The notes beneath the pieces were generated by a model that was not told where the DNA came from, made no database searches, and was given only the letters and a program-made list of their open reading frames with translations. From NCBI GenBank assembly GCA_964036045.1, contig OZ038378.1, positions 173,414,001 through 173,478,000 of the forward strand: 64,000 bases of DNA, in the 5' to 3' direction. The translations under genes and the position numbers were made by a program. Source of the DNA: Eutreptiella sp. 'Long Island Sound 2002'. Lineage: Eukaryota; Protista; Euglenida. Below, one piece after another: positions 1 through 64,000 of this stretch (position 1 is the stretch's first letter; every line of letters starts with the position of its first letter).

Positions 1-149
1 GAAAATGGGCAATTTTTTCACCCCGGAGGATGTCAAGGCCCCATTATGGCCCGGCCTGTTTGGTGCTCACGTAGGCTGCTTGAAGTAGTCAAGTGGACAC
101 TAGTATGGGGGTCTAGCTAGTATGGGGGTCTAGCCATCCGGTTGGGCAA

Positions 150-1000
150 TTTGAAGGGGCGGAAACCACAATAAGTGGGGGATTGCAGGTGGACTAGGCA
201 CCTTCAGAATCATGTTTTGAGCCACGTAGTCCGAGACATGGCCTGTTCTTGATTTTGGGCTTTTTGTAGGCAAATTAGTAGGCAGTAAAAATTGCGCCCA
301 TTCAAGGCCCTTTTAGGGCCATTTTGGGGTGTCTTGGACATATCATTGAGTTAGAGGGCACCAAAAGGCTCCATGACACAAGGACGTCAAGCTGCCCGTG
401 GAGTGTACCAACTGTTTTCCGTCATTTAGCTGCGTGTAACGGGTTCTTGAGCTATTTTGGCCCAAAAAAACTGGCCGTTTTTGGCCCAAAACGGCCCAAA
501 TTTGGAGGGGAACCTCTTCCTGCGCCCCAGGCCACCACTATTGAATTTTTGGCTCAAAACTTGGATTTTGGAAGGCCACCACATAGGCTTTGGTATGGCT
601 AGAGTAGATAGAGTAGAGTAGAGCCAAATAGAAAGGAGACGTGTTGTTGCTTGCTTGCTTGCCATTGTCGGCTAGATTTAAGGGGAGAGGGGTGTAGCAA
701 TATATCCTCTAATCTACACCCCTCTCTATGCATTTTGAGCACAGCTCTAGGGTAGGCTAGAAGCGTCCTCGGGAAATGGCCTTGAGAAACATTTGAAAAG
801 CTAGGGCCACGGTTTGATGGACCACAAAGGGTCAAAACGGGAATAGGATGGGCTGATTTCCCTTTGTGAAGCATCCCAAGTTGTCTCAGATTTTTGAACC
901 ATTTTGACCTATTTTTGGTCCCAAAATGGCCCATTTTCAAGGCTTTTTGGGACTTTTGACAAGTGAATGCGAGTCACAACGGGCCAAAGTGGGCTCAATT
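150..1000. repeat. Dispersed repeat family A fragments (same family as 58360-64000)
   Basis: 210-250 (gttttgagccacgtagtccgagacatggcctgttcttg) matches 60770-60820 (gttttgagccacgtagcccaagatacggcccgttcttg). 700-727 (tatatcctctaatctacacccctctc) matches 59603-59628 and ~59998-60022. Confidence 0.75.
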
Positions 1001-3930
1001 CACCCGTCGGAGCGTGGCAAGTGGTTTACAATCATTTTTGGAAAAACTTGTCTTTGATCATGACCTAACCGCCACACAATAACAATAGTGCGGGTAGAGG
1101 AGGCACTTTGGACACTATGCATGAAAGGCCGGAGCAACGCATTTGCAGCAGTCATTGTGGTATGCCGATTCTCATAGGTGCTGACGGCGGTGCACATTAC
1201 TATGAACCGTTCGGGTAGAAGCGACTCAAGGTGTGACTGTCAGAATTCCGACAGTGAAAAAAATTGCACGAACGGCAAAATGTGACCAATGAAAATTTTA
1301 CGGTGCTAGAGCTCTAAACATTCAAGAATCTCGGTCAACGTTTACATTTCATACCGAGTTGTATGTGAAAAACTTAGCGGCGTTTTGAAATAATAGTGCA
1401 AGATCCAGACCTTGTTCAGAAATGTTGCGACGAGTCAAGGAAATGTATAAAATGGGTCTACGAAAGGGCAGATAGCTGCAAGTTGCATTTTGTGGACAAG
1501 CTGGAAGACGTACCCATAATTGGACAATTGCGGCCGGGGGAATATTGATCAAATGCGCCCCAAACAGTCGTTCAATGCTCCCATGTTTTTTAATTTTCGG
1601 TATAATGATTAACCCTGAATGGCATGTCTCAGTGCAAAAATGTTCACGGCACCATCGCCGTTAAAAAAAGTCGTTTGCCTGGTGGTTGGCCCCCCATACC
1701 AATATTGAAACATATGTTCTTTGTCTGACGGATGGAGAAGGGCAGAGATGGACAAGGGGGGGGGGGGGGTTGCATTGCACATTGTTGCTTCCCATATGAG
1801 CTAAGTGTGATCCCCCTCATAACCTATGGCAGCTGGACACGCCAGTGAAGACCCCGATGGGCAGGGAGGGAGATCGTTCGATAGTGGGTAAACATTGACG
1901 GCACCAGCGCTATAAATGTTTTCGGCGCCGGCACCATAAAATGACAAGAGGTAATCCAAACAAGGGTGTACAGGTGGTAAGCCGTATCCCCCCGAGAAAA
2001 ATCTTGGGGTTGCATGTTTGCATGAGCATGCAAGGTGGGGGGTGTACATTTCCCCCACACAAAGTTCCCCACACAACCCCTCAGCTGTCTGCTTGTTTTT
2101 TGTTGTCAGCCCCTAGGAAAGGTGACGTGGATTTTCATTCTTGTGTAGAAGGAGATCAGGTATAGCCCCCACCCTGCAGTTCTCATGGCAGCATTTTTTC
2201 CTGCCTGCAGTCAATTGTATGCACACTGCAAGCAGCAAAAATTTATTGTGTGACATAAAAAACAGCTATCACATGCTCACAGTATAGAAGGCAGAAAAGC
2301 GAGGAAACTTTCATTGACGTGTCACTCTTGCGCAAAGTTGTAAAAAATCAAATTGCTTCTTTCTTGGGTGGTCCCTGTTCTTGGTCTGTCGCACACTTTC
2401 CCTCCACATCCTATTCTATAGGTGTGTTTCCACCATGTGGTTTTATTGCACCGGCCTGCATGGGCAACTATAGAAAATTGCGGCCAAGCCCTCCTTGCAT
2501 ATTCCTTGCGCACTCGGATGGGGTAAATTTGAGTGCATTGGGTGGACCAGATAATGGGCCTTCTGACCGGTCCGTTTTTGCCTATGGGCTGAAAATTAAC
2601 ACTGTTTCCTGGGCCAAAACAGGACTTTCAGTGCAAAAATGGAAATTTTGTTAGAAAAAGGCCATTTGTGAGAGCGGCGCAAATGTGCAAATGTGTTGGG
2701 GGCACAAAGCAATGCGCAAGGAGGGCTTGGACACCAATCCCCATCGGTGCTGTGTGCAAGTGGTGCAAAAATAGCACAGTCTTATAGCACAGTTTGACAA
2801 CACCCCTTCAAAACAAGAGCACCCAGAAATTGTGCAACAGCCCAAAAACAGCCCCCTCCCAAAGTGAAAAAAAATGTGGTTGATGACTGAACACTTATGA
2901 AACACCTATGACAATCAACTGACTGTTTCCTGGTCTGGCTGTTATCTGTGCAGCCCCTTACAACTATTCTTAATGGTGCAAGTGCCGTAAATATTCATGG
3001 TGCTTGCACTGCGAATGAATGCAATTGACCACAGGTAAGGGAAAATGCTGGGGAAAATGCTGGGCAACAAGAAGTCAGGGGTGGGGGCAAATTATCCCTA
3101 TTCTGTTGGGGTTGGTTCTTGATTGTTTACGGCGCCCTCACTGTAATATTTTACCACCGGTAACACAAAAGTTTACGGCTCTGGCTCTGGCGCCGTAAAC
3201 AGTAAGGCCATGCACATACCTTACCTCCTGGGCAGCGGTCAGTTTCAGTATGGACACTGACAGACTGACCCCACCCTGCATTTCCCCCACTGTGGCGGAC
3301 ACCAGTGCTCACCTTGCACACTCCTAACCTGCTACCCCTTACCCAAACCGAACCATTTGCATTGGCCCCTCTGAAAAGCCCCCTGCGGACTATGCAGGTT
3401 CCCCATCCCCCATCCCACTAGTCCATCTCTGCCCTGCACCTGACCCTGCATGCAAAACACCTCGCCTGCCTGAGGCAGGCTGTTACAGTCCAAATTATAT
3501 TGTGACTATTTTGTGGTCTGGTTTGTGCCTGTGAAGAAGGATATGCACAGGAAAGGGGGTGTAGTCTCTGTTCCTTCTGGGGGGTTTCAGTTCTCCCAGC
3601 CAACCCACTGGTTTATCTCACACACCCCTTCCAGTTTACGGCGGTGGCGCCATAAACGTTTACGTTACAAGTGTGCCAATCCGCCTACCAACCCCCTTTG
3701 CATTCCCTACATTTAATGGAAATCTGCATGGTGTTTATGACACTTTTTGCACCGTGCGCCCCACGTTAACGGCTCTGAGCATTTGCACAGTGCACCCCAA
3801 GATCAGCTGGCAATGCGCTGCACGGTGTTGTGATGTGTCTTGTGACCTTGTGCTATGATGCAGTAACTTGTGTTGAACCACGTTGCGATGTGATGCATTG
3901 ACGCGTGCCTGACAACAGCAGCAACTCTAC

Positions 3931-4224
3931 CTGCCCATCCTCGGTTAGTACTCTCCGGGCCTGCCTGAAAAATGCTTTCAGCAGATTGGAATTGGCCTCT
4001 GCTGCCGTATCTTCGTCTATGCTGCCTAAACTTTCACTGTGCCCTGTCTCCGGAAAGTTGAAGACGATGGTCCGGAACTCCTTCGCACCAGATGCGGTCA
4101 TAATGTCGAGCGAATCTTTTGAAGACCCCTTGATCAATGATGTGGCATCCACTTCAAACATCATCTTAACACCCAGAAATTGCAGCTTCTTCTGCACCTC
4201 GTCAACCTTGAGGTGTTTGGCAAA
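3931..4224 (-). CDS. Exon 9: C-terminal half of DUF2431/Bmt5-Bmt6-like rRNA (uracil-N3) methyltransferase domain
   Basis: FAKHLKVDEVQKKLQFLGVKMMFEVDATSL...FRTIVFNFPETG...NSNLLKAFFRQARRVLTEDGQ contains the VDAT, FNFP(H)xG and NxxLLxxFF motifs of the family. Acceptor tacag at 4225. Donor cag|gtagag at 3931 is likely, but the exon could read on to the stop at 3853. Confidence 0.85.
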
Positions 4225-7200
4225 CTGTACGCACAGGATTGTAGAGTAATTTTTTCATCCAACACAACACAACACAACACAACACAACACAACACAACAC
4301 AACACAACACAACACAACACAACACAACACAACACAACACAACACAACACAACACAACACAAGGAGGAGGAGGAGGAGGAGGAGGAGATGCGGTCCCCCG
4401 TCAGGGCGCACCCGCCGCACAACCCCATGGTGCCCGCCGGCCCTCTCTGGTCTGACCGCGACCGAGAGGGGTCTCTGTCCCGACCCGTCCGGCTAAGCAT
4501 CATGGCGGTGGCTCTCCTCTTCATCTCCTCCCCATTGTCCCCCGGCCCCCGCAACGTGCACGCACTCCCGCCCCACACGCTGCTGGTACCCCCCCCAGGG
4601 GATCGGTTCAGGGGGCAAGACGGAGCGATGGCTCCACTTACGGCACAATCCGCCACCCCCCCTTGGGGAGAGGGACACAGTCTCACGGGTGTGGGCCCTT
4701 AGCCCGCCACGTACTGCCGACTGGCGTTTGGCCGGCGGGTCTCGGGGGCTTGGTCCATAGCCTGATCCCCCCCCCGGCCGCACAGCACTCCTGCCGGAGG
4801 TGTCCGTGCGCGGACCTATACACTCAGACCCCTTCGGCCCTGTGCCCGGGAACGTACCTGGGCTGGAATGTGCCGTGGGGGCTAGCGAGAGGGTCGAAGG
4901 GTGAGCCCCAATAGCTGGTAAGTGACCCGTGGCTAGTACCCGGCCATGCGCAGCGTGGCCAATAGCATGTCCCGCAACCGGCGCACCAGCCGACAGTCGT
5001 GGGGCTCTCTCGTCTCATACAGCCCCATGTAGCGGTGCGGCGGCCCATAGGTGATGAGCCAAAGCAACCGCCGCGCGGGGAGACCGCCTGGCCTGTCGAT
5101 GATAACCACCTGCGCCCCCGGACCGCACGGGGCCAACAGCCCGGGGTGCTGGGTAGCGGCCGGTCCGAGTACCAAAAGACACGCTGGGACCCACCCCAGT
5201 CGGGGGGCAGCTGTTGCCCCGGAGGGATGACGGCAGAGAGCCGCCCATGCTTGCAGACGGGCCACAGCAGGCTCGCCCCGGGGCAAAATCCGGCCATAGC
5301 TGGCTGAGCTCCCCATTCATAGGCGGTCGGGTCAAAACGCTCTGGGACCCGGATCGCAAGATCCCACGTTTGCCCGTCGTCGTCCCGGTAGTGGACCTCT
5401 CGGGCCGCCGGGATGATGGGCATCTCGCGTTTGCGGTCCAAAGCATCCCAAAAGTTGACGACAAGGGCTAGCATCCGTTGCGCGGCTCCCACCACCAGCC
5501 CCCGGTCATACAGGTAAACCAGACCCTCGACTTCCCAATCGCCGAAAGGATCCAAGTATATGGTACGGACCAGATTACTGGCCGTGGGGTGCGACGCACC
5601 CCAGCACTTGTACTCCCACCGCGTCGGCACTTTCCTGGACGCCCTACTGCACGGCGCCGGCGGTGTGACCAAGCACCAGGCCAAAGCGGCCCGGCCCCGG
5701 GTGGGTTGGGTCCGGGGGCTCCAGGAGCCACGGGTATGCTTTACCCACAACGCCGTCCAGGTACACAACTTGGACCGTTTGGTTCACGCCGAGGCCCGCC
5801 GCCTGTGGTGTCTCCACACAGGGGCTCCTGAGCGCCCCGTGCGCAAGTCCTTGTCAGTGTACCACGCGGTCACGGAGCGCAGCCTCATTCGCTAGGGTTC
5901 CCACATCCGCACGATGGCACGGCGTGAAGGCCTGGGACCTACGGGGGATCCCCGCCCTTGCCCCGCTTGCCGGTGAGGACCCCGGATTACCGGATTGCAC
6001 CGCGTCTATGTACCCCTTGCTGTCGTGGAAGGACCATTGCTGACCCCATATACCCCAGATCACCCGATGAGCCCCGCGTGCACGCAGCACCTCCCACACG
6101 ACGTAGAGCTCCACTTGGTAGGACCCGTCCACGTGTACTGGAATGGGTATGGCATACGACTGTTGCCACCCCATCTTGGGGTCCACCACCACCAGCCCCC
6201 CCCCCCCCCCAGGCCAAGTGGTCAGGGTACTAGGAGGCATCTTGCACAAAGACAGCCTCATCCGGGACATCCCATAAAGTGATGCCCTCGGGGGGTTGCT
6301 CCTGGGCCCACTGCATGTTCCTGGGCCATGGGGAGAAGGTCCCCGGTCCGTAAAACCGCGAAGGCCAACCGGCCCTGCGGGTGCAGGTCCAATCCCGGTA
6401 GCTGGCCGCTAGGGCCGCATGAGCGTCGTTCGCCTCATCGACGGTGCTCGCAACCCCTGGGGGGTGTTTGGGCACCTCCACATGATGGTCCTCCAAGACA
6501 GCCCAGACCCGGATGTCCATGAGCCGGGTGTACCGGAGGAATCTATCGTGGTCCGTGGGGTGGCCCTCACAACCCCCGCTAGACCCCACGCACACAACGC
6601 ATGTCTGGGCTAAACTGCCAAAGGGCACACATTAGCCCCCACTTGGCGGAGGCGTGGGTGAGGGGGTTGGGGTGGTTCAATTGGTGGGCGTAGTTGAGCG
6701 ATAAAAACGTGGTCAGCATGTCGGGCCCGAGGGGCAGTATGCCCGAGAGCCCCGCCTCCACAGGCCCTAGCAGGCGGTGCGCCGGCAGATTCTCCCCTAC
6801 GGCAGCGCGCAGGGCGGATACGGCGGGGAGGTCCGCCAAATGCCACACCCATACTTGGGGGGGGGGGGCGGACCCCGGCCTGGATACGCGCCATGCCGCC
6901 CGCCTTCGGGTCGTACATGGCTAGGGGGTATTGTGCCCGCAGAGATTTGAGGGGCACCACCACAAACGCACGGCGGGTCGCCGTCATGAGCTTGCGGAAG
7001 TCCTCCCTGTGATAAACATGCGGGAGGGTGTGCCGCCCCAGGGAGCAGATGCATTCCGACTCCGAGGGTACGGGCAGCCGGACCCCATTCATCCATACGG
7101 AGGGTGCCCCATACCGAACTCGCTGCCCTTCCATCTAGGTGCGCAGCACGTGCATCTTGGACACATCTGACCCCAGCGCCACGGCGTCTTCCGCCGTGGG

Positions 7201-10200
7201 TAGAGCCCCGGCGATGGCACCCGCATCCTCCTTGGAGCCGCCCAACCACACCGTGTCTTCGGCCCAGGCCAGGCTGTGCAGGAGACCCGCCGGGGTGGGT
7301 ACCCCGGGGTAGGCCTTGGACACCATCCTCGCCTTGACCTCTCCCATGGGCGCGTAGTTCAACGGGGAGAGGGGGCAACCCTGCCCGGAGCCAGCATCGA
7401 ACCACCCCGCCGCGTGGTCCACGTCGTTCGTTACGCCCATATCCAGGCGCATGTCCTCCACCAACGAGCGGTGCACGCGGCATAGGGCCGCGTCGTAGCC
7501 TGCCACCCTGGGAACTGAGTCCCGGGAGATGGGTCCGGGGACCCGAAAGCATGCCGGACATCGTCCACGATGGGCCAAGCCTCACCCCGAGAGGCCCAAC
7601 GCTGCCAGAAGTAATCGTGGAGGACCCGGAGAAAGTCCCAGACCAACGTACCCGGCCACAAGGCGAACTGGAAGGGGGGAAGGAAGCCGTGCTTGCGCGG
7701 CCAGGGCTGTTCCTCATCCTTGACCACTAGGCGCACGACCTTGCGGAGGAGGACAAGGTTCGTGAGGGGGTGGTCATTGGCCCCGATACCATGGGGAGGC
7801 TTCTTAGGGAGAAGGTGGAGGTCCCCGTGCGCTACTTAGGCGGCCCTTTACGCACGTCCCAAAATTGCCACAGTTCCCAAATGGGTACCACCCCAAAACG
7901 GGGGCTCAAAAACCACTTTGAAAAATTGCACAATTGCGCTCTGCAGGGAACACCCCTATAAGCCTGTGAATTATCCAAAATGACTGTGTGTAGGGGGTAC
8001 CACATGTGCCAGTCAAAATTCATGTATTCCTTTCAAATTTGGGCACTGCAGTGTCCATCCGAAGAAAAATCCAATTGTTCCATGTCATCCACTGGTGCAT
8101 TTCAAACCACACTGCAAAATGCAACCTAAAACATGAAGCAAGGATGATGACAGGCAAGCACATGCAAAACTTTGGTTTGTTTTTTGTTACAGCTGCTGCT
8201 GACCCAGTCACTGTGATTGTATGCGAACCGTGAGAAACAATGCACCATCAGTGCAGCCAACAAGCAATGGAGGCGCCGCCAGTGCAGCCAATGCAATAAT
8301 AAATGAGGGCAACAATGCTTGCAAAAGAAATGGCGCAGCAGGGGTAAAAAAATGGCGAGTGGATGAATTTGGGCACTGCAGCGCCCAAAATTACCAAAAC
8401 ATGAAAAAGGGCACCAGTCTCACACCTGTGTAGAATAGGACGCGCAACAGCGTGCAAATCGAGTCGAAAAAAAATACTGACAGAGACACAGGCAGTATTT
8501 TTCCGCGCAACGCAGTCTACTTCTTCTTCGGGGGAGCCTTCTTGCCCTTGGCCTGACCCACTTTGGCGTGGAACGTATTGAGGGGGGTACTGTCCTTGGC
8601 CTTTTTGGCTGGCTTTTTGGGGGGACCATCATCCTCATCCCCACTGTCCTCGGAGCACAGCTTCTTCTTGCTGGGTGTGCTCCTCTTCTTGCTGTCACTA
8701 CCTCCGACCAGCACAATCTCCTCCTCCTCCTCTTCCTCCACATCGTCCCCCCCCTCCTCATCCTCCCCGTCCCCCGGCCTCTGCACCACAACTGGCATAC
8801 AGTCCCTAATCCTTGGCATCCAAGCGTCCCAGTTAACCAAGTAGACACAGTCCATCTCCTGCACATACGCCGCTAGCTGTTCACAGAATTCGTTAAACAA
8901 ACCCTGCTGCCCAGTGAAACAAGCTGCCACACAGGGGGACTCAGGAAGGCAGGACAGAAGCTGTGCTGGCAATACAGCCGACGCTGTCAGAAGCAGGAGC
9001 CACACTTCATCCTCAGACTCTCTGTCCCGTCGGGGAACAATACCAAGCACACGCAGGAGCCAACCAGCCGCTGCCAGACCAATGGTGCTGCCGTATGCAC
9101 CCTGATCGCAAATGAAAATATTCGGGACCTTCACCCTAAACTTGTTTGGGACACAGAAGCAAATAGTCCTCTCCTCGAACCGATAGGTTAGGGTTGGACC
9201 GGGCTGGACCGGAGGGACTCGGGTGTAACCGTCGCTGTGTGGGGGAAGAAAAAAAAAATACCTGACGGATGGCGCCCCCCCTCGGTTCCATAATAGTCAC
9301 CTCTTCTCGCCGGGAGGGGATGGCGCCCCTCCACGGCACAACAACCGGGGGGCCTCCCCTTGGTTCATATATCCTTCAAATTGTCAGCGCCGTTGTTGGC
9401 GTCACCGGTGGTAGGAACCCGGGGGGCCTCCCCTTATTTCAATTTCATCCATCGTATTCCGACCGGCCGCCCCACGTGGGATTCCCCGCATGGGGGGCAC
9501 GGGGGGGCCTCCCCTTACTTCAGAAACTTTTCGTTTTTATTCCCAAGTTCACACGTCACACAAGTCCTGCGACCTGGGGGGCCTCCCCTTCTTTCAGGTT
9601 AGTGTACGCCGCTGGTAGGGGATGGCGCCCCTCCGCGTTATCACGGGCACAGGAACAGTAACGGGGGGCCTCCCCTTGTTTCACAGCAATTCCTAGGGAG
9701 CCAGACGTCGAGGCTGCAGGCAGGTGCCATTACCCCGGCGCAGTGAGCACCGTAGCGGCAGGCGCTGGCCCTTACCTCCGCCACGATGCTGTCTCCCCTT
9801 TATTCCACCACCTCCCAGCTCCGGTCCAGGCATCCCGCCGGGTGCAGCAGGGCGCGTGGCTGTGAGGCCTGATGTCACGGTTGCCCCGCATTGCATCGCA
9901 GGGCAGGACCGGTAGCCCCCCGTGACATCAGGCCCCCGGCCGAAGGCCATAGTGGTTGTGCCCCTGGCCCGGACGGGCGTCGGATAGGACGATATCCCCA
10001 CCCCATGATGTACCTGTGCAGAACACAAGGTGCAGTGGGTTGGGGTAGGGGAGCGCACACGAGCCCTGGAGGGGCTGGGTCACAGGGGGACCCGGGTTAC
10101 TCCCGCATACCGCCACCCCCCGGTGGAGCCCGCCCTGTGCCATCGTGGCTTTCCCACGGTGGCCGGCGAGGGGTGGGGCGCGCGATCCCGTGCCCTGGCC

Positions 10201-13200
10201 GCCGCGGCTGGACCAGGGCACCCCCCAGATTGCGTGTTAGCCCGGGGGGGACCCCCCCCCGGTTTCACCCCCACACCACGGTGAGGTCACGCGCCCCTGG
10301 GCAGCAGTGGGGGTATAGCGCGCACTAAGACACACAGCGCTCCCGTTTACCTGTACCCGTGGGTAGGCATCCCGGCCATTGCCTTCTGGAAACAGCGCCT
10401 TCGGCACAACACAACACAACACAGCACAGCACAGCACAGCACAACACAACACAACACAACACAACACAACACAACACAACACAACACAACACAACACAAC
10501 ACAACACAACACAACACAACACAGCACAGCAACACAGCACAGCACAACACAACACAACACAACACAACACAACACAACACAGCACAGCACAGCACAACAC
10601 AACACAACACAACACAACACAGCACAACACAGCACAGCACAGCACAGCACAGCACAGCACAACACAACACAACACAACACAACACAACACAACACAGCAC
10701 AGCACAACACAACACAACACAACACGACACAACACAACACAACACGACACAACACAACACAACACAACACAACACAACACAACACAACACAACACAACAC
10801 AACACAGTACAGCACAATACAACACGGCACAGACACATTGCGACACAACACGACCGTCACAACACAGGACACACAGCATTGCAACACAATCCAATGCAAC
10901 ACGGCACAGCATATGCAACACACAACAAAACACCATGCAAACAAAAGGCAACCAAACAAGTCTTCGGTGATGTACAGGGCTTGGAATGCCAGGGAAACGT
11001 TCCCTGGTGACCCCTGGAGGAGCGACACGTGCACTGAAATCAAACGCCCCCAGTTAAAAACGTGGTGCCAAATGTGCTTAAAAAAAGAGCACGCTCACTT
11101 TGAACTCTTCCTTTTGGACCTCAAAAAATACTGTGTTTGAACAGAATGCTACGTCAATCACCGCACATCACACCACATGCCACAGTACATGTGCGCGATG
11201 GACACAGCACGCTGTTGTTTTCCTCCTTTTCTTGAACATGCACGTTGGAATAGCCTAAGCTGTTGTCAATCTTGCACAACAGCTTTTTCCATTTTGCTGT
11301 TGTTGCAGCATCAAAGGGCTGACCCATTCTTTGCTCAGCTTTGGCATCACGGACTGAACAAATTCTGATGCTGTTGGCATGAATGCTCACTCATAACCTT
11401 CATCACTTTGGTATGCAATTCAGAAGGGGCGGTAGCAGTGGCAGAGACCTACATGTACCATGCCGACGATGCCCAATTTTTCGGTCAGTCCTCCTTGCAT
11501 GACTACCTGCTCACAAAACACTACAGGCCATGCTCCTGGGGCCCCTTGGTGTCAAAGTGTTCAGCTGGGCGTGTCAGACTGGTCTGGGTAGAGAAAATGA
11601 AGGGGGGGGGGGGCGCATCCTCTTGTTTGGCCCATGCGCGGGGGGGGGGGGGGTTGTATTGCTGTGATGCTATGGCAGGTGTAGAAACAAACAATTTGCC
11701 CTGCCCTCTTTCTTCAAAACCATTGAAGCCACATAGTAGAGTGCATGTTCCCAAGCTGTGGGCTGTTCCCAGGTGGTGGGTCTACTTCAAGAGCAGTGGG
11801 GCGTTGGGAATGAGAAGGGTGGTGGAAGAGTTTGGGTCAGCTTTGTGGGCATGGTTGCATTTCTCTGTCGGCAAATCCATCTTGAACTTTCTATGTTTAC
11901 CATGGCCAATCACCGTGTTTGCTATCATTTGTGGTGCACCGCTTGCACAGTACACAAGGCACCTTGATATGAATATTTTAACACATCCGAGAGCAATACA
12001 TTGACCAACATTGTAACTGAAAAAAACATCTATTCGAGACGGAGTGTTTGACGCTCTTGCCAAATCTCGCATTTGAGTTTGGGTCTGCGGCCTGAAAGGG
12101 CACCAAATGTGCAAGCTTCGTCAGGGGAAGAAGGCCCGGCACCTCCGATGCTACTGTGTCCGAAGTGGCGACCATGCCACCTCCTGTCCCGAGGGCCCAT
12201 GCCAAAGCAGAAGTGAAGGAAAAATTGCCCTCGCCCAAAAGCAGCGTTGGGGTCTTGTACAGGCTCTTGTAGACCGAGGGGACGGAGATGCCACGGGGCA
12301 AGTTCACAGGGCTAATCAGGATCCGCATGTTCTTCAACCGCGAAGCTCGAATCTCCATGTTCAAGGCATTGTACACAGACTCAGGTTTTCCAAAAACGAA
12401 GACTGCCTCCCCTCTCCCAGTTTCCAGCCACCTGAAGCAAGGTCAGGGGACGGTCTGCAGGCCAGGGCAAGTGGCAATGAAGGGAGCGGAGGGTTGAAGA
12501 GGGGTCCCAACATTCAGCAATCCTGAACAGCTTCAACAACCGTCAGCAACCCTCAAAGACCTGCAACAGGTTACAACAACCCTCAGCACCCCTCAACTAC
12601 CCCAACAACCCCCCAACTACTCTCAACTACCCTCACCAGCAAGAATCCTCGACAACCCCCAGCAACCGCGACACAGGGCTTAGAAGTACCGATTTCCCAT
12701 GCTGCTCAAAGGTACAGGCTTTTATGGCACGCCCCAGGGGCCATATTGCTTGAGTAACCTCTTCTACCTTCCGTACGTTACCATACTGTCTGCCCCCCCC
12801 CCCAACCCCCCAACCCGTCCCTTGTTGCCCAAGGGTTAATACCTCTGTCATCCCCCTTTCCACTTGCCTCCTCCAAGGCTTTGGACGGCCCATCCTTGGC
12901 CTCACGAGTGGGCCATGACTGAGGCATTCCCCCCTTGTCCTCCACACTGGTGCACATGATAAACCTGAAAATACGCATTCGCAAGCTGGTGACAGCTGAG
13001 GGGTGTAGCTCAGTTGTTGGTGCACTGGACTTCAGGTGTGAGGGTCCTCCGTTCATTCCCCTAAAGACACAGGGTTCCACATGTTGGTTGTGTTATGTGA
13101 GTACGCCTAAACTTTTATCAACTATTTCACAGCTGCATGCCCAGAAAAAAACGGTCCGTGTTGTTCTCTGGTGGCCTCTAGAACATTCCTGGTGCTCTCT

Positions 13201-16200
13201 GAATGGTTGCTGTTGATTCCTGGTGCATTGTGGATGGTTGCTGTTAATTCCTGTGACCTGTGGATGGTTGCTTGAAATTTCTGATGGACTGTGGACCCTC
13301 CCAAAACTGTCAACCTAAAAAATTGTCCAGTACGCCCACCTGCAGTGGAAGACCACATTGCCCTTTGCTCACACTCAGTGCAGCCCCCCCCCCCCCCCCA
13401 CCGCCTTTCTTAGGACCTTGGCTTGTGTGGCCTTTTGTGCCCCAATATGGAATGGAAATCTTGTCAAGCATAGGGTGCCAGAGCAGGGCATCAAGCACTA
13501 AGGCACACGGCAAAGGACTTATCTATGTGATCCCATAGTATTGCCCCAAACAACCTAGGCTGCTCGACTGTGAAAATCAGTCCCCGTAGATCACCACAGT
13601 TGACATTAGGGCGGCACTAAAAGGTTCAAGTAGCACGGGGGTACGTTGGGAACACAACAACAATGGAGGTGCAATCTCACGTGCAGGCGGTAGAAAGGCT
13701 GGCAAAGGGAATAGTAGGCCCACATGCCATTCACAATTGGCCAAACAAGATCCATTTCCCCTGGTCTAGGCACCAAAATTTCGAACCTAACAAACGTGGT
13801 ACACGCTTGCAAATTTCCAACCCTTGTCAATCTCGTTCAGTGGTTTCCGTTCCATTAACTGTGCTCAATTCTTGTAGGGCCACAGGTTGGGGGCAGGGCC
13901 CCAAATCCCATGTCCACATTGTCTATAGTTGCTCTCTTCCCAATTGTTAGGTTGCCCTCGGGGATATTGGACTACTCTTAGCTTATCATGTTCTGTTCTG
14001 TGTTCCCAAAGCAATAGCAATTGAAGTAGGCATGTAGTACCGCATGCAGTGCATGCAAGATAAGCCATACTCCCTTGCCAGATAAAGCGAACAACCCTAT
14101 AAAGCTAGTGAGCACGGTGCAAACTGTTTCCTTGCCGCCATGACTCCCCATGTGCAGTCATCCACACACAAGCAAGCCAAATAGGGAACCCATGGCAGCC
14201 GGGGGTTTGGTTGGGTCCCACTCTATGGCGGTCACAACTGGACCTAGGGGAGGCCCGCCCTCATTATGGTGCTGTATTAGCACTCAATTGATATTGATTT
14301 TCTTATTTGAGACCCAACAAGGGCGCCATCCACTGATAAAAGCACCTTCAAGCTCCTTGAATGGATTCCAGAGCTTTCCTGGCCTAGCACCCATCACGGC
14401 TGCATTGGGGCAATGTCTAACCAGGACCCCACATATGGAGACGGCCGTCAATGGGGTGACCATACAAACGGGGTCTTGTCATTACTTTATACATGGAGTA
14501 CAAACTTTGGATTGCCAAGGTGGGTTCTCGTTTCCGCTGAATTGCAGCCCATTGGGCCATTTTTGCTGAATTCCAGGCCATCATGCTGTTTCCAGTGAAA
14601 CCGGGCCATCCCCTTGGTTGGAGTGCCTGTTCCTTGTTCTGGCCGGCATGAGTTGGTACACTGGTACCTGGGTGGACTCTCCGCCCTCTCCCACGTCCAT
14701 GTCTCCACCACAAGCTGTCCGATTTACGGCATTGGCCCAGGGTAGACTTTCCCCTTGGCTGGGGTGCCCTCTTCCCTGGATCTTTTTTTCACAGTTTTGG
14801 CTCAATGTGGACCTTCTCCCAATTGGAGTGCCTCTATCCCTAGCAGGGCGGTCCTTTCCGGAAAAAAAAAAGTGTTCCGTGACACTGATTTCCCAAAAAA
14901 GCCCACGGGCACTCCCTGTGTTCAACCATGGTTGGTGGCGGTTGGCGGTTGGCGGTTGGCGGCGACTCGTGGTTGGCGGTTGGTGGCGGTTGGTGGTGGT
15001 TGGCGGCGGTTGGTGGTTGGTGATTGGTGGTTGGTGGCGGTTGGTAGTGGCGGCGGTGGTGACGGTTGGTGGTTGGCGGTTGGTGGCAGTTGGCGGTTGG
15101 TGGGGGTGGCGGTTGGCGGTTGGTGGTCCCTTAGGGCGGTCCTTAACAAAAAAAAAACCTGGTTCCTTAAGGACCGCCCTGATCCCTAGCCACATTCACG
15201 ATGCTTCTGGAAATCCGGTCCTTGGCCTGGTCGACCCACATTTCCGAGGAACAGATGTAACAGGCGGACAGGCAAACTTGTTTTTTTTTTTAACAAGACA
15301 GGCAACGGGACCATCGATTAGCACATCCTTGCCCTGGTTGGCGATACTACTCCGACCATACACAGCTTTCTGTTCTTCTTGAGGTTGATGTCGTTGCGTT
15401 GCGTTGCGCCCTATCATAATACCCTCACCACTCCCTGGTATGCACCCTGCCCTATTTCCCTGCCACCTCACACACATACGTCATCGCCTCTGTTAAGAAA
15501 GGAACACACACACAGACACACACACACACACAAAGTCTGAGTGTGCAGGCAGACACCCACACATTCACTCACTACCCCTTGCTCATGCCAACCTCTTCCT
15601 CGCGTTTTCACATACCCTTGGTCTACATAATCCATTTTTGCGAACTGCTGGTGGTAATCGGTGGGTTTGACGTCCTCTGGCAGCCCTCTCAGCAGAAGTT
15701 TGAGCCGCGGGTCGTCACCGGTGGTGTTGGGTGAGGCCATCGCAATATTAATCTCGGTCAAAGCGTCCTCCACCTGTTTCCGTGAACCCTCTATGAATAG
15801 CTCCCTGCCCTTCAACGCGATGTGGGCCTGAGTGTTGCGGCGAATTCTCTGCACAGGTACGAGCAGGAATGGGCGTTAGTGCGATTGAGAAGCGGGAACA
15901 CAGTGCAAGACGCAAAAAACCTGTTCGTCATGGGGAAACTGGTGCACATGGTGTGCCTCCTCTCCACAACCCTCTACAACCCTGTACAAATCTTCACAAC
16001 CAGGATGCACGCCATCCATCCATCCGTCCGCGCGCATGGTGCACAAGTAGCGGTAACGTCACCACTGCTGGATGGGAGCCGGGAGTCCTGGAATTAAAGT
16101 GTGAAGTACCCCCGCCCCGTTGCGCTAACACGGGCTTGTCCAAACACGGCGACCCCATGTTACCGCACTTTTGGGCCTTTTGGGGTCAGGGGTTAGGTTT

Positions 16201-19200
16201 TGGAACCATCATTTTTGCGGTTCCAATCGGAAGAGAATGTAGTTTGTAGCTGTGTGGGGCCTGCAGGAGCGGTCAATTTGGGTGTCAAAATGTTGTTGTA
16301 GCTGTAATGCCATGTACTTTTGTGTTGTGGTGTGCATGCTGGCCTGTTGGGCACCCTGTTGTAGTCACGAACAATTTCTTTTTTATTGCCGGATTGCCTG
16401 TCACATACCAGTGGTACACAAAAATGAGGTTGTGCCTGCACGAGTTTTGGGTCCCTCTATACAAGGTGAGCAGTATGTTCGCATGGTGTATGTCAAGCTG
16501 TATTTTACAAAAGGTATTGCAGATGATAGTTGTGTTCCCAAAGATAAGAAACCCAAGCCTGTCCCTCAACCAGCCCCTAAGCCAGCCCCTAAGCCAGCCC
16601 CAAAGTCAGTCTCAAAAGGCAAGCATGTCCAGCTCTTCAAGATGAGGCGCAAGGTGGCCAAGGGGCTCTATTCGGTGCCTGTCAATCAGAATGCAAGAAA
16701 CTGAGTGGTACCTGAGTTGTGTAGATGAGGAGAAATGCTTCGTATTGTCGTGTTTTGAGGAATAGGGTTGGTTCATGTCCACAAAACGTGTTCTGTCATA
16801 TGTGTTGTGCGCAAACACGGGCTTGTCCAAACACCACGAACCCGTGTTTCCGCACTTTCACCCCCCTGAACCAGAACCTGGCCCTTGTTAGCGCAAGGGG
16901 GGCTGTGGAGTACAGACCCCATTCGCGACATTGACATCTGGAATCCGCTAATTTCGGCGGATTGGCTGTATTACAGAGGGTTGTGAAGGGAGGGTGGAGA
17001 GGGTTGTAGGCTGTAGGGTTGCAGCTGCAGCTTTCATCTGCTCCAAAGATGCCCAAAAAACGAATAAAGCACACCGAATGTAATCCTCATTTGCAATGGT
17101 CCTCTGCCGTTGCCCATTATTCCACCCGTTGAGACAGACAACTGCCTCCCGTTTGGCTGGTTCTCTTGATCCTCCCTGCCCTCAAGACACGGGCACAGTA
17201 TAATTCGAACAACCATCTGACGGGCGGGAGCGCGCGCACAGGCGCTGACACACTGGATAAGGGCCGCACTGCAATGCAGCAACAGACAATCTCTTTAGCC
17301 TTCCAATGTTTCATGCAACTAGAGGTGAACGCTGCAAGTTGCTCTTGCCTACTCCTTGTTGGCTCGTTGGCCGTGCGGCCAGCTGGGGGAAAAGGATAAT
17401 AACATACAAGAGAGGGTCCAGGTTGTGGTTGTTGGGGGGTGATTATTATTCTTCTTCCTTTGGCACACACACACGTGAGGAAAATGAGGCAGGGCTGATT
17501 GTGGCCCCTGCTGCTCGCACTTTAATCTCAACAGGCGCCTTGCCAAGTCACTTGTTGTATTGCAACGACTCGCCTGGTGGCAGGCCTCACTTTTGGGTCA
17601 ACCGAGGGTCCACAGGGGCTATGATGTGGGGGGCAAGTTGGGGCTCTCAAGACAACTGCAACGGCGCGGAAACAAGCGCAAGGAGCGGGCAGGGTTGCGT
17701 GGCGCCAGTTCATTCGAATCTGAAGACACTGAAGCAAGGCTGGGGAAGGTTTGGACACCCATGGATACACGACAGTCAGGATCAAGGACCTTTAAGGTCA
17801 TTGGTCACGTGGACGCAATAGCGGTGGCTGCCCAGATGGTGTACACCATGATAGGACTGGTTGGTTCAATGCCTAAACCACCGTCCAGGGCTAGGATACA
17901 ATATCCTAATGTACCTGAGCCCGTTCCAGACAACAAAAGCTTCACCAGGAAGCCGCTGCAGACGTTTCAGGGATACAATGCAAGTGCTGAGAACACCCTG
18001 AATAAAGCGCTCTCAGAATTGCATTATAAAATACTACCGGACTCCGCCACGACGGAACGGTCGGAGGAGACGGTGATAGCATTATACGCCATGGCTGCTG
18101 TAGATAGAGCCTTGGATGAAGTGCACATGGCCAAGTGGGACGCCCTGAATAGGCCCCACTGCCCAATACACAATGAGCAGGACGATACTCCTGAGGGAGA
18201 TGAGTCTGCTAGCATACAGGGTGCTCTGAGCACCGTGGCCAGCGAATGTACCATGGATTGGTCCATGGTTGAGGGCAGTCTTGGCAGGGTGGATGGATGG
18301 ACAGGTGGATGGCATGGCATTCTAGGGGACGACTCCTTGGGACATAGGTGCTGAGGCTGACTGCCCACGGTCCCTGCCAGCAAGAGCTGACCGAGGTTTG
18401 CTGAAGAGTGCTGGCCGACGCTGCAGTGCTGGTACCCCATTACAAACCGTTCTTTCTACGAGCGGTTAGCGAGGAAAATGACAGTTTGACACACATGCCT
18501 TGTATTCACTGGGTTGGGGGGGATTACGATTATATGTTTTCGTAATTTCGTGAACTAGGGTGTGGCAGGCGGGGGGGGGGGGTGGCATCCACATGATGGC
18601 CAACTCTATGGGCTCTCGGCTCTCATGTGGCACAGCACATCACCCGTCTGCTTCTGATGGGCATCTTGAAGCATCCAGTGCCCAGAGCCCCTATTCACTG
18701 AATGCCAGCCCCAAGTGTCTTCTGTTTACAACATTTTCCGCAGACGACGCGCGCTTTCTGGCTAGCCAGATCGGGGGAGAGGCTCGCGTTGAGCTGGCCC
18801 CGCCAGATCCTGGCACAAGCCCCGCTACATGCAGGCCCTCTGGCCCCTACCGGCAGGAAGTGCTAGGCTCGACAAGGCGTGCATCTCCAAAACATATACA
18901 GTCGTTGTGTCCATGCAAATCTTGGAATGGAACAAAATGAGAGAGGCACAACCACAATTTGAGGGCAGTAGCGCTGTACGACGGACTGTGATGTAAATAT
19001 CTCGGTCTGCCTTTTCGCATTTCATTGGGCAACTGCGTGTGCCCCTGCTCTGTTGCTGCTGGCGATGGGAGATGTGTGGCCGCCCTGCCCTCTAACCAGG
19101 ACGTGCCTGTAGCTGTAGCGCGGGGTACTCGTCGGGGCAGCCCCCGCCCTCTAGGCCTCAACCGTCGGTAGGCTCCAATCAAACCCCCCTCCCCGACCAA

Positions 19201-22200
19201 AACACAATGCACCTGCAGCCTCTGCCCAGCCATGCCCAGGACAGTGTAGAGCTGCGTCACTTGCAGCTCCAGCTTTTCCACGCTAAACTTGTCAAAGAAT
19301 TTGTGAACAGCCTCCAAAGACATGTCCACGTTCTTGCCATCCCCCGTGACCACGATCTGGAGCCCCGTGACGTTGATGCTGGTCCACGTCCTCTCGGCGA
19401 TCATCTTCAGAATGTGCGCATCATTGGCCAAAAATTTGTCCTTCTGCTCTGCGTTCACGTTGTATGCGCGTTTCTTCATGCCCGCCAAGCGCTTTTGGAT
19501 CATACCCACCTGGTGATGGGTGCACAGACACAAGGGGTCAAAGCCCAAGCACATGCAGAGGGGTGGGGTCCCATAGCGCGGCCAATCTCGGAAAGTCGGA
19601 TATAGCAGCTGGGACCGCCGCCATTGGTTAGGGGGTCCATATAGAAGAGAAAAAGTGGAATGGGACCTAGGACGCACAGTGGCCGCTAAAGGCCAAAACA
19701 AGTACCAAACCAAAAAGAGCAATGTCAGGGCTTTCGGGGGGCCCATGAGGGCTGCACCTGCGCATCGCAGGCGCCGCAGGGCAAGAATAATCCTCTCAAA
19801 CTGCAGAAACACTGAAACTTGTCTTGCCTCGTCTTGCCCCATCTGGCACTCAAAGCACTGTTACGCGCCGCCATAGGTTTCGTTTCACTAAATTCAACAG
19901 ATTCTCAGGTCCCCAAATCGGCAACAAATCTTGAATATCTTCAGCATTTTGTTGAGTTCGGACCCAGGACCAAGACATACCCCCAACTGGAAAGGGGCCT
20001 ATCCATATCACTAAGGGAGCCCCCACACAAATGGGTAAAAGGGGTGGGTCCTTGGGGGGGAAAGAGTGCTTAGGGGACCTATTGCACAATGTAGAGGAGT
20101 GGAGTGTGCAAAAAACAGGGAATACAATGACAATGAATTGCCTGTCTTGTTTGCTATCAGAATTATTTCCAACGTGCGCCGCAGGCGCCACAGGGGAGGA
20201 ACCCTCCATGGCCTAGTGGCCACTACGTGGGTCCCCATGGGTGATAGAGTACCCACATTGTTATCAAAGGATCACGCAAACCCATTTCAAAGGCAATAGA
20301 AGGGTTTCGAAAAATTCAAAGTTTTGAAAAAAAATTTGGGGGGCCACAAAACAGCCTATACCACAACAAATTTGGGTACGACTCCTTTTATCGTTCATGG
20401 GCCTACGAACAGAGGTAGAGGGGTGGAAGGAGAGGGCCGATCAGTGTTGAGGCGCCCTCTCCCCCCATACAGGCCCCCCACCTATGGAGCATAGCAGCCG
20501 AGAGGGACTTTTGGTACATTTAGAAGAACATTTTGGGGGCTTTCTAGGGGCATGGCCCGTGCTACATGGGCATAGCAGCAACTATGAGGGTCCCCATGGG
20601 CGCTAGAGGAATAACCCGTATTGTCACCTAATGATCACCCAAACCCATCCGAGGGGCGACTGAAGGGTTGTAGAAGAACTGTGATTGTCGAAAATTTTCA
20701 CGTGCCACTAACAGTCTAAACAAGCGCAATTTTGGGGCTTTTGGGAGGCCCATGGTCCGAGCTACATAGGCCTAGCAGCCACTATATGGGTCCCCATGGG
20801 TGCTCAAGTGCCTATATGGTCACCAAATGATCACCCAAACCCATCCTAGAGGCGACAAAAATGTCCAATTTTCGAAAATTTGCAGCCACTAACAGCTTCA
20901 AAAATAGCAATCTTGGGGCTTTTGGGGGGCATGGGTGCTCGAGGACCGGTATTCTCACCAAGGGATCACCCAAACCCATCCCATCAGCGACAGAAGGGTT
21001 TTGAAAAAAGTCCAAATTCTATTGCCCCCGGCAACGCACCTAGAAGAGAGACAGTGGCAGCAATAGGCCAACCAAGTTTTGCCTACCACGGTGCTAAAAC
21101 GTTAAATAAGCACCACGAGGAGGGTCCAGCGAGTGCTACACGGCTCCCGACCAGCCCCCCTAAAAAGTGGTACCCAACTATGGGGGGCAGATGGGTCAAA
21201 ATCGAAAAAAGTCATTGGGGCATAACTTTGTCTCCCAAATTGATGATTTTACACGGGTTTAGACATCTGATATCATGCTTTGGGGTATGCTACATGAATG
21301 ACCCCCAAAGGGGGGGGGGTATATGGCGCCCCTGCGCTTGATCTAACCACCTCTCTTCGAGGTGATTTAGGGTGCCCCGTTAGCGTACACCTGTCCTCAA
21401 CTTTTCGGCCATCTTGGGGGAGGGGGAGGGAGGGGGATAGCGTCCCGCGTGTCCCCCATGATCACGCTGTGCCTCCCCAAGCTCCTGGACGCATTTCACT
21501 GACGCGGTGAGCCCTTTTGGGGGCTTGGTGAGCCTGAATGCAGTATGCACGCCCTTTCATGTGCAGATCCGGCGATCCTCTGAAGGCACACAAGCGCACA
21601 CACATACCGCTAATTCAACGGCTTTGTGCCGCCCCGACACGACCGCCGCGTCCTGGTGCAGGACTACGCGTGCCCCGCTCTTCGATGCGATATAGCGTCC
21701 GCCATCGGAGTTCCGCCCGCTAAGGCACATGTGTTGCTCAGACGTCAGCGGGACCCTCTGTTCTTGCAAAGCTTTGCTGTCCGTCGGGACGTCCTCGCTC
21801 GCCAGCAGAGCACCGATTGACGGCGACGGCCTCTCAAAAGCGGGGACCAGAGCCGGCGCCGGAGCGGGCACTTGAGGTTTGGGCTTCGGGGGGCTTGGGG
21901 ACATGACCACTGGCTCAGGTGCAGCCGGGGGCTCAGCCTCTGGGGGCGGACTGTAATCCGGGGTGGGCGCGGCGGGTGAGTGGTGGTCCGGTTCATCTTC
22001 CGGCGGTGCAAACTCGGGCTCCGCTGCTGGGGGCTGCGGCGTAGGGGACGGCTCAGTCTTGGGAGGAATGACTGCCTTGGGCGGCGTGGCGGCTGGTTGG
22101 GGCGGCGCAGCCGGGGCACGCGAGGACCCCGGCCGGTATGGATCGATTGCAGGCTTTTCGAAGCTGGAGGCAGGGGTGGCGGCAGTGACGGAGGCCTGTG

Positions 22201-25200
22201 GAGTGATGTGTGCGGACTAGCGCTACTGCTCAGGCAGTCATGATGTAACAAAAGAATTTCCTGACGGTGTCAAGTAGCGTCCTACACCCCTACACCCCTT
22301 GGACAGTCGACAAAACAGTTGACTGAGACAATGGTCGTCACTGCCTACAAACCGTTCTCCCAATGCAGTGCCCATGCCCCGCTCATCCCCAATGCGCATG
22401 CACAGCCCCACAGCCAATGCGCTTGCTTCGCCCCCAGTGCAGAGTCCCCACATCCAATGGGCTGCGTTAACCTCAATGACCAGCCCCAATGCCAATATGG
22501 CACTGCAGCCCCAATGCACAGCCCCACTGCCAAAAAGATACTTCAATCCCCCTGCACAACTGAAAAAACGGCGATGCGGTGCTTTAGCACTAATGCTGAG
22601 CCCCACTGCCGATGCAGTTCATCACAAGCTATGGCGGAAGTGCCACGCATGTGTTGACAGGTGTCACGCGAGTACACTCAGAAATATATATAAAGCCGGC
22701 CCCGCCTGCCCACCCGCCCGCCCGGCGGGGCTCGTAGTGCCCCGTGTGGGGCCGAAGGCCCCCAATATGCAAGAATATGATCCCTTACCACCGTATGCCA
22801 CCCCGTTTACCCGGGTACCCCTCCTGTGTACCCGTGGATCAAAGGAATTGCGGCCTGTAGTCTGTAGACACCAGACACTGTCTGCCCCATGTAGACATTG
22901 TCTGCTCGACGCGGTCAACCACGGTAGACACTGCCGGCATGTCGTAGACGCCAAGTGACAATATTTGGGAAGGGGGCCTTCGAAGCCCCCCTTCCTCAAA
23001 AATGGTCCGCTAACATCCTTTACCCGTGCATAGGGACCAAGCGGTCTGTAGTCTGTAGACACTATCTGCCCCAAGTAGACACTACCTGCCCCTTGTAGAC
23101 ACTGCCTGCCTGTTGTAGACGCCAAGTGCCAATAGTTGGGACATGGGCCGAAGGCCCCCCTCCGGAAAATGGGATGCTAAGGGTGTTTACCCGTGCTAAA
23201 ATAAGGTACTTGGGGGCGCGAAAAAAAATTTACCCCTTGGAGAATTTGGTCCCAACAAACAGGTTTGGGGATTGGATGGGGGAGGTTCGGGGTCAGAAAA
23301 TTTTTCATGTTTGGCATACGTATTTGGATTCCCCGTAAAAGTCTGAGCATTTTGAGTATACACGCAGCGGGCAAAAACAAAATTTTCCATCCATCGTATG
23401 CTAAAAAATTTTCCGCCGCCAAGCTGGGGCCTATTGTGCTCCGGACCTCCTCAACATTTTGGACCTCCTTGGGGTGGTGGTGGGGGGGGGGGGGTGTTGG
23501 TGTCAGGGCTGAGTCCGGGTACCCCCCCACGAAATAGGAAAATAGGCCCACTCTAGGTTGTTGCAGACACAACCACACAAGTGGTTTTTGTGATTGGTTC
23601 CATTCATCATCTTTGATCACCCATCATCTTCATCCATCATCCAAAGCCCAATCAGGGCGGCGATTGTAGATTCTTGGGCCAACACCCACTTCTACACCCA
23701 AACAAACGTCTAAACACGCCTACTCTGGACTGCTACAGACACATCGATCATCATCATCCATAATCCAATCACCAATCAAGGTGAGCGTTTTGGATTGTTG
23801 GGCTAGCACTCTTTTTTACACCAAACAAACGCCAAAAGATGTATGCATTGTTGCACACACAACAGCACAAGTGGCTTCTGGGATTGGTTTAAAATCAGCA
23901 AACCCGATTTTGGGAACAACCATCTTGATCACCCATCATCCAATCCACAAGCAAGGTCACAATTCAACTGGTCAGACGAAAAAATCACTTTCACACCAAA
24001 TCGTTGTCAAAATGTCCCCATAGGTTGATGTGTACCCCCGGTGTCACCAAATGATCACAGCCCAAGGGTCCCCAGGGACTGTCGGAGATTACCCTAAAAT
24101 CGTGATTGTTCAGCCAACCCATGCCAGCATGAAAACACCTATGTCCTCACTGGTGGGGCCCCAAAGGGGGCTTGATCTTGGAAACCGGAGGATAGCAACG
24201 GGGTCCCGTCACTGGTTTGGGGGTACATGTAAACAAAAAAAGGGGAACGGGATGCGGGTCCGAATCAATGCATAGTGGTTGCTATAGGCCAACCAAAGCT
24301 TACCCACGGGCCCAAAAGGGCGCTTCCGAGGCCAAGAAGCACCACTAGCAAGGCCTAGTCGGTGCTACATAGCTCCCCATTGCTTTATACATACTCCCAT
24401 TGTCAGCAAGTGATCACCCAACAACAACCCAAGGGTCTCCTCGGGTTGTCGGAGGTCACCCCGAAATCGTTGTTTTTCAGGGAACCCATGCCTGCCTGAA
24501 AACGTCTTAAGTCCTCATTGGTGGGGCCCCATAGGGAGCCGATCCGGGACATTCTATTGCCTTCAGCCAGTCCCCCTCACAGAGAATCTACCGTGAGCAA
24601 TGAACAATCTCCAAGTGGCTGATTTTGCAATTATCCATCAGATCCATTAGCATCATGGCTCCCCATGGGTTTATACGTACTCCCATTGTCACCAAACAAT
24701 TTCCCAACAACAGCCCAAGGGCCCCTGGGCGTTGTCGAAGGTCGCCCAAAAATCACGATTTTTCACCCAACCCATGCCGGCATGAAAATGGCCAAGTCCT
24801 CACCAGTGGGGCCCTATGGTGGAACTGATCTAGAAAACTTGGAGATAGCACCCAGGACCCCCTTCATTCGTGATAGGGTCCAAATACAAGCAAAAAATGG
24901 AACGGGACTAGGTTTGAATCGACGCACAGTGGCGACTTTTGGCCAACCACCAGCTTTTGCCCACTGTAGCACAAACAAGCCCAAAAAGGTGCTCCCCACT
25001 AAGAGGGTGGGGATCACGGTTGCATCCATGCCTTATGTTGGCGCGCACCGTGATCCATAATGTCGCATGTAGATCTACGCTGTGATTTGGGGGGTGTGTG
25101 TTGTTTTGAACATTTCATCGCCAGTGCTGCTGCTTTCAGAGGACGCTTGCCCTTTGGCATGCTCCAAGCAGTGCAATTTGCTGGCAAGGCAGGCTCCGGT

Positions 25201-28200
25201 TTCACCAACTTCTGATGTTTGCCAATTTTTGGTGGGGTTACTCCTCTAGAATCCACTCGCAGCTGTGTCCCACTGGCACCTGACCTGAAGCCTGGATAGC
25301 AGTAAGGAGCTCTAATGCGTAGATGACAGGTCATCAAGGGCGTCAGGTGTGTGGGATGTCCCAGATGCAAGGTGGAGTGGACCAATTTGGGTGACAGGGC
25401 CAATAGATCAACCGCAGGTTTGGCATCCAATGGGGGATGCCCTGCAGTGTGTTGAGTGAAGCTCAACAAGAGGAAGGGTGGTGGATAAGCTACCTACGAA
25501 CGTGTCATCTCATCTTCCTCAACAGAAAACATACAGAGCAATGAAGATGATGCAGGATATGCGGGACAGCGTTGCTTCATACCACATCACAGGGACAACG
25601 TTATCATCCTCCAAGCACACAACGCCAAGTGCCACATGAGCAAGTGACACTTTTGAACGCTCGCGTGACACTTCTCCAAGTCACCTCATAGAGGTTGCTA
25701 GATCAAAACCACGCAGGCCCACATGCATCGTAATACGCTACATAAGCCCCCCCCCCCCCCACCTTGGGCCTATTCGCATACCCCACCCCAAGGGGTTGAA
25801 TTGTTGGCTTAACCCCTTGTAAAATCATTATTTTATTTATTATGAAATTATTTTGTCCAGAAAACGCATCCCCCAATGAGTTTTTGGTTACGGCCCCCCT
25901 AGACCCCCACCACCACCACTTGAAACCCACTTTTTTGAGGGGTGGGGGTCAAAAAATGTCAAAAAAAAGACACCCCCCCCCTCTGTTCTGGCGAAAAAGT
26001 GTTGTTGGGTCCCGACGCCATAGGGTTTGTGTTGGCAGAGTGGGATGAGTGCTTATGCAGTTTATGCAGCTTTCAGCCATTTTTGCTATGTTGGCATTTT
26101 TGGCGACCTTAGTGAACCCGTGGTGGTGCCCATTGTGAGTGGTGCAAGTGGGGATGTTGTGATAGTATATGCATGCTGGGTGGACCTATTTTTTTTCAGC
26201 CTCTGGCCTTGCCTAGGGCTGGTCATGGTCTGCATGGAAGACACAAAATGACTGATTCCACAAAAAGTGGCCTGCATGTGTTGGGTGAAAAATGCACTTT
26301 TTCCGGCGACCCTTGTGTCCCTAAGGGCTGTTGTCGGGGGATCGTTTGGTGACCATGGGGGTGCGTCTACAGCCATGCGGAGCCATGTAGCACCAGCCGC
26401 CATCGCCATAAGCATCCATACCTCTTCCGCGGCTCTGAGGTCCTAAGCGCTTCTGAGGTAGTTGCCTGTGGGCTCTTTGGCCTCACGTGGGATAATGGAT
26501 ACCGTTAGACTCCCTTTGGAGTCTACAATCTACCTGCCTGCACCCTGCGCCGTGGAGTACACAACCAGAGTGCCCATGAGTGGCTTGGCTTTTGCCGCAA
26601 GCATCCTTTGCATTTGGTGTGGATCCGCCTGGATTTGCATGCAGTTGAGGTAGAAAATGCACGCACCGCCATCTTGGATAACCACTTGCTAGACGTCTCT
26701 GTGTCACCTGCATGCCGCATATGGCGGGCGTGACACAGGACGCAAAATTTGTTGCTTTTAGGCGGATATCTGGCACACATTGTGTCAATGCCCAATCCTT
26801 GTGAGGATGCTGCTGCCCGGAAGCCACCTACGAGGCGCCGGTCCCGTGACTCTTCTCAGTGGGAGGACACCGATGAACTGCTGCACAGGAATCCCCCGTC
26901 CCAGTGACCTGCCCCTCTACCTCATCCTTCCTCCGTCCCATTGGTCAGTGGGACTCCCACGACTCCCACTCACACGATCTTCGATGCTGGCTTGGTCACT
27001 GCTGTTGCAAACTTATTCCACACACAGATGAGATGGGGGGGCGCACAACAACACTGCTGTTCCCCAGGGAGCACATGACCTGTGTTGTGGTGAATCCCAG
27101 GATCTGCACTCAGGCCTTCATTCTACATGGCCTCTACATGGCTGATGGGCCGATCAAATACGAAGACAGGCAGGGATGCCGACCGAACAACATTGTACTG
27201 TGCGAACAATATCTTCAAAAAACAACAACAAGCAACGGTCGCGGTGGATAACCGCCGGTAATTGCCGGTTGGCCATCACGGTTGAGGTGGGAAGGGGTTG
27301 GGGTTGGAGGAAGCAGTTGACTGCCGGCGTGGCGGCCGAGGCAGAGCCAACCGTGTTTAAAGAACGAAAGAAAACCCGTGTGCTGAAGAACGGTCCCCCG
27401 CATGTGACCCCCGTATGCAGACCTTCTTGTAGCGCTTCAAGAAATCGGTGAACAGCTCTTGTGAGCCCGGGAAAATATCGTTGGAGTAAGCCCAGCGCTG
27501 CAGGATATTGACGAACACGGTGGTGTAGGGGGGCGCGTGCTCCTCTAGCAGCCGCTCCACGTGTATTTGCAGGACAAAGGCGTAGCTCCCAGAGGCAAGT
27601 GCGTCGATGGCCTTCCAGATCACGGTCTTCCGGTGCAGCGGGGCCTTGCAAAGCTGCTCGACGATCGCCTGCAAACGAGGCACGGGAAGAGGGTGCGTGC
27701 GCATAGGGCAGGGCCGGTCTCAATATCCTTCCAGAAAAATGCAGGCATCCGACACCAACGCAGTCGCCCCCATCTCACTGCCCCTCCCGCGTGCGTTGAC
27801 CGCACGGATACGCATGGACGTTTTACCCCTCCCCTCGTTCGTGTTGCAGCCATGGACTGGGGTCCACAAATGCGGTTCACGGGCGGCGGTTGAGGTCGGC
27901 GATTTCCCGCTCTGATCAAGGACTGCCCTGGTCATCTGAAACCGGTGGGGCAGTTGCATGCAGAAGTAGCTTGTGCTTTGCATAACCCTTGCCTGACACC
28001 ATTGTCCCTACCCCTGCCCCTGCCCCTGCCACTCGTTGGCCGAAAATGGACCAAACCAAGGTCATGGAGCCCCTCAGGCTTTCATGTCCAGCGCTTCAAA
28101 TGAATGCTGCGTCCTCGTGCACAGCGCACACACTGCGCAGTACTTTTGTAGGATTCACTATTCGTGGCCCATGACGCCCTCACCACGAAAATCACCGCTG

Positions 28201-31200
28201 TGGGCCCAAGGTCTACCTCCGACACTTGCTTCATGTACGTCAGGTTGTGCGAGGCCTGCGCCACAAATCGCTGCAGGTCCTTCCGGAAATTCTCGGACTC
28301 CATCCTCAGCGTCAGCAGCGAGCATGCAATGCTCTTGGGGACCACCAGCGCCTGGATCTCTGCCTCCACGTCGGGTGGCCACACACTCTTCTTGTTCCAC
28401 ACGCTCAGCAACTGCGCGTAGGCAGCGGCGGTGTCGGCACTGGGGTGCATGCACCGGTGCAGGAGCTTGGGGAGGCACGGCGCGAAGCACGGCACGAATG
28501 CGGCCTTGTGCCGGACCACCAGCGTGTCCATCGCGTACCATATTGCGAGACGGTCATGGCAGTCGGTACGGCCGAGGTACGCGATGACTTCGTGCGCGAT
28601 GTCGACCGCAAAGGCGACATTCCCCTTAGCCCAGCTCTCGAAGTTCGCGATGCTGCTGCTGTCCGGGTTGAGCTTGTAGAGCTCCTCCCGCGCCGCAGTG
28701 CGCATGGCGGCACGGTTGATGGGATCGAGCCCCGGGAGTGATCGCGGCAAGGGGGGCTGCAGCTCACCTTCATATGTGTTGATCTCGGGCTTGCTCTCTT
28801 TTGCGGGCGGAGGGCGTGCCTGTGACGAACGAATGACCGAAAAAAGCGCTTGCTCCAGAGGCAACTGGCAAGTATAACCCTAGCCTCCTCCCTGGCAATA
28901 GCTTAGCCAAGTGCAGCCCCGGGCCTAACTCGCAGAAAGGAGGGTCAAGGAGATTCCGAGGTGCACAAGCATCCTCTGGTGGGCGGATCCCAGCAAATCA
29001 GTGGATTTGAGGGCAGGTCCTAGTTGGTAACTCTGGCACACCAATGGCATTGCGAACTGCAAATTCTGTTGCCTTCAGCAAGGAGTATCCCCCCCTGTGT
29101 GACATTCCGTCTGGTTGTTGCTCCTTTACGGGGCCCTGGACGGTCACCCGTTCTTCCCTTCGTATGTTGCGTCGGATCGCTGCTTTCTGTCGGCCGCTGC
29201 GGCCGGTGCTCTTGCTGGTGTCGTTTCCGCGTTCGCGGAGCCCAGTAGTTGGTGTGTTGGGACTGTGCTGAATGTGGCATGGTGTGCCGTTTGCGTGTCA
29301 GCGGCGCCCAATAATTGGCGTATTGAGGATGTGCTGGTTGTTGCTAGGGTCGTTTGACTGTTTTTGCTGTCCACACACCTCTGTCCACAGGCCGTCCATA
29401 GCCTGCCTCGCTGTGTTTCTGTGCGGCCCAGGTGCCCTGTTCCTCCACGCGCTGTCTGGGCCGTCCACCATATGTCCTTTTCCCCCTCACGGTTGGTCTG
29501 CCCCTAGTGGGCTCCCGCTCTTGTTGCGCAAACAGCCCATCTGGGCTGCGGGAGACACCCCCCACCTGATGCCGGTTGAGCAGGGGTTGCCCTGGCACCC
29601 GGTAGCGACGGGGCTGGTGGCCAAGCCATCCCCTTTATTGTCGCTCCTCCCATGCGCACGCTCCACCATCCGCTCCATTCTGGTTCCCTGTTCCCGCTGT
29701 TCTGGTTGCCTCTCCTGCCTTGCTGTGCCCCTCTTCCTTGTCTGGTGTGCCCGCCCTTGTCCCCCTTGGTGTTGGTGTGGCTCCCGCGTTCTGTGTGTCT
29801 GTGTTGCTCCTCCCCCTGTCTGGTGGCGCTCCCGGGTGCCCATGTCGTGCACCCCCTCCGGTCCCACCCGCCTGCCCCCCCGTACGAGGATTTCACATCT
29901 CCGTACGACGTGGACTGTCCCATGCGCGGTTGGTTGTTCACGGCCCTGTTGCCACCCCCGTGGCGGGCACCTCCCGGCGCGCGGGGCACAGCCGGGTTCA
30001 GGGCGCCTGCGCCTGCGCTTGATCAAACGAACCTCTTCGAGGTGATTTACGGCATACGTGTCCAGATTCCACGCAACTGTTTTCGCCCACAGATATCTTG
30101 TTCAACATGATGCTCAAACTTTCGGAATTGAGGTAAAGCACCACATCAATTTCATGCGAGGCGCCTGATGCAGATTGTTACCCACCCTTGCACAGGTCTG
30201 CTTTGCAATGAATCTTCTGCCCACCCACATGAGTACTGTTGGCGTGGTCGCTCAGAGGCAAAGGGAGGGGTTGCAATCCCCGAATACCAGGGGCCTTGGC
30301 CGTGTTTGCTGTTGTTGCTCTGGTCCGCCTGACGCTGCGACGAATGAATTCGGCGTCGCCTGCCACACATCCCAAAAATTCATCACGGCCCTGCTGGCCC
30401 GAACCTACCGCTTGGAACGCGCTGACTACCCACTTTCTCACGGGGCCCTGACTGTTTCCACTTCGGCTGCTCTCCTCCACGTGCCATCGGATTGTTTGTC
30501 GACATCTTGCAGACTGGCTGCCTTCAACTGACTCAGGTAGATAGTAGAGGTAGCGTCCTTGGGTGATCACCAAACTCCAGTTTCGCCCATATCAGTGCGC
30601 CCTCCCTGTCAGGCCAATGCAGTACGGATGGCGCACCCTCTTCAGGGTGCGCACCATCAGTACCAATGAGGGCATCGGCAAGTGGGTGTCTCATGCGCGC
30701 ACGACCCGTATCAGTTGGCACATGGGCAAATCACAACATGGGTTCACACATCTCAGGAAGGGGCTTGAAAGGGGGGTGCGGGACCCCTGACGGACCCCGC
30801 GCGCCCGAGCCGGTGCAAAAGCAAACAACCGTACAAGGTGCGCACGGTCCGGACCAGACAGCGCATCGGCAAGGGGGAACTCGTACATAGCAGTCCCGAT
30901 TCCCTGGGCTGGTCCCACCTTTCACCACCCCTTTGCTTGTGGATGCTATCAATTGGAGTACATGTGCAACGACGAGATGTAGCGGACGTGTATCGAAGCT
31001 TCAGGAAGCAGCAACAATGGCAACACTGGAAGCCGATGCCGATGCCAGTACGCAACCGCAGTGCCGCCGAAAGCACAGCTGTGGCTGTACCGTGTTGGGA
31101 ATGGGATGCTTTACCTGCTGGAGCACCTGAATTTTTGATCACACAACTCTGAAGTTGTCAGGACGGGGAGGGGGTCATGTCAGGTGAGTGGGTCTACTCA

Positions 31201-33276
31201 AAACATGCCCCCCGCGCCCTCTACAAATGAGGCTTAGGCCCGGCCTGAAATCCAGCTGGCTTTGGTCGCACCGATCACCTGATGCACGCGCATTGCAGGT
31301 GTTGTGGCTCAGCTTGTGTGGGCGCCGCGTGCAGTGCCTAAGCGCGAAGCTCTGGGCATCCGTATGGGCGTGTGGATGCCTTGTGTTGGAAGGTTCCGTG
31401 GGTGAATGTGGAGGGGTTCAGGGCTGAGCTGAGGCGAGTGCTTGGGGAAAGGCTGGGAGCTGGGAGTGGGACAGTTGGGGTTGAGGGCCGTCGCTGGGGC
31501 GGGGCTATGATTAGATGCGAGGCAGGTCGTATGGAGTTCCAACACCTCACGCGGTCGCCTCTGCCTGGCACGTGTCGAGGTTGCCGCTGTGGGACGTGCA
31601 GCAGCCAACTTGGGCTTCTTTTGGGCTGGGGCTGGGGAACCGCCGATCTCCATCACCTCATCCTCACTATCCTCTAGGATCTGTGACAGTGCAGGAGAAC
31701 ACCGAGTGGCTAAGGGTCGAAGCCCTACCTCAACACTGACAGTGTCAACGAGGAAGTGGACGGTTAAGCCCAGGGCAGGGGTGCTCATTCTGCCAACGGG
31801 ACATGGGGTGCTCGTTGGACAGTTGGGAAACAGTGATGGCGGCGATGGCACCAGTTCCTTGCGCGCCGCCGTTCGTTGCAAAATGACACACAAAACAGTG
31901 GTCCAGAACACAAGTACCTCTATAGAATCCACTTCTGCATGCGGTCGCTTCGCCGCCGAGGGCTTGGGCTTGGCGACCCGCGACCCACCCGGCTTCAGCG
32001 GAAGCTGCGTCCGTGGCCGCTTCGGCGGCGGCGGCTCATCATCGGAGTCCCCAATCTCAATTGCATCGTCGATAGATGCCGCGCCCTTGCTGCTCTTCAC
32101 GCTTGGATGCTTCGGTGGAATGTTTTGGGGTGCTTCCATAGCGACACTTGTATTTAGGCTGGAGGCCTGGCTCGCCTCCGCCGCCGGGTCCGCCGCAGCA
32201 CCACCCTCCATTTTCACATCACCAGTAACCCTCTCCATTTTCACATCATCAGCGGACTTCGCAACACCTTGCACTCCCTCCTCTTGTTTCGCATTGCCCG
32301 CTTTCTCTTGCTCTCTCTCTTGCTTCACACTTGCATCACCCATGGGCGATTCCTCCATTTTCACATCATCAGCGCCCGACTTCACGACATGCCCAGTACC
32401 TTGCACTCCCTCCTCTTGTTCTACATTGCCATTTGTCTCTTGCTCTCTCTCTTGTTTCACACTTCCATCACCCATGGGCGATTCCTCCATTTTCCCATCA
32501 TCAGCCCCCGACTTTGAGACATGCCCAGCACCTTGCACTCCCTCCTCTTGTTTCTCATCGCTAACTTTCTCTTGCTCTTTCTCTTGTTCCACACTTGCAT
32601 CACCCGTCGGCGATTCCCCTTGTAGTTTCAAATTGCCACCGTTGTCTTGCGCTCCCTGCTCGTTTTCAACAACGCCACTCAACGCTAACGCCACGCCGCC
32701 CCCACTTCCTTGTAGCCCATCCTCCCCCATGACACTGTCACCATTCTCCGTTGTGACCGGTGCATCGTTTCCAACTCCTTGTTCACGTTTGCCATCGTCC
32801 GTTTGTTCGTGTCCACAACCCCCTTCCAACATGTCGCCACCTTGAGTGTTGACCTCCGAGCTCTCTTCCATCACACCACCCCCCTCATCAGTCTCTTCCT
32901 GACCACAACCCCCTTCCAACATGTCGCCAGCTTGAGCATTGACCTCTGAGCTCTCTTCCATCACGCCACCCCCCTCATCGGTCTCTTCTAGCGCACAACC
33001 AACTTGCATTTTGTCGCCAACTTGAGCGTTATCCTTGGAGCTCTCTTCCATCATACAACCCCGCATTGTGTCGTCGTTACCCTTTGTCTCGTCGTCACGA
33101 TCATGATTCCCACCACAATATTCTCCGACTACATCTTCCGCCATGCCCGCATTACTACTCCCCGCTTGTGCCTCTTGATTCTCATCAACCCCCACTTTTT
33201 CCGCGGCGTCGGGGTCGGGAACAACAACATCATTTTGTGAAGCGGTTGGTGTTTCTTTTGGGGCATCCGCCATCAT
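3931..33276 (-). CDS. Multi-exon gene, >=1359 aa: acidic N-terminus, 2x CID/RPR, Pro-rich linker, 3x KH, RRM, DUF2431/Bmt5-like methyltransferase. The 3' end is not resolved.
   Basis: Exons (minus): 33276-31918, 31680-31546, 28819-28184, 27668-27423, 22195-21608, 19509-19213, 15848-15616, 12431-12143, 4224-3931. All introns are GT-AG with compatible phases (0,0,0,0,0,0,2,0), 4077 nt in total. CID2, KH, RRM and methyltransferase motifs read continuously across the junctions. Confidence 0.8.
4260..4362. repeat. Perfect (CAACA)n / (TTGTG)n microsatellite, ~20 units
   Basis: Directly visible. It abuts the (GGA)8 tail of the retroelement. Confidence 0.98.
5870..6270 (-). pseudogene. RNase H domain of the non-LTR element (frameshifted)
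   Basis: The four catalytic-type motifs appear in order: VFVQDAS (D), GSYQVELYVV (E), FHDSKGYI (D), HRADVGTLANEAA (D). GGGGLVVVD follows the first motif. Confidence 0.7.
6900..7850 (-). pseudogene. Reverse transcriptase domain of the non-LTR element (frameshifted)
   Basis: NDHPLTNLVLLRKVV (domain 2), IVDDVRHAFGSPD (domain 3), GSGQGCPLSPLNYAP (domain 4), LHSLAWAEDTVW (YADD box, here WAED), CICSLGRH (domain 7-like). Confidence 0.88.
8517..9134 (-). CDS. Unknown ORF or terminal exon with acidic and Lys-rich C-terminus, inside the block interrupting the retroelement
   Basis: 205 open codons. An AG precedes it (aaacaagtttag|ggtgaag). It has a globular-looking N-half and an EDEEEG/KKPAKKAK tail. 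No family recognised. Confidence 0.45.
   Translation of the reverse strand: MKVPNIFICDQGAYGSTIGLAAAGWLLRVLGIVPRRDRESEDEVWLLLLTASAVLPAQLLSCLPESPCVAACFTGQQGLFNEFCEQLAAYVQEMDCVYLVNWDAWMPRIRDCMPVVVQRPGDGEDEEGGDDVEEEEEEEIVLVGGSDSKKRSTPSKKKLCSEDSGDEDDGPPKKPAKKAKDSTPLNTFHAKVGQAKGKKAPPKKK
9347..9683. repeat. Array of five 21-nt direct repeats GGGGGGCCTCCCCTT-NN-TTCA with dissimilar 53-66 nt spacers
   Basis: Repeats at 9347-9367, 9421-9441, 9502-9522, 9576-9596, 9663-9683. Spacers are 53, 60, 53 and 66 nt. Confidence 0.9.
10405..10930. repeat. (CACAA/CACAG)n compound microsatellite decaying into unique sequence
   Basis: About 80 pentamer units to ~10825, then degenerate. It abuts the truncated 5' end of the retroelement. 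Confidence 0.97.
12143..12431 (-). CDS. Exon 8: RRM C-terminal half plus start of methyltransferase domain
   Basis: WLETGRGEAVFVFGKPESVYNAL is RNP1-like. TLLLGEGNFSFTSALA...MVATS is the DUF2431 N-terminal SAM-binding signature (GEGD/NFSF). Acceptor cttcag, donor gag|gtgccg. Confidence 0.85.
14930..15125. repeat. Degenerate (GGTT/GGC)n simple repeat next to AGGGCGGTCCTT inverted-repeat motifs
   Basis: ggttggcggttggtggc array. AGGGCGGTCCTT occurs near 14845 and 15133, with its reverse complement near 15169-15180. Confidence 0.85.
15616..15848 (-). CDS. Exon 7: end of KH3 and start of RRM
   Basis: RIRRNTQAHIALKGRELFIEGSRKQVEDALTEI completes a KH fold. LKLLLRGLPEDVKPTDYHQQF is RNP2-like. Acceptor ctgtgcag, donor gg|gtatgt. 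Confidence 0.85.
17390..18480 (+). pseudogene. Fragment of a second non-LTR retrotransposon (AP endonuclease C-terminus plus linker)
   Basis: LWLLGGDYYS (GDFN-like), GRPHFWVNRGST (PTF-like) and VIGHVDAIAV (SDH-like) occur in order across a frameshift, followed by an open linker. Confidence 0.45.
19213..19509 (-). CDS. Exon 6: KH2 and start of KH3
   Basis: ...ERTWTSINVTGLQIVVTGDGKNVDMSLEAV... and TVLGMAGQRLQ (GxxG loop), which continues into RIRRNTQAHI of exon 7. Acceptor accag, donor cag|gtgcat. Confidence 0.85.
20200..21340. repeat. Degenerate tandem repeat family B (CCCCATGGG...ATCACCCAAACCCATCC), related copies at 24010-24900
   Basis: Motif near 20232, 20590, 20790 and 20930, and related motifs near 24015-24070, 24370-24430, 24660-24720. 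A terminal block at 21240-21330 resembles the reverse complement of 25735-25835. Confidence 0.7.
21608..22195 (-). CDS. Exon 5: Pro/Ala/Glu-rich linker plus KH1 (degenerate GxxG)
   Basis: ASVTAATPASS...PEPVVMSP... then QRVPLTSEQHMCLSGRNSDGGRYIASKSGARVVLHQDAAVVSGRHKAVELA. Acceptor ccacag, donor gcg|gtatgt. Confidence 0.85.
22740..23200. repeat. Nested direct repeats with ~21-bp GTAGACACT..CTGCCCC subunits
   Basis: Blocks at 22855-22970 and 23045-23140 are homologous. GGCCGAAGGCCCCC recurs near 22750 and 23146. Confidence 0.75.
26523..26795 (-). pseudogene. Possible Cys-rich zinc-ribbon remnant (piggyBac C-terminal-like)
   Basis: KFCVLC...IHTKCKGC...WLC pattern only. Confidence 0.3.
27423..27668 (-). 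CDS. Exon 4: second CID/RPR domain, C-terminal part
   Basis: AIVEQLCKAPLHRKTVIWKAIDAL...VNILQRWAYSNDIFPG aligns by eye with the PCF11-type CID (KAPxxxKLxxxYLxDSI...W..IFP). Acceptor tttgcag, donor aag|gtctgc. Confidence 0.85.
28184..28819 (-). CDS. Exon 3: first CID/RPR domain and start of the second
   Basis: LYKLNPDSSSIANFESWAKGNVAFAVDIAHEVIAYL...RLAIWYAMDTLVVRH...QLLSVWNKKSVWP is a CID signature. Acceptor gtcacag, donor gtg|gtgagg. Confidence 0.85.
29089..29350. repeat. Probable short dispersed (SINE-like) repeat
   Basis: GC-rich non-coding block starting ccccccctgtgtgacattccgtc. I recall it as a high-copy euglenid repeat, but there is no second copy in this window to confirm it. Confidence 0.35.
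30093..30790 (+). pseudogene. Nested antisense spliced gene remnant in intron 2 (possibly CxC/KDZ transposon-derived)
   Basis: Three phase-compatible GT-AG exons (30093-30132, 30196-30536, 30613-~30790) with one in-frame TGA at 30529-30531. Confidence 0.35.
31546..31680 (-). CDS. Exon 2: low-complexity acidic/basic segment
   Basis: ILEDSEDEVMEIGGSPAPAQKKPKLAAARPTAATSTRARQRRPRE. Acceptor gtcacag, donor gag|gtgttg. 135 nt, phase 0/0. Confidence 0.75.
31918..33276 (-). CDS. Exon 1: 453-aa acidic disordered N-terminus with internal repeats
   Basis: Starts MMADAPKETP. Contains repeated GGGVMEESSEVNAQ.GDMLEGGCG.E.TD and MEESPMGD.SVKQEREQE units, and an NLS-like PPPKRPR. Donor gag|gtactt. Confidence 0.75.
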
Positions 33277-36200
33277 GCATGCGGGGGCAAACAAACCAAA
33301 ACGCCTATTGAGAGCATCAGCGGAATTAGCTTCCGAGTTATTCGTTTGATTTTGCGAACCGCGTAGGCTCAGTGGAGTTTGCTTTGCCCGGCCAAGGTGC
33401 AAAATAATGAACGATTTGAGAGGCAAAGGATATGCCATGCGTCCGACAACGGACGCGTAGGAAGCGTTGACAGATCCACTGCGGAATCCGTGGATGTCGA
33501 AGGCCGCTTCTTAGTCTTGCAACGTGATGTCGGGCTTGGTGCAAGGTTTGGTTTGCCCAGAGAGCGACTATTGTTGCCGATCGCGATTTCATGACGATTC
33601 ACAACAAAAAGGTTGACAAAAAGTTGCCCATTCGGCCCCAAGCAAATGCAAAGGTTCAAATCGCACTGCGGCGTCCACTTTTAATTGTGTTTGAAGGTGG
33701 AGGCGGAAGCGGGTGTGAAAGCGGTTGAAGCGAAATCCTTCGCATAAGGAATTCCGGGAAGGATAGTCCGAAAAGCAAATCGAACCACGGCAAATTTTGT
33801 AAACAATCTCACGTGGTACGGTGCTTTTTTTTGTAGCCCTTGCGTTACACATGTCGTATTTGGGCAAAACAAGACAAAATTTTGCCATGGCGAGAGTTGA
33901 ATTTTTCGTACGTGAATAAAAGTTTTGCCACTACGAGGAGGCAACATCTCGACACCGAGTGCCGGTGCTAGGCCAATGCAACCCTCCACTATCATGCGCC
34001 CCAACACGACCACGCCAAGTTATTCCCAACCAAGGCAAACATAAACAAAGCGCAAGGCCACAAGATTGCGTTCGGAAGGCGAGTGGTGAATTCGAGGAGT
34101 TTTGCCACCTCAACGTGGAACATTAAGGCGGGAGCCCGAGACGGACAACACGACATCGGAAAGGCGCCAAAGGGGACAGAATGTAGGGGTGATTTGGAAG
34201 CAAGAGGATCACCTCACTATCGAGGTTCATCGGTTAGCAGAGAACTGAACATTGTATAATTACCATGCCCCGTATGCTGCTACCCCGTCACCAATCTTGT
34301 GATGACGGTAAACTCCGCAGAAAGAACTGCAGTCTGTGATGGCTCCACGGCACTGCTTGTTTGCGCTTGATATGGCATGTAACGACGGCATATAAGGTGT
34401 GGGCATGGATACGACAACCCCCAACCCCTAAGTGACGCACTATGAGATGGCAAAACAATAAATTGGTCCTTGCACAAGGGGCAACCGCAATGAAAGATTT
34501 TTATGAACGTGACGCAACACCAATCGATAACTTGACGCCGACACGGGATATGGGGGCATACCGCTGCAAAACATGACATTTTGTTTGCATTGTGACGAAT
34601 TAGTCGTGTTCGTGTCAGAAGTATGCCTAAAATCCGCCATGTAACCCGATGCACCACAAAACCTAATTGTTTAAAATGTTTTTCCTTTCAAACGTGCCAC
34701 AATGTAAGAAGGGAAAGGCTGTTGTATCACTAGAGTAGAGGTGTGTTGCTTCGTGCCAGTAGAAGGTGGAAAGGTGCAAAATAGTGACCAAACCGAAATT
34801 CTTGAGGACAAGAGAGCTGGGAAAATGCGGGGAGTTGGGTGTTTCCTACTCTCCTGGGTTCAAAAAACACGTTTGCAACAAGTCCCCGCATTTTAAGTTT
34901 TTTTTCACTTTTGAGGGAGTGGTGGGGGAGTGTTGGGGAGACGAGTCAAACCGGCGTGAATGGCCGTTAGGCGGTGGGGGGCCCAACTATGCCGAAGATA
35001 ATCCCCGACCACGGTGAACTTCGTGCCCTCAAAGGCGGCTCTGTACATGGCCATGTCCCACCTTGTGCTTGTCTTCGCCTTCTCCTCTTCCCCTGCTTGT
35101 TCACTTGGGGGAGTCATCAAGTGGACATTGAATGGCACAGCAAGATATTCGAGATTGAAATCGAAAAACCCTGCCATGGCATGGGTTTGGTATGGTCACT
35201 TTGCACGACCATGCTTTCCTCCTCGGACTGTTCCTCGCAGGAATATCTACTGGAAGTGTCCGCGGGAGATTTTTGTTCGGCGGCCTTTGCGTGGTGGTAA
35301 GCGCATTCGGTGCAATGCTTGCAATGCCCCTTTTCATGACAGCTGCTTCTACAGCTCGAAGACAACATGGGGTTGGCCCATGTTGTCTTGACGTTCCCAT
35401 CTTACATTTATCGCTCCAAGGGGTCGAATTTTGAGGCCGATAATGTTAAATGGAACAATCACCTGACAGTGTTAGATAGGGAGGCAAATTTTGAGGACGA
35501 AAATCGTTAGATGATCGAGGTGAGATGGCGATATCCGCGGCATCTCACCCGCAGCTCGTCTTTAGGTACCATGAGTACCATGAGCAAGTGGCATGGAGGA
35601 AGTCCCATCCCTCCTGATGCACATGCAAGGCAAAAGGAGTGAATATTTGAAAACCACGTAGGGCATGAAAAAAAACCCATACGGGAAAAAAAAGCCCGAA
35701 TGTGTAGATTAGTTTTGAGGTTTGGGTTCATGGGGGTTAGCATGCGACAGTACACATGTTGATTAGTTTGAAGAATTTGTCTACCACTTCCGTTGGAGTG
35801 AGGCATGCACTCACGGATTCCGAAGGTGAAATTTTATAGATGGATCACACGAAGAAACTTGTGTTAGGAAAACCTGTGCATCCATATGGTGTTTCATACA
35901 AGATCTCTTCCCATAGCCCCAGTATCTAGATCCCTCCAACTCGTTTCCGGCACTATTGAATGGATTTTTGTGATGCACGGCTCTCGATGGATAGAATGCA
36001 TTTTTCAAAGTGGTCAATGAGTTGGAATCTCGCCAGGCTATTGTTGTTGTGTCCATTGCCCTAGGTGCCATTGGTCAAGAGTAGATTGGAATCATGGCGG
36101 AAAAGTATACGAGTGAAACAAGTACAGTGGGTGAGTCGTTGAACACCTGGATGGTTCCCCACCGTTTTTTGATGTGTGTATTTTTTTTATGTTTGACAAA

Positions 36201-37559
36201 ACTTTCAACGCGTGGTGCTTGCCGGCCCACTATGAACGGCACAATAACAAACAAGGGCTCCATTTATGAAGACTTCAAGGCTCTCGGAGTCTCAAAGCCA
36301 TGGCCTACACTTTGAAGTTCGACGAACTTTGGTTTGCAACAATAGCGTTTCGTCTGGAGATTTACTCACTTAGCATTGTTGACATAGCGACCATTCGTGG
36401 TCGTGCATCGATTGTAGCCTCAACGCCGCCATTGTCATTTCACATTTGCTACAAAAGTCCAAGACATCGCAGTTTTGCTGCCCATTTTGACGAAAGCGCA
36501 TGGTCAGCCCATGTCCCATTGCACAGCACATAAAGTCGTTCCAAGCAAAGGTCGCTCAAATCAAAAGTCAGATACGAATTCCGTGGTTCGATAAAGATGA
36601 GCACAGTGGACATGTGGAGGAATTCTATAGAAATTCCGAGATTTGCAGCCGCACATGTCAAGGGGCAAGCCGCACTGCAAAAGGAATGTGCAACATTCCC
36701 AGACTGTGCCATAAATCCGAAAGATCTGGGGGAATCGATAGATTCCCGCAATGGACTGTGAAGAACGCGCGACCATGGCATGGGGCGTCCGAAACTTCGA
36801 AGACTCACGTCCTGTGCTTCGTCCTCGCCTTCCTCTCTTCCCCTGTCCTGTGTCGGGAGACTAGCAAACACCTCGGGGGTCACCTCGGCTTCCTCCAAGT
36901 AACCCCGTGCAGGGGCAATATTTTGTGTTTTACGTGACGCTGATGAGTCAGCTTGTCCAAAGCCGCCTGCGCGCCACACTGGGGTGGTCAACGGAGAAAT
37001 TATCTTTTTATTCCTGAACGGTATGCATGCGTTTTTTACATGTTTCCATTAAGTAACTCAATATTTTTTATTCTGTACTTTTTTTTCTGGTCCGGATCGC
37101 CGTTTTACCCATGTCGGTCGATTATCTTCACTTCTATGCAGCCGAGAACAAGAAGAAGTTTGTAGGCCTGCTTGGTCTGCAAAGAGCTCCGTGACCACAA
37201 AGTTTCGGATTCCATCCTCAGGTATGCACGTTCGTAGTTCAACAACAAGGTCTCAATTTGTAAGATGCCACCATTGCCAATCTACCATTGTGGTAGATTG
37301 GTTCGTCAAACTAAGAGTTCAGTGGTTCTACATTTGCGGTTGGTGTTTTGTGTGAGTGGTAAGCAACAAGTTTTGGGACATTGGAGGTTGGTGTCTTCCG
37401 ATGCTTGCACCATGATCCTTAGATTCAAGGATACAAAATAGGTCATTTTAGAGACTTTCATCTTGCGAAAGGACAAGGACAACGCTTTGAGCCTTTAGGG
37501 CTTTGAACGGTATGTACTAGTGTATGGTCTTCGCCGTTGTACTTGTTCAACTTTCTCTC

Positions 37560-39126
37560 ATGGGTTGCTTTCCCTTTTAGATGCAAGGAACTTGGCCCGG
37601 GCGACCAAGGAAGGCCAAGACGGAAGGCTTTTGTGTGGTGTGCCGCAAGGTCAAGACTTCGAAGTTTGAGCCTTTGAAGCCCGAGTTCGAGGGCCGATAT
37701 AGGGCCAGAGATGGCTTGTACCCGTGTTGCATCGAGTGTTGGCCAATTGTCGGAAGTGAAGATCAAGGGTCCCCTCCCAAGAAGAGACGGATAACCCCTC
37801 CCACCACTCCCCAATCCTCGAAGGTTGAATTCCAAGAAATAGAGCACCCACCTTGCGATTTGTGCACGCAAAAGAGAGCATGGTACCACACTTATGAGCC
37901 AACCTCCAATGGCTTTGAGACTTGCAATTGAAGGAGAAGGTTTCCAAAATTGCAACCCCTTTGCATGCATTGAAACGTATTCAAAAGCGTGTGCATACAT
38001 GGAACCGGTCGGCATGGCGTGCGGCACGGCATGCGCATGATGCATTGCATCCTCCACCACGCGGTAAACGCAAGCCCGTGGTGATTCGGTGCTCTTTGGG
38101 TCGCTTCTGCACCTTCGGTGCGACAGCACGTGGTGTTCTGCACTATCGCGAGGTTATTCGAGACAGTAGCCTAAAGTTCGATGTTGATGCGGAGCTCATT
38201 GGTTGGTTGGATAACTCGTGTTTTGAGCTTGCTCAAAACACTGGTTTAACTTAATTACCTCTTCATTAGGCCTTCATTAGGCCGAGGCAAGCATTGTTTA
38301 GAATTGTTTCGTGCATGCACTAGGGTTAAACCCTTTCTTTGTGTTTGTGTGGCAATTGTTGGAGGGGTACACGACCTCATTCGAATTGCCTTTTTTGTCC
38401 CAAAGCCACAAGCTTGGGGTATCGCGAGCACTGGACTATAAGAACTTCGTAATGAGTTGGGTTGACTTTGTGGAGGACTGGTGGCATAACCCAGAGGGTG
38501 CCTTTTTTCATCTCCCACCACTGGAAACCCTTCCGGATGACCAACGGGAGGTGGTTTTGCTCATGATTGCAGCGGTGCATGACACATTTCAAAAGCATGT
38601 TGTGCCTCATGTGAATAACGGTGATGGGTTTACGTCCTCGACCAACCGGGTTGGAGAGACCGTGTTCCGTTACATGCGAGCATGCTTCGACCAGAATCAA
38701 AGCACACGCATGGTGTTGGTAGCATCTCATTTCATTGTGGCCCGTAGCAAGTACCTAAACTTGGTGATTAGCGAACCATGGCGCATGAAGCAAGTGATGA
38801 ATAGAGTCAGCAAGCGCCTTGATTCACCCGAGTGCAGGTACCTAACTTACTGCTACCTTCGGTTGTCTGAGTTGGTAAAGGAGAATGAGAAGAAAAAGGC
38901 GAGGGCTGTAGCAAAGGATCGTGAGAGTAAGCTTCGAGGTAGGCTTGTTGTGGCTAAGTTGTTGCCTAAGGATGTAGGTGATTTGACTGTAGAACACCTT
39001 AAGAAGGCCACTCGAGGGTTGCGGCAGCGTGAGCCTGACCTTGTTGATTTTTTGCGCTTGAACGTGAACCGTGAGCAATTGATGAACCAATTGGAGGATT
39101 GGGTTGACACTGACAATGTGTGTTGA
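37560..39126 (+). pseudogene. Decayed transposase-like gene with Cys-rich N-terminal part (superfamily unassigned)
   Basis: Consecutive ORFs: CVVC...CCIEC...CDLC, then RCSLGRFCTFGATARGVLHY, then a 271-aa ORF with ALGLNPFF.VWQLLE and TSSTNRVGETVFRYM (TNxxxExxF, typical of a third catalytic acid region). Confidence 0.4.
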
Positions 39127-39599
39127 CCATTTCATGCTTCTTTTCTGCATACGAGTCTTGTGCTAGGGAGGGAGGGAGCCTTCTATGCCTTTCGTGCCCA
39201 TCTTTTCATTTCGGAGGGACCCAGAAACAGGGGTCAAACAGGCAGCAAAAACCCCCCGGGACCCGGGCACGAGGCCACGCGACATCGACTCGAAAAGCAC
39301 CTTTGAACCCTCCACCTAAGAGTTCGGGTCCCAAGCTCGCCGTAGCAACTTTCGGAGGTGCTTTTCGAGCCATATAGCCAAAACGGTGGCCGGGAAGATT
39401 GAGTCCACGAAAAGCAGGGTTTCGGTAGCCCCTGGGCAGGTTTCGGACAAGCTGATGATGAGCACTCATTTGAACATGCATGGTCATAGTCTCGGATTGC
39501 CGTCGGGCTAATGTCGCCACCGTCACGAGTTGTTGATGCATTTGGGTAGGTTGCTAATTACCATACAAGGGCACAAGAAGCAAAGCGTGAGTCCTTGAA

Positions 39600-42100
39600 A
39601 GTGTAGCAATGCTTCAAATAGCAAAGTTGGCAAAACTCTCCTTCCTCACGTCGCGCAATAACAACAACCCTGCAATCCCAACACTTTCTCTCCCTTGATT
39701 CACGTTGATGCAATAACCCCTCACTCTAGCTTGAGAAAAGGAGGCACAAATCAATAGATGCCAATATATTATGAAGACCGGCGTGAAATCGTGTTTGGAT
39801 TCATGTGCAATAATGCAAGGGCACATCGTATGGTCTGTTGGTTGGAAGAATGGGTGCGACACGCAAAGACACATCGACCTTGCTTGTCTTTGCCTTGTGC
39901 CCTCCCGTACCACCAACGAGTGTTGCGTGTTGCATCCGTTCTTCCAAACAAGAGACCCCATGCTTCCGCATCTAAATTGGGCGAACAATTTGGACTCGTC
40001 GGTTGGGCTTACAAGCACGGCAAAGCATGTGAGCGATGCCAACGGATCTGTATCACAAGAGGATGCCGTTTATGTCGTGCGTCAAAGAAATGTTCAATAA
40101 TGTCCAACTTCCACGCATCGTGTGTCATACAACATTATGAGTGGTCCTACCACCGATTGGCGCGCACACATTTGTCGCATTGGTGCTTTGAAAGTGGTAC
40201 GTGGCGAAGGATCAAATGAGAAACCCATTGAGAAACTTTGCATTGTTCAACACGTGCTACATCCGCACTTTTCTTTGTGTCATGCAAGTCCACGTGACGA
40301 CGGTTGGGCGTGTTGCCTTCGGGTGCTTTGCTCGGCTGTTTTGTACTTAGTTGAGGTGGAAATTGAAACCAGAATATCATGCATTGTTGAATTGTAGAGC
40401 CTTTGCTCTCGTGAATGCTTTTAGAGTTTGACATGCTTGTTTAGCTCTACTGGGCCGGAAAAAAAACGATTGACGTTTTTTGAAGTAAACTCGTAAACGG
40501 GCATTCATCGTATGACAATCTTGCAGCCATCTACATTTGTTGCTCGTTTGATTTGACGTGACCTGTTGTGCTGAAAACATCCACAAGTTGGTCCTTTCAT
40601 GGTTCTTCTGATGGTTCTTGAATAGTTATGTGAGTAGAGTGCATGCCAGTGAAATTCCCGGTCGGCATGGGGGTGCACCGTAAAGCTGAGGGAAACTACA
40701 CGCCAAAACATATGGCGAACGGATTCCAATCACTGACTGGTGATGGCCTTTCGCATGAGATGCGGTCGGGATGTGCACCGCATGCGCTGTGGTTATTATC
40801 TTATTAAGCCCCGGATCACAGTGATTCTTGCCCCACTTCCCCATGGCAAATGCACGTGCACATTACATCAACCTAGGTTCGTTGATTTCCTACACTGAGC
40901 ACCACTCGCAGAGTGTCACATGCATGCAATAACCGTCACACATGGGATGGGGCTATTATTCAAATGTCCAACCGATACACACATAACAAAATGCATTTGC
41001 TCAATGGAGCGCCATGTGATGCCTCTCGTTGGTGCTCGCTAAGGGGTTAGTCCCCCTTGCTCGGCATTGTCAAAAAAAATGGATATTTCAATTGTCCCAC
41101 TTTGTTTGTTGTGTATCTTGTGTCTATTGCAACATAGGATTCCGCCTTCAAAATCGGATTTACCATCATCCTTTGACACACATCAGTAGAGAACCCCATA
41201 TAGCCCGCCTCCTGCGAATGCCACATGCGCGGATAACTGGGGCTCTGCCACTTTGCAGCTGTAGTGCTCACGCTTTGCTGCTGTGCTTGATTGTGTATGC
41301 TCATGCCATCCATATTCGGTTGCCAACATGAGACCATCAATTAATGATTGCTGGAGCAATTGAGACATCATCACCTCGTGTTGCATGGGAAACACAAAGG
41401 CAAACAATCAAATGAACAGACGGCCGGTTGTTTCACTGATGCCCACAACGACGACTGACGAGAACACAAGACGAGAGCAATGTTCTCAAACGGCCATAAC
41501 CTGGAAAATGCAAGCGAGCATGTCATGTCCCCAGGTGATGACAAATGTGTCCACTTGATGCTTGCATTCTTACAAAAAACCGAGGAACCGGTTTCTCTTG
41601 CTTCGCCATAAAGGGAGTTCTCATCAAGGAGAATCTGCAGACACATCACTCAAAGATCCCAAAGATGAGCGAATAGCAGTCATTATGCACATCCTTGCTC
41701 AGCGATTCCGCCCCCACAATCACATACTCATGCAAAGATCCCGATGATTCACACGACGAGGTCTGTGAAGTATGAACTTCTTCGGGGGGCGTGGCCACTG
41801 CATATTCTCAAGAATACCAAGCGATGTGCTTTGCAAAAGAAAACCCTCATCCAAGAGGCCAGGCCCCTTGGCGTGAGATGAAACACTCTCATCTTCATTA
41901 ACATAATACGTGCTCAATAAGTTTGCAGCCTTGATAGGAGTATCAAGGGCACCACGATGGTGCACCGCCAACGTTTTTTGGGCAACACCCAAATATTTGG
42001 CGGCATCGGCCAAACCCATTCCATGCCCATCTCGTTTACCTTCTTGCACCAAATTGCCAAGTGGATGGAGGAAGCGAAACAAGCCCTTTACTCTTGAGTG
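39600..42100 (-). mobile_element. Decayed Mutator-like (MULE) transposase with probable SWIM finger
   Basis: SYVAIDTRYTTNKVGQLKYPFFL (~41050-41143) matches the MULE D-TY-TN-Y-PL motif. Downstream lie PHADREFHW (C-FH-like), GNTPNRRHVDLH and QCDKC...CMTH (SWIM-like). Many stops. Confidence 0.65.
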
Positions 42101-42268
42101 GGCTCATGCTTGCCAATGGTGGCTACAGATGAAGTTGCAAAGGTGGTTCAAATGGTTTAGCAACATTGTGAGTGGTGTTGCGTGAGTGGTGTTGTGTGCT
42201 TTCATGATTCCAGGAAGATGACTGTTCCCATCTATACCACCCACGGCACAAACAGGAAATGTTCCAAG

Positions 42269-43413
42269 TTTAAAAATGGGTTAACAGCCCGTTTTTTTTT
42301 GGTAAAAAAACGGGTTGTCCGTCCCCAGCCACACAACCCGTTTTTTTACCAAAAAAAAACGGGTTGTCTCTAGACAGCCCGTTTTTTTACCAACAAAAAA
42401 CGGGCTGTCTCTTGACAGCCCGTTTTTTTACCAACAAAAAACGGGTTGTGACCTTCTTTTAGCGCCAGGGGGTTGCCAAAATAGGGCACTTTAAATTTTT
42501 CCATTTTTCAACCAAAAAAAAACCGTTTTGGGTGTGTGGATGCCACATGATGATGTCATCAAGGCTCCCAAAGGAAAAGGAGTAACATCAATAGGAGGTT
42601 GACTTGTGGATGTTCCTCACGTGCCCGAACAGGTAGCCCCCATTGCACTTGTGGCAGATTCGAGCCCTGGAAAGGTTAGTGTGACCTCCTCGCAACAATC
42701 GGCTTGTGACGAGTGAAGGCTCGTTGCTTGCTTTGTGAACCCATTGATGCCGGCCTTGAGCTGGTTGCTGAGGATCTCTTTGTGCAACAACAGAATGCAC
42801 CATCACCTCCATCTGCGCCTATTTCAACTCCGATTGATGTTGCACAACCGGGAGGTGGTGAGGAGAGGGATGAGAGTAGGAGTGGCGAGGAAGAAGAGGA
42901 GTTTGAGGCGGAGAGGATCATTGGTAAGAAAGTTCATCGTGGCAAGCCATTGTACTTGGTGCGATGGAAGGGTTGTGGGAAAGAAGATGACTCTCTTGTT
43001 GCTTTGGTCAAGCCGGACTCAGAAATGGGGGTGGGTCTCTTAAATGGTCATTTGGTGGTGGGTCTACTGCATTTGAGTTTGTATATCATTCTCTTGCTTT
43101 GCTTCTTCTCAAAGGGTGCTTTGCTAGGCAAGGGGGACCCACACCGGACACTTGGGGGGTTCATACAAGGTGGATCGTCTTGGTACCCCGGCGTTGGCCG
43201 GTTGGAGTTTGTATATCATTCTCTTGCTTTGCTTCTTCTCAAAGGGTGCTTTGCTAGGCAAGGGGGACCCACACCGGGCACTTGGGTGGTTCATACAATT
43301 AAAGGTCTGGACAACCCGTTTTTTTACCAAAAAAAAACGGGCTGTCCCCCGGCGTTGGCCGGACAACCCGTTTTTTTACCAAAAAAAAACGGGCTGTAAA
43401 ACCCATTTTTAAA
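42269..43413. mobile_element. Non-autonomous TIR element with repeated hairpin motif, carrying a chromodomain fragment
   Basis: tttaaaaatgggttaacagcccgt(t)nggtaaaaaaacgggttgtcc at 42269 is inverted at ~43360-43413. The internal palindromic unit ACA(A/G)CCCGT(T)nACC(A)nCGGG(T/C)TGT is repeated about six times. Confidence 0.7.
42896..43000 (+). pseudogene. Truncated chromodomain (HP1/CBX-like)
   Basis: EEEEEFEAERIIGKKVHRGKPLYLVRWKGCGKEDDS matches the chromodomain consensus (YEVEKI..KR...GK..YLVKWKGY..EDNTWEP). The final TWEP is missing. Confidence 0.8.
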
Positions 43414-43414
43414 A

Positions 43415-43520
43415 AAAACGGGCTATTAACCCGTTTTTTTACCGAAAAAAAACGGGCTGTCAGCTTCGCTGACTACAGCCCGTTTTTTTTCGGTAAAAAA
43501 ACGGGTTAATAGCCCGTTTT
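43415..43520. repeat. Near-perfect ~105-bp palindrome (foldback MITE-like)
   Basis: aaaacgggctattaacccgttttttaccgaaaaaaaacgggctgtcagc-ttc-gctgac(ta)cagcccgttttttttcggtaaaaaaacgggttaatagcccgtttt. Confidence 0.9.
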
Positions 43521-44646
43521 CCTTATAAAACGTATTAGATGGAGGTGAGTTGGAGACGGTAGTTGTTAGATGAATCTCGCGGTCCATCTAACATTTATCG
43601 GCTTGCAAACAGCTGCCATTGTGATGGCAAGTGTGCAGTTGCCATTGTTATGGCAAGTGTGTTAGTATCGCCATAGCCCAAATCATGGCGGTAATCCCAA
43701 ACCGCAAACTTGCGCAAGCGGGGGCTTACCCTGCATACCACGAATGAATGCATGAACCCCCGAGAGCCCGACAATCTCTGCGGAGGTTGTCAAATTAGTT
43801 ACGAGGCGCAAATATTAGCTCACGTCAACAACACTGTGGGCAGTGCAGGCGTGCTTTCTGTGCTGTAAGGTGGGCACATTGTGCAGGTCAAGCAACAGCC
43901 TGGGACTCAGAGATCCCTGAACCATCGGGTGTTCTGCACAAACTGCATCACTCCTGGGTAGAACATCAGTAAAGTGACACTGACAACGAAAGTCATCAAA
44001 GGTTCACTTCCAAACCTTCCAAACCTGTGGCTGGTCGCCTTCCTAGCAAGCATGGGCATATGGCAGCAAACATACAGGGCCACATTCAGAACGGCAATAC
44101 GGTCAGAGCATATTCCTTTGGCTACCAGACCGGACGGAGGACCGGTCTGGTCTTGTGGGGAAAATTATCACTTTCTGGCAAAGGATTGGGTCAAGGGTTT
44201 TTGAACGTGGCGGAAATGATGGTTTTGGTGGTTTTCTTAGACTCAATAGTATTTTAGAGAAAAACAGTAAGACCAGTTTCAGAGACCGGTGGGACCGGTC
44301 TTTGCAAACCGAACGGACCGGACCACTTCGGTACACTTTGGAGCACTTTGTTACACTTGCCTCCCAAACCTACCTTTGCGCGCTCGTTGCAGCATGCACG
44401 CCACCACACACCATGCACAAACCACACACACATACACAGACTTTGCTTCCCATGTCCTCTTGGGTGTTTCAACGATGCATGATGGGTGGGATGCACCATT
44501 AGCATGAAAATAGATCGGTTCAAACAGTTTCATGCAGACCGGTCAGACCGGTCTTCCGAACCTCGCTCCTGGTCCCCTACTTCCTGCTGCCTTTTGACAG
44601 GACCGGTCAGACCGCTCTTCCCCGCTTTGTTGCTTAGCCTTTTTCA

Positions 44647-47044
44647 ATGCCGATTTCAGGCCCCGGGACGAAGATCCCCGGCGTGAAGGACGCCGAGACC
44701 CCCGTGCCCACGGCCTTCAAAAAGGTCCGGGCCGGGGATCGGGTGGTGCTGCTCCTCAAGGGCTCGCACGGGGGCCGCTACACCGGCACGTGCCAGTCGC
44801 AGGCGACCGGTAAAATGTCCCTGTCCGGGACAATCTACTTCACGGAGGACCAGAAGACCGGGGGCTTGAAGCGCAGCATCAGCAAGGGCGAGCTTGACTT
44901 CGTCACCGAGGACGTGCTCGGATGTTGGGTGGTCGCGGAGGCGAAGACATCTACTCCGGGCCAGAGGATTGCGGCCCGAGCAGCGCAGTCCCGCAAAAGG
45001 AAAGTGAACGAGGAGTCCGAAGACGAAGACGAGGACGAGGAAGAAGAGGACGAAGAAGACGAGGAGGAGGAGGAGCGAGAAAGCGTGATGGAGATCCCGG
45101 AAGAAGAGGCAAAGGAGGAAGAGCAAGAGAGGAAGAAGAAGAAGCCGGCGAAGGAGAAGCACACCACCAAAAGACGGTTGCCGGACCCATTTTTCAAGGA
45201 AATCAAAGCCGAGGGCAGTGAGTCCGCCTCGGCGCCCCGCACAAGCAAGAAAGGCAGGAAGGCCTCCACCGAGGACGAAGAGAGGTCGGCGGAAGAGGTG
45301 CGCATGGGCAACGCGTTGGAGATGTATGGCACCACCTTGCCAAGGCTTGGGCAACACGTCCGGCAATGTCTCCGTGGCCAACCCGGCACCAAGACACTTC
45401 TGGCGGCAGCGCTGCAGTTGCTGTTCGAGTGCCCGAACAGCATTCTTCGTGGTCCTCTCTGCATTCGGTCGGATTACATCGTGGCGCAGCGCAAGTGTGT
45501 CGAGCCCCTTCGTCAATCCGGTGGTCCCCAATACGAAGAATACGCAGGTTTGTGCATACTGTCGTAAACCGTTAGGACCGCTTCACTTTAGCACACTTCA
45601 CACGACGACCGGTCGGACCGGTCTGTACAAACTGTCGTAAACCGTTCGGACCGGTCCACTTTAGCACACTTCATACGAAGACCGGTCGGACCGGTCCTTG
45701 CAAACTGTCGTAAACCGTTCGGACCGCTTCACTTTAGCACACTTTAGCACACTTTATTCCATTTCTCCACAGAGAAGGTCTTGCAGGGGGCTGCAACGTG
45801 TCCGAAGTGCTTGGGGATCAAGGATGAGCCCGACATGGACATGCCCGCCCTGCCCGCCGCGCCCGCAGCGCGCCAGCTCGCCATCCCCCAACCCGCCGCA
45901 AGGCCCGTCCCTCCGGAGATGCCGATGCACGTGCAGACCATGGACCAGCTCACCACTCCCCAGCTGCGCGAGAAGTTCATGGCCCTCAAACGGGAATTGC
46001 AACGCACCGAATTCGAGCTCGTAACGGTATGGAGCACCCAATGGCCGTTCGGGGTTGTGTGTGGAACTCGCTCTCCCCTTTGCCGTGCCATTTTTAGGTC
46101 CGTGGGGGTTCTCTTCCTACAAGTGATTGGCATGAACCACACGCCGAAACCAAGACGTTGGGGGAGCAGATCGAAGAGATGCGGACAGTCGCTTGGTTCC
46201 GTGAACAAACGGAGAGGATGAGGTTCGCCGAGGAAGAAGAGGCGCGCGAGGAGTTTGAACGACAAGAGGAGGCAAGAATCCAAGCCGAACGTGCAATGGA
46301 GGTGTGTGTCCAGGGGTCCCCTAGCCTACATTTGTGCATGCATGGAGTCAGCACTGTGGTCTGTGGTCTGCAGGACGCCCGACGTCGTGAGGAGGCCGCG
46401 CGTGAACGCGAAAAGAAGGATGCGGCGACCGAGGCTTTGGAGGCGAAGTTGAAGGCGTTGCAAGAGGAGTTGGACAAGGCACGGAAGAGCAAGGAGGAGC
46501 CGAGCAAAGAGAAAGAACCCGGAGAACCAGACCCGCAGCAGGTCCCAGCGGAGGAGGCAGGCGCAGGGGAGCCGATCGCCCAGCAAGCCGATGCCCCCAA
46601 GCCAGAAGCCGGAACTCAGGCATGCGTGTGCTTCAATTCGTTTTAAAGTGTGCTAAAGTGTGCTAAAGTGGACCGGTCCGAACGGTTTAGAGTAGTTTGC
46701 AAAGACCGGTCCGACCGGTCTTCGTGTGAAGTGTGCTAAAGTGTACCGGTCCGAACGGTTTACGACAGTTTGCAAAGACCGGTCCGACCGGTCCTTGAAC
46801 GAAGTGTCACGAAGTGTACCGGTCCGTTCGGTTGAAACCACTTTACTTCCTTTTTCTGCAGGAGCCCTCCACCCAGGCACTTCAGCTGCAGGCGGCTTCC
46901 GCTGCTGCTGCTACCGCGATTCCGGGGATGAAAATCACCCCGGCCTTCGCCGCACAAGAGGCGCGACTCGCGCTGCAGCTCGAGGCCCGCAACAAGAAGA
47001 CCGGGGAAGAGAAGAAGGATAATGAGGATAATGAGGATGAGTAA
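44647..47044 (+). CDS. Accessory spliced gene of the piggyBac-like element, ~595 aa (beta-rich N-domain, acidic/basic tract, Cys cluster, coiled coil)
   Basis: Exons 44647-45547, 45773-46026, 46098-46301, 46374-46619, 46862-47044. Phases 1,0,0,0. The last intron is GC-AG. Intron 3 is in-frame and may be retained. No premature stops. Confidence 0.7.
45555..45760. repeat. ~75-bp GACCGGTC-rich subterminal-type repeats (forward orientation) in intron 1 of the accessory gene
   Basis: Unit caaactgtcgtaaaccgttcggaccggtccactttagcacacttcacacgaagaccggtcggaccggtc, ~2.5 copies. Confidence 0.9.
46645..46830. repeat. Same ~75-bp repeats in reverse orientation, in intron 4
   Basis: aaagtggaccggtccgaacggtttagagtagtttgcaaagaccggtccgaccggtc units. 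Confidence 0.9.
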
Positions 47045-47244
47045 CTCATTTTCTATTTGCTTTTGCTATTTGCTATTCCCTTTTGATTTTATCGACGAAC
47101 TGTTTCGGTCCTGTGTGGCCGGTGAGCCAGACGTGTGCCAGACGTGTGCCAGACATGTGCTTGATGGGACACCAGCGACATGATTCCAGGATTGCATGAT
47201 TCCATGATTTCTGCTGCGTGTTTGGTTTGGGAGCAAAGAAAGTC

Positions 47245-47650
47245 TGAAGTGTGCTAAAGTGTGCTAAAGTGAAGCGGTCCGAACGTTTTAGAGTAGTTTG
47301 CAAAGACCGGTCCGACCGGTCTCTGGACAAAGTGATCTAAAGTGGACCGGTCCGAACGGTTTAGAGTAGTTTGCAAAGACCGGTCCGACCGGCCCTGGAC
47401 AAAGTGATCTAAAGTGAAGCGGTCTGAACGGTTTAGGGTAGTTTGCCGGTTTGGGAGCAAAGAAAGTCTAAAGTGTACTAAAGTGTGCTAAAGTGAAGCG
47501 GTCCGAACGGTTTAGAGTAGTTTGCAAAGACCGGTCCGACCGGTCTCTGGACAAAGTGAGCTAAAGTGGACCGGTCCGAACGGTTTAGAGTAGTTTGCAA
47601 AGACCGGTCCGACCGGTCTCTGGACAAAGTGATCTAAAGTGAAGCGGTCT
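47245..47650. repeat. Array of ~5 reverse-orientation ~75-bp repeats upstream of the transposase exon
   Basis: aaagtg(a/g)(a/c)cggtccgaacggtttagagtagtttgcaaagaccggtccgaccggtctctggacaaagtgatct units. Confidence 0.92.
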
Positions 47651-47663
47651 GGTCAGCAAAAGC

Positions 47664-47685
47664 TTGTATTCTGTTTTTTTTTCAG
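47664..47685 (+). promoter_or_regulatory. Strong 3' splice acceptor (cis or spliced-leader trans) just upstream of the transposase ATG
   Basis: ttgtattctgtttttttttcag|gcATG. Confidence 0.65.
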
Positions 47686-47687
47686 GC

Positions 47688-49049
47688 ATGCCTGCGGCTA
47701 CACCATGGGAACCAAGACCCCTGGCCCCCCTAGAGGCCCAATGGGATTTTGGAGATGAACTCCGCAAAGGGCGCAGCCTCTTGGAGGGCACCGAGGATGG
47801 CAAGACCCCCGTTGCCGTCTGGAACTTTATGTTTCGGCCAATTTTGGAGGCCATGACGCTGTGTTTGGAAGAGGCCAACCGGTTAGACCTTGTGGACCTT
47901 CTTCCGCGGTACGTGCTCTTTCGAGTTGGCTTGGGCATGCTGCAGCCGCGCAGAATAGATGATGTGTGGGACAAAGAGAGTATGCACTACAATGCATACA
48001 TGGCGGAACTGTTTCCCAGCAGGCGACAGTTTTATGTGCTGCAGCGACTTGCGGATCCGGATGCGGATGCGTTGATTGAGTTGTGCACGATGCACTGGCA
48101 AGGCGGATGGGAACTAGGTGACGTGGTGTGCGGGGATGAGACCGTGGTCCCCCACAAGGGGTTGTTTGTCATCCGGCAGTTCATACCGCGCAAGCCTCAC
48201 CCCACCGGTGTGAAACTGTACGCGTTGTGCGACGCACAAAGCCATTACATTTGGCATGTGTATTTGTACCGTGGTGCAGCCCCTCGTGTGGGTCCGGAGT
48301 CCCGGAGCCGGTTTGCAGGACACTACAATGCGTTTGAGATTGTGCAACTTTGGAATGATGTGACTCCACCCGGAAAGGTGCTTGTGGCGGATTCATTCTT
48401 TGGGTCTCATGATGCGGCGGCGATGCTAAGTGCACAAGAGCGTCCGTTCTTGATGCTCACTTCCACAAGTGCTTTGGTGCAAGATGGGAACGTTGGACTA
48501 GACCCGGGGGATGTGAACACGGTGGTGCACAAGGAACATCGGTATGCACTCTCGGTATACAAAAACCCCAAAGTGGGGCGCAAGCCGGCAAAGGTGGTAC
48601 CACTACTAACCAATTGCCTAACCGGAGGTTCGCTCCCACACCGAAGTGGACGATACCACCTACCGGGGATAATTGCCAACTACCGTAGGTTTGCCCCGGG
48701 GGTGGATACGTTTAACCAAATGTGCTTACAACACCGGGAAGAGCACCGGTTTCAATCATGGTGGAAGGCACTTGGGGGGATGGTGTTAAGGATAGCGGCA
48801 ACAAATGCATTTACGTCATGCCAAGCGTTGCGTCTTAGTCCGGGGGGTGAAACAATGTTTGACTGGCAATGGAGGTTGATGAGATACATGTTTCCGGCAA
48901 GGCAAATTCAGGTGGTGGACAAGCATGTACCAATAGTGGTTGGGAAGCGGGGCTTTTGTGTACATTGTGGGATGGGCACCACCCGATACAAGTGCAAAGC
49001 ATGTGGGTGCTATCTACACGTTGAATGCTTTGCGGACCATCATGAATGA
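47688..49049 (+). CDS. piggyBac-family DDD transposase (DDE_Tnp_1_7-like) with C-terminal Cys-rich domain, 453 aa from the first ATG
   Basis: VCGDETVVPHKG...RQFIPRKPHPTGVKLYALCD, VLVADSFFGS, YRRFAPGVDTFNQ, WWKAL...AATNAF, and RGFCVHC...TRYKCKACGCYLHVECFADHH. All three catalytic Asp are present. No stops. Confidence 0.95.
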   Translation: MPAATPWEPRPLAPLEAQWDFGDELRKGRSLLEGTEDGKTPVAVWNFMFRPILEAMTLCLEEANRLDLVDLLPRYVLFRVGLGMLQPRRIDDVWDKESMHYNAYMAELFPSRRQFYVLQRLADPDADALIELCTMHWQGGWELGDVVCGDETVVPHKGLFVIRQFIPRKPHPTGVKLYALCDAQSHYIWHVYLYRGAAPRVGPESRSRFAGHYNAFEIVQLWNDVTPPGKVLVADSFFGSHDAAAMLSAQERPFLMLTSTSALVQDGNVGLDPGDVNTVVHKEHRYALSVYKNPKVGRKPAKVVPLLTNCLTGGSLPHRSGRYHLPGIIANYRRFAPGVDTFNQMCLQHREEHRFQSWWKALGGMVLRIAATNAFTSCQALRLSPGGETMFDWQWRLMRYMFPARQIQVVDKHVPIVVGKRGFCVHCGMGTTRYKCKACGCYLHVECFADHHE

Positions 49050-50231
49050 ACCATGAATACATGTCTTGTGAGGATTGACTCCCATGCATTGCAATGCCTG
49101 TGCAAAGGTGTGAACACGCACAACACAGCACACGCACACACACAACACACACATGCGGACACACACACTACACACGCATCACCAAGTGCTCCAAAGTGTG
49201 CTAAAGTGTGCTAAAATGGTCCGGTCCGTTCAGTTTGCAAAGACCGGTCGGACCGGTCTGACCGGTCTCCCCGAACTAACCGGTTCGCTACAGAAAGCTA
49301 AAGTGGCGCGAAACGGTCTCAACTGAACAGTTGGTGATTTTGCCTAGTCGAAACGGTGAGTTAACGAAGACCGGTGGACCGGTTGTGAAAATATTCGCGT
49401 ATGGTAGCCAAAGGAATATGCACAGGCAATCCCCATTTATCCAAATCGTTTCTGAGGTTAGGCACCCACCATCGTTTGGGGTATGTTTTTTCCTGCAGGT
49501 CGCTGATCACCAGATGTATATTCGCTGTCGCATCTGCTGCAGTATCCCAGGTAGCCACAGTTTTTGGCCATGGCTGGCACCAGAGACTGCAGCGCACGTG
49601 AGGCTTTTGGCGCAAACTATCGGGAAACGGACCAGTTTTTGGTGCGGTGCTGTAAACTTTGAGCTCTTATCTGCCAGATGCGATGACCAGCGGTGAGTTG
49701 TCTGAGGCCTGGGTCACTTCTATCTCCCCGTGCAGGGTAATCCAAGTGTCAGCGACTCCCTCACGCTGCAGCTCCAGGTTATACACACCTCCTAACCATG
49801 TCTCTAAATGCTCAAATGAGCATCGGCCCAAGGCAAATGATTGCATGCCCTTGGAGTATAATGCTGTAAATATTTCAATGGATTTTGCAGAAATACATGT
49901 CCCGCCTCTGGCACACATTCTGCAAGACACTGTGCGCGTCTAGCAACACTGTGTGTGTGGCGGGGGTTGGCATAATTCCCTTGTTGCGTTTGGGGGGCTG
50001 AAATCTAGTTGAAATCTGGAGAATGCTTCTTGGCCTTCTGTGTTACTTACGTGCGGTTTCTCTCGCTGAATCCGCCTGTATCTTGAACATTCCTGAACCT
50101 GTTCGCCCTTTGCCTTTCCCGTTTTGCCTTCGTCTGTTGTCACGCATTCTGCACGAATCACTGCACCCACAATCAGAACATTGCACACCCCATGCCTGCA
50201 AAAACCATGCACAAGTCCTGCACCATTTCCT

Positions 50232-50253
50232 CCATTTGTCTGCCTGTTTGCAG
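50232..50253 (+). promoter_or_regulatory. Probable spliced-leader trans-splice acceptor 11 nt upstream of the ATG
   Basis: ccatttgtctgcctgtttgcag|taaattccacgATG. Confidence 0.5.
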
Positions 50254-50264
50254 TAAATTCCACG

Positions 50265-53159
50265 ATGGTGCAAATCTCTTCCGATGGTTCTTCTTACTTC
50301 GGATATTCGACGCTGGAGGGGGACCAATCTCATTCCCAGGAACAGACCCAACAGAAGCATTGGAAGGCATCGGTGGCTTGTGGCCTCGTGATGGCCCTCG
50401 GCATGACGTTATTTGTCGCAAGCCCCCCCCAATCTGCCTCTGAGTTCTTTGGCATGGGCACGAAGGTACTGTCCGGGACCCGTGCTCCCAGAGCCCTCGA
50501 GCGACCCCGCTCCTCAGGGCTGCCTCAGAATGGCCACCAGCGTTCCCGGACGTCTCTAGCATCGGTCGATGCCGCAGCAGCTGTGGGTGCTTCGGTCACT
50601 GCTGCAGCGACGGCAAAGGCTGCGGGCAGTGGCACTGCAGTGCTGTTGTTGGCCCCACAGCTGCAGCTGGCGCTTCTTGCTGGGGCGGTGGTGGCGATTT
50701 GTTTTGGGGTGGGGTTCTTCTCTGGCATCTTGGCACGGTGCAAGGGAGAGCCCAAACGTCTCAAGGAAGAGAGCTCAGCGCAGATGATCCCACGATTGGA
50801 TTCGGCACGGAGCACTGTACTAGAGCAGGTGGAGGCAATGTCGGCGGTGACAGCTGTGGAACCCGACTCAGAAGAGACAGCCTCACAGGCAGCAGCTACC
50901 GCAAAGAATGCAGAGGCTATTCAGAAGGGAGGGAAGCAGCAGGAATTCCGTGAGAAGATAGCACTGAAAGCTCCTACGGATATCCTGCGAACTGCAGAGG
51001 AGGCTGCCCGGAAGGCAGCAGAGAAGGCAAGGGGGGAAGAGGAGGCACGTGTGGCAGCAGCCAAGAAGTGGCAGCAATTTGAGGAGGAGGCAGCGAAGAA
51101 GGCTGCAGAAGAGGAGGCTGCGTGGAAGGCAGCAGAGGAGCAGGTAGCACGGAAGGCAAAGGAGGAAGAGGAGGCACGTGTGGCAGCAGCCAAGAAGTGG
51201 CAGCAATTTGAGGAGGAGGCAGCGAAGAAGGCTGCAGAAGAGGAGGCTGCCTGGAAGGCAGAAGAGGAGCAGGTAGCACGGAAGGCAAAGGAGGAACAGG
51301 AGGCACGTGTGGCAGCAGCCAAGAAGTGGCAGCAATTTGAGGAGGAGGCAGCGAAGAAGGCTGCAGAAGAGGAGCGTGCCCGGAAGGCGGCACAGGAGCA
51401 GGTAGCACGAAAAGCAAAGGAGGAAGAGGAGGCACGTGTGGCAGCAGCCAAGAGGTGGCAGCAATTTGAGGAGGAGGCAGCGAAGAAGGCTGCAGAAGAG
51501 GAGCGTGCCTGGAAGGCGGCACAGGAGCAGGCAGCACGGAAAGCAAAGGCGGAAGACCAGGCACGTGTGGCAGCAGCCAAGAAGTGGCAGCATTTTGAGG
51601 AGGAGGCAGCGAAGAAGGCTGCAGGAGAGGAGCGTGCCCGGAAGGCTGCAGAAGAGGAGCAGGTAGCACGGAAGGCAAAGGAGGAAGAGGAGGCACGTGT
51701 GGCAGCAGCCAACAAGTGGCAGCAATTTGAGGAGGAGGCAGCGAAGAAGGCTGCAGAAGAGGAGGCTGCGTGGAAGGCAGCAGAGGAGCAGGCAGCACGG
51801 AAGGCAAAGGGGGAAGACCAGGCACGTGTGGCAGCAGCCAAGAAGTGGCAGCAATTTGAGGAGGAGGCAGCGAAGAAGGCTGCAGAAGAGGAGGCTGCGC
51901 GGAATGCTGCGCATCAGGCCGCAGCGATGAAGGCTGCAGCAGAGTTGGCTTCCCGGAAGGCTGCAGAAGAGGAGCGTGCCCGGACGGCAGCAGAGGAGCA
52001 GGCAGCACGGAAGGCAAAGGGGGAAGAGGAGGTACATGTGGCAGCAGCCCAGGAGCAGCAGTTCCGTGAGACGGTGAAAGCAGAACTCCAGGCTTTTAAG
52101 AACGCTGCGATCTGGCAGACCTTTGAGGAGAAGGCAGCGAAGAAGGCTGCAGAAGAGGAGGCTGCTTGGAAGGCAGCAGAGGAGGCAATTGAGGAAGAGG
52201 AGGCACGTGTGGCAGCAGCCAAGAGGTGGCAGAAGCTTGAGGAGGAGGCAGCGAAGAAGGCTGCAGAAGAGGAGGGTGCCCGGAAGGCAGCAGAGGCGCG
52301 TATGGCAGCAGCCATGAAGTGGCAGAAATTTGAGGAGAAGGCAGCGAAGAGTGCTGCAGAAAAGGAGGCTGCGTGGAAGGCAGCAGAGGAGCAGGCAGCA
52401 CGCAAGGCAAAGAAGCAAGAGGAGGCACGTGTGGCAGCAGCCAGGAAGCAGCAGGAGTTCCGTGAGAAGACAATCGCAGCACTGCAGGCAGCAAAGGAGG
52501 AAGCCGAAGCCCGTGAGCAGGCAGCCAGAAAGCGGAAGGTGCAGGAGGCAAGAGAGAGACTCGCGGCAAGTGAAGCTGCAGTGGAGGCTGCTGCGAAGAA
52601 GAAGGCTGCAGAGGACGCGGACGCCCGCCGTCGACTGGTAGTTGTTGCTGGCGGTGCTGCTGCTGCTGCGACGGTAGTGGCCCAGGGCATTCAAGTATCC
52701 GGTGCTTCCAACCCTCGGCAGCCAGCCGCACTCTACCAGCAACCCTCGCAACCCTTGACGGCCTCGCGCTACACCCCTTCTTCGGCTGCATTTCCCCAGT
52801 ACACTGCACCCCCATTGCAGACCCAATATCCATCCGGTGCACCTTCGTACACCTCCAATGGGGCTTCACTGGGTTTCTACAACCCCACCACGCCAAGAGC
52901 TGTGGGCTACAACCCCACCACGCCAAGAACTGCCGGGCACAACCCCACCACTCCAAGAACTGTGGGCTACAACCCCACCACGCCAAGAGCTGTGGGCTAC
53001 GAGCCCACCACTCCAAGAACTGCCGGGTACAACCCCACCACTCCAAGAACTGTGGGCTACAACCCCACCACGCCAAGAGCTGTGGGCTACAATCCCACCA
53101 CTCCAAGAACTGCCGGGTACAACCCCACCACGCCAAGAACTGTGGGCTATCCTTATTGA
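50265..53159 (+). CDS. Intronless 964-aa putative plastid-targeted protein: euglenid class I leader, 43-aa A/E/K coiled-coil repeats, second hydrophobic segment, nine YNPTTPR decapeptides
   Basis: Leader: TM1 (ASVACGLVMALGMTLFVA), Ser/Arg-rich transit-like region, TM2 (LALLAGAVVAICFGVGFFSGILA) plus basic stop-transfer, then AMSAVTA. The 129-bp repeat unit is EEEARVAAAKKWQQFEEEAAKKAAEEEAAWKAAEEQVARKAKE. The best start is the ATG at 50265, not the ORF-track start at 50124. Confidence 0.8.
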   Translation: MVQISSDGSSYFGYSTLEGDQSHSQEQTQQKHWKASVACGLVMALGMTLFVASPPQSASEFFGMGTKVLSGTRAPRALERPRSSGLPQNGHQRSRTSLASVDAAAAVGASVTAAATAKAAGSGTAVLLLAPQLQLALLAGAVVAICFGVGFFSGILARCKGEPKRLKEESSAQMIPRLDSARSTVLEQVEAMSAVTAVEPDSEETASQAAATAKNAEAIQKGGKQQEFREKIALKAPTDILRTAEEAARKAAEKARGEEEARVAAAKKWQQFEEEAAKKAAEEEAAWKAAEEQVARKAKEEEEARVAAAKKWQQFEEEAAKKAAEEEAAWKAEEEQVARKAKEEQEARVAAAKKWQQFEEEAAKKAAEEERARKAAQEQVARKAKEEEEARVAAAKRWQQFEEEAAKKAAEEERAWKAAQEQAARKAKAEDQARVAAAKKWQHFEEEAAKKAAGEERARKAAEEEQVARKAKEEEEARVAAANKWQQFEEEAAKKAAEEEAAWKAAEEQAARKAKGEDQARVAAAKKWQQFEEEAAKKAAEEEAARNAAHQAAAMKAAAELASRKAAEEERARTAAEEQAARKAKGEEEVHVAAAQEQQFRETVKAELQAFKNAAIWQTFEEKAAKKAAEEEAAWKAAEEAIEEEEARVAAAKRWQKLEEEAAKKAAEEEGARKAAEARMAAAMKWQKFEEKAAKSAAEKEAAWKAAEEQAARKAKKQEEARVAAARKQQEFREKTIAALQAAKEEAEAREQAARKRKVQEARERLAASEAAVEAAAKKKAAEDADARRRLVVVAGGAAAAATVVAQGIQVSGASNPRQPAALYQQPSQPLTASRYTPSSAAFPQYTAPPLQTQYPSGAPSYTSNGASLGFYNPTTPRAVGYNPTTPRTAGHNPTTPRTVGYNPTTPRAVGYEPTTPRTAGYNPTTPRTVGYNPTTPRAVGYNPTTPRTAGYNPTTPRTVGYPY
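52878..53147 (+). repeat. Coding minisatellite, 9 x 30 bp with 90-bp higher-order period
   Basis: Units YNPTTPR+AVG/TAG/TVG cycle three times. Confidence 0.95.
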
Positions 53160-53799
53160 TCTCCCAACGCCCTGATCAGTGGGAAACGCCCCCTCAACAG
53201 CCGTCTTGCCACCCTGGTACAGACTCAGCAACCCCAACAATTCCCAACGTGCCCCGACACCCCTGAACAATTTAAAACAAACCCGGACATTTCAACAGTC
53301 CGTAAAAAGGTTGTTCAAAAATTCCAAATACACAGTTTATGCGAAACAATTGGTGAGAAACCGAGGCTTCAATGTTCTGAGACCGAGTCAGACCAAAGTG
53401 GAGTGTTCTGTAGCTGGGTGTGTTTGTGCCATTGAACTCCCTGCTATCAGGCACAGAGGGCAAAGACGGGCTGGTTGTGTTGTTAGCAATTGTAGGTTGT
53501 TTCGCAGCCAGAGCTGGAGTTTATCAGTTAAACCATTTATTTGTTTAACGCACAAAGCTTCGCTTCCACCCATCGTGTACAGTGCCTTGTATGCCAGCAG
53601 TCTGCTGAACCCGAGGGTCAAGGTGCAGGCACACACATCTTTGTCATCTTTCTGGGATGTGCCATACGCTTGCGCTGCGCGTACGTCCCGTGCAAATCCT
53701 CACCGTCAGGCTGCCTGCGTGCATGCCCCTCAGGGCCCTGAGCCTGTTATAAAGAGACAGATTGAGAGATTGTGTCGACTTGGAAAGAGGCTTTTTATT

Positions 53800-54013
53800 C
53801 CCCCATGGGCTGAGTTCCAAAAGCTCAAAAAGCTGAACGGGAGTTGCGTTTCCCAGTCCCAGTGTGGTGCGCAAGCACGCTTGTTTTGTTCCAAGTGACT
53901 TGCGCCCCCCTCTCCTCATTGCCTCGACAACCACCTCCCTGGCTTGGAATTCCCCCATGGGCTGAGTTCCAAAAGCTCAAAAAGTTGAACGGGAGTTTCG
54001 TTTCCCAGTCCCA
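53800..54013. repeat. ~62-bp direct repeat pair
   Basis: ccccatgggctgagttccaaaagctcaaaaag(c/t)tgaacgggagtt(g/t)cgtttcccagtccca at ~53800 and ~53953. Confidence 0.9.
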
Positions 54014-56444
54014 AAAATGAATTATACTCCGAATGCGTCTTTCACCCCGGGTCAACAGAGGTGGGTCACGTTGGTTTGCGCTGGCCTGGGATGCCATGGA
54101 TCCTGGTAAGCCCTTACCAGATCCCATCTCTGTTCTGGCGGAAATCCCCTCCAGAATGCTATTTTCGCCCCAATGTTGCGGGGGCCACAGGTGTTCTGCA
54201 GCATTGCCTCATGGGCACGTCCCTCAGTGCTGACTCGAGGGGCGTTGCCAATGGTTGATTGCTGTGGCCCCTATTGCATTTATCGGATAGCCCTACCGAT
54301 GCCCCCTCCCTCATGTGTTGTCAGACGGTTGATTGCCGTTTTTTCTGGAAAGTGCACTGACACTGAGGGCCACCTCCTCTCGTCCGTCCCTCTGTCACGC
54401 CGCGTTGTACCCGGGTCGTGCAGGGGTTCAGGGGGCAGGACAGCCCGCTCGCTCACCCCGCCCCCAACACTCCCATGTGTATGAGAAGGCTGGTGCCTTC
54501 CCCAACGTGTAATTCCCCCTTTACCCTGTTGGCCCCCACTTTTCTGTGGCGATCGCGCAATCAAAACGGAATGCACAAATCGGACACAGGTATGCAGATG
54601 CTTTGGTGGTGGTGGAGCACCGGACGTTCCGATGTCTCTCGCAAGCGTCGGGTAAACCGATCCGCTGCACACACTTCATTTTGGTTCGACTCACATCGCC
54701 TGAGCACCGCGGACAAAAGCCAGTGCTGTACTGTATGTGCAGCCTTGTTGCAGCCGCAGGCTGACCCTGCATCCCAAACAGCGCAGGCGCTGGCGAAGAG
54801 ACGCTGGGCCTTTTACAGTACGACTACCCTTTGCAGATGCCGAGGCAAGGACCCATATGATTTTATACTTGACATCCTCTGCGCATCCCACGGTGGTATC
54901 GCCCGTCGCACCCCCTGTGGGTGCTCGTGGTCGTGCATGGGGTCTGTTATCAGTCGACATTGCATTCTCTGTGATCCTTGTGCGTGCGTTGTGCATACAC
55001 ACTCGTCCTTCTGGCGCACCCCCTGAGTGAGTGTTCGACGGCTGAGTCTACGAGTGCACCGCGGAGCCCCATCATTAGGCCGCCTTTAGGTGCCTCCAAC
55101 TATTCTACGTGCACCAACGCGCTGCCTCCCGCTGAGGCGTCTCAGTGTATTTGATACATCACACTCTGTTTCGTCTACTTCTGCCCGGCGGGCGTGTCAC
55201 CTGCGTGTCACCTCTGCGCCAATACCCCATGCATGCACTGGTCACCGTGCCCCCGCCAACTTCCGCCAAAACCACCTGAGTCACCACCATCACTTCCTGC
55301 CTCGAACGGTATGCTTGTTCTGCCCAGCGTACCTCCGCCTGCATCCCTGGCAACCAAACTGGGCAGCCTCGCATGTGTCGCAACGAATGCTGGGGAGGTG
55401 GCAACACAAGTCGCATCATTGGGCGATCTGTATGTGCCTTGTACCAACGTGCTGCATACCGCTGAGGCGCATCGGTGTGTTTCACGAAGCATACTCTGTG
55501 TCGCCTTCTTCCGCTTTGCGGGTGCGTCTCCTGCAGGTGCGGGCAGACATGGCTGTAGGGCAGACTGAGATTAATTGTAGCCGTCACCTGACCTCGACCC
55601 TTTCCACGGCTGAGGAGACAGACGGGCCGGGCTTGTCTTCATATCCAGACTGCTAAGTGAACGCGCACGTGAACACTCAGTGGACCTTCATGTAAAACAA
55701 CCGAAGATTTTCTCTGCTCACCAGACGACCCAGTAGCAGCGTGTCAGACGTAACATCGTGCTTAATTTCACATGCGCCTGCGGCACACATTTTTTTGTGA
55801 GATTATCCTTCCCTTTTTCTTTTCGCTTTTCTGCCGTATCTTGCAATTGGTCCAACATCCTTATGGGCTATGCTCTGTAATCTGCCGCCCCCCGTTTACC
55901 CTTTATCTATGGGTTTGCCAAGATTTGGCACTTGTCTTGCGGTATTGGGTGATGGTTATCTGCCGGAGGTTTTCATCAACCGGCCTGAGATCGCACTTAA
56001 TCAACAGCACTGCAACACCATGTGCCAGATTTACAGCAGCACCCCAGTCTGCGCTGCAGTTACACGAATGTTCCGTGTGGCCTGGAAATGGGGAGGTGGG
56101 TGCGAGCATGTGCCACGGGTACGCATCTCCCCCTCTCCAGTATCCTACTGATGGTACGCGTAGTATATGTGGTTCGCGTGCTGTGCAATATTTTTGTGGT
56201 TCTCGAAGCTTTGTATGATATGTGTGTGGGGTGGGTGGGTGGGTGGTGTGCTCTGCAGGGTGCTCTTGCCGCGGTGCGCGCACAGTCTGCGTGCATGGTG
56301 CAAAGTTTGGGTATGCCTGGGGGTTCACAGAGACCACTAGCACCCACTTAGGAGGCGGTAAGCACATGCTGTTGCGCCCTTTCGCTGCAGCTATGTTGTT
56401 GACACATGAGGTGGTGCAGAACCTGAAATATTGTTGTCTCACAG

Positions 56445-56584
56445 CTCTGAAACCTCATTTCTTTGTCTTGGGTCGTCCCCGGTACCCCGTCACCTATCAT
56501 TTTTCAAGCACAAAGGAGACAGTTCCTGTAGTTATTGTGGCCCCCTCAAGGCTGGATGGCGATTTATTGAGCATCCAGTACGAG
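56445..56584 (+). CDS. Orphan candidate exon, unknown product
   Basis: Acceptor tgttgtctcacag, donor gag|gtcagt. Open frame LKPHFFVLGRPRYPVTYHFSSTKETVPVVIVAPSRLDGDLLSIQYE. No partner exons found. Confidence 0.3.
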
Positions 56585-58359
56585 GTCAGTGGCTAGACAA
56601 TCACGCATGATTGTGTTCCACTTCACAGATTGGAGTTCCGCATCCGCAGCCCATAGGCAACCATTTAGAAGCCTTCAGGGGAGGACTGCAACCATCAAGA
56701 GGCCTCCAGGAAAGAACAAGGACCCCCAGAAGCATCCAGGAATTACTGGCAACCATAAAGAAAACCCAGGGAGAAGGGCTTTGTGCTAGTAGTAGTAAGT
56801 TTTCCTCGGGTTCTATGGGCTGTTTGGGAGGTGCTTCTTGGGATGGTACACTGCGGGTTGACCCCTAATAGTTGCCACAGTGTGGATGCAGTGCGTGAGC
56901 AGGCTATGCCAGCTCATCTTGGTCTGAGCCAAAAAAAAAAACAACAACGTGGATGCAGTGCATGCGTTGTGCAACAACGATTTCACGGACCGGGGGGGCT
57001 TGCAGGCCACCGGGAGGGGTTGGTTTCTGCTGGAAAGCAACAGCATGATAGTTTTTCAAAACTACCCAGTTTTTCCACTGCCCCCCCCCCCCCACCCCCA
57101 GAAGCCCTATTAGCAAAATTATTTGCACGTTGAATAGGTGAATGGAGTGCTTGTTGCAGTTTTTGTGCGCTTTTTTTGTTGCATCTTTTGCATTTTTTCG
57201 CCCCTTGTGCATTGTGTTTGAGAACCCCACTGAGTCTGAACCCCTCCAGTGGGCCAGTATTCAGGGGTCTCTGTGCCCTTACTTAAAGATAAATACCACC
57301 CATGTTGGCTCTATAGGTGTGCCCCCCCATCCCACCCCACGTACCCACCTTCGAGCAACCCCCCCCCCCCCCCAAACCCTCTCCTGGCTGCAATTGTCTA
57401 AGGTGCGGACATTCAGTCGATGGATACCAACCATTGATCCCCCAAACCCTCTCCCGCGACTTTCAGCAAAAAAAATCCCAAACACCCTGAAACTACCCGT
57501 TTTTCGAGGCCCCCCCCCCCCAAAAGGGTAGTTCGACATATTGTTGCATCTTTTAAAAACCGACCCCCCCCGGCAGGCTACACTCATTACCTGCGCACAC
57601 CGGCATTTTCACTGCCTGGCATATGTGCTACATGGAATCCCGCAGTGGCGTACAGCAGGGCAGCCAATAAGTTACACAGGCCACGGGCCAGCAACCTCAG
57701 GGAATACATGAGCCAAGAGAGGAAGAGCCTCCGGTTGCCAAACAAAGGGGAGCTCTCTCTGCCTTCAGTTCGCCTCCTGCAGGATGGCGCAGGGAGAATC
57801 CTTGACCCTGATGTGAACGGGCCTAAGCTCTGTAATATATTCTCCTTCCCAGCCGCTGCTGGCATAAAACAGATGTTGCTTGGGACCCTCATTTACACCC
57901 GGACTCCAGGATCCTGTCTGATAAGCTGCATTGATCGCGATTGTTGCTTTATGCATTTGTAGACGGTTTTGCCCGCATACGTGCCCACGGTGATTCCCAG
58001 GGTATCCCGGCTACCCCTGGTGCAAACAGTGGCCTGTCCAAACAGCACTAGATCAGCGTTTTGAATCAGGCTATTGCTTAGTGGCCCGTCGTTCCCACCC
58101 CTTAGGGTGGGTGTTGGGTGTGGGGCTAGAGAGGTGGGTGGGTAGCTTGCCCCCACTTTGGTTTTTTTTGCCAACAGGTCCCTCCTCCCGCGGTCTTTTT
58201 TCGTGAGGGGGAGGGGGTGGCATAGCAAGAGGGCCCATAAGGCCCATAAATTTAGCAAACAACAACAAGCAACAAGCAACAACAGGCACCTCTCCATGCC
58301 GTTTTGGCCATTGCTCCGCCCCAACGCTTTAGATCTTTTGCCCATGTAGCCATCTTGGA

Positions 58360-60900
<2,541 letters not shown>

Positions 60901-60914
60901 CTAGGAAGTCAGGC

Positions 60915-61105
60915 CCGGGGGGGGGGGGGGGGGACTACAACTGGTCCTGATGCGACGCCCCCCCCCCCCCCCCAAGCTATCTGTCAAAAATTGGGGGGGG
61001 GTCGGGGGGGGGGGTCCTGCCGGGGGTCGAGGGGGGGGGTGTTCCTACCGGGGCTGAGGGGGGCGTCCGGCTAGGGGTGAGGGGGGGGGGGGGTTAGGGT
61101 TAGGG
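60915..61105. repeat. G-run-rich block (G-quadruplex potential) ending in TTAGGGTTAGGG
   Basis: Multiple long G runs (up to >10 G). TTAGGG x2 at 61094-61105. A related C-rich block (gacccc..ggcagg) lies at ~57300-57580. Confidence 0.7.
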
Positions 61106-61139
61106 TCATCGAGCTGGTGGAACCAGTCTTGGTTTTATA

Positions 61140-64000
61140 ACCCTTTTTAGGGTCTAGGGTGGACCTACCAGGTGTAGCAGCAGCAACAGCAGCAGCAAGC
61201 AGCAGCACACGCGAAATGGGTAAAAATCAGAACTCCGTCGTGGTGCTTCAGATTCGGCTGAAATTTTGGTGGATGATACCTATGGGTGTGAAGTACAATC
61301 ACACAAAGTTTGAGCAAGAAACTCAACGGTGGCGGCCTGGAACGGGATTCGCAAGTGGCGGACTTCGGTTTCAAAACATGCAGTTTAGGGCCAAAAACAG
61401 CCATTTTTGGGCCAAAAAAGCCCGGGAACCCCTTCAAAACGGCCAAATGAAGGGAAACGGTGGGTACACTTCACGTGTGGCTTGACCCTTCCGTGTCAAC
61501 GAGCTCTTTGCGGCCCTCTAACTCCATGATATGTCCCGGAAACGGCCAAAAAAAAAGCCCCCCAGAAGCTCCAAATGCCGACAGCCACAAACCAAGAATA
61601 GGCCATATCTTTGGCTACATGGCTCAAAATGCGATTCCAAGGGCACCTACTCCACCCACAACCCCCCACTTTTTGTGGTTTCCACCCCTCAGAATTGCCC
61701 AAACGGACGCCTAGACCCCAATACCTAGGCCCACTAGGCTGCGGCAAGCTGCAAGCTCAAGCCCAAACAGGTGGGTGCCCAAATGGGTCAACAGTGTCCA
61801 GTCGGGGCAAAAAGATGACTTTTCTCCAAAATGATCCTAGACCATGTGCGACGCTAAAACAAGTGTTTTTGGACCGTTTTGAGCTTGTGGTGGCCCATTT
61901 TGGTCCTCCGAAAATCCCAAAATGCCTTGAAAACGGGCTGTTTTGGGACCAAAAATGGGTCCAAAATGGGTCAAAAACACATTTTTCCAAACCTCATCCT
62001 AGACCATTTGGGGTGCACAAACGGGTGAAATGAGCCCATTTTGAGCCCATTTTGGGGCATTTTGGCCCCTCAGAAGTCCAAAAAGCTTTGAAAGTGGGCC
62101 TCGTTGTGATGGGGTTCACTTGCAAGCTGATTTCACTTTGTCAAGAGCCATCAATGTGTGAATCATTCTTGATGTCCCTCACCAATCATAGTTGATGTTC
62201 CCTCCCCCACCAGCTCGGTCCCAATATTCAGTCTTGATTTAGGGTCTAGGGTGGACCTATCAGGTTTAGCAGCAGCAAGCAGCAAGCAGCAGCAAGCAGC
62301 AGCACACGCGAAATGGGTAAAAATCAGAACTCCGTCGTGGTGCTTCAGATTCGGCTGAAATTTTGGTGGATGATACCTATGGGTGTGAGGGACAACCACA
62401 CAAAGTATGAGCCAGAAACTCATTGGTGGCGGCCGGGACGGGGTGTCGCAAATGGCGGACCTCAGTTTCAAAAACTGCAATTTAGGGCCAAAAACAGCCA
62501 TTTTTGGGCCAAAACAGCCCTAGAACCCATTCAAAACGGCCAAACAAAGGGAAAGGGTGGGTACACTCCATGTGCGGCTTGACTTTTCTGTGTCAACGAG
62601 CCCTTTGCGGCCCTCTAACTCCGCCATATGTCCCGGAAACGGCCCAAAAAGGCGCCCAGAAGCCCCAAATTTTGTGCAGATTGGCCGGCGACAGCCACAA
62701 ACCAACAACACGCCATATCTTTGGCTACATGGCTCAAAACTCGATTCCGAGGGCACCTAGTCCACCCGCAACCCCCCACTTTTTGTGGTTTCCACCCCTC
62801 AGAATTGCCCAAACGGACGCCTAGACCCCCCTACCCAGGCCCAGTAGGCTGCGGCAAGCTGCAAGCTCAAGCCCAAACAAGTGGGTGCCCAAATGGGTCA
62901 ATAGGGTCCAATAGGGGCAAAGAGATGACTTTTCTCCAAAATGATCCTAGACCATGTGCGACGCTAAAACAAGTGTTGTTGCACTGTTTTGAGCTTGTGG
63001 TGGCCCATTTTGGTCCTCCGAAAATCCCAAAATGCCTTGAAAACGGGGTGTTTTGGGACCAAAAATGGGTCCAAAATGGGTCAAAAACACATTTTTTCAA
63101 AACTCATCCTAGACCATTTGGGCTGCACAAACGGGTGAAATGAGCCCATTTTGAGCCCATTTTGGGGCATTTTGGCCCCTCAGAAGTCCAAAAAGCTTTG
63201 AAAGTGGGCCTCGTTGTGATGGGGTTCACTTGCAAGCTGATTTCACTTTGTCAAGAGCCATCAATGTGTGAATCATTCTTGATGTCCCTCACCAATCATA
63301 GTTGATGTTCCCTCCCCCACCAGCTCGGTCCCAATATTCAGTCTTGATTTAGGGTCTAGGGTGGACCTATCAGGTTTAGCAGCAGCAAGCAGCAAGCAGC
63401 AGCAAGCAGCAGCACACGCGAAATGGGTAAAAATCAGAACTCCGTCGTGGTGCTTCAGATTCGGCTGAAATTTTGGTGGATGATACCTATGGGTGTGAGG
63501 GACAACCACACAAAGTATGAGCCAGAAACTCATTGGTGGCGGCCGGGACGGGGTGTCGCAAGTGGCGGACCTCAGTTTCAAAAACTGCAATTTAGGGCCA
63601 AAAACAGCCATTTTTGGGCCAAAACAGCCCTAGAACCAATTCAAAACGGCCAAACAAAGGGAAAGGGTGGGTACACTCCATGTGCGGCTTGACTTTTCTG
63701 TGTCAACGAGCCCTTTGCGGCCCTCTAACTCCGCCATATGTCCCGGAAACGGCCCAAAAAGGCCCCCAAAAGCCCCAAATTTTGTGCAGATTGGCCGGCG
63801 ACAGCCACAAACCAACAACACGCCATATCTTTGGCTACATGGCTCAAAATGCGATTCCAAGGGCACCTACTCCACCCGCAACCCCCCACTTTTTGTGGTT
63901 TCCACCCCTCAGAATTGCCCAAACGGACGCCTAGACCCCCCTACCCAGGCCCAGTAGGCTGCGGCAAGCTGCAAGCTCAAGCCCAAACAAGTGGGTGCCC
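61140..64000. repeat. Tandem array of ~1.1 kb units derived from family A (2.6 copies, running off the window end)
   Basis: tttagggtctagggtggacct recurs at ~61145, ~62238 and ~63348. ORF-track duplicates are offset by exactly 1110 bp (62163/63273, 62313/63423). Confidence 0.95.

Follow-up and report, generated by a model that had tools for sequence, protein, structure and literature searches.

In the 64,000-nucleotide stretch of Eutreptiella sp. 'Long Island Sound 2002' DNA analysed here (the window), a single gene very probably carries CID, KH, RRM-like and BMT5-like methyltransferase domains in one polypeptide. This is a new domain architecture assembled from known parts. By sequence comparison, the layout is conserved in paralogues and, for the KH-RRM-like-BMT5 core, in Euglena longa. 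On balance, we read the locus as one protein-coding euglenid (Euglena-like) gene of at least 11 exons that extends over about 38 kb of the minus strand, with nine exons inside the window and a predicted product of about 1500 residues.

Gene model and exon structure

Read on the minus strand from 33276 to 3931, nine GT-AG exons with compatible phases form one reading frame. An earlier note on this DNA had proposed nine phase-compatible exons, and all were found on the minus strand with canonical AG and GT borders. The junction motifs that it quoted are also present (GQRLQ/RIRR at 6/7 and VASE/FAKHLK at 8/9, with the RRM split at 7/8). Position 3931, where its interval stops, is not the end of the gene but a splice donor (CAG/GTAGAG) that joins in phase to exon 10, and exons 10 and 11 lie past the window start. 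The predicted protein begins with an acidic, probably disordered N-terminus that has SIM-like acidic motifs and NLS-like basic patches. Next come a CID of the RPRD/Pcf11/Nrd1 type and a second, degenerate CID-like domain, which a proline-rich linker separates from three KH-type units. An RRM-like domain follows, then a complete BMT5-like domain (PF10354; Rossmann-fold, SAM-dependent), and a conserved tail forms the C-terminus.

Three relatives with continuous frames are referred to throughout. P0003 is a transcript ORF from E. longa (GGOE01017859.1.p1; EukProt, 'complete'). P0009 (1109 aa) and P0014 (1007 aa) come from other contigs of the present assembly, each as a single ORF with the same order of parts. 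The exons are as follows.

Exon 1, 31918 to 33276, minus strand: N-terminus, acidic, rich in repeats and probably disordered; the frame is open up to a GT donor at 31917, with a predicted start at 33276.
Exon 2, 31546 to 31680, minus strand: second acidic motif (L-E-D-S-E-D-E-V-M-E-I) and a basic stretch; AG/GT borders, phase 0.
Exon 3, 28226 to 28819, minus strand: CID1 (about 28367-28690) and the first ~38 codons of CID-like domain 2 (28339-28226); Pfam CID match.
Exon 4, 27423 to 27668, minus strand: rest of CID-like domain 2; the alignment with the continuous ORFs P0009 and P0014 runs unbroken through junction 3/4.
Exon 5, 21608 to 22195, minus strand: Pro/Ala-rich linker, then KH1 (about 21760-21608, completed in exon 6); inside a 519-residue HSP with E. 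longa P0003.
Exon 6, 19213 to 19509, minus strand: end of KH1, KH2 (no GXXG loop) and first half of KH3 with its G-M-A-G loop; AG/GT borders, phase 0; alignable with the KH units of P0003.
Exon 7, 15616 to 15848, minus strand: KH3 (second half) and RRM-like domain (first half); Pfam KH_1 match at 16.8 bits (E 0.0057).
Exon 8, 12143 to 12431, minus strand: this one exon contains the second half of the RRM-like domain, then a short linker, then motif I of the BMT5-like domain (L-L-L-G-E-G-N-F-S-F).
Exon 9, 3931 to 4224, minus strand: BMT5-like core (profile 40-131) with the F-N-F-P-E-T-G motif; Pfam 55.5 bits, E 1.1e-14; ends at a splice donor.
Exon 10, L001 16696-16866, 2.5 kb beyond the window start: BMT5-like profile positions 123-165, completing the methyltransferase domain.
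Exon 11, L001 from 18324, 4.1 kb beyond the window start: further coding exon, downstream of exon 10.

Exon 1 contains two in-frame tandem repeats (132 nt, 2.7 copies; 90 nt, 2.9 copies), and its last ~50 codons hold an acidic motif, I-E-I-G-D-S-D-D-E, followed by a KRPR basic patch. Its 3' part can be aligned with the N-termini of P0014 and P0009, and exon 2 lies inside an HSP that pairs model positions 404-788 with P0014 2-392. The exon 5 acceptor is uncertain because the proline-rich stretch of this exon is open in two frames; at the level of exons, phase is the sole support for this acceptor and the join to exon 4. Exon 6 alone gave no Pfam match. Exon 8 is 45% identical to P0003 501-583.

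The methyltransferase, RNA-binding and CID domains

The Bmt5-type methyltransferase domain that had been claimed is borne out by Pfam, where exon 9 alone scores 55.5 bits against a BMT5-like (PF10354) cut-off of 24.7. Exon 8 adds 20.6 bits (profile 1-30) and exon 10 adds 18.3 bits (123-165), and together exons 8-10 cover profile positions 1-165. The family motifs GEGNFSF, VATS, VDAT, FNFP and W...WPEY are kept, and SAM-binding motif I (G-x-G-x-F-S-F) is intact in exon 8 as L-L-L-G-E-G-N-F-S-F. The histidine of FNFPH is replaced by glutamate, which is also found in P0003 and P0011; P0008, P0009, P0014, plant proteins and FDXACB1 keep the histidine. Yeast Bmt5 and Bmt6 are m3U methyltransferases, and the glycine of their SAM motif is required for activity (PMC3950682). 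The sequence suggests that the protein is probably an active RNA methyltransferase.

It is very improbable that the protein is instead a termination or 3'-end factor of the Nrd1/Seb1/SCAF8 kind, in which the BMT5-like fold would be only an RNA- or SAM-sensing module. SAM-binding motif I is intact, as are the other family motifs. The His-to-Glu change in FNFPH could point to such a loss of activity within the subfamily, but three diverged relatives retain the same change, which speaks for selection on a site that still works; P0009 and P0014, moreover, keep the histidine. A CID with an RRM is nevertheless the hallmark layout of Nrd1/Seb1/SCAF4/8, and the CID fold matches agree with it.

Three KH domains had also been proposed. 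In this gene they fall below the Pfam threshold, the pieces in the window scoring 16.8 and 11.9 bits (E 0.0057 and E 0.2) against a KH_1 (PF00013) cut-off of 21.5, and each piece is partial because introns split the domains. What speaks for them is the 519-residue alignment with the E. longa protein, whose model matches tandem-KH folds. That fold was tested on P0003:285-560 (pLDDT 73), which is 30% identical to this gene, and Foldseek returned Pno1/Dim2, PCBP2 KH1-2, Krr1 and IMP1 KH3-4 with a probability of 1.0 and E about 1e-5. The paralogue P0014 scores 48.5 bits against Pfam KH_1. The GXXG loop is G-M-A-G in KH3, is longer in KH1 and is missing from KH2.

The RRM of the earlier note is split at 7/8 as it described, but is RRM-like only. 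Pfam has no RRM (PF00076) match for it, nor for any relative at E up to 10. No aromatic residue is present in the RNP2-like stretch (L-L-L-R-G-L), and R-G-E-A-V-F-V-F matches RNP1 only in part. In the AF2 model of P0003 the elements follow, roughly, the order beta-alpha-beta-beta-alpha-beta, at pLDDT 56-75. A profile of four relatives matches hnRNP H/F quasi-RRMs and the SART3 RRM (E 0.011-1.8; best, hnRNP H/F at 0.011), and the language-model neighbours of the domain are RRM clusters (score 0.75; a lead only). A resemblance to quasi-RRMs is thus suggested, with weak support.

As for the tandem CIDs, CID1 scores well above the Pfam cut-off (PF04818; 34.4 bits, E 2.9e-8, cut-off 23.9), and CID2 is a diverged duplicate of it by hhalign (P 83%, E 9.2e-6) with no Pfam match of its own. 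Pfam also fails to detect the CID domains of the paralogues. The best PDB sequence match of CID1 is the RPRD2 CID (E 0.018); the eight-helix right-handed superhelical fold of CIDs was found, and the structure of the Nrd1 CID with a Sen1 peptide (6o3w) is among the fold matches. Where RPRD2 has F-Y-L-A-N-D, CID1 has I-W-Y-A-M-D, so that the Tyr and Asp of the helix-4 motif, which together with an Arg of helix 7 are the CTD-contacting residues of CIDs, are kept and the Asn is lost. CID2 has I-W-K-A-I-D, without the conserved Tyr, and CID1 of the paralogues has lost both Tyr and Asp.

Support for the joins

RNA contigs from runs X1 and X2 (estuary metatranscriptome) end at 12143, 15614-15616 and 15848-15853, which are three predicted splice sites, and the extra letters at the contig ends are compatible with both sides of the joint. 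One X1 contig for exon 7 carries 50 further letters that, by depth arithmetic, are the start of exon 8, joining the two exons. Exon 8 is covered from 12143 to 12379 by X1 and X2 contigs with zero mismatches, breaking at the GT donor. RNA depth is zero in the introns, whereas DNA depth in runs X4 and X6 is uniform (~29x). For exon 3, a fraction of 0.57 of the sampled words is present in run X12 (estuary metatranscriptome). The fusion of the RNA-binding part to the methyltransferase needs no splicing argument, because the SAM-binding motif lies in exon 8 together with the RRM-like domain's second half. This single exon and the RNA contig show that the KH/RRM and methyltransferase parts are physically linked.

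The homologues with continuous frames span every junction except 4/5. P0003 is aligned over model positions 906-1416 (E 9e-74), crossing junctions 5/6 to 10/11, and P0009 and P0014 cross junctions 1/2 to 3/4. All three share with this gene the KH-RRM-like-BMT5 core (135.6 bits for the BMT5-like domain of P0014 in Pfam) and the N-terminal acidic motifs, and P0009 and P0014 also share the tandem CID-like region in the same order. They are only 27-30% identical to this gene, however. P0003 has no CIDs. P0009 and P0014 are largely free of introns and contain two KH units, not three; their FNFPH motif has its His, and the Tyr/Asp signature is gone from their CID1.

At junction 4/5, which links the CID and KH parts, none of the RNA contigs examined covers the join, and its support comes from phase compatibility and from the two paralogues with both parts in one ORF. 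It is the only junction that neither RNA nor a solid homologue alignment covers, and intron 4 is 5.2 kb long. There could accordingly be two transcription units, exons 1-4 encoding a CID protein and exons 5-11 a KH-RRM-methyltransferase of the E. longa type, the exon 5 acceptor taking a trans-spliced spliced leader. We consider this improbable. P0003 is indeed a complete ORF without a CID, but it keeps the N-terminal acidic motifs that are found here in exons 1-2 and that exons 5-11 alone would be without. Upstream of KH1, exon 5 does contain an in-frame Met, yet the exon opens in phase at an AG and has ~120 more open codons before this Met. No stop codon closes exon 4, whose end is a phase-0 GT donor, and the order CID-CID-KH-RRM-MTase is found in single uninterrupted ORFs in both paralogues. 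Separately, a product without CIDs is possible, as P0003 has none and no RNA joins exons 4 and 5.

Proposed function and known systems

The most likely role, which we put forward tentatively, is that of a nuclear, Pol II-associated RNA base methyltransferase, for which transcription-coupled action is plausible. The protein would be nuclear, and CID1 would dock on a phosphorylated partner, most likely the RNA polymerase II tail. The KH and RRM-like domains would hold single-stranded nascent RNA while the BMT5-like domain methylates a base, most likely uridine at N3 by analogy with yeast Bmt5/Bmt6. The targets would be Pol II transcripts, during or just after transcription. Counting against Pol II docking, CID2 lacks the Tyr, CID1 of the paralogues lacks Tyr/Asp and, to our knowledge, kinetoplastid relatives have no canonical heptad CTD.

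The main rival, in our view rather unlikely, is a ribosome-biogenesis enzyme: a Bmt5/Bmt6-type m3U methyltransferase for large-subunit rRNA that acquired KH and RRM to hold pre-rRNA, its CID-like domains binding a phosphopeptide of another factor and not Pol II. The large-subunit rRNA of Euglena is fragmented, and the Nrd1 CID also binds Trf4 and Sen1 motifs; the match to the Nrd1 CID with Sen1 peptide would suit this reading, but Tyr and Asp of the CTD-binding helix are still present in CID1. For PF10354 enzymes, experiments have assigned no substrates other than 25S rRNA uridines (m3U2634 and m3U2843), and Bmt5 is nucleolar (PMC3950682). Against this, the same assembly has a short BMT5-like ORF, P0008 (303 aa), that could serve rRNA, and the genome holds three or more fused paralogues, a number that seems too high for only two rRNA sites. 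In the fold search, the KH region matched the pre-ribosomal tandem-KH factors Pno1/Dim2 and Krr1 best, but tandem-KH matches are generic, and PCBP2, IMP1 and FBP are in the same list.

An unlikely but further-reaching form of the Pol II-associated reading is that euglenids have a family of Pol II-tethered m3U writers acting on nascent mRNA, snRNA or spliced-leader RNA, with the CID, KH and RRM-like domains choosing the substrate. If true, euglenids would provide the first dedicated co-transcriptional m3U system, and with it a type of enzyme to consider for cap-adjacent m3U in Euglenozoa, where the activity that makes the m3U of the kinetoplastid cap 4 has yet to be reported (PMC11417388). The cap-adjacent idea is weakened for this organism because the Euglena spliced leader, according to one review, has a trimethylguanosine cap rather than cap 4 (PMC3388326).

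The statement that no known protein combines these domains agrees with our limited searches, which did not find the full combination outside euglenid or euglenid-like sequences, but it applies to a small euglenid family and not to a single gene. The gene resembles Bmt5/Bmt6 in its catalytic family, with a Pfam score above threshold and SAM motif I and most family motifs kept. Bmt5/Bmt6, however, are stand-alone proteins of about 340-365 residues without CID, KH or RRM, whereas the domain here is at the end of a predicted protein of ~1500 residues and has a 9-residue insertion and Glu for the FNFPH His. The only other fusion of a BMT5-like domain with an RNA-binding-type domain among the returns of the searches is FDXACB1 (P0015, PF03147 and PF10354; Atlas cluster). 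This combines it with an FDX-ACB anticodon-binding fold, and in contrast with this gene the methyltransferase is N-terminal and CID, KH and RRM are missing.

Nrd1, Seb1, SCAF4 and SCAF8 are CID and RRM readers of the Pol II CTD in termination. As in these proteins, an N-terminal CID is followed by single-stranded-RNA-binding domains in one polypeptide; they carry a single CID and a canonical RRM but lack an enzyme domain, in contrast with the duplicated CID, three KH units, quasi-RRM and methyltransferase here. PCIF1/CAPAM and CMTR1 are RNA methyltransferases tethered to the Ser5-phosphorylated Pol II CTD that modify nascent transcripts. PCIF1 and CMTR1 use a WW reader and other catalytic families (m6Am; cap 2'-O) and are without KH or RRM; no WW domain was found in any Pfam scan, the reader here being the CID. 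The likeness to PCIF1/CMTR1 is in logic only, a CTD-reading module fused to a SAM-dependent RNA methyltransferase, and for this gene it is a prediction from sequence.

Exon structure and transcript evidence

The exons of the studied gene were delimited by stop-to-stop translation of candidate pieces, followed by reading of their borders. The earlier note had described nine phase-compatible exons, with domain motifs completed across several of their junctions. All nine are present on the minus strand, each flanked by AG and GT, with phase 0 at every junction except 7/8 (phase 2), and the junction motifs it cited were all found in the sequence. Position 3931, where the stretch it described stops, is a donor (CAG/GTAGAG) and not the gene's end, and exons 10 and 11 lie beyond the window start, on the genomic contig stretch L001, which was reached via a gene-caller ORF (P0001) on exon 9.

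Exons of the studied gene (exons 1 to 9 in window positions, each with AG before and GT after; exons 10 and 11 in L001 positions, found by tblastn with relatives)
Exon 1: 33276-31918, minus strand; start codon provisional
Exon 2: 31680-31546, minus strand
Exon 3: 28819-28226, minus strand; CID exon
Exon 4: 27668-27423, minus strand
Exon 5: 22195-21608, minus strand
Exon 6: 19509-19213, minus strand
Exon 7: 15848-15616, minus strand
Exon 8: 12431-12143, minus strand
Exon 9: 4224-3931, minus strand
Exon 10: L001 16696-16866; 2.5 kb outside the window, past its first base
Exon 11: from L001 18324; 3' limit provisional

Exon 10 continues exon 9 in phase and aligns with the BMT5-like profile (PF10354) at positions 123-165. 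A read-through of exon 9 into V-E-L-L-L-L-S-G, which mimics the family strand G-E-I-H-V-T, was ruled out because exon 10 gives the better in-phase continuation (I-L-V-T-M-R-D...W...W-P-E-Y), matching five relatives. The model predicts a protein of about 1511 residues, with a provisional start codon and a provisional end to its last exon. The model mends an annotation that has only isolated ORFs on this contig. An Rfam scan of the window found no RNA family.

Four runs were compared over 11700-16300. Depth in the two DNA runs (X4 and X6) is flat at about 29x across exons and introns; coverage in the two RNA runs (X1, an estuary metatranscriptome, and X2) is confined to exons. Contigs from both RNA runs end at 12143, the exon 8 donor, with 6 and 12 extra letters that disagree with the intron sequence. 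One X1 contig reaches 15853, five ambiguous letters past the exon 7 acceptor (15848), and has 172 more upstream letters outside the compared stretch. Another reaches 15614, overrunning the exon 7 donor (15616) by two letters that fit either side of the joint, and has 50 more letters. The mean depth of 2.78 in the bin 12316-12469 equals (64 bases at 3.9 + 50 bases at 3.58)/154, and the 50 extra letters therefore belong to the start of exon 8, at 12380-12429. By this depth arithmetic the joint between exons 7 and 8 is present in RNA with zero mismatches. Additionally, 57% of the sampled words of exon 3 occur in a second estuary metatranscriptome (X12), which places this exon in an RNA library, linkage aside.

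Exon 8 is a single open frame, covered by single RNA contigs, that leads from the latter half of the RRM-like region (W-L-E-T-G-R-G-E-A-V-F-V-F...) through a short linker into the SAM motif L-L-L-G-E-G-N-F-S-F. Since both parts lie in one frame, the key fusion is independent of splicing.

Several introns are repeat-rich. Very high-copy repeats lie at 14780-15241 (intron 7) and 16012-16300 (intron 6), with a summed contig depth of 1e5-1e6 in the DNA runs versus about 29x in the flanks. They also occur in the RNA runs, and show many internal rearranged joints and G/T-rich GGTTGGCGG-type units. In the 7.9-kb intron 8, the stretch 4260-10930 has (TTGTG)n microsatellite blocks at either end, in which ORFs read C-C-V-V-L repeats.

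Domain composition of the predicted protein

Domains that span junctions were judged by scripts and via relatives with continuous ORFs. Where the earlier note had proposed tandem CIDs, the second domain stands as a diverged homologue of the first: a profile-profile comparison using three paralogues relates them (P 83%, E 9e-6, 76 columns). CID2 has both signature motifs of CID1 but a Lys in place of the CID1 Tyr, and on this sequence we label it CID-like only.

The KH domains proposed there are borne out by fold in one relative and by Pfam in another, but the partial pieces in the window score 16.8 and 11.9 bits, under the Pfam threshold. The predicted model of residues 285-560 of the Euglena longa ORF P0003 (pLDDT 73) has repeated beta-alpha-alpha-beta-beta-alpha units and matches tandem-KH structures (probability 1.0), and the paralogue P0014 has a Pfam-significant KH_1 (48.5 bits). 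In the studied gene the GXXG loop of KH3 is G-M-A-G, completed across junction 6/7; the loop of KH1 is extended and KH2 is without one. The RRM fared less well, as Pfam matched none in any relative. Weak profile matches to the quasi-RRMs of hnRNP H/F and the RRM of SART3, language-model neighbours that are RRM clusters, and a roughly right order of strands and helices in a predicted model of modest confidence weakly suggest an RRM-like region, perhaps of the quasi-RRM kind.

The Bmt5-type methyltransferase domain proposed in the earlier note is borne out: positions 1 to 165 of the BMT5-like profile are covered across exons 8, 9 and 10, with the family motifs intact. The studied gene, P0003 and an environmental relative (P0011) share two subfamily marks, a 9-residue insertion and a Glu for the His of F-N-F-P-H. 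The rival reading of a catalytically silent methyltransferase domain would draw on that substitution, and has to be weighed against the intact motifs.

The N-termini of the family (window 31918-32080 and 31546-31680; P0003; the paralogues P0009 and P0014) carry one to three copies per member of a short acidic motif: hydrophobic residues, then D/S-S-D/E-D/E-E, then a K/R-rich patch (for example, I-E-I-G-D-S-D-D-E and L-E-L-D-G-S-D-E-E-D-E-V-V-E-V). From their sequence, we take the motif and its basic patch to resemble a phospho-regulated SUMO-interaction motif and a nuclear localisation signal. Exon 1 has in-frame tandem repeats of 132 nt (x2.7; 32265-32617) and 90 nt (x2.9; 32806-33062), which form an acidic N-terminal region missing from the paralogues. 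At the other end, a tail of about 60 residues follows the methyltransferase (D-A-Y-T-F...R-L-Y-S-I-C...; exon 11, L001 18324-18500; P0011 320-376). It is conserved between the studied gene and the environmental relative (P0011/P0005) and has no match in Pfam.

Relatives and the integrity of the gene

The best relatives, from Euglena longa and E. mutabilis, point to a euglenid. A Euglena longa transcriptome supplies P0003, an ORF of 759 residues labelled 'complete'. One HSP with it (E 9e-74, 30% identity) covers model residues 906-1416 and spans junctions 5/6, 6/7, 7/8, 8/9, 9/10 and 10/11. In P0011 a single ORF combines the last part of a KH unit with the RRM-like domain, the methyltransferase and the C-terminal tail described above. 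Two paralogues, the second found by a search with the first, are each one unbroken ORF, on two further large contigs of the assembly to which the window belongs.

Paralogues of the studied gene
P0009: L002 10001-13330; 1109 aa, largely intron-free
P0014: L003 3001-6024; 1007 aa, largely intron-free

Identity between the two is 42-49%, and to the model 21-29%. Both are colinear with the model (N-terminal acidic motif with its basic patch, a pair of helical domains, linker, KH units, RRM-like region, BMT5-like domain), and their alignments to it span junctions 1/2, 2/3 and 3/4. The P0009 ORF departs from the methyltransferase profile at position 139 into unrelated sequence, so an intron probably lies close to its 3' end. 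The sequence 5 kb upstream of P0009 contains an RVT_1 ORF.

Junction 4/5, which joins the CID part to the KH part, is the sole junction with neither RNA support nor a solid alignment. Two exact-word scans of JGI metagenome contigs, with words taken from exons 5 and 8, gave no match and hence no transcript contig over this junction. It is here that two separate gene products would divide; the join rests on phase compatibility and on the layout of the paralogues, where both parts share one ORF. We consider it highly probable that this is a single gene with the full architecture. The data show that RNA-binding domains and a complete SAM-dependent methyltransferase domain of the Bmt5/Bmt6 family are combined in one polypeptide, and that in the studied gene and two paralogues this polypeptide also carries CID-type domains.

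A 303-residue BMT5-like ORF (P0008; L005 6001-6912) also has the linker that precedes the methyltransferase in exon 8. Its contig has a depth of 14x versus 31-39x for the other contigs, and it could be either an enzyme on its own or a single exon belonging to another member of the family. The CID-KH-RRM-BMT5 architecture is a family and not a one-off, with at least three members in this assembly besides the short ORF, and several paralogues and a second euglenid retain the layout.

An exhaustive representative search with the 133-residue exon 9 alone gave ten matches, but missed most of the BMT5-like family, and absence of the architecture from diplonemids or kinetoplastids is not inferable from it. 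Word-indexed searches with exon 9, the KH-RRM region of P0003 and the methyltransferase region of P0009 returned little beyond the queries, P0014 and one FDXACB1, and say little on other lineages.

Possible function and comparison with known systems

The CIDs of Pcf11, Nrd1/Seb1, SCAF4/8 and the RPRD proteins bind the phosphorylated Pol II CTD, and in PCIF1 and CMTR1 a CTD reader fused to an RNA methyltransferase provides a route to modification of nascent transcripts. By analogy, CID1 would tether the protein to Pol II during transcription, or to some other phosphorylated partner; the KH and RRM-like domains would grip nascent single-stranded RNA; and the BMT5-like domain would methylate a base, probably N3 of uridine. 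In yeast, Bmt5 and Bmt6 make N3-methyluridine (m3U) in 25S rRNA, and the SAM-motif glycine is required (PMC3950682). This activity favours the rival reading of an rRNA or pre-ribosome enzyme. We place coupling of the predicted methyltransferase to Pol II somewhat short of an even chance.

Besides its occurrence in rRNA, m3U is found in kinetoplastids at the fourth nucleotide of cap 4. The enzyme for the latter is still unreported (PMC11417388), which makes a CTD-linked BMT5-like enzyme in a euglenozoan attractive. Against this idea, according to a review the cap donated by the Euglena spliced leader is trimethylguanosine (PMC3388326), and limited homologue searches found no kinetoplastid relative. 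A role in cap 4 is therefore a low-probability lead.

In keeping with the earlier note, which knew of no protein with this combination, limited homologue searches found PF10354 with a CID, KH or RRM only in euglenid or euglenid-like sequences. The other BMT5-like fusion returned was FDXACB1; the plant BMT5-like proteins returned are tandem repeats, and large ESM Atlas clusters hold the domain alone or with FDX-ACB. All the parts are already known and the logic of the fusion has precedents. We know of no Pol II-coupled m3U writer. The family extends recruitment of the BMT5-like domain into RNA-binding architectures beyond FDXACB1, and a Bmt5-type methyltransferase hard-wired to CTD-reader-type and single-stranded RNA-binding domains is a candidate for methylating bases during transcription, apart from the cap and m6A systems.

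Follow-up and report, generated by a model that had tools for sequence, protein, structure and literature searches.

The 5.3 kb between positions 44110 and 49419 of the 64-kb window (the whole stretch of DNA analysed) are, judged from their sequence, a single intact copy of a euglenid DNA transposon that was active recently. On one strand, we predicted two coding units (Table 1), namely an accessory gene with five exons and a transposase that is encoded by one exon and has a DDD triad. The reading that we favour, and consider probable, is that of a piggyBac-superfamily element with an ATAT duplication, in which the accessory gene and the transposase are separate units, each with its own ATG. 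A preliminary description had already proposed a piggyBac-type element encoding both proteins, and the exons proved to be intact in other copies and present in a diverged family.

More than 90 near-identical copies of the element were found in the genome, with 94 matches to the transposase, many of them 99–100% identical. All 19 copies whose ends were compared had identical ends and ATAT flanks on both sides, and in three paralogous empty sites the flanks were contiguous around a single 4-nt site, which sets the target site duplication (TSD) at 4 bp. The family is young, present in many copies and of the cut-and-paste type. The terminal inverted repeat (TIR) was nearly unchanged at the element ends of the loci L065, L067, and L068, and each of the four families observed had ATAT instead of TTAA as its TSD. 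Elements of the piggyBac type are expected to have a TTAA TSD and inverted ends of 12–19 bp that start with a conserved C; the length of 13 nt is within this range, but ATAT is followed by a T (TCC...). The ends (TCCTTTGG...) also lack CACTA termini and a 3-bp duplication.

Table 1. Predicted features of the element, with positions in the window.
Feature	Positions	Strand	Support
Left TSD copy, ATAT	44110–44113	+	ATAT at both ends, 19/19 copies
Left TIR, 13 nt, starts TCC	44114–44126	+	Exact reverse complement of 49403–49415
5' subterminal region, GACCGGTC motifs, single repeat unit at 44283–44359	44127–44646	+	
Accessory exon 1, 300 codons + 1 nt, phase-1 end	44647–45547	+	Open in >60 copies
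Intron 1, occupied by three 73-nt units in inverse orientation to the downstream arrays	45548–45772	+	Repeat search
Accessory exon 2, CxxC motif	45773–46026	+	GT/AG borders kept, 15 full-length sequences
Accessory exon 3	46098–46301	+	Sister-family match, 15-sequence alignment
Accessory exon 4, coiled-coil-like, charged	46374–46625	+	15-sequence alignment
Intron 4, three 73-nt units, orientation opposite to intron 1	46626–46861	+	
Accessory exon 5, stop TAA at 47042–44	46862–47044	+	Sister-family match, 15-sequence alignment
Spacer: about 180 nt unique, six 73-nt units (47224–47671), T-rich tract, AG at 47684–85	47045–47685	+	
Transposase, piggyBac-type, single exon, 453 aa, DDD triad and C-terminal Cys/His cluster	47688–49049	+	Pfam DDE_Tnp_1_7
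3' subterminal region, GACCGGTC motifs, single repeat unit at 49183–49259	49050–49402	+	
Right TIR	49403–49415	+	End comparison, 19 copies
Right TSD copy, ATAT	49416–49419	+	19 copies and empty sites

The transposase matched the Pfam family DDE_Tnp_1_7 (PF13843) with an E-value of 1e-21 and a bit score of 78 (cut-off 22.4), covering profile positions 112–349. Residues D150, D235, and D340 aligned with D268, D346, and D447 of the T. ni piggyBac transposase (6x67_C), an alignment that starts with residue 265 of that enzyme opposite residue 147 here, and were unchanged across eight relatives. The C-terminal region is cysteine-rich, as in piggyBac enzymes: C424, C427, C436, C439, C447, and H452 were invariant in the eight relatives, and Pfam gave a weak C1_1 match. 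Variable sites showed a third-position bias (6/2/25 at codon positions 1, 2, and 3). The absence of an acidic N-terminus, which the preliminary description had singled out, was seen here as well, but is no anomaly, since the relatives share the short N-terminus. A methionine was found 2–6 residues upstream of the first conserved motif (W/F-E-P-R) in seven of the eight aligned relatives, all of which are 420–500 aa long; relatives from other samples measure 421–475 aa and carry no N-terminal extension. The short N-terminus is, on this comparison of sequences, native and typical of the clade. The 30 database relatives of the transposase ranged from 263 to 498 aa, none of them near 754 aa. A metagenome scan with the transposase of the L065 family found no relative; one member of the cluster of that family is present in Logan.

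Exon 1 of the accessory gene opens with the ATG at 44647, is 901 nt long and ends in phase 1 (...TAC GCA G followed by GT). Its in-frame join to exon 2, preceded directly by the AG at 45771–72 (G/AG AAG), was read directly from the sequence, as described before. The complete model (44647–47044) has GT..AG introns throughout, is in phase 0 after exon 2, and encodes about 597 aa; the Cys/coiled-coil protein proposed earlier had about 595 aa. We placed the exon 4 donor at the GT at 46626, and a GC donor at 46620 would be equally in phase. A candidate acceptor AG lies at 44636–37, 9 nt upstream of the ATG. For the encoded protein, three parts are predicted within exon 1: a small beta-barrel of the Sm-like type, a disordered acidic/basic stretch, and a helical domain. 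They are followed by the CxxC motif and a charged, coiled-coil-like tail; the model of exon-1 residues 10–100, with a pLDDT of 82–92, resembles Sm/LSm folds. Searched one exon at a time, neither the accessory exons nor their homologues matched any Pfam family. The Myb/SANT-like DNA-binding domain expected of a PIF/Harbinger second ORF was likewise not found: there was no Pfam match, and the N-terminus models as an Sm-like barrel.

Intact accessory exons were found in other copies as well. In an alignment of 15 full-length sequences from two assemblies, some of which represent the same locus, all six coding pieces were open in all sequences but one (L044, with a broken exon 2). Indels within exons were multiples of three, and splice dinucleotides were kept, except that intron 3 has AA as its acceptor in two sequences; a 195-nt deletion in exon 3 was also present in two. 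Variable sites had a third-position bias in exon 1 (10/4/21) but none in exons 2–5 (13/8/8) among these young copies. A further copy, L050 (83–92% identical), was dropped as a selection test because it is decayed, with mutated acceptors and start codon. Homologues of exon 1 exist at 34–86% identity. In the sister family (L066/L068), exon 1 matched with an E-value of 1e-42, and exons 2, 3, and 5 were matched too; for exon 2, the tblastn match lies in L066, and an equivalent exon was found in L065 and L068. The relatives of exon 1 in protein-collection searches were all ≤378 aa and came from genome-assembly sources only, and a search of representative sequences with exon 1 yielded none longer than 315 aa.

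The main question was whether exon 1 is shared. The transposase acceptor is the AG at 47684–85, which follows a T-rich tract and is followed by GC ATG; the exon thus starts at 47686 (not at 47685, as first given), and the transposase methionine lies at 47688. Joined to exon 1, G and GC form a Gly codon before the Met, giving a stop-free frame of 300 + 1 + 453 = 754 aa, in agreement with the product of about 754 aa calculated earlier. The exon-1 donor is therefore in frame with both exon 2 (45773) and the transposase acceptor (47686). However, one donor matches one acceptor in frame with a probability of 1/3, so the match alone is no more than chance would give. The donor is in phase 1 (..A G/gt) in all four families. 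The leader between acceptor and ATG is 2 nt here (phase 1), but 10 nt in the sister family (phase 2, fusion out of frame). In the two more distant families it measures 10 nt (L065, phase 2) and 12 nt (L067, phase 0); the TAG at the L067 acceptor is itself an in-frame stop, and L065 has a weak AG 48 nt upstream of the ATG that would be compatible with phase 1. The fit in one of four families agrees with chance expectation. The sister family, whose transposase is 66% identical and whose exon 1 is about 40% identical, is the sole firm comparison, because the upstream ORFs of L065 and L067 have weak (hhalign E-value of 0.006) or no demonstrated homology to exon 1; both ORFs were used as positional analogues only. 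The upstream gene of L064 was rejected as the accessory gene of the sister family: L064 lacks a left end, and the true left half is found in L066/L068.

The preliminary description had proposed that the exon-1 donor splices either to exon 2, yielding the accessory protein, or to the transposase acceptor, yielding a 754-aa transposase with an acidic N-terminus, in a splice-regulated regulator/transposase system. On this model the N-terminus would also include the Sm-like barrel, and the choice of splice would control transposition. Several features are in line with it, namely the in-frame, stop-free join, the strong T-rich tract of the acceptor, inverted arrays that extend from the donor to 14 nt before the acceptor with a large predicted duplex, and the codon-position bias shared by exon 1 and the transposase and absent from exons 2–5. 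There is also a precedent in CSB-PGBD3, where a piggyBac ORF with an upstream acceptor is spliced in frame to foreign exons (PMC5381638). We nevertheless consider it unlikely and did not retain it, given the acceptor phases in the three other families, above all in the closest sister family, the in-frame stop in L067, the start methionine conserved across the clade, and the relatives of 421–475 aa. Within the length range covered, 5.8 billion clusters contained no fused product of about 754 aa, which is weak evidence; the large protein searches with transposase and exon 1 returned genome assemblies as their only sources. A genome-wide pattern search for retrocopy junctions of exon 1 with the transposase or with exon 2 gave no match. 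The in-frame fit is most likely a coincidence of one family, as far as the sequences tell, although a minor fused isoform may occur in this family.

Since the shared-exon frame fits here but not in the sister families, accessory protein and transposase are most likely separate products. The transposase would be translated from its own conserved ATG, and the strong acceptor 2 nt before it most likely receives a spliced leader, on a transcript that would be either a read-through from upstream or started in the spacer. In Euglena, spliced-leader trans-splicing occurs alongside conventional and non-conventional cis-splicing, and extensive polycistronic transcription is thought unlikely (PMC6366073), a point against our reading. 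The genome-wide pattern search for a spliced-leader end joined to the transposase gave no match, which is a weak result. Against separate units stand the in-frame join and the strength of the acceptor in this family.

The motif GACCGGTC is strongly enriched: it occurs 28 times in the window against 0.78 expected, and 27 of these sites lie in non-coding parts of the element. Short motifs are family-specific: this family and its sister have GACCGGTC, L065 has a TGTCTGCGG/ATACGG unit, and L067 has a GGCTGCA..TGCAGCC unit. They differ between families while the inverted ends stay nearly constant. The sites are subterminal, in intron 1 and before the transposase, and here in intron 4 too. This use of separate short repeat motifs, family by family, is new here. 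We suggest that a protein encoded by the element, probably the accessory protein with its fast evolution, would bind to these repeats, and that the transposase would recognise the conserved inverted ends; this division of labour is the most likely one, as suggested by co-variation only.

The 73-nt units also form inverted arms of 190 and 181 nt that are 85–87% complementary, the 190-nt array of intron 4 being 87% complementary to 45567–45756 in intron 1. Predicted cofolding energies were −328 kcal/mol for the intron-1 and intron-4 arrays and −311 kcal/mol for the intron-1 and pre-transposase arrays, against −152 with a shuffled partner in both cases. The latter duplex would span about 190 bp, starting at the exon-1 donor and, although the array itself stops 14 nt short of the acceptor, reaching both splice sites (outermost pairs 45544–49 with 47690–95). 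Such pairing could favour the join of exon 1 to the transposase. The arrays could be pictured as an RNA switch, in which the intron-1 array pairs with either the intron-4 or the pre-transposase array, the exon-1 donor is thereby brought next to a distant acceptor, and some transcripts give the in-frame Sm-like/acidic fusion, as a recent acquisition of one family. We regard this as improbable; if true, it would represent a splice-regulated transposase within a piggyBac lineage. Non-conventional and intermediate introns of euglenids may offer a parallel, as pairing near both ends of the excised stretch could join donor and acceptor. Here, however, the borders are GT..AG, and the pairing would come from 73-nt repeat arrays that span as much as 2.1 kb and have entire exons between them.

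Alternatively, the arrays may act mainly as RNA, pairing within a read-through pre-mRNA and leading either to long dsRNA and small-RNA silencing of the family or to skipping of exons 2–4. The long complementary arms, the large predicted duplexes and the recurrence of an inverted or palindromic layout in L065 and L067 with unrelated motifs are consistent with this idea. However, the motifs are also subterminal, outside the likely transcripts and next to the inverted ends, as would suit protein-binding sites, and a join of exon 1 to exon 5 is out of frame; we hold this to be quite improbable. That the accessory gene is a captured host gene, a passenger without a role in transposition, is very improbable: it lacks a Pfam domain, its exons 2–5 show no third-position bias among young copies, and L066 has it with no transposase within 8 kb, but all exon-1 matches in the genome and databases are element copies, it is kept beside transposases just 66% identical, its intron-1 position is conserved, and its indels preserve the frame.

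The proposed separate units and their repeats can be compared with known systems. With canonical piggyBac (T. ni and the survey of piggyBac-like elements, PMC5381638), the element shares the DDE_Tnp_1_7 domain, the DDD triad, the C-terminal Cys/His cluster, short inverted ends, and a 4-bp palindromic TSD, which would permit seamless excision. It differs in its ATAT target, in ends that start with T rather than C, in the absence of an acidic N-terminus, in its second, spliced gene, and in family-specific repeat arrays deep inside the element. In that survey, non-TTAA sites are reported solely as rare, single-copy cases that were attributed to mutation (PMC5381638). With CSB-PGBD3, a domesticated human piggyBac in a host intron, it shares, as a sequence feature only, an acceptor directly upstream of an intact piggyBac ORF and in frame with an upstream exon. 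For CSB-PGBD3, however, alternative splicing from a host gene onto an immobile copy has been documented, whereas the two partners in our case belong to one mobile element, known from sequence alone, and other families do not preserve the frame match.

En/Spm (CACTA) elements with TnpA/TnpD and PIF/Harbinger elements are likewise cut-and-paste elements with a transposase, a second protein, and multiple short subterminal repeats distinct from the ends, and the proposed placing of the accessory protein on the repeats and of the transposase on the ends would resemble theirs. The transposase superfamily is unrelated, though, and the accessory protein has no Myb/SANT domain or similarity to TnpA. 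The gene order here is accessory gene then transposase, whereas in the known systems transposase ORFs lie within the first intron. As for the alternative splicing of En/Spm, the comparison here is one of frames, with a fit in one of the four families.

The piggyBac transposon is a major genome-engineering tool, regarded as working with one protein and as specific for TTAA. The lineage described here is natural and apparently active, and departs from this scheme with its ATAT target, a second conserved gene that always comes along, and conserved ends combined with family-specific internal arrays. The outcome for the proposed splice switch was negative, its frame match probably being due to chance. 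The lineage could be used to test what determines the choice of target by piggyBac enzymes, and its helper protein may give each family its own address.

A BLAST comparison of the region with 20 loci elsewhere in the genome defined the mobile unit (Table), whose 13-nt inverted repeat is identical at the ends of every copy, with ATAT on both flanks. The flanks of the window's copy belong to an older repeat and, at three paralogous places, adjoin each other with just one 4-nt site between them, indicating that the element duplicates 4 bp, ATAT. This dispersed host repeat has paralogues of ~78% identity on C1, C2, and C23. Two of the 19 copies (L037 and L040) were inserted precisely at the terminus of an older copy that has diverged, with ATAT common to both, a hint that the family may favor its own flanks. 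In the 2.28-Gb genome, the transposase has at least 94 matches, many of them 99-100% identical, and exon 1 has 131; many internal-deletion derivatives occur among the copies. A 378-aa protein of an ENA assembly (P0016) matches both queries. Its single genomic ORF joins portions of exon 1 and of the transposase, as the product of an internal deletion and not of splicing.

Table. Positions of the element, its splice sites and repeats, and neighboring features.
Feature	Position	Remarks
Mobile unit	44110-49419
Older host repeat	43850-44109 and 49420-49700
Exon 1	ATG 44647 to 45547	901 nt, ends ...GCA G, then GT
Exon 2 acceptor	AG 45771-72	directly before exon 2
Transposase acceptor	AG 47684-85	T-rich tract before; GC then ATG 47688 after
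73-nt unit	close to each end of element	one at each end
73-nt units	intron 1	three, fill the intron
73-nt units	intron 4	three, fill the intron; orientation opposite to intron 1
73-nt units	end 14 nt ahead of transposase acceptor	six; orientation as intron 4
Upstream arrays	42270-43545	~41-52-nt unit
228-aa ORF	42713-43399	arrays on both sides
1011-aa ORF	50124-53159	directly downstream of element

The transposase ORF (453 aa) matched Pfam DDE_Tnp_1_7 (E 1e-21), all three catalytic Asp are in place in an alignment to T. ni piggyBac, and the C-terminal Cys/His cluster is invariant in an alignment of eight relatives. Homology of the transposase places the element in the piggyBac superfamily. With ATAT as its target, in place of the TTAA of canonical piggyBac-like elements, and with ends that begin with T, the element is non-canonical. 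In a survey of 157 piggyBac-like elements, non-TTAA sites were rare, single copies, and ascribed to mutation (PMC5381638). No publication about piggyBac-like elements of Euglena turned up in a full-text search.

The preliminary description noted that the stand-alone transposase ORF lacks the acidic N-terminus usual in piggyBac enzymes. Full-length relatives are 421-498 aa long, and in seven of the eight aligned, including three from unrelated samples, environmental or other, a Met lies 2-6 residues ahead of the first conserved motif, so that a short N-terminus is native to the clade rather than the mark of a missing exon. In T. ni piggyBac, the first ~116 residues are disordered and dispensable for catalysis. 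A 459-aa relative of the element's transposase (42% identity) nearly fills a 1464-nt Logan contig (L061, SRR21705885_611345), which ends in CCCTTAA/CCTTAA repeats resembling those of a telomere-capped mini-chromosome. Parts of the element's layout recur in two environmental relatives: L062 has a tandem array of a 33-nt repeat ahead of the transposase (1-130), and the right end in the tail of L063 resembles the euglenid inverted repeat, followed by ATAT-like bases.

It had further been proposed that exon 1 is spliced alternatively to exon 2 or to the transposase. The coordinates and phases were correct, since the phase-1 donor reads in frame through both acceptors, giving ~597 aa and 754 aa, but this match alone weighs little because any donor and acceptor have a one-in-three chance of sharing a phase. 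If exon 1 were meant to join the transposase, the phases should stay compatible across diverging families. The donor is in phase 1 in all four families compared; the leader between acceptor and ATG is 2 nt in the window's family (acceptor phase 1, in frame), 10 nt in the closest sister family (L064, L066, and L068; transposase 66% identical; phase 2), 10 nt in the more distant L065 (43%; phase 2), and 12 nt in L067 (39%; phase 0), the last three being out of frame. One in-frame family in four is the chance expectation; the comparison does not support a shared-exon splice switch, and the match is probably fortuitous. In the sister family, exon 1 ends in ..A G or S G, then gt, and the leader follows a strong pyrimidine tract. 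A weak AG farther upstream would suit phase 1 in L065, and the acceptor TAG of L067 doubles as an in-frame stop. Evidence that the upstream ORFs of L065 and L067 are homologous to exon 1 is weak or absent, and thus, the firm comparison is that with the 66% family.

In the protein collections searched, neither protein was represented by an entry approaching 754 aa or 597 aa in length, or by one with a transcript-derived source. Pattern searches of the genome detected no retrocopy with an exon 1-transposase, exon 1-exon 2, or, with an approximate leader query, spliced leader-transposase junction. As Euglena uses spliced-leader trans-splicing (PMC6366073), the simplest reading of the AG ahead of the transposase is a candidate spliced-leader acceptor.

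The two-protein organization itself was upheld. In an alignment of fifteen full-length sequences from two assemblies, with some loci thus represented more than once, none of the six coding pieces is interrupted except exon 2 of the copy L044, and every indel of exons 2, 4, and 5 measures +6 or +9. The splice dinucleotides are intact apart from those of intron 3, whose acceptor is AA in two sequences; two sequences lack 195 nt of exon 3. Variable sites at codon positions 1/2/3 number 10/4/21 in exon 1, 6/2/25 in the transposase, and 13/8/8 in exons 2-5 together. Exon-1 relatives (28-86% identity) all come from assemblies of this species; in the sister family (L066 and L068), exon 1 is present (E 1e-42), and exons 2, 3, and 5 are recognizable. 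In L066, unrelated sequence follows the accessory gene (10373-11137) and the transposase is absent within 8 kb; this copy may have lost its transposase or undergone rearrangement. The accessory protein was analyzed exon by exon, and no Pfam family matched any part. A structure model of exon 1 from the 15-sequence alignment is confident only at residues 10-100, predicted as a six-stranded barrel like Sm/LSm proteins (Foldseek E ~1e-4; target TM-score up to 0.78), the remainder being low-confidence helices and disorder.

Just upstream lies what looks like another repeat-rich mobile element, with arrays of a unit based on the palindrome CCGTTTTTTT-ACC-AAAAAAAAACGG; the L052 version of its ORF has a weak chromodomain match. 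In the downstream ORF, a charged repeat of the AAKKWQQFEEEAAKKAAEEE type occurs ~15 times and is followed by a tail of NPTTPR(T/A)(V/A)GY repeats.

The repeat arrays are the most interesting feature of the element. The motif GACCGGTC, part of the 73-nt units, occurs 28 times in the window, 27 of them in non-coding sequence of the element. At the RNA level, a duplex of the intron-1 array with one or the other downstream array is predicted (-328 and -311 kcal/mol; shuffled partners, -152), which leaves a small opening for a double-stranded-RNA role. Predicted pairing with the pre-transposase array extends to 45544-49 and 47690-95, and a slight chance is thereby left that it permits exon 1-transposase splicing. 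L065 and L067 have the same repeat layout with unrelated motifs, and the inverted ends are nearly identical in all four families. Conserved ends accompany the conserved transposase, and family-specific repeats the fast-evolving accessory protein. This co-variation suggests the accessory protein as the putative reader of the repeats. As in En/Spm and Harbinger, where an accessory protein reads repeats, we infer that the protein encoded here would read those specific to its family.
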